Shown: positions 1-40,604 of the stretch, in pieces
Layout: every line of letters begins with the position of its first letter
How positions within the stretch are numbered: the stretch's first letter is position 1
DNA from: a virus
Taxonomy: Duplodnaviria; Caudoviricetes
Length of the DNA: 40,604 nt
Strand: one strand, 5' to 3'
Virus record (IMG/VR): IMGVR_UViG_3300017774_001647
Coordinates: 1-40,604 of that record
Program-made: the position numbers and the translations under genes
The notes under the pieces: model-generated
Database searches by the model: none
Seen by the model: the letters and a program-made list of their open reading frames with translations, nothing else
What the model was told of the DNA's origin: nothing

Positions 1-2457
1 TCTATATCTGATGATAGAAAAGAGTTAAGACTTTATAGCCTAAACATATTAGCCTCTGAGGTAAAAACTAAATCTCAAGATGTAATAAACAGATTAAATT
101 CGGAGGCTACTTTTTCTGATTTTAACTTACTATTTGAAAATGGCCATACTGAGTTAGCTATAAATTTAGTAAATATAGTTGTTGGGGATAGAGTCGCTGT
201 AATAGTGAAACTTTACAATCCCCTTACTTCAGGCGTACAACTAAAAACAGAGCTTCAGTTGGTGGAAGAAGTATCTGAAACTTTAAATTATTCTGTATTA
301 ATAGATGTAATTACTCCACCTGTAGCATACAAAAAATTAGCAGGTCCTAACTTCAATAATAGCAATGAAAATAGAGATGGAGCTACTGAGTATCTATCTA
401 GTGTAGATTTAATTAATGTAAATACTTATTCCACTGACGTATTGGAAGTGATAAGTAAGACCTTTGAAAAATCAGCAACGCTAGGAATTGATTACTCTAA
501 ATTAAGTAATTTTATTCACTATTCATCTGCAAATGAGAGACTTAAGAACTTTGTATATAAAGCACAATTAATAGAGACCTATACTAATTCTTTAAATATC
601 TTACCTTCTGGATCTTCTGGTAACGAAAGTAGAGAGTTTTATCAGGTTGGAATAAAAAATATTGTAAGAAATTTTGATCATTTTGAAAGGCATCTTTATT
701 TCGAATCTGGAAGTTTAACTTGGCCTAAGAAGAATTCAGTTAAGCCCTATAATCTATTTAGTAGCACAGCATCAGTTACCGTAAATTGGTATTCTGATTA
801 TCTAAATGAGTGCGACATATTTGACAATACGAATTATTATAGATTGATGGGCTCTCTACCAGAATATATTAGAGAGGATTCAGATAATTCTAATTTAGTA
901 TTGTTTGTAGATATGCTAGGGCATCATTTTGACAATATTAAAATATATTCAGATGCTATTTCTAAAAAGTATAATACAGATAATAGGGTAGATCGTGGGT
1001 TGGCCACAAGTTTAATTGAGCCTGTTTTAGAAAATTTTGGAGTAAAGCTTCATAAAAATGAGTTTAAAACAAACCAAGATTTATTTAAATATTTTGTATT
1101 AACAGATGATCGTGTTGATACAGAAATAATAAACACTACTAGTAGTTTATCAAATATAAATGTATCTGAAGAAAGCTACAGACAGGAGATTTACAAGAGA
1201 GTATATCATAACCTTCCTATATTATTAAAATCAAAGGGCACGGAAAGGGGATTAAAAGTGTTGATGAGCACTTTTGGTATACCTTCTAACATATTTCCTG
1301 TAAAAACTTATGGAGGAGCATCATATAAGGATACCCCATATTTTGGATTAGAACTACCTAATGTAAGTGGTAGTTTTTCAAAAATAAGATTAGACACTAC
1401 AGGAAGTATAGAAGGTAGTGTTTTAGTACCTTTAACGTCTATTCAAAAAAGAGATGCAGATTATCAACCTGACTTACACATAATTGAAGTAGGTCCATCT
1501 CCTAATGATAATATTAACAGATATATACTTCAAAATATATCTTCAAGTTTTAACATTGATAAATACATAGGTAACCCTAGCGGATACGATAGAGTTGGAT
1601 TGCGTAAATTAAAGGAGTCTATATTACTCCCATTAGACAGGTATGATTTAAAGGATTTTATAAGACTAATTAGATTTTACGATAATTCCTTCTTTAGAAT
1701 GGTTAGGGATTTTGTTCCAGGCCGTGATGTAATCGACTCTGGAATAATCATAAAACCCCACATATTAGAGCATAATTTAGTAAAAGGATTTTCTGTTGAT
1801 ACTGAACTTGTAAGTGAAAATTTAGAAGGCGAAATTGATACAGCTTTTATAGTAGGGTCAGACGCAGGTGCATTTGGGGCTAAGTCTGATTACGTTACTT
1901 CATACACGGAAACATTGCAGTTCCCGGATGGATTGACAACTAAACCTAAAACTCAAAATGGGTATACTCTAGTAGGAAGACATGATGGAGAGACCCCAAG
2001 ATATACTGGGGAATTATCAGGATCAGTACTTAAAGCTATAAAAAAAGAATTAAATATAGATAATACATTTAAAAAACCATCGTTCTTTGATTCTTTTTAC
2101 AATATTACCCCGATACTAACATTAGCTGATATCCCACTCACTTGTGCTCCATTTACAGCAACAGCTGTATACAAATCCACATCTGGTGGGAACATAATAG
2201 TGACATTAAGATTGGGATCAAATTTAGGAACTGGATTAGGCCCTTTTCTAATAGAGTCCGATGAGTCTATAGCAAATCCTGCCTCGGCAACAAGGGCACA
2301 GTTGATTACAGGGTTGGATATACTCCTTGATGACGCATCTACAGAAATTACATTAGAATCTACAGGACTTTGCGATAATATTATTACAGTGCCTATTACG
2401 GGAATACCAAGTGTATGTACGCCATTAACAGGAACCGCAGTTTATCAATCCGCTTAA
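1..2457 (+). CDS. Large virion structural protein (baseplate-region), 5'-truncated by the window
   Basis: Frame 1 is open from base 1 (SISDDRKELRLYS...), so the GTG at 205 is internal. Motifs LPEYIRED...FVDMLGHHFD and LPILLKSKGTERGL resemble baseplate wedge/tail-I-like domains. Lies next to tail-collar genes. Confidence 0.6.
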   Translation, partial: SISDDRKELRLYSLNILASEVKTKSQDVINRLNSEATFSDFNLLFENGHTELAINLVNIVVGDRVAVIVKLYNPLTSGVQLKTELQLVEEVSETLNYSVLIDVITPPVAYKKLAGPNFNNSNENRDGATEYLSSVDLINVNTYSTDVLEVISKTFEKSATLGIDYSKLSNFIHYSSANERLKNFVYKAQLIETYTNSLNILPSGSSGNESREFYQVGIKNIVRNFDHFERHLYFESGSLTWPKKNSVKPYNLFSSTASVTVNWYSDYLNECDIFDNTNYYRLMGSLPEYIREDSDNSNLVLFVDMLGHHFDNIKIYSDAISKKYNTDNRVDRGLATSLIEPVLENFGVKLHKNEFKTNQDLFKYFVLTDDRVDTEIINTTSSLSNINVSEESYRQEIYKRVYHNLPILLKSKGTERGLKVLMSTFGIPSNIFPVKTYGGASYKDTPYFGLELPNVSGSFSKIRLDTTGSIEGSVLVPLTSIQKRDADYQPDLHIIEVGPSPNDNINRYILQNISSSFNIDKYIGNPSGYDRVGLRKLKESILLPLDRYDLKDFIRLIRFYDNSFFRMVRDFVPGRDVIDSGIIIKPHILEHNLVKGFSVDTELVSENLEGEIDTAFIVGSDAGAFGAKSDYVTSYTETLQFPDGLTTKPKTQNGYTLVGRHDGETPRYTGELSGSVLKAIKKELNIDNTFKKPSFFDSFYNITPILTLADIPLTCAPFTATAVYKSTSGGNIIVTLRLGSNLGTGLGPFLIESDESIANPASATRAQLITGLDILLDDASTEITLESTGLCDNIITVPITGIPSVCTPLTGTAVYQSA

Positions 2458-2466
2458 AATAAAAAA

Positions 2467-3069
2467 ATGATTGTAAGAATAACTTTAGCTTCAAATATAG
2501 GTGCGGACTTGGGCCCATTTAACCTAACCGCTAACTCGGGGTCTGTGGTACCAAATACTGCTACTAGAGCTCAATTACTAGGCGGGTTAAATGTAACGGC
2601 TAGTAATAGCGCAACAACTTTAACTGCCACTTCTACAGGGAGTTGTACTAATGGAGTAACAATGACAATTACTAGTATTCCAGTATATGTATCAAACATA
2701 ACTTCTAGTTTAGATTCGGACCCAAGTTCTATTGGGGATGTTAGAGTGCAATATACTAGAACTTCGGATAATGCAGTAGTAACACGAATTATATCGGACA
2801 CAAGTAATGCAGCTGATCAGGATCAGATAGATTATATTACAAATGCTAAGGCAGGTTCAATTGTGGTATCTGTTAATAAGTATAGCACAGGAACTACTCT
2901 GCAAGTAGGCACGGGGGCGGCCCAACCATCTGTTACGCTGATAGTAAATGTTAATGGAGCAGACGTATCAAATCAAACAGTGAATAGTGGCTCTTTAACT
3001 GCTAATCACACGTTAACTCACAATGAAGGAGCTATAATACAAATTACAGGTATATTAAGTACAGATTAA
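2467..3069 (+). CDS. Thr/Ser-rich beta-strand virion protein (Ig-like/decoration candidate)
   Basis: 200 aa, S/T/G/N-rich. Its N-terminal ~72 aa is paralogous to the C-terminal domain of the upstream ORF. Confidence 0.55.
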   Translation: MIVRITLASNIGADLGPFNLTANSGSVVPNTATRAQLLGGLNVTASNSATTLTATSTGSCTNGVTMTITSIPVYVSNITSSLDSDPSSIGDVRVQYTRTSDNAVVTRIISDTSNAADQDQIDYITNAKAGSIVVSVNKYSTGTTLQVGTGAAQPSVTLIVNVNGADVSNQTVNSGSLTANHTLTHNEGAIIQITGILSTD

Positions 3070-4232
3070 TGGGACCTACACAAGATGAATTTTTATTTAC
3101 GGTACGGCAAGATGGCATACCAAATGATGCCCTGTATCTATTCGCCATTACTGGATCAGGCACGACCTCTATTCAGGGTATTGCAATAAGTATATTTTCA
3201 AAACCATCTCAAAATGCAACAGAGAGTGAGGATATTTCACAAGTACTAGAACAAGTAGAAAGAGTTTACTTTGAAATATCTGGAAGTAATATTATTGCGG
3301 AGATAACAGATAGGTCTGAGTATTTGGATGAGGATGGTAGATATTTTTACTACCTACAATTTAATTCAGTAACTATAAACTCTCTATTAACACAGATAGA
3401 AATTCCAAATGTTAGAATAAATTTTTTCCCTTATATTAAGGGTCAAACTTTTTATAACTCGGATTACAATGCTATTCAAAATAGTATTAATGATCAGAGA
3501 AGATCTTCTTTTCTACAGATAGCAGATCGAAACTCTCCCTATATCACTACAGCAGGTATTTTAACAACAAACCCTTCTAATTTAAATGCTATTTTAGGTA
3601 ATTTTGCTACTATGGCAGAAATACCAGATAGTAATTACACTTCTACTGGGTGGACAAATGCAAGATATAATGGAGTTGAATCAACTGGATTAGAATATGG
3701 AGGAATTTCATCAGCTATCACTGGAATAATATTCCGAGCTAGTTTTCATCAATTTTCAGTGTCATCTACAATAATAAGAGCCTTATCCCCAGAGGATAAA
3801 GTAGTCAAAACTTATTTACATACTGGTATTGAACTATCCCCATCGTTTCAAATAAATCCTTTTAAACTAAAAATATTAAGCCCTCCCCCAATAGGGATAG
3901 ATACGGGCAGTATTTCTTATAATGCGTATCCAGTAAACACGCCTATTGCTCTTAATAATTTATTGATAATAACTGGATCTGTAGGATCAGAAGTTGTCAG
4001 AATTATAAATTATGATTTAACAAATAAGGTATTGGAAGTGCGAAGGGGAATTGGAGACACTACTCCCAAAGTATTTGCTACATATGACATATTCCCTATT
4101 TATGAAAATAGAATATATGAAGTAGATGGAAATAAAATTAACTCTGTAGACTTGGGTAAACTTTTTGTAGCATCAACCAATAAAATTTTAAAATTAGATG
4201 ATTTTGGAGTTGTTTATGGAGAAGAAAATTAA
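3069..4232 (+). CDS. Hypothetical structural protein (baseplate region)
   Basis: 387-aa ORF, TAATG-coupled to the upstream gene, in a structural context. Confidence 0.5.
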   Translation: MGPTQDEFLFTVRQDGIPNDALYLFAITGSGTTSIQGIAISIFSKPSQNATESEDISQVLEQVERVYFEISGSNIIAEITDRSEYLDEDGRYFYYLQFNSVTINSLLTQIEIPNVRINFFPYIKGQTFYNSDYNAIQNSINDQRRSSFLQIADRNSPYITTAGILTTNPSNLNAILGNFATMAEIPDSNYTSTGWTNARYNGVESTGLEYGGISSAITGIIFRASFHQFSVSSTIIRALSPEDKVVKTYLHTGIELSPSFQINPFKLKILSPPPIGIDTGSISYNAYPVNTPIALNNLLIITGSVGSEVVRIINYDLTNKVLEVRRGIGDTTPKVFATYDIFPIYENRIYEVDGNKINSVDLGKLFVASTNKILKLDDFGVVYGEEN

Positions 4233-4259
4233 TATATTGTAAAGAATACAAATACTCAA

Positions 4260-4266
4260 TATTTAT
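4260..4266 (+). promoter_or_regulatory. TATTTAT putative late-promoter motif
   Basis: Intergenic copy ~30 nt before the GTG at 4297. The same motif recurs in most intergenic gaps. Confidence 0.5.
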
Positions 4267-4296
4267 TTAAAATAGAAACTTAAAATAATTAATATA

Positions 4297-4953
4297 GTGG
4301 GATACTTAAATAATTCAGTCGTTACAATAGACGCAATTCTAACCAAGAAAGGTAGAGAGCTATTAGCTAGAGGAGATGGGTCAGCCAAAATTACTCAAAT
4401 TGCATTAGCAGATGATGAAATTGACTATACTTTATATAATCAAAATCACCCGTCTGGGTCTGCATTCTATGGGGAGGCTATAGAAAATATGCCCCTATTG
4501 GAAGCATTTCCTGATGAAACTCAAATCATGAAGTACAAGCTTACAACTCTACCAAGAGGTACAGCTAAATTACCAGTATTGGATATTGGTTATACTTCTA
4601 TTAGATTAAAGCAAGGAGCCTCTTTAGCTATTACTCCACAAACTTTAAACTATTTAGGCGCTGCAAAAACATTTGAGACAAATGGATATGTTGTTACAAT
4701 AGCTGATTCAAGAGTAAGCTCAACATTTAACGGAGTTGGAATTAGTACTACTGAGGCTGACAGACTTAATACCTCCACAACATTAGGTACTAACGTATCT
4801 AAAACTGTAATAGGAACTTCTATAAACATTACTGCAACAACAATAAACACTTTATTTGGGACCAATACTACTCTTACCACTACAATTACAGTAATAGGTA
4901 GAGATAGTGGGGCTAGAATAACCGTGCCTGTTACTATTGTTAAAACAAACTAA
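4297..4953 (+). CDS. Baseplate/tail-collar structural protein
   Basis: GTG start. AILTKKGRELLA...KITQIALAD resembles the N-terminal part of P2 gpH-type tail-collar (DUF3751-like) domains. Confidence 0.55.
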   Translation: MGYLNNSVVTIDAILTKKGRELLARGDGSAKITQIALADDEIDYTLYNQNHPSGSAFYGEAIENMPLLEAFPDETQIMKYKLTTLPRGTAKLPVLDIGYTSIRLKQGASLAITPQTLNYLGAAKTFETNGYVVTIADSRVSSTFNGVGISTTEADRLNTSTTLGTNVSKTVIGTSINITATTINTLFGTNTTLTTTITVIGRDSGARITVPVTIVKTN

Positions 4954-4965
4954 AATTAAATTAAG

Positions 4966-5988
4966 ATGTCATTTAAGAGATTAGATCCACAGGATATAAC
5001 AATAAGTGCAGAGTCAGTTGTAGCACCTCTATGGTCTACTGGAACGCCCGTTTTAACTCAATTCTTCACATCATCAGCGCAAGCAGCAAGCAATGCTGGT
5101 AACTTTTATTATGAGGTTTATCAGACAGGCTCCATATTGGATAATTCAGAAGTACAATTTTCTGTAACATTTGGACATCTAAGAGGAAGTGGATCAGCTA
5201 ATTTTGATACTAACGTTAATGGTAAATCCGCAAGTGCAGTTATTTACGGTCAGTATAGAACTTTGATATATGGAGACGAGAATAGAAACTTTACTTTTGG
5301 AACTGCAACCGAAGCTAGTGAAATTTATGTAATAGCATTAGATAGAGCTAGATATAAAGAAAAGCTATTACCTGGTAGTTTAAATTTAACTTTGAGAAGC
5401 GGATCATCCTCTATAAGATTAACCGATGATAGTAATGTGCAATCTACAGTGTCTTTCACAGATGCTGGGAGGGTGTATCAATTAATTTCTGGTTCCAATG
5501 GATCACCCTATACTCCATCGAGTAATGGTTATACCACCGCTTCAGGTTCTTATGGATTAGTATTACCAGATATTGGAATAGTAGTTCTTAATGGCAATGC
5601 ATTAAAATTAGCATCACCTGCAGGTATTAACATTGCTACTGTAGTAACTTCCGCAACTACCACAACTGGAAGTCCAAATCTTCGAAAAATATTTAATGCA
5701 GTTAAACTCGGGGCCTCTTTCCAAGCTAGATCAGAAGAAACAATAACGTCTAACTTCATATTTGTACGAGCTAGGAATGCAGAGTTTAACTACACTACAA
5801 ATCCATCTAATATTAGTTCTACCGGAGAGTTAGTTCATCCAGTGATGGTTAACACTCCACAATCATATATCACTACAGTAGGTCTTTACAACGATAGTAA
5901 TGATTTGGTTGCAGTAGCTAAACTATCAAGACCCTTACTAAAAGATTTTACAAAAGAAGCTCTTCTTCGTATAAAACTTAACTTCTAA
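4966..5988 (+). CDS. Baseplate/tail-collar structural protein
   Basis: C-terminal YITTVGLYNDSNDLVAVAKL resembles the EIGLYD..G.LIAV part of tail-collar domains. Paralog of the next gene. Confidence 0.55.
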   Translation: MSFKRLDPQDITISAESVVAPLWSTGTPVLTQFFTSSAQAASNAGNFYYEVYQTGSILDNSEVQFSVTFGHLRGSGSANFDTNVNGKSASAVIYGQYRTLIYGDENRNFTFGTATEASEIYVIALDRARYKEKLLPGSLNLTLRSGSSSIRLTDDSNVQSTVSFTDAGRVYQLISGSNGSPYTPSSNGYTTASGSYGLVLPDIGIVVLNGNALKLASPAGINIATVVTSATTTTGSPNLRKIFNAVKLGASFQARSEETITSNFIFVRARNAEFNYTTNPSNISSTGELVHPVMVNTPQSYITTVGLYNDSNDLVAVAKLSRPLLKDFTKEALLRIKLNF

Positions 5989-5991
5989 GTA

Positions 5992-6939
5992 ATGGGTGCT
6001 TACAAGCAGATTTCCCCTCAAGATACATTTATAACAACATATGTATCCCATAAGCAGTGGGAAATCACGGGCTCGCAGTATAGTAATTACGGAGTACAGT
6101 ACGCAGAGATATCTAGATATGATGATGATACCTATTATCTTAATCAAAACGATAGTTTTAGTTCATCCTATTTACCCTTATATTTTAAGAGCTTAGATTT
6201 ATTATATTATAGATCTTTCAATAATCTTGACGATGAGTTTAGTGCGTTGGGTATTGTATCATCTTCATACGAACACTACCTACAAACATCTTTACTTCAG
6301 TCTAATGTAAGACACCTAGAAGATGATTTAATATTAATTTCCATTCCAAGAAATGTATATGGGTCTGCAATAAAGCCAGGCTCATTCACTATGGGATTCC
6401 CTAACATTAATGAGGAAACTCTATATGTTAGAACAGGTTATGTGCTATCGGGTTATATTTTAGAATTATTGGATGGATTCGATTTAGAAGTAGGTGTTTT
6501 ATATGATAGTACTGAAGGGTCTATAATTGCGAAAACTAGCTTAGGGGATTATATTAGAGTTGGAGACATTAATTATTTCCATGGAATAATAACAATAACT
6601 CATCCTGATTTTGTGGAATCATACTCGGATGATGCAGATAAGCCGAGATTAATATTTAAATCTACAAAAGAAATCCATACTCATAATACGCATTGCACGG
6701 TGCTTGCTGAGGAGCTAAATTATACTTTAAATCCTACAACTACCATAGCAAATACTTCGGGAAGTATAGCAGCTAAATTTTTAGCAGACGAGTTTACACC
6801 CTACATAACCTCCGTGGGACTTTACAATAGCTCCAATGAACTTATTGCAGTAGGTAAACTTGCTCAGCCAACGCCTAAATCAGACCAAACGGATATGGTA
6901 TTTGTCGTTAAGGTTGGAATGGACAGCCAATATAATTAA
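5992..6939 (+). CDS. Baseplate/tail-collar structural protein (paralog of 4966..5988)
   Basis: Shares the N-terminal K.I.PQD, the internal PGS and the C-terminal YITSVGLYNSSNELIAVGKL with the upstream gene. Confidence 0.55.
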   Translation: MGAYKQISPQDTFITTYVSHKQWEITGSQYSNYGVQYAEISRYDDDTYYLNQNDSFSSSYLPLYFKSLDLLYYRSFNNLDDEFSALGIVSSSYEHYLQTSLLQSNVRHLEDDLILISIPRNVYGSAIKPGSFTMGFPNINEETLYVRTGYVLSGYILELLDGFDLEVGVLYDSTEGSIIAKTSLGDYIRVGDINYFHGIITITHPDFVESYSDDADKPRLIFKSTKEIHTHNTHCTVLAEELNYTLNPTTTIANTSGSIAAKFLADEFTPYITSVGLYNSSNELIAVGKLAQPTPKSDQTDMVFVVKVGMDSQYN

Positions 6940-6945
6940 TAAGAC

Positions 6946-7650
6946 ATGATACAGCTAAGGGAGATAATCGGCTACCCAAATTTAGATTGGCATATAAAGA
7001 ATGGTAAGAGCCTATCAGAGAATGTATATAGGTATTCTTCCAAATCATTTTTAAGCCTATTTGCGGAGGCAAGACAAGCTTTGTCTGAAGGGATGATATC
7101 TTTATCACAAGAAGATAATGAGTTGATTAGAGAGACTGATATAGGGCTATACGGAGAATATAATGGAATAGAAGTACCGTTGGATATCCCAATGGAAGAG
7201 GAAGATGATGTTGAATGTGATAAATGTAAACATTCTTGGAAATCAGACTCAGAAGATGACAGGCCAACCCTGTGTCATATTTGTGGTTATGATAGTGAGC
7301 TTAACGCATATGATATGCCAGCTTTGTTGATTTGGAAAAGTATGAATGAAGCAAAGTATCAAGGAAAGGAAGTTGCATTGAATAAGCCAAAAAGAGGGGG
7401 ATCTAAAAAATTCTATGTTTATACTAAAAATCCTAAGACGGGTAAGGTAATTAAGGTAAGTTTTGGGGCAGAAGGCGGTGGGCAAAACTTAGCAGTTAAG
7501 TTTAAGGAGCCTGGGGCTAGAGCATCATTTGCAGCAAGACATCAGTGCAGTACAAAGAAAGATAAAACAAAAGCAGGATATTGGAGCTGTAGACTTCCAC
7601 GTTACTGGAAACAGCTAGGAGGAGATAAAAACTATTCTGGTTTTTGGTAA
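6946..7650 (+). CDS. Multi-module hypothetical protein (Zn ribbon plus basic C-terminal module), probable internal head protein
   Basis: CDKC...CHICG ribbon. After MNE comes a basic module KKFYVYTKNPKTGKVIKVSFG...ARHQC...AGYWSC, of a type common in large phages. Confidence 0.55.
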   Translation: MIQLREIIGYPNLDWHIKNGKSLSENVYRYSSKSFLSLFAEARQALSEGMISLSQEDNELIRETDIGLYGEYNGIEVPLDIPMEEEDDVECDKCKHSWKSDSEDDRPTLCHICGYDSELNAYDMPALLIWKSMNEAKYQGKEVALNKPKRGGSKKFYVYTKNPKTGKVIKVSFGAEGGGQNLAVKFKEPGARASFAARHQCSTKKDKTKAGYWSCRLPRYWKQLGGDKNYSGFW

Positions 7651-7651
7651 A

Positions 7652-7915
7652 ATGAATCCGTATACAGATTTGATAGAATCAGATGCATCGGTTATAAGAG
7701 TATTTGATGAGAACATAGACCCTATAGAATTAAAGTGGCATAGGGATTTAGAGGATAGAAGAATAACAGTGTTAGAGGGCTCGGGATGGTATTATCAAAA
7801 AGAGGATGAATTACCTATTGAACTTTTACCTAGAGTAGATATATTTATAAGAGCACTAGAATGGCACAGAGTCATAAAAGGAAAGACTAATTTAAAAATA
7901 AAAATACAATCATGA
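7652..7915 (+). CDS. Small cupin-fold protein
   Basis: WHRDLEDR...VLEGSG and IFIRALEWHRVIK match cupin motifs 1 and 2. Confidence 0.7.
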   Translation: MNPYTDLIESDASVIRVFDENIDPIELKWHRDLEDRRITVLEGSGWYYQKEDELPIELLPRVDIFIRALEWHRVIKGKTNLKIKIQS

Positions 7916-8535
7916 AAAAATCTCAATTAATATCAATTATTGCAGAACAGCTTAAATCAGTTATAAACGAAAATAAAGATTTAAACTCATATGGCAAAGT
8001 ATTATTTGACCGATTAAATAAAAATGGATTTGAAGCTAAGTTCGTTACATCAAGCTCAGATTTTGATAAGTTTGGTAAAATTGCTAGAGAAACCAGAGAC
8101 AAAAAACTTGCGGTTGTACAATACGATGATATGGGTGTTAAGGGGGATGGATTTATTCTAATAGGGGTCAATAACCAAACACATGATGAGGTCGGAGAAA
8201 TATTAGATAGTATTAAATTTGAATTACCAGAAGGAGGGAGACACATGGTTAATAGCATTAATAGCTGGCAAGTTCAAGGGCCAAGCTTGGTTCCATCCAA
8301 AAAAGTAACAGAAGCTGAAGCTCCTGCAGCTCCAACAGATGTAGCCAATCTTGCTAAAGCTCAAGGTGCCGCAACTGGAGTAGCATCCAGAGCTAAAAAT
8401 ATAAATACTCCTCAAGAATTTCCAGGAGCATTTGAAGCATGGTTTAAAACATTAGGATATGAACCAGGTAAAATAGGAAAAGGTGTTGTAAGAGCATCTG
8501 TTGATAAAGTGTTAACCGACCTTGGATTTAAATAA
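7912..8535 (+). CDS. Hypothetical two-module protein with capsid-targeting-like leader
   Basis: Starts MKKSQLISIIAEQLKSVINE. A second module follows VTE. Confidence 0.6.
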   Translation: MKKSQLISIIAEQLKSVINENKDLNSYGKVLFDRLNKNGFEAKFVTSSSDFDKFGKIARETRDKKLAVVQYDDMGVKGDGFILIGVNNQTHDEVGEILDSIKFELPEGGRHMVNSINSWQVQGPSLVPSKKVTEAEAPAAPTDVANLAKAQGAATGVASRAKNINTPQEFPGAFEAWFKTLGYEPGKIGKGVVRASVDKVLTDLGFK

Positions 8536-8865
8536 ATGACTAAATTACTTAACCTTTTAATCGAGGCTATAAAGCCAAAAGAAACCTTTGAAGAATTCGC
8601 TGAAAAGCGTGGTGAAGGTGCCGCTAAAATAGCGTCAACCGCAGAGGAAAAAGGTGGGCTATCTTTGTTAACATGGCACCATTTTAAAGTAAAAGCCCCA
8701 TATTACAAAAAAGCAACTGCTGGTAAGTTTGATGAAGAAGCTGCAAAAAAAGAATTTGATAAAACATTGAAAAGTATTTCGGTAAGTATGACTGCTATTG
8801 AATTTCAAAGAGAAGTAGGTCGATTAGAGGTATTGGGGGAGCTGCTTATACGAGATAAAAAATAA
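8536..8865 (+). CDS. Hypothetical protein with leader (MTKLLNLLIE)
   Basis: 109-aa ORF abutting both neighbours. Confidence 0.6.
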   Translation: MTKLLNLLIEAIKPKETFEEFAEKRGEGAAKIASTAEEKGGLSLLTWHHFKVKAPYYKKATAGKFDEEAAKKEFDKTLKSISVSMTAIEFQREVGRLEVLGELLIRDKK

Positions 8866-9512
8866 TGAAGTTAACAGATTTAATTTTTGAGGATGCTTTC
8901 TATGGTGGCACAACCATGTCTAAGAATACATCTATTATGGGAGGGGTTACTGAGGGTATTTCTTCTTTGTATAAATCTGGAAAAATAAATGGTAAGGTTT
9001 TAGATTATGGTGCAGGAAGAGTCGATAGAAATGCTAAATTTTTAAGGGCTAATGGATTAGAGGTTTATTCCTTTGATCCCTTTTGGGGTAGTGGGGATAA
9101 CGGATATGTTACTACATCTGACAAATTACCTAACGATACTTTTGATGTTGGGTATACTTCATATGTTTTAAATGTTGTAAGTTTTCCGGAACAATCGGAC
9201 ATCTTAAGCACTATGAATGCTTTATGTAAAAAGCAATATCACATAGTTAGATTCATGGATTTGTATGATTTAGCTAAGAAAAATCTAGAATCAGATAAGG
9301 ATAATTTAATCAAAAACTTTTTTACTAATCAATATAAGGGTAACTTAGATACCTACATCAATTCTGATAAAGGGCAGAGAATGCAGATTCTTACTGATTT
9401 CTTACAATATGGAACCGAGACATCAAACGGATTCCAGAGATTGGTAGCACTTGAAGATCAAGGGTTTACATTAATTAAAAAGGCTTCTGGTTATAGAATT
9501 TACGAAAAGTAA
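8865..9512 (+). CDS. Class I SAM-dependent methyltransferase with leader MKLTDLIFE
   Basis: Motif I VLDYGAGR, post-I SFDPF, and FDVGYTSYVLNVV. Confidence 0.75.
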   Translation: MKLTDLIFEDAFYGGTTMSKNTSIMGGVTEGISSLYKSGKINGKVLDYGAGRVDRNAKFLRANGLEVYSFDPFWGSGDNGYVTTSDKLPNDTFDVGYTSYVLNVVSFPEQSDILSTMNALCKKQYHIVRFMDLYDLAKKNLESDKDNLIKNFFTNQYKGNLDTYINSDKGQRMQILTDFLQYGTETSNGFQRLVALEDQGFTLIKKASGYRIYEK

Positions 9513-9542
9513 CTACTAAGAAAGTATTTAAATACTAAATAA

Positions 9543-10130
9543 ATGAAAAAATCGAAACTAATATCATTAATAAAAGAAGAATATAGAAAATCTACTATTC
9601 AACTTGAACAAGGCGAAAGTTCTGAAGAAGAAGCTTTTGATAAGGAGTTTAGTAAAGCAGCGAATGATATAGCAGTAGCTTTAGGTAACGAACTTAAAAC
9701 AAAAGATAAAAAAGATCTAAACGAAGCTATTTTATTAACTGCTATTTCTGCTATAATGACCGCTAACGCTGTTGTTGGCTTAATTTCAAAATACTCAGCT
9801 AAACTGTTTAAGTTGTTAAACTTTAAAAAAGGGGAAGATGTAGCAGAAAAAATATACCATTGGGCTCATGATAATGAGATGGCATTTCAATCCCCTATCA
9901 AACGAGTGTTGGGATTCTTTGTTAAGGACGCTAAAACCCTAGATATTTTAACTAAAGCTATATATGCTATTGTAGTAGGAACTATGGCCGCAGGTTACGG
10001 TGCCCAAGTGATAGATAAATTATCGAATGCCGATTGGTTTAGCAGTGCATTGAGTGCTTTGAAAACCGTTGCAAAAGCAGATGAAACCATTGTAAATTCT
10101 TATCCAGCAATTAAATCTTTGATAGGTTAA
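9543..10130 (+). CDS. Hypothetical protein with leader and two hydrophobic helices
   Basis: Leader MKKSKLISLIKEE. Hydrophobic AILLTAISAIMTANAVVGLIS follows LNE directly; a second segment is AIYAIVVGTMAAGYG. Confidence 0.6.
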   Translation: MKKSKLISLIKEEYRKSTIQLEQGESSEEEAFDKEFSKAANDIAVALGNELKTKDKKDLNEAILLTAISAIMTANAVVGLISKYSAKLFKLLNFKKGEDVAEKIYHWAHDNEMAFQSPIKRVLGFFVKDAKTLDILTKAIYAIVVGTMAAGYGAQVIDKLSNADWFSSALSALKTVAKADETIVNSYPAIKSLIG

Positions 10131-10145
10131 AATATTTACATACGC

Positions 10146-10556
10146 ATGAATTGGTTTTATAAAGGTGAAGAAGTAACAGATATAGCTCAGCTACCTGAAA
10201 ATACATTTGGGTTTATTTACGAAATAACTCACATATCTTCAGGAAAGAAGTATATAGGTAAAAAGCAACTTATGTCTTACAGAACTCTTCCACCTCTAAA
10301 AGGCGAGAAGAAAAAAAGAAAGATTGTAAAAGAAGGCGATTGGAAGACCTACTATGGATCTCATGTAGAAGTTAAAAAACTGGTTAAGGAATCAAAAGGG
10401 GATTTTAAGAGGGAGATACTACAGTTTGTGCCTACTAAGAAACAATTAACCTATTTTGAAAACAAGTGGCTATTTTGTAATGGAGTAATAGAACCCGATT
10501 CAGAATATTTTAATGATAATATTGAAAATAGATATTTTAAAAGAGATTTTATATGA
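10146..10556 (+). CDS. GIY-YIG family endonuclease (short, T4 EndoII/Seg-like)
   Basis: GFIYEIT...KKYIGKK, then YYGS, FKREIL, a catalytic-type E (YFE) and a late N (YFNDNI). Confidence 0.8.
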   Translation: MNWFYKGEEVTDIAQLPENTFGFIYEITHISSGKKYIGKKQLMSYRTLPPLKGEKKKRKIVKEGDWKTYYGSHVEVKKLVKESKGDFKREILQFVPTKKQLTYFENKWLFCNGVIEPDSEYFNDNIENRYFKRDFI

Positions 10557-10579
10557 AGTTAGCAGAAATAATTTTTTAA
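10553..10579 (+). pseudogene. Leader-only micro-ORF MKLAEIIF*, probable relic of a cargo gene
   Basis: ATGA overlap with the upstream stop. The peptide matches leaders MKLTDLIFE and MKITDIILE, with TAA where E is expected. Confidence 0.4.
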
Positions 10580-10614
10580 TCTTATTTTTTTCATTTTCAT
10601 ACGTTTAAATTTTT

Positions 10615-10639
10615 AAGGCTTGTTAATTCAAGCTTTTTT
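10615..10639 (+). terminator. Hairpin plus U-tract (possible intrinsic terminator), overlapping the promoter
   Basis: AAGGCTTG-TTAATT-CAAGCTTT followed by TTT. Confidence 0.45.
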
Positions 10640-10649
10640 AATATCTTTA
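10620..10649 (+). promoter_or_regulatory. Bacteroidota-type housekeeping-sigma promoter upstream of primase
   Basis: TTG (10620-22), a 19-nt spacer, then TATCTTTA (10642-49). Consensus is TTG-N19-21-TAnnTTTG, so one mismatch. Confidence 0.5.
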
Positions 10650-10667
10650 CCAATATAAAAATAAGTT

Positions 10668-11612
10668 ATGTCTGAAACCGAGAGATATTTACTTGGAGGA
10701 TTAGAAACCTATTTAGGGACTTCTCACAATACTTCCAATTCGAATTATTCGTTTCATTGCCCTTTTTGCAATCACCGAAAGCCTAAGCTAGAGGTCAACA
10801 TAAAGACTAATGAACGGGGTGAGAACCTGTACGCATGCTGGGTTTGTGGGGTTAAGGGTAGGAAGATATCTAAATTATTGAGGCTTCTTAAAGTATCCAA
10901 GGAGGATGCGGTCAAAGTACTTCAGTATGTAAAAAAAGGATTGGAGGATGATTATTATGGGTATAACGATGTATCTGCTTTAGAGCTTCCACAAGAATTT
11001 ATTCCTTTATGGGATTCCAAAAATAACTCAGTTCCTACGAATAGGGCTAAAAATTATTTATATTCAAGAGGTCTTACTGATTATGATATTCGAAAATACC
11101 AAATAGGTTATGCTATAGATGGGGATTATGCTGACAGGATAATTATTCCATCCTATAATGAATTCGGCAAGTTGGAGATGTTTATAGGTAGATCCTTAAA
11201 ACAATCCTACATAACCTACCTTAAGCCAACAGTTGATGCTAATGAGATTGTATTCTTTGATAATCTTATTAACTGGAATAAACCAGTGGTTATTTGTGAG
11301 GGGGTGTTCGATGCTATTGCGATTAAGAGAAATGCTATTCCATTATTGGGTAAATTTGCTAGGGAGGGACTTAAGAAAAAATTGATTGAGAATAATACTC
11401 CTGCAGTTTACATAGCATTGGATGAGGATGCAAAAAAGGAATCAATAAAATTAGGGGAGGACCTATTAAAGTTGGGTAAGAGGGTTTACATAGTTGATGT
11501 AAAAGAAAAAGACCCAGGTCAAATAGGAATGACTAGATTCCAAGAGTACCTAGAACAATCTCAAGAATTAGATATAACCTCAATAATTAAACAAAAATTA
11601 CTAAACATATGA
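10668..11612 (+). CDS. DNA primase (Zn finger plus TOPRIM)
   Basis: HCPFCNH...CWVCG, RIIIP, ICEGVFDAI, IALDEDA, KDPG. Confidence 0.92.
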   Translation: MSETERYLLGGLETYLGTSHNTSNSNYSFHCPFCNHRKPKLEVNIKTNERGENLYACWVCGVKGRKISKLLRLLKVSKEDAVKVLQYVKKGLEDDYYGYNDVSALELPQEFIPLWDSKNNSVPTNRAKNYLYSRGLTDYDIRKYQIGYAIDGDYADRIIIPSYNEFGKLEMFIGRSLKQSYITYLKPTVDANEIVFFDNLINWNKPVVICEGVFDAIAIKRNAIPLLGKFAREGLKKKLIENNTPAVYIALDEDAKKESIKLGEDLLKLGKRVYIVDVKEKDPGQIGMTRFQEYLEQSQELDITSIIKQKLLNI

Positions 11613-12391
11613 TAAGACAGGGGGAAAACTTATTGACAGAAAATAAGAGGGGGAAATTAAAATATGAACCAGATCTAAAAACAGTATCATTTTTAGATAA
11701 AAGATATTATAAGAGGTCTGAGGATGTGTACTACCCATCAGTAACAACATATTTGGACTATATGCCTAAAAATAAATTCTTTCAGGAATGGGTTAAAGAT
11801 GTGGGTCATAATGCAGACATTATATTAGAAAGAGCAGCTAGAGAGGGTAATCAGGTTCACAGTGCCGTAGAAGAACTAGTACTAGGAAATACTGTAAATT
11901 GGCTAGATGAGTATGGTAATACCAAATACAATTATCTAGTATGGAATATGATTTTAAAGTTTCATGAGTTTTGGACAACCTATAAACCTACATTGATTAA
12001 AACCGAGGGGGTTGTGTATTCTGATACCCACAAGTATGCAGGAAGATATGATTTACTAGTAGAATTAGACAAAGAAGTTTGGCTACTAGATGTAAAGACT
12101 TCTAATAGTTTACATAAAACCTATGATGTACAACTATCATGCTATGTAAAAGCATTAAAAGAAACTTTAGATATCGATGTAGAACGAGCAGGCATTATTT
12201 GGCTAAAAGCTCAGACAAGAGGTGAATCTAAAAAGAAAGGCATATACCAAGGTAAGGGATGGCAGATAAAAGAGGTTGAAGACTTTGATCATAATTTCGA
12301 ATTATTCAAGCATGTTCAAGCATTCTTTTTAGAGGATAATGGAGACACAATGCCAAATACTATCAAAATACCTACTACTCTAAGTTTGTAA
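11609..12391 (+). CDS. PD-(D/E)xK exonuclease (Cas4/RecB-like phage exonuclease)
   Basis: YPSVTT, GNQVHSAVE, YAGRYDLL, LLDVKTS, QLSCY. Confidence 0.85.
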   Translation: MIRQGENLLTENKRGKLKYEPDLKTVSFLDKRYYKRSEDVYYPSVTTYLDYMPKNKFFQEWVKDVGHNADIILERAAREGNQVHSAVEELVLGNTVNWLDEYGNTKYNYLVWNMILKFHEFWTTYKPTLIKTEGVVYSDTHKYAGRYDLLVELDKEVWLLDVKTSNSLHKTYDVQLSCYVKALKETLDIDVERAGIIWLKAQTRGESKKKGIYQGKGWQIKEVEDFDHNFELFKHVQAFFLEDNGDTMPNTIKIPTTLSL

Positions 12392-12392
12392 C

Positions 12393-12400
12393 TATTTATA
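12393..12400 (+). promoter_or_regulatory. TATTTATA putative late-promoter motif
   Basis: Immediately after the exonuclease stop, 22 nt before ATG 12423. Confidence 0.5.
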
Positions 12401-12422
12401 CTATAGATATTAATACTATATT

Positions 12423-12929
12423 ATGAATTTACAGATAGGAAAATCACTAGACGATATACAGGACATGTTTAAACACATGGATTTTAGCAGTAGGCCCGAG
12501 ATAGCTCCCATTGAGTTAGAAACCCCTATGATTCAATCAGATGATGCTAATATGGAGTTTAATTATACCCCAATATTGGCATCTTTGGTAGAGTATATGA
12601 TTAATTCAGGGATGAATATTGAACCTCTTCCTAGTATAAAAATTAGAAGTGATGAGGAGGAGGGTAAAAGTTTTTTTGGTAAAACAGCTTATTATGATCC
12701 ATCCCAAAGAGAGATTGTTTTATATGTTCATAGCAGGCATCCTAAGGACGTTGTACGGTCTTTCTCTCACGAGATGATACATCATATGCAAAATTTAGAA
12801 AATCGCTTAGGAGGCATAGAAACATGCAATACAAATGAGGATGATAATTTATTAAATATAGAGAAGGAAGCCTATCTTGAAGGGAACATCACATTTAGAA
12901 AGTGGGAAGATACTGTTAAGAATTCATAA
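12423..12929 (+). CDS. Zincin-like metallopeptidase (HExxH)
   Basis: TAYYDP...IVLY...RSFSHEMIHHMQ...EKEAY. Confidence 0.75.
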   Translation: MNLQIGKSLDDIQDMFKHMDFSSRPEIAPIELETPMIQSDDANMEFNYTPILASLVEYMINSGMNIEPLPSIKIRSDEEEGKSFFGKTAYYDPSQREIVLYVHSRHPKDVVRSFSHEMIHHMQNLENRLGGIETCNTNEDDNLLNIEKEAYLEGNITFRKWEDTVKNS

Positions 12930-12940
12930 ATAAGTTTTAA

Positions 12941-13513
12941 ATGGATACGTTACTTAAAAAAGATTTTAATAGAAGAGATGTAGAGAGGATTAGAAATCTT
13001 GTTAATAAAGATTTTTCTTCTGGCACAAAAACAGGAATTGGTTATGAACGAAAATCTGTAAGTTATGTAGAAGGAGATATATGGGAAGAATCAGGTAAAA
13101 CTTGGACCATAAAAAATGGTCTTAAACAGAGCATAACAAAACTAGATTCTGCAAAGAAAGCATTGCAAATGCCTTTGAGTTGCCCAAAGTGTGGGGGACC
13201 TATGAAGCATCATTTAGCTAAAAAGATGTATAAGATACATGGATTCTGCTTTGATCCTTGTACTGTAGAATATGAAGCTAGTTTGAGAAAGCTAGGTCTA
13301 TATGAACAGTACGAGAAGAGAATGGTTCAAGGTAATATGAGGGCATTCAGCCAAGACATAGAAGAGTGGTTAAAGGACCACATTCAAACTACTAACACAT
13401 TTGTAACAGAGCAGGGAGATGTAGAGGATTGGAAATCTAATACAGATAGAGATTCTCAAGCTATTAAAAATGTAGAAGAAATACTTTCCCAAATAAGAAA
13501 GTACATAGATTAG
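12941..13513 (+). CDS. Zn-finger hypothetical protein
   Basis: CPKCG...CFDPC, plus EGDIWEESGKTWTIKNG. Confidence 0.6.
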   Translation: MDTLLKKDFNRRDVERIRNLVNKDFSSGTKTGIGYERKSVSYVEGDIWEESGKTWTIKNGLKQSITKLDSAKKALQMPLSCPKCGGPMKHHLAKKMYKIHGFCFDPCTVEYEASLRKLGLYEQYEKRMVQGNMRAFSQDIEEWLKDHIQTTNTFVTEQGDVEDWKSNTDRDSQAIKNVEEILSQIRKYID

Positions 13514-13529
13514 TATATTTATATAATAT

Positions 13530-14045
13530 ATGAAACTATCTGAATTAAAATCTTTAGTAAACGAATCACTTGATAACTGGTTTAAGGAGAAGTGGGTTAG
13601 AATAACTACCGCTGGTAATATAGCTGGCCCATGTGGAACTTCTAAAGACACAAAGAATCCTGATAGATGCCTACCTAGAGCAAAGGCACAATCCTTAACT
13701 AAAGCAGAAAGAGCCGCTACTGCTAGGAAGAAGAAAGCCGCTGGATCAAAGGGTAAACAAGTTGTTCCTAATACTGATAAAGCAAAAGTAACAAAAGAAA
13801 CAGCAAATCCGCAAGATGGAAAATCATCACCATACGGATCGGGGTTTAGAAAAGTAACTCGAGAGTCTATAACAGAGATTGTTAGGGATATAATTTCTGA
13901 AAAGAAGAAGAAAAAGAAAAAGAAAAAGAAAGATGATAGATGTACTAGGATTGCAAAATCTGAGTACGACACTTGGCCCTCTGCATATGCATCTGGGGCT
14001 GTAGTTAGATGTCGTAAAGGTGACATATGGAAAAACGTAAAATAA
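13530..14045 (+). CDS. Basic two-module protein with leader and poly-Lys tract (probable internal head/DNA-binding protein)
   Basis: Leader MKLSELKSLVNE; WFKEKWV...DRCLP module; K10 tract; WPSAYASGAVVRCRK module. TATTTATA at 13516-23. Confidence 0.6.
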   Translation: MKLSELKSLVNESLDNWFKEKWVRITTAGNIAGPCGTSKDTKNPDRCLPRAKAQSLTKAERAATARKKKAAGSKGKQVVPNTDKAKVTKETANPQDGKSSPYGSGFRKVTRESITEIVRDIISEKKKKKKKKKKDDRCTRIAKSEYDTWPSAYASGAVVRCRKGDIWKNVK

Positions 14046-14491
14046 GAAGATCTGACATAGTAGCTTTTAGTAGGGAAATACTCAATGAGTATGTAAAACA
14101 TGCAAATGAATCTAAAGTAAATACTTCAGAAGTAAGATATAGTTTCCCTAATTTTGATAGGGAGTGGATGGAGGCCCAAAGGTATCCTGAATTTGTTGAA
14201 ATGGGAAAACAGGGTTGGATTGATATTTCAAAAAAAGGTAAACCAGTTTCTTTTTCTACTATAAGAAAAGTATTAGGAAATGCTGATTTAAGTTTTATTA
14301 ATTTAGAGGAGCCTAAAAAAGAACGCTTTAAAAGAGCATTTGAAAAGGGTCAAATAGAAATGCCCATAGCTGTTAAATTCAGTGATACGGATTACGATTT
14401 AGTTGCAGGTAATACAAGATTAGCTGGATTAGTTAAGAACGGAATCAATCCTGAAATATGGATTGTAGATTTAACCAGACTCAAAAAATGA
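14027..14491 (+). CDS. ParB/sulfiredoxin-like domain protein
   Basis: MPIAVK...YDLVAGNTRL matches the ParB/Srx GxxR motif. The N-terminus RRSDIVAFSREILNE is leader-like. Confidence 0.65.
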   Translation: MEKRKIRRSDIVAFSREILNEYVKHANESKVNTSEVRYSFPNFDREWMEAQRYPEFVEMGKQGWIDISKKGKPVSFSTIRKVLGNADLSFINLEEPKKERFKRAFEKGQIEMPIAVKFSDTDYDLVAGNTRLAGLVKNGINPEIWIVDLTRLKK

Positions 14492-14961
14492 AAATAACTG
14501 AATTAATTAAAGATCTAGTAAAAGAGGGGAAGCTGTCTGACTATGGTGATAATAATACACCTGCTGCTTTAAATAAAGAAAAAGAAATAAAAGGTAAAAA
14601 TATTAAACCGGAAGATTCTATTACAGATTTAGACCTTAACACCTTAAATAGAAATCAAACTATAAAAGAATATCGATACGGTCCGCTAAACCCTGAAGAT
14701 GAAAAGGGATCTAAGAAATTCTGGGAAGATAAGGCCGATATGTGGAATACTACTGTAGAGCATGCTAAAACATCAAGATGTGCAAATTGCTCTGCTTTTG
14801 ATAAATCTAAATCAACATTGGATAAAATAGCTAAGGGATTAGGAGAAGAAGGTAAGCAAATGGTTAAACAATCCAACCTTGGATTTTGTGAACTGTTCTG
14901 GTTTAAGTGTGCAGGCGCAAGAACTTGCGATGCTTGGATAGGTGGGGGACCAATAAAATAA
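14488..14961 (+). CDS. Cys-rich hypothetical protein with leader (start corrected to 14488)
   Basis: ATGA overlap gives MKITELIKDLVKE. RCANCSAF...FC....FKC....TCDAW is a candidate metal or Fe-S binding set. Confidence 0.6.
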   Translation: MKITELIKDLVKEGKLSDYGDNNTPAALNKEKEIKGKNIKPEDSITDLDLNTLNRNQTIKEYRYGPLNPEDEKGSKKFWEDKADMWNTTVEHAKTSRCANCSAFDKSKSTLDKIAKGLGEEGKQMVKQSNLGFCELFWFKCAGARTCDAWIGGGPIK

Positions 14962-14965
14962 CAGT

Positions 14966-15592
14966 ATGTTTATTTCAGAAAATACTTTAAATAGTAACCC
15001 ATATTATACTAAGAAAACAGATTTAGAGTATATCCTACTAGATCCTAATTGTGTAAATTTATTTGATCAGAATGGATATCATTTAACATTGGCGGAACAA
15101 GCTTTTTTAGTTGTAAACGGGTATAAAGCAGTAGAGAGACGACACGAAGATTCTTTACGGTATGACTGGATTGTATGGGATAAAAAAAAAGGTGCTCATA
15201 TTAATCATTCGGACATATTTGAGAGAAAAGGCTTTAGTGGAGATGCTAAAATACAATTACAAGCTTTTGCAAAGAAAAACCCAATGTTATATAAGCTCTT
15301 AAAAATGAAACCTAAGTGGGGTATTGATATTTCAATAGACTATGTATCAGAAGATGCTGTTTTTGAAGTCTTTCATTACGAATGGGATTCTTTTAATTAC
15401 GAAGATTTAGTTAATAAGAAAGAAGAGGTGGAAAACTTTGTAGTACGTACTGATTGGGAAGATGTAGCTAAAACACTTTGGAAAATTAAAGACCGTTGGT
15501 ATAATCTAGACTTTTTTAGTCAAACTCAATGGCGTACAGATTATTTTGGACTTTCGCCTGAAAAGTTTAAAAATAATATCTGGGACTTATAA
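14966..15592 (+). CDS. Hypothetical protein
   Basis: 208-aa aromatic-rich ORF (LFDQNGYHLT, KPKWGIDISIDY). Function not recognised. Confidence 0.55.
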   Translation: MFISENTLNSNPYYTKKTDLEYILLDPNCVNLFDQNGYHLTLAEQAFLVVNGYKAVERRHEDSLRYDWIVWDKKKGAHINHSDIFERKGFSGDAKIQLQAFAKKNPMLYKLLKMKPKWGIDISIDYVSEDAVFEVFHYEWDSFNYEDLVNKKEEVENFVVRTDWEDVAKTLWKIKDRWYNLDFFSQTQWRTDYFGLSPEKFKNNIWDL

Positions 15593-15643
15593 ACCAATTG
15601 TGTATAAATAATAAGTAACTATTTATTACTATAAAATTAAGAT

Positions 15644-16012
15644 ATGACCCAAGTGGAATTTAAAATATTAGAAACGGTATTATCCGAACTCAAGAGCATT
15701 AGAACAGGAATGCCTAATGGTGAGTTGAAGCAGATACTTGAATCCCAAAGGGAGATGAAGGAAGATATTTCTGAGTTAAAGTACACATTACTTAACCCAG
15801 AGGATGGGGTGATAGTAAAAGTTAATAGAAATACGGACTTTAGAAAATCCTCCGAAAAAAAATCAGATGAGTATCATCAATTAATAAAAGATTTAGAAGA
15901 TTTAAAGGGGTGGAAACAAACTGTTATTAAGGTTCTTTGGATTTTATTCGGGGCAGTAGTAACTATTTTAACCAAAGTATTTTTTTATACAACAACAGGA
16001 ACTACATTATAA
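15644..16012 (+). CDS. Coiled-coil protein with C-terminal transmembrane helix (holin-like candidate)
   Basis: VIKVLWILFGAVVTILTKVFF. TATTTAT at 15620-26. Confidence 0.5.
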   Translation: MTQVEFKILETVLSELKSIRTGMPNGELKQILESQREMKEDISELKYTLLNPEDGVIVKVNRNTDFRKSSEKKSDEYHQLIKDLEDLKGWKQTVIKVLWILFGAVVTILTKVFFYTTTGTTL

Positions 16013-17709
16013 TGGTACAAACTTTAACACTACAGCAAGTTTCAGAAAAACTTCTGAAAGTAGAAAAGGCTCTAGGGACTCTCTACAATATAAACTCACC
16101 AGAGGCTATCGGTAAAATTAAAACTTTAAAAGTTATTAAAGAGTCTCTTCTAAATAAGAAAGCAATACTATTGAAAGAATCAAGTAGTATTTTTGTAACA
16201 AATAAATCAGGAAAAACTACAGTACTTTCTGCAGAGCCGGGGGATATTACTGCTATTGATAAGACTATTGATCAAGACCCAGCTATTACGAAAGCAGTAA
16301 CTTCTGCTGGAAAAAAATTAAAAGAGGCTGAGGAATCTGATGTAGCTTTGAATATGGATTATGTTGGTAAAGTATTAACAAGTTTATTCACTGATTTTTT
16401 AAGAAATATTGGGGAAGAAATAAGTAGCGTAGACTACAATTCTATTTCCAAAGATGAGATAGAGGTAAAAATTCAATTTAAGGAAGGAACTAATAAGAAC
16501 TATAAATTCAAAATAGAAGGGGATAAGCTTTTTATTGATGGAAATTATTTGATTGATCTTAGTAGATTACCATCTGGGGAAGTACAAATCCCTCAAGAAA
16601 CATTAAGCTCAAGCTTATATAAACATTTTGAAGGTAAATTAGAATTTAATGATATGGATGTTAATGAAGAATTATTAGATGAAGCTTCTTGGAAACAGAT
16701 TGTTTTAGGTCTAGGTCTTACAGCTGCAACAATTGCAGGAATCGGAAAAGCGTTTTTACCTCCATCTGCTGAAGAATTAAGAGATAAAGAAACGCTTCAA
16801 AAAGTAGTTAATTTACAAAAAGAAGCACTAGAAAGAACTTCGGATGAAGACGTTTTAAAAATGGTAAGATCACTTGAGGGGTTCCTTAATACATCATACA
16901 TACAGTTTTCAGCACAACAAGCTGACAGGCTAGGCTCAGAAAAAATGAGTAGCTTAATTAATCAAGAAGCTAGAACTATTATTGAAAAATTAATTCAAAC
17001 AGGAAATGAAAACGTCAAAGCTGGATTTTTAGTTAAAGCTGATGGTACAATGACTTGGGTAAATCCAACTAAAATTTCACCCGTAAATGAAGATATCGTT
17101 ACAGATGTAAAAGGAAACATTCTTCATGTTGGGGACAAAATAAAAGTAGGTAATATTATTTTTGAAATTAATTTTGATTACAAGGAAAACCTAGTATATT
17201 TGAATACAGGTAAAAATAAAGTTTATGGAGGCACTAAAGAATTTAAAGTGCTTTTAGAAAGCTCAAACTTGTATGGAGCGGATAAAAATCTACTTGAAAT
17301 GGTAGAAGTGGGCGATAGAGTCAAAATAAGTAAGAGTTACGGTGGAAGCAGAGGTACTGTAGTAGATAAAAAAGATTCTTTTATTACATTAGAGGGTGGG
17401 GAGTCTTATCCTGAATCTGAAGTAGTAAATGTTTCTAGAAAGTTAGGTCAGGATGTAGATCTTGGCCATGTGGATGATGAGCCGGGTATGCTATCTCAAA
17501 CTGCCTATGAAACAGCAGTGCATGCAGCAAATATTTACAAGCAGCTTAAGGCTTACGAAAGATTAAATACAGAAATAGATTTTCCAAATTGGTGGCAGTC
17601 TAAAGTAATTCTAGCTAAAGATTACATAAGTAAAGCTGATTCTTGGTTGGAATTTACAACAAGAGAGCGTAACTTTATGGAGGAAGAAAAAAATACAAAA
17701 GAATCATGA
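16012..17709 (+). CDS. Large multi-module probable internal head protein (start corrected to 16012)
   Basis: TAATG coupling gives MVQTL. Modules are separated by LKE, VNE, LDE and LLE. Includes a hydrophobic helix, KOW/SH3-like modules (VGDKIKV, VGDRVKI) and a C-terminal FPNWWQSKV module. Confidence 0.6.
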   Translation: MVQTLTLQQVSEKLLKVEKALGTLYNINSPEAIGKIKTLKVIKESLLNKKAILLKESSSIFVTNKSGKTTVLSAEPGDITAIDKTIDQDPAITKAVTSAGKKLKEAEESDVALNMDYVGKVLTSLFTDFLRNIGEEISSVDYNSISKDEIEVKIQFKEGTNKNYKFKIEGDKLFIDGNYLIDLSRLPSGEVQIPQETLSSSLYKHFEGKLEFNDMDVNEELLDEASWKQIVLGLGLTAATIAGIGKAFLPPSAEELRDKETLQKVVNLQKEALERTSDEDVLKMVRSLEGFLNTSYIQFSAQQADRLGSEKMSSLINQEARTIIEKLIQTGNENVKAGFLVKADGTMTWVNPTKISPVNEDIVTDVKGNILHVGDKIKVGNIIFEINFDYKENLVYLNTGKNKVYGGTKEFKVLLESSNLYGADKNLLEMVEVGDRVKISKSYGGSRGTVVDKKDSFITLEGGESYPESEVVNVSRKLGQDVDLGHVDDEPGMLSQTAYETAVHAANIYKQLKAYERLNTEIDFPNWWQSKVILAKDYISKADSWLEFTTRERNFMEEEKNTKES

Positions 17710-18239
17710 GGAAATCAGATTTAAAGGATATAATTCTAGAGGCATACGCAGAAGTATTATCTGAGCAGAGTGTTCCTACAACAATGGATGAGCTACTAGC
17801 TAGATTTCCATCTCTTTACAGAGCGGTTAATAATTTATTGACAAAGGATTATAGGAATTTTGCTACGGCCATAGAGTGGGTATCCCCCAAGCCTAGTACA
17901 TTTAGAGTCATATTAAACAACCAGCAAGCATTTTATTTGAAGTGGCTAGGTAAAGGATTTCAAGCTACTATAGAAGGTAAAAAATACTATATAGAAAACG
18001 TTGCTGAATTTCAACAAGCTCTAGACAGAGTTTCAGAGCTATTAAAGCACAGTGAACCTCAGGTAGACACCCCTGATTTGGGAGATGATATTGCTCCTGC
18101 AGCAGCTTCTGCCGACTTTGGGGATACTGCTAGTGCTCCCACACCAGACGCAGGGGCTACAACAACTGCAACTGAATTTGAAGAAGAGCCAACTCCTCCG
18201 GGAGAGGCCGCTCCTGAATTTGAAGAGCCTGCAGCTTAA
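17706..18239 (+). CDS. Hypothetical protein with leader and acidic Pro/Ala tail
   Basis: MRKSDLKDIILEAYAEVLSE; WVSPKPSTFRV. Confidence 0.6.
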   Translation: MRKSDLKDIILEAYAEVLSEQSVPTTMDELLARFPSLYRAVNNLLTKDYRNFATAIEWVSPKPSTFRVILNNQQAFYLKWLGKGFQATIEGKKYYIENVAEFQQALDRVSELLKHSEPQVDTPDLGDDIAPAAASADFGDTASAPTPDAGATTTATEFEEEPTPPGEAAPEFEEPAA

Positions 18240-18245
18240 AAATAA

Positions 18246-18269
18246 TACTACTAATATAATTTAGTAGTA
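18246..18269. promoter_or_regulatory. Perfect 9-bp inverted repeat around TATAAT (operator or hairpin)
   Basis: TACTACTAA-TATAAT-TTAGTAGTA, 30 nt upstream of ATG 18300. Confidence 0.45.
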
Positions 18270-18299
18270 CCATAGGTTATAAAACTATTAAAAACTTAT

Positions 18300-19430
18300 A
18301 TGATAAAAAGTACAGAAGAGTTCTCAAATTCTGTAAAAGAGTTACGTCAATCAGGTAAATCTATTTCAGAAATGACAAAGGCTTTGTACCCAACATTAGG
18401 GCAAAGCATGAAGTACGATTCCCTCAGAAGAAAAATAGGAAGGGAGTTACAAAGTTTTGACCACTCAGCATTATTTTCAGAATGCTCAAACGTTGGTATA
18501 AATCCAGATAGTGTTACTAACTATTGGTATAAGGGAAAACAATTTTCAATAAATGTAAGGCCTAATTCAAGTCAATTTGATCCTGAATCATTTATTGATG
18601 ATTTAGTATCCGAAGTAAAGAAGTGGGCTCCAGAATACAAGACTATCAAAAGGGATATTAATGTCGATGGTCATTGTTTTGTATTTGATCCTGCAGATGT
18701 TCACATTGGAAAATTAGCAAGTTCTTTTGAAACAGGAGAAGAGTATGACCAAGAGATAGCTATTAGTAGAGTTAAATTAGGATTGGAAGGTCTTCTCAAT
18801 AAAGCAAAGGGATTTAAGATTGATAAAATCATATTTGTAACGGGGAATGATATTTTACATATTGATACTCCAAAGAGAACTACCACTAGCGGTACTAATC
18901 AAGATACTGATGGGATGTGGTACGATAATTTTGTAAAAGCAAAAAGATTATTAGTAGATATTATAGAAACGTTAGTGACTATTGCGGATGTGCAAGTTGT
19001 GTATAATCCTAGTAATCATGACTTTATGAGTGGATTTATGCTTTTACAGGCAGTTGAAGCTTGGTTTAGGAATTGCTCTAATGTATCATTTAGTAATGAT
19101 ATGACTCATAGAAAGTATGTTAAATATGGTAAAAACTTGATAGGCACTACTCATATGGATGGAGCCAAAATTCAAGAATTACCTTTGTTGATGGCTCACG
19201 AATCAAGTCAATATTGGCATGAATGTAAGCATAGGTATATTTATGGGCACCATGTCCATCATAAAATTAGTAAAGATTATATGAGTGTCAATGTTGAAAC
19301 ACTTAGATCACCTAGTTCCGCTGATGGATGGCATCATAGAAATGGATATCAGCATGCCCCTAAAGCGGTTGAAGGATACATCCACCACCCAGAGCATGGA
19401 CAAGTTGCGAGACTCACTCATATTTTTTAA
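18300..19430 (+). CDS. Calcineurin-like metallophosphoesterase with N-terminal HTH-like region
   Basis: ADVHIG, GNDILH, SNHD, THMD, GHHVHH. N-terminus LRQSGKSISEMTKAL is HTH-like. Confidence 0.8.
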   Translation: MIKSTEEFSNSVKELRQSGKSISEMTKALYPTLGQSMKYDSLRRKIGRELQSFDHSALFSECSNVGINPDSVTNYWYKGKQFSINVRPNSSQFDPESFIDDLVSEVKKWAPEYKTIKRDINVDGHCFVFDPADVHIGKLASSFETGEEYDQEIAISRVKLGLEGLLNKAKGFKIDKIIFVTGNDILHIDTPKRTTTSGTNQDTDGMWYDNFVKAKRLLVDIIETLVTIADVQVVYNPSNHDFMSGFMLLQAVEAWFRNCSNVSFSNDMTHRKYVKYGKNLIGTTHMDGAKIQELPLLMAHESSQYWHECKHRYIYGHHVHHKISKDYMSVNVETLRSPSSADGWHHRNGYQHAPKAVEGYIHHPEHGQVARLTHIF

Positions 19431-19467
19431 GAAGAAGGCACTATTTATTTTAAATAACATATTAACT

Positions 19468-19788
19468 ATGAAAAACTTCGACTTTAGAAACTTCCTATCT
19501 GAAAATAAACTAACATCAGATTCTAAGATTAATGAAATGCAGCCTAAACTAGATTTATCCCAAGTAGATATGGACTCTATAGACTTGGATGGTTTTGGCT
19601 CAGATTATCGTGACATTGATGGTGTATACATCGTATCCGCACAATTTTTAGATGGAAGAGAACTTAATGATGATGAGCTAGAGGAGTTACAAGACCAAAT
19701 ATCAGATGAAATTTACGATAGGGCAATGGAGTATTCATTTAGTAGAGCCGAAGACATGTATGATGATTCTAAATATGACGGCTCTTAA
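19468..19788 (+). CDS. Highly acidic small protein with class-2 leader (start corrected to 19468)
   Basis: TATTTAT at 19442-48, then MKNFDFRNFLSENKLT..INE and a D/E-rich body. Confidence 0.65.
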   Translation: MKNFDFRNFLSENKLTSDSKINEMQPKLDLSQVDMDSIDLDGFGSDYRDIDGVYIVSAQFLDGRELNDDELEELQDQISDEIYDRAMEYSFSRAEDMYDDSKYDGS

Positions 19789-19844
19789 GAATCAATTTAA
19801 AATTAGTTAATTTGTAACATCTCCTTGGGTAGCCCCCTTGGACT

Positions 19845-19875
19845 GACTCCGTAGAAATACGGAGTTTCTTTTTTT
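19845..19875 (+). terminator. Intrinsic terminator
   Basis: GACTCCGTA-GAAA-TACGGAGTT followed by TCTTTTTTT. Confidence 0.85.
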
Positions 19876-19880
19876 AACTA

Positions 19881-19887
19881 TATTTAT
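19881..19887 (+). promoter_or_regulatory. TATTTAT putative late-promoter motif for terL
   Basis: Just downstream of the terminator, 16 nt before ATG 19904. Confidence 0.55.
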
Positions 19888-19903
19888 CTAAAAAGAGTTA
19901 TAT

Positions 19904-21475
19904 ATGAATCAAGACCTAAAGCAGATAGTAGCACAGGAGTACATAAAGTGTGCGAAAGATCCTGCGTACTTCATGAGGAAGTATTGTTATATACAGCATC
20001 CAAAAAGGGGTAGAATTTTATTTAATTTATTTCCTTTTCAAGAGGATGTATTACATCTATTTAAGGATAATCAATATCTAATAACATTAAAATCAAGGCA
20101 GTTAGGCATCTCAACATTGGCGGCTGGATATTCTTTGTGGTTAATGTTGTTTCATAAGGATAAGAACGTTTTAGCATTAGCTACTACTCAAGAGACTGCT
20201 AGAAACTTAGTATCTAAAGTAATTTTTATGTATGAGGAGTTGCCTAAGTGGTTACAACTTCCTACAACAGAACACAATAAGTTATCCCTTAGATTAAAAA
20301 ATGGTTCTAGAATAAAAGCTAAATCCTCTAATACGGATGCTGCACGATCTGAAGCAGTATCTTTATTGTTAATAGATGAGGCAGCATTTATTGAAAACAT
20401 TGAAGAAACCTTTACTGCAGCGCAGCAAACGCTTGCAACAGGTGGGCAATGTTTAGCACTTAGTACTCCGAATGGAGTTGGTAACTGGTTTCATAAAACA
20501 TGGGTAGCATCTCAGGCTAGAGAAAACTCTTTTCTTCCTGTTCATTTACCTTGGACGGTTCACCCAGAAAGAAATCAGGATTGGAGGGATCAACAAGATA
20601 GAGATTTGGGCCCTAGGGCGGCTGCTCAAGAATGTGATTGCGATTTCCTTTCATCCGGAGATACAGTTATAGAACCTGAATATTTAACTTTCTATGAACA
20701 AACCTATCAATCAGAGCCGCTTGATAGACGTGGAATTGATGGTACTTTGTGGGTATGGGAGTATCCAGATTATCAAAAATCATATATGGTTGTAGCTGAC
20801 GTTGCTAGAGGAGACGGAGCTGATTTTTCTACGTTTCATATATTGGATATAGAGGCATGTTCTCAAGTAGCTGAATTTAAAAGCAAGATACAGCCTAGAG
20901 ATTTTGGTAATGTATTGGTTGGGATAGCCGCAGAGTATAATGACGCACTACTAGTAGTAGAAAACGCAAACATAGGATGGGCAACAATTGAGCAGGTATT
21001 AGAAAGGGGTTATAAAAATTTGTATTATAGTACTAAATCAGATCAGGAAACGGTGGAGTCCTATATGTCAAAGCATGAAAGGGCACAGTTGGTTCCTGGA
21101 TTTTCTATGACCTCTAGGACTCGACCATTAGTTATTGCAAAATTATGTGAGTATATTAGAGATAAGTCCTGCACAATAAGGTCTAAAAGATTATTAACTG
21201 AATTAAGAGTTTTTATTTGGAAGAACGGAAAGGGACAGGCTCAGTCGGGATACAATGATGATTTGGTAACTTCATTTGCTACTGGATTATATGTTAGAGA
21301 CACCGCATTGAGGTTGCATCAACAAGGAATGGATTTAACTAGGGCACAAATGCAAACATTCTTAAACACAAATACTAGGGCCCCAGGCATTAAATCAGTA
21401 GGATATATGAAAAATAATCCGTATACTTTACAAACATCTCAGGGCGATCATGATATTAGTTGGTTGTTAAAATAA
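19904..21475 (+). CDS. terL: Terminase large subunit (T4 gp17-like)
   Basis: Walker A KSRQLGIST, Walker B LLLIDEAAF, STPNG, nuclease VADVARGDGADFS and NDDLV. Confidence 0.95.
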   Translation: MNQDLKQIVAQEYIKCAKDPAYFMRKYCYIQHPKRGRILFNLFPFQEDVLHLFKDNQYLITLKSRQLGISTLAAGYSLWLMLFHKDKNVLALATTQETARNLVSKVIFMYEELPKWLQLPTTEHNKLSLRLKNGSRIKAKSSNTDAARSEAVSLLLIDEAAFIENIEETFTAAQQTLATGGQCLALSTPNGVGNWFHKTWVASQARENSFLPVHLPWTVHPERNQDWRDQQDRDLGPRAAAQECDCDFLSSGDTVIEPEYLTFYEQTYQSEPLDRRGIDGTLWVWEYPDYQKSYMVVADVARGDGADFSTFHILDIEACSQVAEFKSKIQPRDFGNVLVGIAAEYNDALLVVENANIGWATIEQVLERGYKNLYYSTKSDQETVESYMSKHERAQLVPGFSMTSRTRPLVIAKLCEYIRDKSCTIRSKRLLTELRVFIWKNGKGQAQSGYNDDLVTSFATGLYVRDTALRLHQQGMDLTRAQMQTFLNTNTRAPGIKSVGYMKNNPYTLQTSQGDHDISWLLK

Positions 21476-21483
21476 GAGACTAA

Positions 21484-21491
21484 TATTTATA
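21484..21491 (+). promoter_or_regulatory. TATTTATA putative late-promoter motif for portal
   Basis: Intergenic, 20 nt before ATG 21512. Confidence 0.55.
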
Positions 21492-21511
21492 CTAAATAAT
21501 ACCACTACAAA

Positions 21512-23329
21512 ATGGCAGATACTTCTGTATTTTCAAAACTAAGGAGACTCTTCAGCTCAGACGTAATCATACGTAATGTTGGGGGAAATGAATTAAAAGT
21601 AACGGATATAAACAAAATCCAGAGCTCGGGTAAATTCCAAACGAATTCACTTATAGACAGGTTTACTAGACTATATCAGTATAATACTCTTAACAGCTTT
21701 AATCCTAATTTAAATTATCAAACCCTTAGAGCTCAGATTTATACTGACTATGAGGCAATGGATACTGATCCTATTATACATTCTGCATTGGATATATTGG
21801 CGGATGAGGCTACCTTGAAAAGTGATTTAGGTGAGATTATAACTATTAAATCTTCTGATGAGAATATTCAACGATCGCTTTCAAATTTATTTTATGATGT
21901 TTTAAATGTTGATTACAATCTATGGTCTTGGATTAGACAGACATGTAAATATGGTGATTTCTTTTTGAAATTAGAGATAGCCGAGAATTATGGTGTTTAT
22001 AATGCTATTCCATACACTGTATACCATGTAACTCGTCACGAAGGTGAGAATGAGGAGAGACCTACTGAGGTAATATTTAAGTTGAACATGCAGGGTATAG
22101 CATCTGCTGTTAATCAGAACTATACTATTAAAAGAGATAGCGATAGTATTATACATTTAGATAACTATGAGGTTGCTCACTTTAGACTACTGAGTGATAC
22201 TACATACTTACCATACGGTAGATCTTACTTGGAGGGAGCTAGAAAGGTGTACAAGCAGTTGACTCTTATGGAGGATGCTATGTTGATTCACCGTATTATG
22301 AGATCTCCTGAAAAAAGGACTTTCTTTATCAACGTAGGTTCTATTCCTCCGAATGAAGTAGAGCAGTTTATGCAACAAACCATAAACCAAATAAAGAAAG
22401 AGCCTTACGTAGATCCACAAACGGGCCAGTATAACTTGAGATTTAATCTCCAGAATATGATGGAGGATTTCTATATCCCAGTACGAGGTGGAGATACCTC
22501 TACTAGAATAGATACTACAAAAGGACTTGATTATGATGGTATTAGTGACGTTGAATATCTAAGAGATAAGATGTTCGCCGCTCTTAAAATACCTAAGGCC
22601 TATATGGGCTATGAGGGGGACCTATCAGGTAAGGCCACCTTAGCCGCTGAAGATATTAGATTTGCAAGAACGGTTGAAAGAATTCAGAGAATTATAGAAT
22701 CTGAGTTAACAAAAATTGCTTTAGTTCACTTGTATACACAAGGATTTAGAGGAGAGAGTTTAGTTAATTTTGAATTGATTCTAACTACTCCATCTACAAT
22801 ATACGAGCAAGAGAAAGTAGCTTTGTATAAGGAAAAAGTTGATTTGGCCAATCAGATGATTGCAACTAACTTATTCCCATCTGACTTTATATTTGAGCAA
22901 ATATTTAATTTGACTGAAGATAAATTCTTTGAGTTTAGAGATTTGGTTAAGGAAGATAAAAAACGTATGTTTAGACTTTCTCAGATTGAGAACGAAGGAA
23001 ATGACCCAGTTGAAAGTGGTAAATCTTTTGGTACTCCTCACGACTTAGCATCAATGTACGGTACAAGGGGTAATAATGTGCCTAAAGTGCCTACAGGATA
23101 TTCTGAAAAGAATCCAGAAGGCAGACCTAGGGTTCATCAATCTGTTATAGGAACACATGATGATCCATTGGGAGGTATAGATAGGATGGGTACAATGGAT
23201 ATGAAAAACCAATATAAGTCAGAAGAGGATAGATTAAATGAGAATAAAGTAAATTTATATAAGAAAAATGATACTTTAGAGTCTATTGAGATGCTCAATG
23301 AAAGCAATATTTTGGATTTAGATAACTAA
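21512..23329 (+). CDS. Portal protein (T4 gp20-like)
   Basis: GRSYLE, LMEDAMLIHRIMRSPEKRTFFINVG, MMEDFYIP, ALKIP, DIRF. Confidence 0.93.
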   Translation: MADTSVFSKLRRLFSSDVIIRNVGGNELKVTDINKIQSSGKFQTNSLIDRFTRLYQYNTLNSFNPNLNYQTLRAQIYTDYEAMDTDPIIHSALDILADEATLKSDLGEIITIKSSDENIQRSLSNLFYDVLNVDYNLWSWIRQTCKYGDFFLKLEIAENYGVYNAIPYTVYHVTRHEGENEERPTEVIFKLNMQGIASAVNQNYTIKRDSDSIIHLDNYEVAHFRLLSDTTYLPYGRSYLEGARKVYKQLTLMEDAMLIHRIMRSPEKRTFFINVGSIPPNEVEQFMQQTINQIKKEPYVDPQTGQYNLRFNLQNMMEDFYIPVRGGDTSTRIDTTKGLDYDGISDVEYLRDKMFAALKIPKAYMGYEGDLSGKATLAAEDIRFARTVERIQRIIESELTKIALVHLYTQGFRGESLVNFELILTTPSTIYEQEKVALYKEKVDLANQMIATNLFPSDFIFEQIFNLTEDKFFEFRDLVKEDKKRMFRLSQIENEGNDPVESGKSFGTPHDLASMYGTRGNNVPKVPTGYSEKNPEGRPRVHQSVIGTHDDPLGGIDRMGTMDMKNQYKSEEDRLNENKVNLYKKNDTLESIEMLNESNILDLDN

Positions 23330-23362
23330 TAACTATTTATATTTAAGCGAATACTATAGATA

Positions 23363-24220
23363 ATGAAGTATATAAAGCATAGTAAGTACAAGAACACTGG
23401 ATTAATATTTGAGCTTTTGGTAAGACAAATAGCTTCAGACACGATTTATAAGAAAGAATCCCCAGCTGTATCTATACTTAAGAAGTATTACAGTGATAAA
23501 TCCGCTCTTAGCAAAGAATATAAATTGTATGAGTTTGTTGAAAAACAGACTAAGTTAAATGCTACTAAGGCTGAAACAGTACTTACAACAGTACTTGAAA
23601 TGGCTAAGAGATTGAATCAGGATAAATTAAAGTCCACAAAATACGATTTAATAAAAGAGATTAAGGATAGTTACGATTTAGATGAGTTCTTTACTATAAA
23701 AGTAAACAATTACAAGACACATGCTGCGTTGTATTGCTTGATGGAGATTTCAATGTGTAATGATTTGATAGACCCTCAAGCTATAGTAGAAAATAAAACT
23801 ACAATACTAGAGCATTTAACAGGTACAGCAGTTAATCCATTAGCAGTTAGAGATAATCTTATAGAGGAGTATTCTAAATACGATAAGGATTTAAGACTTT
23901 TAACTTATAAGATTCTTTTAGAGAAGTTTAACAAGAGGTATATTAATTTATTGCCGGAGCAGAAAAACATTCTAAGACAATTTATACAATCTGTATCTTC
24001 TAGTAAGAAGCTTTACAATTTTGTAAATGAGGAGATGGTTAAGATAAAGTCTATTTTGCAAGAAAACCAAGATAGAGTAGTAGATCAAATTGTTAAGATT
24101 AAATTACAAGAGGTAATTAAAAGCATTAAGCCGGTTGATAAGTCTGAAAAAATTACAGATAGTCATCTTGTAAGTTTAATGCAATATTACGATCTTGTAT
24201 CAGAATTGAAAACTGTATGA
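23363..24220 (+). CDS. Helical head-assembly-region protein
   Basis: IKHSKYKNTGLIFELLVRQI. Directly after portal, with TATTTATA at 23334-41. Confidence 0.55.
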   Translation: MKYIKHSKYKNTGLIFELLVRQIASDTIYKKESPAVSILKKYYSDKSALSKEYKLYEFVEKQTKLNATKAETVLTTVLEMAKRLNQDKLKSTKYDLIKEIKDSYDLDEFFTIKVNNYKTHAALYCLMEISMCNDLIDPQAIVENKTTILEHLTGTAVNPLAVRDNLIEEYSKYDKDLRLLTYKILLEKFNKRYINLLPEQKNILRQFIQSVSSSKKLYNFVNEEMVKIKSILQENQDRVVDQIVKIKLQEVIKSIKPVDKSEKITDSHLVSLMQYYDLVSELKTV

Positions 24221-24471
24221 AAAAATCCCAAATAATTGAGTTAGTTAAACAGATTATGCAGGAGCAAAGTGCAACAGGAGGAGGAGTAGCAGGAGCGTCT
24301 TTTACCCCCGGGGTAGGTATGAATTATGCTACCCCATTTGCATTTAGTAAGAAAGGCGTTAAAAACAGAGCAACTAAGCATCAAGAAAAAATGGGATGGA
24401 CTGTTGTTAAACGAAAAAAAAGACCATATAGCACCAAACTTATAGATTATTTAGATGAGAACACTTACTGA
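24217..24471 (+). CDS. Small protein with leader
   Basis: MKKSQIIELVKQIMQE, then a Gly-rich YATPFAF segment and a basic tail. Confidence 0.6.
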   Translation: MKKSQIIELVKQIMQEQSATGGGVAGASFTPGVGMNYATPFAFSKKGVKNRATKHQEKMGWTVVKRKKRPYSTKLIDYLDENTY

Positions 24472-26452
24472 AAAATATAATGGAGTCCTTAAAGGGCTCT
24501 TTTCAAAGGATCAATTTTTAAGAGATGCTAGAATGGAGCAGTCCCATTTTATCACTCAGCATAACTCATATGGAGATGCTGTTAATATTCTTTTGAATAA
24601 AGGATTAATTTCTGAGGGTGAATTAAACAAATATGGTAAATTTGCCAAAGCAAAATCAGAAGCTATGAAACTTTCTAAAGAAGAAGGGAAGAAGAAGTAT
24701 GTAGAGCAGGGACCGGATGAAACCTTTATAGTATCTAATTCTTATGATGATAAAAAAACTATCGCATCTTTTGAGAATGGAAGATTTTTATCTGGAAAGG
24801 AAACACTTGACGAAATAGATATTACGGAAAAAATGGTTAATCCAGATCATACCGCTGCAGCAATTCCGTTGGAGGAAGTAATTACCCCTGAGGAGTTGGC
24901 ATACGCTAAGGAGCAAGAAAGACTACAAGCAAATCCAGAGAGAAAGGGGATAGAAGATGTACGTGCAATGCTTGATAAAGAGCGGTTTAAGCCTATGAAA
25001 TTCGATGATCCAGAACTAGATCAAGAATATCAAGAATGGTTAGATAGTGGATATGACGGACCTCTAGAAGAGGTAAACCTTGAAGAAGGCCCCGCTAGGA
25101 ACAATCCTAAAATTGAGAGGCTAGTTGCAGGTATTAATGATTTGATTGCTAAAGCAGTAGACTCAGACGGAGATCCAGTTGGAGTAATCGAACCAGGAAC
25201 TACTTGGGAAGAGCCATATATGTATTATCCAATCGAGTACAAAAACGGACAGTTAAAAATTACATCTCAAAGTTTATACAAAAATACTCCCGAGGTATAT
25301 ACTATTCTTTCAAGAAATATGGAGTATGAGGGAATACCTACTTTGAGATTAATCATGAGAATGTACAAGAAAGCTATTAAGCAAGCAGGTAGAATGTCAA
25401 GTCAGGATATTGAGGAGAAAAAGTTAACTGATGCAGAGAAGGCTGGAAAAGAAAAGATTGTAAAATCTTTAGCTAAGGCAGGCATGAGTAAAAAGGACCC
25501 AAAGACTTATGCAATAGCAACTACTCAAGCCAAAGAACTTTATGAAGGATTTGGAGAAGTTAATGATGCTTATTCAGATATTTTAGAGGTATATAAAAAG
25601 CACTATACTCAATTATCTAACATGAGTGAAGATGATGCTTATGCATTGCATGAATTACTAAAGTCATATTTCAATAGATTATTTGAAGGTGATAGTCAAG
25701 AATCATCTTCCAAAGTGAAAAAAGGAGATGTTTTGAAGCATCAACCTTCTGGGGTTGAGTTGGAAGTTACGCATGTAGATGAAAAATATATAAGAGGATT
25801 TATAAAATCTGCAGGTAAAGTTAAAGGCGTAGAGTTGGTAGTTGGTAAAATGGCACAATTAAAGCCTGTAGAATTGGGATCAGTATGGAATAAGGTTGTA
25901 GAATCCACACTTTCAGAAGCTACTGACGAATCTTTCGAAACATACACAGATGCATCAGCAGTAGCAAGGAGGTTGAGTAGAATTGAAGAGGGTAAAGTTT
26001 ATATATTTGAAGTAGAAAAAACAATACAAGAATATATTATATCTAAAGAACCAATTGCTGGCGCAGAACTTGCAGGTGTATTTCTTGATGGAATGCCTGT
26101 GGTTGATAATACTTTACAGGAGGCAAAAGAAGAGGGATACGAATCCCCTAAACCTGAATTGCCACTAGATGTATTACATCATGGTATTCGATTTGAATTG
26201 GATAAAAAAGAAATAGGAAATACCCCTACAAAAGAGGAGTACTTGAAAGCATATAAAGCTGCCACTAAAAATCTTGAAAAGGATTTGCTTCATTACAAAA
26301 GAGAAGAGGGCGCTGAGGATGCACCAGTATCTAAAAGTGATGAGATGGTTAAAGTTAAGTTAAAGGAAAGCTTTAAGAAAATTATTAGAAATATTCTTTC
26401 TGAGAATGAATCTGATAAGAAGGCTTTTAACCTAAATGGAAAAGTAATATGA
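24455..26452 (+). CDS. Large multi-module prohead core/internal head protein
   Basis: 665 aa, charged, immediately upstream of the protease. More than 12 [L/I/V]-x-E sites separate dissimilar segments. Confidence 0.6.
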   Translation: MRTLTEKYNGVLKGLFSKDQFLRDARMEQSHFITQHNSYGDAVNILLNKGLISEGELNKYGKFAKAKSEAMKLSKEEGKKKYVEQGPDETFIVSNSYDDKKTIASFENGRFLSGKETLDEIDITEKMVNPDHTAAAIPLEEVITPEELAYAKEQERLQANPERKGIEDVRAMLDKERFKPMKFDDPELDQEYQEWLDSGYDGPLEEVNLEEGPARNNPKIERLVAGINDLIAKAVDSDGDPVGVIEPGTTWEEPYMYYPIEYKNGQLKITSQSLYKNTPEVYTILSRNMEYEGIPTLRLIMRMYKKAIKQAGRMSSQDIEEKKLTDAEKAGKEKIVKSLAKAGMSKKDPKTYAIATTQAKELYEGFGEVNDAYSDILEVYKKHYTQLSNMSEDDAYALHELLKSYFNRLFEGDSQESSSKVKKGDVLKHQPSGVELEVTHVDEKYIRGFIKSAGKVKGVELVVGKMAQLKPVELGSVWNKVVESTLSEATDESFETYTDASAVARRLSRIEEGKVYIFEVEKTIQEYIISKEPIAGAELAGVFLDGMPVVDNTLQEAKEEGYESPKPELPLDVLHHGIRFELDKKEIGNTPTKEEYLKAYKAATKNLEKDLLHYKREEGAEDAPVSKSDEMVKVKLKESFKKIIRNILSENESDKKAFNLNGKVI

Positions 26453-27027
26453 ATAATCTATTAATAGATGTACAATCTTTCAAACCAATACTAAAAGAGT
26501 CTAAAGAAAGACCTGGGGTATTTGAGGTTGAGGGAGTGTTACAACGAGCGGGAGCTAAGAATCAAAACGGTAGAGTTTATGATAAGTCTCTTTTGAAAAG
26601 AGAAGTAGACAAGTATGTAAATGAGTTCGTACAGGTTGGAAATGCTTTCGGTGAGTTAGATCATCCGGAGTCTGCCATAGTATCCCTTAAGAATGCATCT
26701 CATGTAGTTAAATCACTATGGTGGAATGGAGATGACTTGATGGGAAAGATTGAGTTACTCAATACCCCATCAGGAAATATTGTAAAAGAAATTGTTAAAG
26801 CGGGACATACAATTGGTATTTCATCTAGAGGAACAGGATCAGTAAAACAGACAAACGAAGGTACTTTAATGGTACAATCGGATTTTGAATTGGTAGCGTG
26901 GGATTTTGTATCTAACCCTTCTACTCATGGTGCTTTTATGAGACCTACAACTATTAATGAGGGTAAAGATGCATACGATAAGTATATTAAACTAGACTCT
27001 ATCTTGAATAATATTTTAAGATCGTAA
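26449..27027 (+). CDS. Prohead core protease (T4 gp21-like)
   Basis: KNQNGRVY, GELDHP, LNTPSG, IGISSRGTGS, WDFVSNPST. Confidence 0.93.
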   Translation: MNNLLIDVQSFKPILKESKERPGVFEVEGVLQRAGAKNQNGRVYDKSLLKREVDKYVNEFVQVGNAFGELDHPESAIVSLKNASHVVKSLWWNGDDLMGKIELLNTPSGNIVKEIVKAGHTIGISSRGTGSVKQTNEGTLMVQSDFELVAWDFVSNPSTHGAFMRPTTINEGKDAYDKYIKLDSILNNILRS

Positions 27028-27398
27028 TGAAGCTAATACCTATATTAATATCTACTGTAAATGAGGAAATATTATTAGAAGATTTATCTAATAAAGAAGA
27101 GAGAGAATTAAATATTTCTAAAGCAATAGAGAAAACATTAACTGTTGCTAAAGAAGAAGGGCTACATAGGGGAATGTTACACTATTCAATGTTTGTTAGT
27201 TCAGCACCTAAAAAAAGAATTCGGACTAATATGGGTAATACCTATACACCAGCAGGACAAGTGACTGAACCTAATGATAGCTATAGAAAGGAAATGACAG
27301 TATGGAAGAATACTAAATTATTTCCATTCTTTATGGAGAATGGGTATACTAAAGAACAGCTAACAGATGCTTTTAATAAATCAGTGTTTGTAAAATAA
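27027..27398 (+). CDS. Hypothetical protein with leader
   Basis: MKLIPILISTVNEEILLE; TAATG coupling. Confidence 0.55.
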   Translation: MKLIPILISTVNEEILLEDLSNKEERELNISKAIEKTLTVAKEEGLHRGMLHYSMFVSSAPKKRIRTNMGNTYTPAGQVTEPNDSYRKEMTVWKNTKLFPFFMENGYTKEQLTDAFNKSVFVK

Positions 27399-27416
27399 AC
27401 TAAATCAAAATAAAAA

Positions 27417-28199
27417 ATGAAAAAATTTAATTTAACAAATTTTCTAGTAGAAAATAAGCTTACTAGATTGGGAAGATTATCAGAAGGATATATGGGTACG
27501 GAATATGAATCCTCTGAAGACATGGCCGTAGATATGGCTAAAAAGGGGGTTTACGAAGAGGAATCTGAAGTAGAAGAGGATTATTCCAAATATGGCAGTG
27601 TAGAGGAGCTAATGAAGCAAATCGAGACTAGTACCAACGAAGCCGCTATGAAGCACAAGATGGAGCGAGTTAAGAAGGCTTATGAGTCTTTGGAATCGAC
27701 TGCAACATCTTTGGAGGAAGGAGAACATTCAAGCTACATATCTCCAGCTAAGTTGAAAGAAATGAAGACTTCTGCAAAGAAGCTTAGAATGATGCATGAG
27801 AAACTTGTTAAGGATTACGATAAAAAGTATATGTCAAAAAAAAAAGTTGAGTTAAAGGAATCTTTAGATGAGAATGAAGGGGTAAAAAAGCCTTTATCTC
27901 AATTAACTTTTGCAGACGTAGTATCAGCCTTCCCTAGTATTGGACAAATGAGCACTACTGGATTTAAAACAAGAGTAGGAGTAAATTTCCCTAATGCAGA
28001 CGATAGTGAAAACGTAGTGTATAGAGAGCAAGATTTTGAAAACTGGAAATCAGGATTAATGTCTCAAGTGCCTGATGCTACTATTGAACTTAATTCATTA
28101 GCCAACAAAGTAATAGTACATGGTGAAGAATATGCAACAAAGAGAGACTCTGCCATAGCTTCAAAACAATTATCAATGGATAGAATGTTTAAAAAATGA
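27417..28199 (+). CDS. Multi-module probable prohead core protein with class-2 leader
   Basis: MKKFNLTNFLVENKLT..LSE, then a coiled coil and a module after LKE/LDE. Confidence 0.6.
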   Translation: MKKFNLTNFLVENKLTRLGRLSEGYMGTEYESSEDMAVDMAKKGVYEEESEVEEDYSKYGSVEELMKQIETSTNEAAMKHKMERVKKAYESLESTATSLEEGEHSSYISPAKLKEMKTSAKKLRMMHEKLVKDYDKKYMSKKKVELKESLDENEGVKKPLSQLTFADVVSAFPSIGQMSTTGFKTRVGVNFPNADDSENVVYREQDFENWKSGLMSQVPDATIELNSLANKVIVHGEEYATKRDSAIASKQLSMDRMFKK

Positions 28200-28408
28200 A
28201 TCTACTAGAAGTATTATCTGATACTGTAAATGTAAACTACTATCAAAAGTTATTAGATTTAAACTCAAAAATATCAATAACTCAAAGGAAATACTTACAA
28301 GGAGTCCTAGATAGTATAAAAAATAAGGAAGGTAAAACAACTCCAAAACAGTACGAGATACTTCAAAAAATAAAAAAAGGAGATTTTTCCTATCATTCTA
28401 AGAATTAA
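28196..28408 (+). CDS. Small basic hypothetical protein
   Basis: 70 aa, starts MNLLE, ATGA overlap, followed by a terminator. Confidence 0.5.
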   Translation: MNLLEVLSDTVNVNYYQKLLDLNSKISITQRKYLQGVLDSIKNKEGKTTPKQYEILQKIKKGDFSYHSKN

Positions 28409-28416
28409 ATATAAAG

Positions 28417-28452
28417 AAACCTTACATTTTTTGTGAGGTTTTTTTGTTTTTT
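28417..28452 (+). terminator. Intrinsic terminator
   Basis: AAACCTTACA-TTTTT-TGTGAGGTTT followed by a T-tract. Confidence 0.75.
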
Positions 28453-28464
28453 GAAAATTGTAGG

Positions 28465-28472
28465 TATTTATA
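28465..28472 (+). promoter_or_regulatory. TATTTATA putative late promoter of the scaffold-capsid operon
   Basis: Immediately after the terminator, followed by a ~97-nt leader. Confidence 0.55.
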
Positions 28473-28569
28473 TATGAATATGCTATTACTATATAGTATT
28501 TTTTAAAACACAAACCCCTATTATAGTCCGCATTCGCACCATTGACTATAGGAACCCCAAAACTATTTT

Positions 28570-29649
28570 ATGAATAACAAAAAACTATTTGAAGAGGCGA
28601 TTGCTGAGGCTAAGTCTATTCGAGAAGCTGCTATTGCAAATGCAAAAGAGGCACTTGAAGAGTCACTTACCCCGCAAATCAAAGAACTTCTTGCTCAGCG
28701 ATTAACTGAATTGGAAGAAGAAGAAATTCCCGTAATGGAGGAAGAAGAAGAAGGAGCAGAAGAAGCTGGCGAAGAAGAAGCTGGTGAAGAAACTGAAGAA
28801 GATATGGATATTGAAGATATGTCCGTAGAAGAATTGAAAGCTCTAATTAGAGACATTGTAGGTCAGATGGTTGATCAAGATGGCGATGGCGATCACGACA
28901 CGGAAGATCACGAAATGGATGACATGGGTATGGAAGAGCCTGCAGGCGAAGAAGCCCCTGAAGATGAAGAAATAGATCTTGAAGAATTACTTGCTGAACT
29001 ATATTATGAAGAAGAAGATACTACGATGGAAAATAAAAAATCAATGATGAAAGAACCTATTCAAGAAATCGGTGAGAATGATCTAGCTGGATTGATATCT
29101 ATATTAGCCGCTGGTGGAGTCGTTGCCGGTTCTTACGCATACGCAAAAATAGTAGACTTCTTAAAATCAGGCAAGGCCAGTCCACAAGCCAAAAAATTAG
29201 GTAGTCCACTAGTAAAGTTTGATGATGAGGCAACAGGCGCAGCTAAAGCAGCGGGAACTAATGAACCTAGAGTTTCAGAAACCGAGCTTAACGAAGCCAA
29301 GAAGACTATCAAGAAGTTAACAGAAGGATTGCGAGAAGTAAATTTACTAAACGCAAAATTACTTTATGTAAACAAGGTGATGAAAGAGAATAAGAATCTT
29401 TCTGACAGCCAAGTAGCAAATGTAATTAGCACTTTCGACAAAGCAGCCACAGTAAAAGAGGCTAAATTGGTATACGAAAGCATATCAACTACTTTCAAAA
29501 AAGGAGTAAAAGCACAAGTTGCAGAATCTAGAGTTAAAGGTATTGCTTCTAAGTCTACAGGTGCTGCCGTTAAAACTCCTCAAGTAATCGCAGAAGTTTC
29601 TGATGCGGTAAAGAGAATGCAAAAATTAGCTGGAATTATTAAAAATTAA
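28570..29649 (+). CDS. Prohead scaffolding protein (T4 gp22-like position)
   Basis: Acidic coiled coil directly upstream of the major capsid gene; C-terminal RMQKLAGI. Confidence 0.8.
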   Translation: MNNKKLFEEAIAEAKSIREAAIANAKEALEESLTPQIKELLAQRLTELEEEEIPVMEEEEEGAEEAGEEEAGEETEEDMDIEDMSVEELKALIRDIVGQMVDQDGDGDHDTEDHEMDDMGMEEPAGEEAPEDEEIDLEELLAELYYEEEDTTMENKKSMMKEPIQEIGENDLAGLISILAAGGVVAGSYAYAKIVDFLKSGKASPQAKKLGSPLVKFDDEATGAAKAAGTNEPRVSETELNEAKKTIKKLTEGLREVNLLNAKLLYVNKVMKENKNLSDSQVANVISTFDKAATVKEAKLVYESISTTFKKGVKAQVAESRVKGIASKSTGAAVKTPQVIAEVSDAVKRMQKLAGIIKN

Positions 29650-29670
29650 ATTAAATTAGAAATTATAAAA

Positions 29671-31254
29671 ATGAACGTAAATCAATTACTAGAAAGCTCT
29701 AATACATATAAGAGCATGCTTAACGAAGCCGCAGGCTTTGCTAAGAAATGGGAGCAGTCCGGCCTTTTGGAAGGACTTGCTGAGAGAGACAAAGTACAAA
29801 TGGCTCTTATCTTGGAAAACCAAGCTAAGCAGTTAGTAGTCGAGCAGTCCTCAAACAACTCTGGCGGTGCCACCTTTGGCAGTGGAGGAACAGGTGAGCA
29901 GTGGGCAGGTATTGCTCTTCCACTTGTAAGAAAAGTATTCGCTGAAATCTCTTCTAAGGATTTCGTATCTGTACAACCAATGAACCTTCCTTCTGGTCTA
30001 ATTTTCTATCTAGACTTTAAGTACGGAACTGCGGTAAATGGCAGAGCTGCGGGCGATAGCATGTACGGTAACGTATCTTTTGGTGATGACAAGATGCTTG
30101 TTGACGAAGAAGTAGCTGGTGGTCTTTATGGCGCCGGTCAGTTTGGATATTCTATTAACCAAACATCTTCTGTAGCTCAGGTAACTGGTCAAGCTGCCAA
30201 CTCTGCATCTATTGCTTATCAGGATGGAACTAACCCTTCTGCTTTCTGGGTATTCGGTGTTAGTTTATCTGGTAAAGGATTTGATGCTGAAGGTATTCGT
30301 GCTTTCCGTCTTAAGAACTCTGCGGGTACTGATATCACTACTAACCCTGAATTGACTACTGTAGCTAGTAACACTGTATCTTTCGTAGTAGCTAAGGCAA
30401 CTCAAGCATCTGCAGCTTTGACTGGATCTATTATTTTCCACAAGCAGCCTGTTGACAACCAAAGAGGTGACTTCGAAGATAATCCTGCTGGAACAATTTC
30501 TATTCCTGAGTTGAACATCGAATTGAAGTCTGAAGCTATCGTTGCTAAGACTCGTAAATTGAAGGCTCAGTGGACTCCAGAATTTGCACAAGATCTTTCT
30601 GCATATCAGTCTGTTGATGCTGAAGCTGAATTGACTTCTTTGCTTTCTGAGTACATTTCTATGGAAATCGATCTTGAAATACTTGACATGTTGATCAAAG
30701 GTGCCGCTACTACCGAAAGATGGTCTGCTGTATCTAACAAAGTATGGAACGGTACTACTTGGGTAACCAACGGAGTTGACGCTGGAGGATTTTACAACAC
30801 TCAGGGCCAGTGGTTCCAAACTATTGGTACTAAGATGCAAAAGGTATCTAACAAGATTCACCAGAAGACTCTTCGTGGTGGTGCTAACTTCCTTATCTGT
30901 TCTCCATCTGTTGCAACTATTTTGGAATCTATTCCTGGATATGCTGCTGACACTAATGGTGACAAGATGGAATTCGCAATGGGCGTACAGAAAGTAGGTT
31001 CTTTGAACTCTCGATTCAAAGTATACAAGAATCCATACATGACTGAAAACGTAATCTTGATGGGTTACAAAGGATCTCAGTTCTTGGAAACTGGTGCAGC
31101 TTATGCTCCATACATTCCATTGATCATGACTCCACTTGTGTATGACCCTACTACATTTACTCCTCGTAAGGGTGTAATGACCAGATACGCAAAGAAAATG
31201 ATCAGACCAGAATTTTACGGTAAAATTTTCGTAAGCGATTTGGCTACAGTATAA
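29671..31254 (+). CDS. Major capsid protein (T4 gp23-like)
   Basis: ILENQ, VQPMNLPSGLIFYL, AKTRKLKAQWTPEFAQDL, YAPYIPL, FTPRKGVMTRY. Codon bias looks high-expression. Confidence 0.96.
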   Translation: MNVNQLLESSNTYKSMLNEAAGFAKKWEQSGLLEGLAERDKVQMALILENQAKQLVVEQSSNNSGGATFGSGGTGEQWAGIALPLVRKVFAEISSKDFVSVQPMNLPSGLIFYLDFKYGTAVNGRAAGDSMYGNVSFGDDKMLVDEEVAGGLYGAGQFGYSINQTSSVAQVTGQAANSASIAYQDGTNPSAFWVFGVSLSGKGFDAEGIRAFRLKNSAGTDITTNPELTTVASNTVSFVVAKATQASAALTGSIIFHKQPVDNQRGDFEDNPAGTISIPELNIELKSEAIVAKTRKLKAQWTPEFAQDLSAYQSVDAEAELTSLLSEYISMEIDLEILDMLIKGAATTERWSAVSNKVWNGTTWVTNGVDAGGFYNTQGQWFQTIGTKMQKVSNKIHQKTLRGGANFLICSPSVATILESIPGYAADTNGDKMEFAMGVQKVGSLNSRFKVYKNPYMTENVILMGYKGSQFLETGAAYAPYIPLIMTPLVYDPTTFTPRKGVMTRYAKKMIRPEFYGKIFVSDLATV

Positions 31255-31276
31255 TCTTATACCTTAGGATTAATTT

Positions 31277-31307
31277 AAAGAGGGGGCCTTTTAGGCCCTC
31301 TTTTTTT
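31277..31307 (+). terminator. Intrinsic terminator after the major capsid gene
   Basis: AAAGAGGGGGCCT-TTT-AGGCCCTC followed by T7. Confidence 0.88.
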
Positions 31308-31356
31308 GTATTAACCTATATTATTAGTATATTTATAATAAATTAAATATAGATTT

Positions 31357-32043
31357 ATGTCAAGTAATAGTTACAGCGATGAGGTTTTTATTCAGAAGAG
31401 AAGACCTAAGGGGCCAATCAAGTTTAATATTCAATTAAATGAGGAGCAGAAAAGGGTAAAAGCTACTATTTTAGCTAATCCAATAACAGTTTTGAAGGGA
31501 AACGCAGGTAGTGGTAAGACGTTATGTGCTGCTCAAGCAGGTTTAGATTTACTTTTCCAAAAGGAAGTTGAGAAGATAGTCATAACTAGGCCTACGGTAT
31601 CAAGGGAGGACATAGGATTTTTACCAGGTGACATAAAGGAAAAGATGGACCCATGGCTCGCTCCAATTTATCATAATCTATATGCATTATATTCTAAGGA
31701 GAAGATAGAAAAAGAATTAGAGCTGGGTAATATAGAGATTGTACCTTTTGCGTTTTTACGTGGCCGTACATTTCTTAATTCTTTTGTGATAGTGGATGAG
31801 GCACAGAACGTAACACATCCTCAGATGGAGGCTATTTTAGGTAGACTAGGTACTGGATCTAAGATGGTTATCTGTGGTGATTTATCTCAAGTAGATTTAA
31901 AGGATAAGAGAGAATCTGGATTTTCGTTTCTTGCAAGGATAGAGGAGCATGTTCCTGGGTTTAAGATTGAAACTCTTAAGCAGAACCACAGACATGAGAT
32001 TGTACCTCCAGTATTAGATGTATATCAAACCTTTAGGGATTAA
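31357..32043 (+). CDS. phoH: PhoH-family ATPase
   Basis: GNAGSGKT, ITRP, IGFLPGDIKEKMDPW, LRGRTF, VDEAQN, GDLSQVD. TATTTATA at 31330-37. Confidence 0.93.
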   Translation: MSSNSYSDEVFIQKRRPKGPIKFNIQLNEEQKRVKATILANPITVLKGNAGSGKTLCAAQAGLDLLFQKEVEKIVITRPTVSREDIGFLPGDIKEKMDPWLAPIYHNLYALYSKEKIEKELELGNIEIVPFAFLRGRTFLNSFVIVDEAQNVTHPQMEAILGRLGTGSKMVICGDLSQVDLKDKRESGFSFLARIEEHVPGFKIETLKQNHRHEIVPPVLDVYQTFRD

Positions 32044-32125
32044 TATAAACTACTAAATACTACCATATCAGTAGTTATGGGTTTAAACAATAAAGTTATC
32101 TATTTATTTATATAGTTTAATTGAT

Positions 32126-33280
32126 ATGGCGAACGTACAAATTTGGACCGAACAAACTACCTTTACTACGGGAAGTACTCCATTCGGATATTATGATAGT
32201 GATGCTCAATTCGCACAGGATGCAAACAAGGTAGCTAAATTTTGTGCTACTAGACTAGGATATCCACTTATGGATGTGGAATTGCAAGGAGTATCATTTT
32301 ATGCTTGTTTTGAAGAGGCGGTTTCTACTTATGCATCTGAGTTATATCAATTTAAGATTAGAGAAAATTATCTTAACTTAGAGGGTAGCTCTGCTTATAC
32401 TTCTCTTAATAATGAATTAGTAAGACCTAATCTTAATAGTATTATTGAGATTTCTAAGTATTATGGAACAGAGGCTGGAGTAAATGGCGTTGTGACAAAA
32501 TATACAGGATCACTTGATCTTATAAAAAATAAACAAAATTACAATTTAAACGATTGGGCAACCGGAAAAGGAATAGTAGGTGGTATAGAAATAAGAAAGA
32601 TATTTTACCAAGCACCTCCAGCTATTACAAGATTCTTTGATCCATATGCAGGCACAGGTACTGGAGTACAAGGCTTAATGGATCAATTTGGATTTGGTTC
32701 GTTATCCCCAGGAATTAACTTTTTGCTGATGCCTGCCTCTTTTGATTTAATGAAGATACAGGGTATTGAGTTTAACGATCAAATAAGAAGGTCTGCTTAT
32801 ACTTTTGAGCTTGTCAATAATCAATTAAAGGTATTCCCAATACCCCTTACAGATGGGTATCTTTATTTTGAATACTTTAAATCCAGAGAAAAGAGAGATT
32901 CTGGTATTATAGATGGTGGATCTGGTCAATCTAGGTTAATTACTGATGTATCTAATGTACCTTATGAAACTGTCACCTATACCAATTTAAACGCCGTTAG
33001 CAGGCAGTGGATATTTAGGTATACATTAGCCTTAACTAGAGAGTTATTGGCTTACATTCGAGGTAAATACACTACAGTACCAATACCTGGGGCGGAGACC
33101 ACATTAAACCAACAAGATTTATTAAATGATTCAAGATCGGAAAAGACAGAGTTGTTAACTCAGTTGAGAGAAATGCTAGGTGAATCATCAAGAAGGAATC
33201 AATTACAGAGACAGGCTGAGGAAGCAGAATCTGCAAATAAAATTTTAAAAGAAGTGCCATTTAAAATATACGTAGGATGA
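32126..33280 (+). CDS. Neck/head-tail connector protein (gp13-like)
   Basis: RLGYPLMDVEL, WIFRYTLAL...RGKY..VPIPG...LN. Position after the capsid gene. TATTTATA at 32105-12. Confidence 0.75.
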   Translation: MANVQIWTEQTTFTTGSTPFGYYDSDAQFAQDANKVAKFCATRLGYPLMDVELQGVSFYACFEEAVSTYASELYQFKIRENYLNLEGSSAYTSLNNELVRPNLNSIIEISKYYGTEAGVNGVVTKYTGSLDLIKNKQNYNLNDWATGKGIVGGIEIRKIFYQAPPAITRFFDPYAGTGTGVQGLMDQFGFGSLSPGINFLLMPASFDLMKIQGIEFNDQIRRSAYTFELVNNQLKVFPIPLTDGYLYFEYFKSREKRDSGIIDGGSGQSRLITDVSNVPYETVTYTNLNAVSRQWIFRYTLALTRELLAYIRGKYTTVPIPGAETTLNQQDLLNDSRSEKTELLTQLREMLGESSRRNQLQRQAEEAESANKILKEVPFKIYVG

Positions 33281-33585
33281 TATCAAAAAGACTATTGTCG
33301 GAAATGGAAGCATATTCTATGTATCGTGTTATAACTAGATTTACACATACGGAAGATATTACTGTTCAAGAGCTAGGTAACTTACTAAGGGCTGTAGAAG
33401 GCGTAGTTACTATAGTACAGGTAGACCATGATTTTTATAAGAAAACTGCTGTGATGAAGATTAAAGTAATTACAAATCAAAATCCACAGGTAGCTTTAAA
33501 GAATTTTAAAGTTAGATCATTGAGGTCAATACCATCTTTAAAAAGAGTAGAGTTCGCAATGAATACTATAACCAAGGAAGGATAA
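33277..33585 (+). CDS. Small hypothetical protein (ferredoxin-like alpha/beta pattern) with short leader
   Basis: MISKRLLSE; LRAVEGVVTIV. Confidence 0.5.
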   Translation: MISKRLLSEMEAYSMYRVITRFTHTEDITVQELGNLLRAVEGVVTIVQVDHDFYKKTAVMKIKVITNQNPQVALKNFKVRSLRSIPSLKRVEFAMNTITKEG

Positions 33586-34070
33586 TGATATTTGGAAGTA
33601 AAAGTGATTTGTCTTTGTTTACAAATATAAACAGGGAGTTATTAAGGGATGTTGTTGAGCAGGAGATTTTATATTATAAGATTTCTTTAAGCGGCACGGC
33701 TAGTAACTTGTATGGTGAGTCTCTTGAAAAAACTTTTATGATTCCAAGTAAGCTGAATTGTTTAATTACTAGAGGAGATCAAATTGTATCTGTGGATGAT
33801 TTTGGCCCTGATTTAAATAGAGCGGCATCTTTTGCATTTTTAAGAGAGGACTTGTCTGACATTGAGGTAGTACCAGAAATAGGTGATGTGGTTGAGTGGC
33901 ACAATGATTTTTATTTAGTAGACACTGTGAGAGAAAATCAATTGTTTCTAGGTAGGGATAATAATTATAATCTAACGAATTACGGAAATCAATTTGGAGG
34001 ATCTATTTCCATAATTGTGGATTGCCATTTGACAAGAGCGGATTTGGTAGGAATAAGAAAAGTAAGATGA
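33585..34070 (+). CDS. Head completion/neck protein (gp14-like)
   Basis: NLYGES..K.F and VPEIGDVVEW; follows the gp13-like gene. Confidence 0.65.
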   Translation: MIFGSKSDLSLFTNINRELLRDVVEQEILYYKISLSGTASNLYGESLEKTFMIPSKLNCLITRGDQIVSVDDFGPDLNRAASFAFLREDLSDIEVVPEIGDVVEWHNDFYLVDTVRENQLFLGRDNNYNLTNYGNQFGGSISIIVDCHLTRADLVGIRKVR

Positions 34071-34336
34071 AAATAACAGATATTATACTAGAGAGTGATA
34101 GATTTCAAACAATACAGACTGGGGAAGACCCTGAGACTGGTAAAATATCTTGGAATGTAGTACCCACTCCTTCTGTTAGTTTGAATAATAACTTGGACCA
34201 AGTGTATGCGGATTTTTTAAAGTTTGCTGCACAGAATCCAAATGATGTTCTTCTAGAAAAATATCTACAGAATTTTAAAAATTTAAAACAGGCTCTTAGA
34301 TCACATATGACTAAGAAATATTCTAAAAGAAAGTAA
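34067..34336 (+). CDS. Small protein with leader (start corrected to 34067)
   Basis: ATGA overlap gives MKITDIILE; DPETGKISWNV. Confidence 0.6.
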   Translation: MKITDIILESDRFQTIQTGEDPETGKISWNVVPTPSVSLNNNLDQVYADFLKFAAQNPNDVLLEKYLQNFKNLKQALRSHMTKKYSKRK

Positions 34337-35175
34337 TGGCAGGACCAAAAGGCAAGACTCAAAAAGAGATTTCACAGTCCCTAATAAATCCATATTTGGA
34401 TAGTAGGGGCACTATGCCTACGGTTGATAATAAGGCTAGGGAGAATCAAAGGTCAGTAGACCCAGATGATCCTAAGCAGCTTACTTTAGGATTACAAGAT
34501 ATTGATGAGGCTATATTTTACTATTTTAATAATGTAATAAAGCCTACTGTATTTCAAAATGGAGAGCTTATAAAAGTACCTGTTATGTATGGTGCACCTG
34601 AGCTGTGGTCTGCTGTACAAAAGGATGGTGCTGTTAGGGATAAGAATGGCAAGATACAAGCTCCTTTAATTGTAATCAAAAGGGACACTATTGAAAGAAA
34701 TAGAAATCTAGGCCATAAGATTGATGCCAATAGCCCGATTCATTTCGGCGTATTTGAAAATAAGTATACCAAAAAGAATGCGTATGGTAGATTTGACATA
34801 TTGCAGAATAGGGTTCCAGAGAGACAATACTTTGGGGTTATCATGCCTGACTTTGTAAACATCACATACTCATGTGTTATATTCACAAATTACGTTACAC
34901 ATATGAACACCTTGATAGAAGGGATAAATTTTGCATCAGATTCATATTGGGGGCAGCCTGAGAAATTTCAATTTAATACAGTGATAGACCAATTTAGTCC
35001 TACTGTAGAAGTTGTTCAAGGGCAGGATAGAGTTGTAAAAACTTCAACTTCTTTAAAATTACTTGGACATATTATTCCATCTACTATTAATTCCCATATT
35101 GGTAATGTAAATAAGTTTTATTCAAAGTCAAGTATTAGTTTCGGTGTAGAAACCGCAATACTGCCTAAAAAATAA
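34336..35175 (+). CDS. Tail terminator/sheath-stabiliser (gp15-like)
   Basis: IKVPVMYGAPE.W, PLIVIKR, PDFVNITY; gp13-gp14-gp15 gene order. Confidence 0.65.
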   Translation: MAGPKGKTQKEISQSLINPYLDSRGTMPTVDNKARENQRSVDPDDPKQLTLGLQDIDEAIFYYFNNVIKPTVFQNGELIKVPVMYGAPELWSAVQKDGAVRDKNGKIQAPLIVIKRDTIERNRNLGHKIDANSPIHFGVFENKYTKKNAYGRFDILQNRVPERQYFGVIMPDFVNITYSCVIFTNYVTHMNTLIEGINFASDSYWGQPEKFQFNTVIDQFSPTVEVVQGQDRVVKTSTSLKLLGHIIPSTINSHIGNVNKFYSKSSISFGVETAILPKK

Positions 35176-35212
35176 AAATTACAATAGAGTAATTACAGAA
35201 TATTTATTACCA

Positions 35213-35617
35213 ATGGGAATAGTATTAAGAAGAGTTAAAGGGACCTCCCTTACATATGATGAAATGGATGGCAACTTCTCACAGTTTGCTTATTCAGGAT
35301 CTATAGTAAGGGGCGTAAATCAGCATACCATAGCGCTACACTACACAGGTAGTGCGGGGTTGGGGTATGTACCTAGATCGCAGTCTATAGATGTAACACC
35401 ATTTCCGTTTATAGGTGAGGCAAAAATAACAGGGTCTCTTACAATAAATCTTACATCTGCTACAAGTTCTTTTAGTATATCTGTATCTGGAAATAAAAAA
35501 ATAGAAGTTAATAATGCAGGAACATTAGTACTATCACCTCAAACTTCACCGCCTACAGCAATATCTGGTGGTATTTATTATGGTATTGACAATAATTATT
35601 ATTTAGGACATCAATAA
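35213..35617 (+). CDS. Short fibre/baseplate-anchor protein
   Basis: LRRVKGTSLTYDEMDGNF resembles a fibre-anchor N-terminus. TATTTAT at 35201-07. Confidence 0.55.
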   Translation: MGIVLRRVKGTSLTYDEMDGNFSQFAYSGSIVRGVNQHTIALHYTGSAGLGYVPRSQSIDVTPFPFIGEAKITGSLTINLTSATSSFSISVSGNKKIEVNNAGTLVLSPQTSPPTAISGGIYYGIDNNYYLGHQ

Positions 35618-35634
35618 AAAATAAAAGTTACAAA

Positions 35635-35853
35635 ATGGGACTTATAAGCAAAATATACAAAGCAAAGGAAACTCCTGCAGTTGTGTCTCCTCCAGTAGAA
35701 CAGTTTGAATCAACTGAGGAAGTAGTATTAACAGATCAAGAAGTTGATTTTATATTACTCAAATTAAGAGAATCTACTTATAAAGGTCATGAATTTGAAA
35801 AGTATGCTACAATCTATAGTAAGCTATCAACACACATTTTAAAAAATAGGTAA
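35635..35853 (+). CDS. Small hypothetical protein (fibre chaperone candidate)
   Basis: 72-aa helical ORF between fibre genes. Confidence 0.45.
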   Translation: MGLISKIYKAKETPAVVSPPVEQFESTEEVVLTDQEVDFILLKLRESTYKGHEFEKYATIYSKLSTHILKNR

Positions 35854-35913
35854 AAGAAGTGCTATTTATTAGTATAAACTAAACTACGCTAATTTTTTTT
35901 AGTACAGACAGAT

Positions 35914-36687
35914 ATGGCAAATTGGAAGAAAATAATTGTTAGTGGGTCTAACGCACATCTAAATCAAATAACATCCTCGGTATTAACTGATAATAACTTA
36001 GTTATTGCCGGTCCAGGTGGTGCATTAGAAAATAGTGGATTAACCCTTAATGCAGGTGTACTAAACGCACAAGGTAACTCTATTGTATCAACTGGTACGG
36101 GCACTTCACTAACAGGTTCCTTTTCTGGTTCATTTATAGGAAATGGATCACTATTAACAGGGCTAGTTACTACTCTAGATGTATCAGGATCTAACGGTAC
36201 AGCTATTTCAATTGATCTTAAGACTCAAGACTTAACAATTACAGGTACAGCTAACGAGATTGAAACATCTGCTGCTGGTACTACGGTAACAATCGGTTTA
36301 CCAAATGATGTAACTATTGGTAATAACTTAACGGTTACAGGAGATTTAACAGTTAATGGTACAACTACCACTGTAAATACTACGAACCTTCTTATAGAAG
36401 ATAAGTTTATATTACTAAATTCAGGATCATCTAACCCAGATGAGGGCGGTCTTGTTATTGATGAGGGAAGTGGAACTGGTCATGCTTTAATTTATGAAGC
36501 CGATGCAGGAATTCAAAGATGGGGATTCAATCAATCAGTATCTGGGACCGCATCTACTGCTAATACAACTGCTTATGCAGCTGCAGTATTAGACCTTACT
36601 AATGGTAACCATACTGATATAGCTGAATATCAGAAAACTGGTAACTTAAAAGTGGATAATAGTGGAGATATTTATGTTTGGGCTTAA
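35914..36687 (+). CDS. Fibre/whisker-type structural protein
   Basis: MANWKKIIVSGS, GSFSGSF, GNNLTVTGDLTVNGTTTTVNTTNLLIEDK. TATTTAT at 35863-69. Confidence 0.7.
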   Translation: MANWKKIIVSGSNAHLNQITSSVLTDNNLVIAGPGGALENSGLTLNAGVLNAQGNSIVSTGTGTSLTGSFSGSFIGNGSLLTGLVTTLDVSGSNGTAISIDLKTQDLTITGTANEIETSAAGTTVTIGLPNDVTIGNNLTVTGDLTVNGTTTTVNTTNLLIEDKFILLNSGSSNPDEGGLVIDEGSGTGHALIYEADAGIQRWGFNQSVSGTASTANTTAYAAAVLDLTNGNHTDIAEYQKTGNLKVDNSGDIYVWA

Positions 36688-36761
36688 TAAGCTAAATATA
36701 CTATAATATCATTACTGAGAATAAATTCCAAAAATTAAAATAATCAACTCTTAATAACACC

Positions 36762-36769
36762 TATTTATA
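36762..36769 (+). promoter_or_regulatory. TATTTATA putative late promoter preceding the structured RNA
   Basis: Ends 4 nt before the predicted P1 stem. Confidence 0.5.
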
Positions 36770-36773
36770 ACTA

Positions 36774-36824
36774 TATTATTGGCCTGCGAAGGAAGTGGAC
36801 TCGAAAGAGTTACCAACCATAATA
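36774..36824 (+). ncRNA. Candidate structured cis-regulatory RNA (three-way junction, two GNRA tetraloops)
   Basis: P1 TATTAT(T)GG/CCATAATA; P2 CCT-GCGA-AGG; P3 TGG-ACTC-GAAA-GAGT-TA-CCA. GC-rich island in an AT-rich gap. Confidence 0.55.
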
Positions 36825-36834
36825 AAATATAGAT

Positions 36835-36948
36835 ATGAATAGAACTCACTATAATTATTGTATAGATAATACAATAGTACAATCAAACTATGGTTATGCA
36901 AATGGCCTATCATCTCAAATAGAGAGAAAGGAGGCATTCAATGCCTAA
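36835..36948 (+). CDS. 37-aa upstream ORF overlapping the fibre start codon
   Basis: MNRTHYNYCIDNTIVQSNYGYANGLSSQIERKEAFNA*. The stop lies within ATGCCTAA at 36941-48. Confidence 0.35.
   Translation: MNRTHYNYCIDNTIVQSNYGYANGLSSQIERKEAFNA
36927..36934 (+). promoter_or_regulatory. Strong Shine-Dalgarno AAAGGAGG
   Basis: 6 nt before ATG 36941; the only such site I found before any start codon in the window. Confidence 0.6.
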
Positions 36949-39520
36949 TTGGAAGAAACTGATAGTCAGTGGATCTGACGCTACGTTAAGATCTCTCAAT
37001 GTAACCAATGGAATCACAGGCTCCTTATTCGGAACCGCTAGTTTTGCCACTTTTGCAACTACTGCATCTTATGCTTTAAACGCTGAAGAAAGCGTATTTA
37101 CTGCTATTGTAACCAATAATGGTGCTTCTAACTATGTAGTAGATGGTGTTGTAAAACCCATACTTACATTTGTCCCCGGCGCATCTTATAGATTTGACAC
37201 TTCAGGAGTAAATGGTAGCCACCCATTTAGATTTTCTTTAGCTCCTAATGGTCCTACTCAATATACTTATGGTGTATCAATTGGAACTAATTTTACCCAA
37301 ATTGATATTGATTATAGTACCTCTCAATCTCTATACTACTATTGTACTAATCATAGTGGTATGGGTAATGAGGCTAATGTATTAAGACAAGAAAACTTAG
37401 TTGAAACAACTACATATAATACATTTACAGCATCTTTTAATACTTTTAGTGCCAATGTAAATTCACATATTTCATCAACAAATATATTTACTGGTTCTAT
37501 ACAAACCCAAGTAAATAATTTACAAGCTGCTACTTCATCATATGTTACTAATTCTCAGACATCATCTATGTCTGTTGCTTCGGCATCTATTGCTCAAACA
37601 GCATCCTTTGTAACATTAGCCCAATCTTCTTCTTTTGCATTAAATGCCATAAGCTCTTCATTTTCTACAACTGCATCTTTTGCTTTAACAGGAATTACTT
37701 CAAATTTACAACAAGTTGTAAATACCGGAAATGGCATTTCTAATTATAATGGTAATGGTGTTGCATCAATTCAATCAACCAATTTTACAAATAATAGAAC
37801 ACTATATCTTAATGATAATAGTTACCCTACTATAAGATTAGTAGACAATCTAAATGCATCAAATAATCTACAAATTGATATTGATACACTTAGTTTAGAT
37901 GGTGTATCCTATAATTGGTCAAATATTGTTAGTAGTACATCATCATATGCTTTATTTTCTATATCATCTTCGTTTGCAACTACTGCATCTTTTGCTTTAA
38001 ACGGAGGTAGCAGTACTAACACAGGTAGCCTTTTAACAACAGGTAGTGTTAGTGGTAATGTTTTAACATTTACTAAAGGGGATTCTACTACATTCAATTT
38101 AACAGTAAATACAGGTAGTGGCGGGGTTAGTACTAATACTGGTAGTCTTTTAACAACAGGTAGTGTTAGTGGCAATGTTTTAACATTCACTAAAGGTGAT
38201 TCAACTACATTTAATCTAACAGTAGCAACAGGAAGTGGTGGAGTAAGCACTAACACTGGTAGTCTTTTAACTACTGGTAGTGTTAGCGGTAACGTTTTAA
38301 CATTTACTAAAGGGGACTCAACCACATTCAATTTAACAGTAGCCACTGGTAGTGGCGGGGTTAGTACCAATACAGGTAGTCTTTTAACAACAGGTAGTGT
38401 TAGTGGTAACGTTTTAACATTTACTAAAGGTGATGCTACCACATTCAATCTAACAGTAAATACAGGTAGTGGTACTACCAATACAGGTAGCCTTTTAACT
38501 ACTGGTAGCGTTAGCGGTAATGTTTTGACGTTTACCAAGGGTGATTCAACTACATTTAGTTTAACAGTAAATACAGGTAGTGGTACTACCAATACTGGTA
38601 GCCTTTTAACAACAGGTAGTGTTAGTGGTAATGTTTTGACATTCACTAAAGGTGATTCAACTACATTTAGTTTAACAGTAGCAACAGGTAGCGGTGGCGG
38701 TGGTGGAGGCGGGTCTACCGTAACACATACCCAAGCAGCAGCTGCTAATACGTGGACTTTTAACCACAACCTAAATACACAAACACCACTATTACAGGTA
38801 TACGATTTAGGATACCAGCAAATTATACCAAATGAAATAGTTAGTATTAATGCGTTTACTTCTGAAATAAGATTTGATTATACACAAGCAGGATATGCTG
38901 TTGCATCTACAGGTGGTGGATTAGTTATAACTGGGTCTACTGCTAAACTAATACAAACTGCACCTGCTGCCACTTGGTCTTTTGCTCATAATTTAGGAAC
39001 CAAATATCCAGGATTTGAGATATTTAATTCAAACGATGATGTAGTAATACCTGCGGGTATTCATGTAGTGGATGAAAACAATGCACAAATATATTTTGCA
39101 CTTCCTTCTACAGGTGTAGCAATAGCAAACTTTAGTGGTATAGATGGTGTATATCCATCTTCCTCTTATGCGTTTACTGCCTCATATTCGGATGAATTCT
39201 ACATAGGTCAAACACAAACAGAATACGCTACTGTTGCATCCTCCATAAACGGATCTAATACTATTTTTAATCAAGCAACAGGATCATATACATCTGCTTT
39301 CTTTAAGTATACCGTAGGTAAGACTACTAATGCAAGATCAGGTGAAATAATGGCTGTATGGAACGGGACAACTGTAGCATTTACAGATAACTCTACAACA
39401 GATATAGGTTCAACCACACCAGTAACTGCTTCTGTTGTTATATCAGGAGCGAATATAAGGTTAAACGTGCAAACCAATACAAGTGGTTGGAAGGTAAAAT
39501 CAATAGCAACATTTATGTAA
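36941..39520 (+). CDS. Long fibre-type virion protein with cupredoxin-like module and tandem repeats
   Basis: MPNWKKLIVSGS; H94..C135-x2-H138-x2-M141; ASFA repeats; six 37-39-aa repeats; two W.F.HNL.T..P modules. Confidence 0.75.
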   Translation: MPNWKKLIVSGSDATLRSLNVTNGITGSLFGTASFATFATTASYALNAEESVFTAIVTNNGASNYVVDGVVKPILTFVPGASYRFDTSGVNGSHPFRFSLAPNGPTQYTYGVSIGTNFTQIDIDYSTSQSLYYYCTNHSGMGNEANVLRQENLVETTTYNTFTASFNTFSANVNSHISSTNIFTGSIQTQVNNLQAATSSYVTNSQTSSMSVASASIAQTASFVTLAQSSSFALNAISSSFSTTASFALTGITSNLQQVVNTGNGISNYNGNGVASIQSTNFTNNRTLYLNDNSYPTIRLVDNLNASNNLQIDIDTLSLDGVSYNWSNIVSSTSSYALFSISSSFATTASFALNGGSSTNTGSLLTTGSVSGNVLTFTKGDSTTFNLTVNTGSGGVSTNTGSLLTTGSVSGNVLTFTKGDSTTFNLTVATGSGGVSTNTGSLLTTGSVSGNVLTFTKGDSTTFNLTVATGSGGVSTNTGSLLTTGSVSGNVLTFTKGDATTFNLTVNTGSGTTNTGSLLTTGSVSGNVLTFTKGDSTTFSLTVNTGSGTTNTGSLLTTGSVSGNVLTFTKGDSTTFSLTVATGSGGGGGGGSTVTHTQAAAANTWTFNHNLNTQTPLLQVYDLGYQQIIPNEIVSINAFTSEIRFDYTQAGYAVASTGGGLVITGSTAKLIQTAPAATWSFAHNLGTKYPGFEIFNSNDDVVIPAGIHVVDENNAQIYFALPSTGVAIANFSGIDGVYPSSSYAFTASYSDEFYIGQTQTEYATVASSINGSNTIFNQATGSYTSAFFKYTVGKTTNARSGEIMAVWNGTTVAFTDNSTTDIGSTTPVTASVVISGANIRLNVQTNTSGWKVKSIATFM
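38012..38695 (+). repeat. Six tandem coding repeats (117/111-bp period)
   Basis: Units start at 38012, 38129, 38246, 38363, 38474 and 38585. Peptide TNTGSLLTTGSVSGNVLTFTKGDSTTF[N/S]LTV[N/A]TGSG. Confidence 0.95.
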
Positions 39521-39531
39521 TTATATAGAAT

Positions 39532-40604
39532 ATGTTAATAAATTCACCCAATATATCAGGATCACTAAAGGTATCAGGTAATACTGTTATAACAGGCAGT
39601 TTAACTACCTCTATTGCGGCTCTTGGTACTGCCGCAACTACTTTTTTAACAAGTAATAACGGAACAATTAGATCAAGAACTGCTGCTCAAACATTAAGTG
39701 ATATAGGAGGTCAGGCTTCAGGTAACTATCTTACCATTTCATCCGCAACTGGTTCATATGTACCATACACAGGTGCTACAGGAACAGTTAATCTAGGCTA
39801 TAATCCACTACTCGCTTCATACATTAGGATAAATGGTGATGCACCTACAGCAGGTTCTTACCTTGGATTTAAGCAGGCTACAAATGTAAATACCGGGGAT
39901 GGTGGATACACATCCATTTCTACATTTGGGACAAATACAATGACTTTTCTATTTGCCCAGCCAACAGGATATAAGAGCATTTCTTTTAGCGTTATAGGAA
40001 TTACGCAAGATGTTTCTGGGGGAAGAGTATATACTATGCCTGATTCGAGTGGTACTTTGGCATTGACTTCAAACCTAGGATCATACCTACCTCTTACAGG
40101 AGGTGCTATAACAGGTTCGTTAATTGTAACTGGAGGTATAACGGGTAATGTAACAGGATCTGCAACTACTGCTTCATATGTTGAATATAGTAATGTAGCA
40201 AATAAGCCCACGTTAGTATCAAGTTCTGTTCAAGTTAAAGGATATAATGTATTTGCTACTACTGGATCTAATCAATTCAACGGTAGCCAAGCGGTAACCG
40301 GGTCTTTAACCGTAACTGGACAAGTAGTTGCACAAACCTTAAATGTGCAGCAAGTTACTTCTTCCATTGTATTTTCTAGTGGTTCAAATATATTTGGAAA
40401 TAATGTATCTAATACGCAACAATTTACTGGTTCTCTACAAGTAACAGGTTCAACCCATTATCTATTAGGTAATGTAGGGGTTGGAAGTACTAGTCCTGTT
40501 AAAAATTTAGAAGTTAGGGGTACTTTAGCAATATCTAACAGCCCTTCATCCTATTGGTATATGGATAGAGATGATAGTGATGGTAGATTTAAAATATTAA
40601 CAGA
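39532..40604 (+). CDS. Tail-fibre-like protein, 3'-truncated by the window (absent from the ORF track)
   Basis: ATG 39532 gives MLINSPNISGSLKVSGN..., open to the window end; includes YLPLTGG, TGSLTVTG and GNVGVGSTSP fibre motifs. Confidence 0.75.
   Translation, partial: MLINSPNISGSLKVSGNTVITGSLTTSIAALGTAATTFLTSNNGTIRSRTAAQTLSDIGGQASGNYLTISSATGSYVPYTGATGTVNLGYNPLLASYIRINGDAPTAGSYLGFKQATNVNTGDGGYTSISTFGTNTMTFLFAQPTGYKSISFSVIGITQDVSGGRVYTMPDSSGTLALTSNLGSYLPLTGGAITGSLIVTGGITGNVTGSATTASYVEYSNVANKPTLVSSSVQVKGYNVFATTGSNQFNGSQAVTGSLTVTGQVVAQTLNVQQVTSSIVFSSGSNIFGNNVSNTQQFTGSLQVTGSTHYLLGNVGVGSTSPVKNLEVRGTLAISNSPSSYWYMDRDDSDGRFKILT

Follow-up and report, generated by a model that had tools for sequence, protein, structure and literature searches.

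Why do unrelated genes in the late region of a phage begin with related short leaders ending in hydrophobic-x-Glu? We addressed this question in a stretch of 40,604 nucleotides (the window) that makes up the late region in a freshwater T4-type phage, an Immutovirus-like myophage. Judged by its major capsid protein (MCP), a cultured relative is Flavobacterium phage immuto 2-6A (70% identity), whose known host is Flavobacterium sp. LMO8. The order portal gp20, protease gp21 and MCP gp23 of T4 is also found in the window. Neither an immuto virion proteome nor an account of such a leader in uncultured or Immutovirus-like phages turned up in the literature, mostly open-access main texts.

A family of leaders at the start of unrelated genes

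We counted leaders with a strict pattern, [LIFVM]xx[LIFVMA][LIVM]xE within residues 2-22 (phi-x-x-phi-phi-x-E), which was composed after the window had been inspected. It occurs at the start of 14 of the 46 called window genes, while shuffling the same N-termini yielded 1.4 ± 1.1 matches (maximum 6 in 2000) and only 9 of 450 internal 21-residue blocks contained it (Fisher p 2e-10 against the N-termini). The 14 matches correspond to 11 likely cargo genes, the scaffold, the protease and one doubtful gene; beyond the 11 there are two to five weaker cargo genes, two to three of them backed by relatives (Table 1).

Table 1. Genes of the window with a leader or a related motif, and the head genes discussed with them
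Feature	Coordinates	Strand	Remarks
Conserved 234-aa protein	6946..7650	+	Leader-like start without Glu; full leader in 5/7 family members
207-aa orphan	7912..8535	+	Class A leader to E12, with another I-x-E at 21
109-aa protein	8536..8865	+	Short leader, Glu end E10
SAM-methyltransferase-like protein	8865..9512	+	Pfam match under cut-off; leader to E9
195-aa protein, hydrophobic stretches	9543..10130	+	Class A leader to E12
Basic (net +24), Cys-containing, two-module protein	13530..14045	+	Leader to E12
ParB/sulfiredoxin-like domain	14027..14491	+	Longer leader, E21; fails strict pattern
157-aa Cys-containing protein	14488..14961	+	Leader to E13; B or C leaders in relatives; starts at an ATG inside the ORF that begins at 14458, coupled to the preceding stop
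Conserved 177-aa protein, acidic tail	17706..18239	+	Class A leader to E12
106-aa acidic orphan	19468..19788	+	Class C leader to E12, with a further site at E23
Conserved 84-aa protein, portal/protease interval	24217..24471	+	Leader to E16; 43/44 family N-termini match
gp21-type prohead protease (Peptidase_S77)	26449..27027	+	Own motif to E17
123-aa orphan	27027..27398	+	Weak, leader-like start
260-aa acidic protein	27417..28199	+	Class C leader, E12 and E23
70-aa orphan	28196..28408	+	L-L-E alone at start; weak
Putative scaffold (acidic, immediately before MCP)	28570..29649	+	N-terminal motif to E13
gp23-type major capsid protein	29671..31254	+	Maturation-site Glu E58
Conserved 102-aa protein after neck gene	33277..33585	+	Degenerate leader; strict in 46/59 family N-termini; best score in atlas comparison 0.80, uninformative
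89-aa protein	34067..34336	+	Short leader to E9

A preliminary description of this locus had proposed that ~15-20 genes share the leader, which our counts support at the lower end but not clearly up to 20. The 13 N-termini that it quoted are all present at their positions, and nine match strictly (7912, 8536, 8865, 9543, 13530, 14488, 17706, 24217 and 34067). Those at 14027 and 33277 do not match strictly, although both belong to families that carry the leader (81/120 homologues and 46/59 N-termini), and those at 27027 and 28196 are weak; at 6946, where the proposed span begins, the start is leader-like but the Glu is absent. The genes 19468 and 27417, the scaffold and the protease had been missed. 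Its statement that the tagged ORFs are unrelated held, the 15 tagged bodies having no pairwise similarity at E<1e-3. What did not hold is a single common leader: there are several related leaders, of at least four classes, and in the 9543 family both A/B and C leaders occur. In class C (F-D-L-K-K-F-L-x-E-N-K-L; 19468 and 27417) conservation extends beyond the first Glu.

A de novo search of the relatives' N-termini yielded the motif (log-likelihood 611 versus 150-157 when shuffled), and an unsupervised search that excluded the window, immuto and all families with a member in the window recovered the same core. A search in which the initial Met was retained was dominated by that residue and returned an uninformative, diffuse M-K-K-L pattern. 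With a learned 8-column matrix, 24455 and two fibres scored as well, via their own family motifs, and the counts therefore rest on the plain pattern. The terminal Glu is specific, with an N-terminal to internal ratio of 7.0 for E, compared with 1.6 for D, 2.2 for S and 0.7-1.2 for Q, K, R, N and A. Among 330 strict leaders the Glu lies at residue 9-13 in 252 (searched within residues 2-22) and position -6 is L in 202, F in 53, I in 53 and V in 22, Tyr not being permitted by the pattern; Leu also predominates at -6 in the unsupervised motif. Since codon use in the leader is close to genome-wide, the signal acts at the protein level; a DNA-level repeat as its source was ruled out because the codons vary. 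Within the cargo bodies, phi-x-E sites are neither enriched nor depleted (2.0 per 100 aa, 1.9 expected). At the scale of whole genomes the excess is modest, 16-20 matches per genome versus 6-8 after shuffling (shuffled maximum 13-17), with a background rate of 2-3% per block.

Gene classes that carry the leader

The leader is rare on replication and metabolic genes, a point on which the capsid-cargo proposal of the preliminary description hinged. In immuto it is found on 2/53 replication/metabolic, 0/28 tail and 2/4 head-core genes, and in four further genomes on 6/148, 0/64 and 4/13, respectively; across the five genomes no tail gene carries it (0/92). The tagged proteins of immuto are gp3, 40, 41, 103, 157, 176-179, 187-189, 191, 194, 195 and 199, and its counterpart of the protease 26449 is gp201. 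A metabolic enzyme, the 5'-nucleotidase NT5C, bears the leader in most relatives, and TerL and a nucleotide kinase (9 of 22) show matches that arise by chance or for structural reasons. Primase, exonuclease, TerL, PhoH and fibres had been described as lacking the leader. Primase, PhoH and fibres indeed do not match the strict pattern, nor do the portal and the neck protein 32126, while two caveats apply: the exonuclease has L-L-T-E at residues 8-11 but without the upstream hydrophobe, and TerL starts with a helix resembling the leader (8.1 bits in the learned matrix; 10/74 family N-termini match). The more distant Mel-JY01 has 2/38 strict matches in its head region. In a 50-kb part of T4 the pattern occurs on 5/67 genes, of which two are not known to encode head proteins, and it misses IPI-III, solely because of Tyr at -6 in the case of IPII and IPIII.

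Domain searches recognised few of these proteins. Pfam gave any match for 6 of 95 tagged proteins of relatives, two of them above cut-off; the 95 comprise 94 of 109 listed proteins (nine scaffolds and six doubtful rows were dropped) plus one immuto gene. NCBIfam gave a single weak match, far under cut-off, among 22 window proteins.

Scaffold, protease and major capsid protein

The preliminary description had also named a gp21-like protease, and this assignment is borne out by matches to PF03420 (E 3e-35) and to the T4 gp21 structure 5JBL (E 5e-24); as the catalytic His/Ser/Asp are kept in the alignment with T4 gp21, the enzyme looks intact. E58 of the MCP aligns with E65 of T4 gp23 and is invariant in 61/61 sequences; on this alignment, the MCP keeps the hydrophobic-x-Glu cleavage site of T4. 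The scaffold ends in a helix with R-M-x-x-L-A-G-I (29614-29646), a motif that is present in 56/58 scaffolds and recurs at the N-terminus of 11 genes of 10 families but never internally. Likewise, the class C motif is also the end of a conserved protein (11/18), and part of 27417 shows homology to a conserved family in which this motif stands at both ends. At the level of their motifs, two leader classes thus match the ends of core proteins. The gene 24217 occupies the gp67/gp68 position. For 23363, considered as a candidate leader receptor, the single-sequence fold had a pLDDT of 41, too low to be of use.

Portability, turnover and a putative late promoter

In relatives, one ParB-like domain stands behind many different leaders. 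Of its short N-termini, 43/49 have phi-x-E 2-10 residues ahead of the domain anchor, and phi-x-E is found at 13/19 junctions of inserted modules versus 153/833 domain-internal blocks, while 29 of the 120 ParB-like homologues fail even a relaxed pattern. In the methyltransferase family (8865), 11/26 members fail the strict one. Homologues with a leader but without its Glu exist, and one family begins either directly past the Glu or with the full leader. Judged by these comparisons, the tag is portable across unrelated proteins. The tagged genes also turn over: 10/15 are without a homologue in five related genomes versus 6/22 other genes, and a close strain cleanly lacks the whole of 7912.

The motif TATTTAT, a putative late promoter for which we found no supporting paper in the literature (mostly open-access main texts), lies upstream of 4/7 tagged genes outside the late block of immuto versus 10/145 others. 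In the window there is no contrast (4/14 tagged, 9/32 others), as expected because the whole region is late.

What the leader may do

The reading that we consider probable is that about a dozen unrelated, often-swapped late genes carry a T4-like head-loading tag, with docking and gp21-type cleavage as in T4. Since the leader matches the pattern of the T4 head-loading peptide, packing of the tagged proteins into the capsid is likely, and so is their clipping inside it. The genes would be expressed late, as TATTTAT suggests, and during assembly the leader of 9-23 residues would dock the protein that it precedes into the prohead core by its hydrophobic face (positions -6 and -3); the gp21-type protease would then remove it after the Glu, and the trimmed proteins would be retained in the mature head. 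That they enter the host is the least supported step, and none of the results obtained here bears out the delivery with the DNA that the preliminary description proposed. Capsid targeting with gp21 cleavage, as already proposed in the preliminary description, is the best explanation of the sequence evidence, namely the register, the Glu specificity, the protease, the MCP site, the leader's absence from tail genes and from most replication genes, the putative late promoter, the swapping and the gene loss. The tagged set is probably mixed: the conserved or acidic 24217, 27417, 17706 and 33277 would be core material, and fast-turning orphans and enzyme-like domains ejected cargo. Several tagged proteins (conserved, acidic or at gp67/gp68 positions) may be core material that is later destroyed.

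Three other explanations were weighed against this one. That the leader does act as an address for the prohead, with almost all tagged proteins being core or filler, degraded or kept in the head with no cargo delivered, seems unlikely to us: it fits the motif on the scaffold and the protease, the conserved 24217 at its gp67/gp68 position, the acidic 27417, 17706 and 19468, and the two of 95 relatives' proteins above the Pfam cut-off, but it sits poorly with tags on folded enzyme-like domains (methyltransferase, ParB/Srx, NT5C), with a rapid gain and loss that is more in keeping with host conflict than with a role as scaffold, and with the ejection of IPs and Alt in T4 (excerpt of PMC7411985). 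The amphipathic leader helix, the GroES/GroEL encoded by immuto, the Glu-less variants and the NT5C and TerL-like matches, for which a cytoplasmic location is easier to envisage, would agree with a different address (a membrane assembly site, the phage chaperonin or the outer shell) or with a protease-timed cytoplasmic switch. We hold this to be improbable, given that T4 gp21 is described as active solely inside the completed prohead (excerpt of PMC9958956), that the scaffold and a conserved late protein have ends matched by two leader classes, and that tail genes lack the leader.

Far less credible is a generic amphipathic first helix, or a composition bias at the start of AT-rich Bacteroidota-phage genes, with no shared function. 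Lys/Leu-rich starts are common, the first unconstrained motif run gave M-K-K-L, and the background is 2-3% per block; yet the enrichment at the motif end is restricted to Glu, composition-preserving shuffles left one tenth of the count, tail genes of five genomes are free of the motif and domain boundaries lie directly after the Glu, so that this account is largely refuted.

Head loading by a T4-like tag can be extended, tentatively and short of being probable, to a modular virion payload, in which interchangeable address peptides, two of them copied from the capsid-binding ends of the phage's own core proteins, would load 10-20 fast-changing effectors (methyltransferase, ParB/Srx, nucleotidase and many unknown) for injection with the DNA, some cargo being protease-split polyproteins. 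If so, the leader would allow virion-delivered counter-defence proteins to be searched for with a one-line key throughout a large group of uncultured phages. Should the cargo be ejected, the tag would point to candidates for anti-defence or takeover functions among unannotated genes and could serve for packaging in Bacteroidota phages. A review calls the localisation of proteins to the T4 core still mysterious (excerpt of PMC9958956), and hundreds of tagged proteins with several leader classes form a natural library that gives testable docking rules.

Comparison with known systems

The principle is that of T4; what is new is the scale, the several leader classes and a cultured host-phage pair. 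Like the T4 capsid-targeting sequences (IPI, IPII and IPIII, as well as the propeptides of Alt and gp24), the leader has hydrophobes at -6, -3 and -2 and ends in Glu; the register of the IPII/IPIII and gp24 propeptides is identical, and its four positions equal residues 4, 7, 8 and 10 of IPIII, of which 4 and 7 drive targeting and 8 and 10 set processing (excerpt of PMC9026906). T4 gp21 cleaves after L/I-X-E, a conserved tag precedes variable cargo in T4 (excerpts of PMC3012670 and PMC9026906), and a portable tag for variable cargo has already been described for T4-like phages (excerpt of PMC9026906). A gp21-family protease is present in both systems, here known from sequence. The T4 sequences are aromatic at -6 and -3, whereas the leader here is aliphatic and Lys-rich; T4 tags three to four genes, whereas about 10-16 genes per genome are tagged here, with at least four leader classes, two of them matching core-protein ends, and with tandem modules bearing junction sites. 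The lineage infects Bacteroidota, and no T4 IP homologue was recognised in it.

A tagged repertoire much larger than the T4 internal proteins, as first suggested, is supported by the sequence, but it is less unprecedented than implied because a protease cuts 19 head proteins in phiKZ and as many in 201phi2-1 (excerpt of PMC10052503). Like these phages and SPN3US (gp175/gp245 protease), the present one would process many head proteins at a Glu, here as a prediction; their propeptides are mostly >100 residues, with a small P3 and A/S/G-X-E (excerpt of PMC5694885), whereas the leader here spans 9-23 residues (searched within residues 2-22) with a large hydrophobe (L/I/V) at P3. In P1, the 30 N-terminal residues of DarB are enough to package a reporter (excerpt of PMC9024508), a likeness in the N-terminal placement of the signal, with packaging predicted in our case; the Dar proteins are without a common consensus, whereas the genes described here share a portable one.

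Results

Every called gene of the window lies on the + strand, and besides the products in the table, Pfam and PHROGs identified a primase, an exonuclease, TerL, a gp20-type portal, PhoH, a neck protein and fibres. The major capsid protein (MCP) shares 70% identity with its counterpart in Flavobacterium phage vB_FspM_immuto_2-6A (immuto), an Immutovirus of 160 kb with a gene order resembling the window's, from which we infer the host of the window phage; the best-matching sequencing runs were freshwater metagenomes.

Coordinates of the head genes and of TATTTAT sites in the window
Feature	Position	Strand	Source
Peptidase_S77 prohead protease	26449	+	Pfam/PHROGs
gp23-type MCP	29671	+	Pfam/PHROGs
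TATTTAT sites (7 of 20)	7842, 13516, 19442, 19881, 21484, 28465, 31330	coding	motif count

The preliminary description had listed 13 unrelated genes sharing a short N-terminal leader, and this leader is a real feature. A strict pattern (hydrophobe-x-x-hydrophobe-hydrophobe-x-Glu within residues 2-22, positions counted back from Glu as 0) matched 14 of 46 window genes, one of them (15644; genes are named by start coordinate) doubtful, as against 1.4 matches when the same N-termini were shuffled (maximum 6 in 2000 shuffles) and 9 of 450 internal blocks. Nine of the listed examples fitted this pattern, two were supported by their families and two were weak; 19468, 27417, the scaffold gene preceding the MCP gene and the protease gene had been overlooked. 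Because the pattern was composed after the window had been seen, we added unsupervised motif searches on the relatives, as the preliminary description had proposed, using immuto and 160 IMG/VR loci, which together supplied about 1,600 N-termini in some 500 families (gene starts came from a script, which reproduced the annotated start for 188 of 201 immuto genes). The same core was found, L-K-K-phi-[LI]-x-E, with a log-likelihood of 611 against 150-157 for shuffled sets, and it was recovered again from the 636 N-termini left once the window, immuto and all families having a window member were removed. With the hydrophobic spacing held constant, Glu as end residue was 7.0-fold enriched at N-termini over internal blocks, compared with 1.6 for Asp, 2.2 for Ser and 0.7-1.2 for five others; the leader thus differs from a generic helix in that Glu alone is enriched at its end. 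Apart from Ile at -6, codon choice at the motif positions stayed close to that of the whole genome.

In immuto, 23 of 233 plus-strand CDS matched (6 small minus-strand CDS excluded; 6.2 after shuffling). An equal frequency on replication and metabolic genes had been named as evidence against capsid loading; by gene classes that we assigned from the immuto record, the pattern occurred on 2 of the 53 enzymes of replication, metabolism, lysis or packaging, on none of the 28 genes for tail, baseplate or neck, and on 2 of the 4 head-core genes. Four further near-complete genomes, searched with Tyr permitted at -6 and leader class D included, gave 19/248, 20/229, 16/217 and 16/201 matches against 6-8 shuffled (maximum 13-17), with 6 of 148 replication or metabolic genes and 0 of 64 tail genes among them. 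From 16-20 matches over a shuffled 6-8, the true tagged set is roughly 10-16 genes per genome. The exceptions counting against the capsid-loading reading are the NT5C nucleotidase, with a clear leader in most relatives, and TerL and a nucleotide kinase, which match through their own first helices.

TATTTAT was the top enriched 7-mer upstream of immuto structural genes (23/81 vs 14/152), and in the window it occurs 20 times on the coding strand against 4 on the opposite strand, preceding TerL, portal, scaffold and PhoH. Among immuto genes 1-156 it lies upstream of 4 of 7 tagged genes vs 10 of 145 (p 0.0014); for five genomes taken together, which are related and non-independent, the counts were 34/92 and 130/1036. 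These positions suggest that TATTTAT is a candidate late promoter.

The leader is portable. The domain of 14027 (ParB/sulfiredoxin-like in Atlas) sits behind many leaders: among the best 120 of 197 homologues, 81 fit the strict pattern and 90 a loose one. Inserted modules end in phi-x-E at 13 of 19 junctions vs 153 of 833 domain-internal blocks. In the 9543 and 14488 families the leader alternates between classes B and C, and members of one family either carry a 14-residue leader or begin immediately behind the Glu. Homologues were absent from five related genomes for 10 of 15 tagged vs 6 of 22 other genes of the span (p 0.001), detection being harder for short genes; 7912-8535 is exactly missing from one close-strain contig (in one of four sequencing runs examined). 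Of 95 tagged proteins from relatives, 2 passed a Pfam cut-off.

Several further proteins were observed. The product of 13530-14045 has a pair of basic modules with Cys, between which lie an internal leader-like stretch and a run of about ten lysines; in relatives, separate tagged genes start with the second of these modules. The 168-residue H-E-x-x-H protein of 12423-12929 stands alone here and in relatives forms part of a 635-908-residue protein annotated NMN adenylyltransferase (immuto gp183). Another N-terminal module, [IV]-D-K-[IV]-x-x-E-W ... G-Y-P-D, conserved well beyond its Glu, begins 330-420-residue proteins of 18 genes in 9 families of relatives (e.g., L163:16531-17592, L096:509-1645) and no gene of the window. 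The 376-residue phosphoesterase-like product of 18300-19430 (PHROG 704) has no homologue in five related genomes.

The scaffold C-terminus reads R-[MFLW]-x-x-L-A-[GN]-[IL], as seen in 56 of the 58 relatives; the motif starts 11 genes in 10 families, two of these genes being immuto's, was never found inside a protein, and leads none of the window's cargo genes. Of the 18 members of a conserved late protein family, 11 end in the class C motif, which also leads 19468 and 27417. Both ends may bind shell or core. A short non-scaffold protein (L107:801-1244) bears the scaffold-type R-F-x-x-L-A-G-I at its end, not its start. Directly after the portal, 23363-24220 encodes a highly conserved helical protein of 285 residues, leaderless and also present in Mel-JY01, a candidate core initiator or leader receptor. 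The large acidic mosaic proteins of 16012-17709 and 24455-26452, with 15 and 23 phi-x-E sites respectively and small domains common to relatives, are candidate degradable core polyproteins.

Discussion

In an alignment with T4 gp21 the window protease keeps the catalytic His, Ser and Asp, and MCP E58, invariant in 61/61 relatives, stands opposite gp23 E65, the site at which T4 gp23 sheds 65 residues (PMC9958956). T4 gp21 cuts after Glu in L/I-X-E; in the capsid-targeting sequence (CTS) of IPIII, residues 4 and 7 drive targeting and 8 and 10 processing, and Asp at residue 10 blocks the cut, not targeting (PMC9026906). These four residues fall at -6, -3, -2 and 0, the very positions at which the window leader is conserved, and the N-termini of IPII, IPIII and gp24, read from the T4 genome, share its register. 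On a 50-kb T4 stretch the strict pattern matched 5 of 67 genes (gp24, gp68, gp2, tk.1, tk.2); it missed IPII and IPIII because of Tyr at -6, and IPI was not matched either.

Judged from these sequence correspondences, the leader probably works like T4's CTS, as the preliminary description had proposed. In the most likely course of events, which we hold with fair confidence, its hydrophobic face would join the scaffold core, the protease would cleave after Glu upon shell closure, and the trimmed bodies would then remain with the DNA or be degraded. The chance that at least part of the tagged set is ejected is about even. Immuto, as a cultured relative, allows leader function to be tested directly.

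Our literature search found no account of the leader in the Immutovirus-like group, and of the internal proteins only IPI is mentioned in the available part of PMC13326640. The T4 CTS is an established case of a conserved tag carried by diverse proteins (PMC3012670, PMC7411985, PMC9026906), and PMC9026906 already put it forward as a loading device general to T4-like phages. In giant phages, up to 19 head proteins are described as being cut, and their propeptides are long (PMC10052503, PMC5694885), and the targeting signal of P1 DarB is, in the accessible text of PMC9024508, unshared. What is new relative to T4 is the scale and modularity of the leader system.
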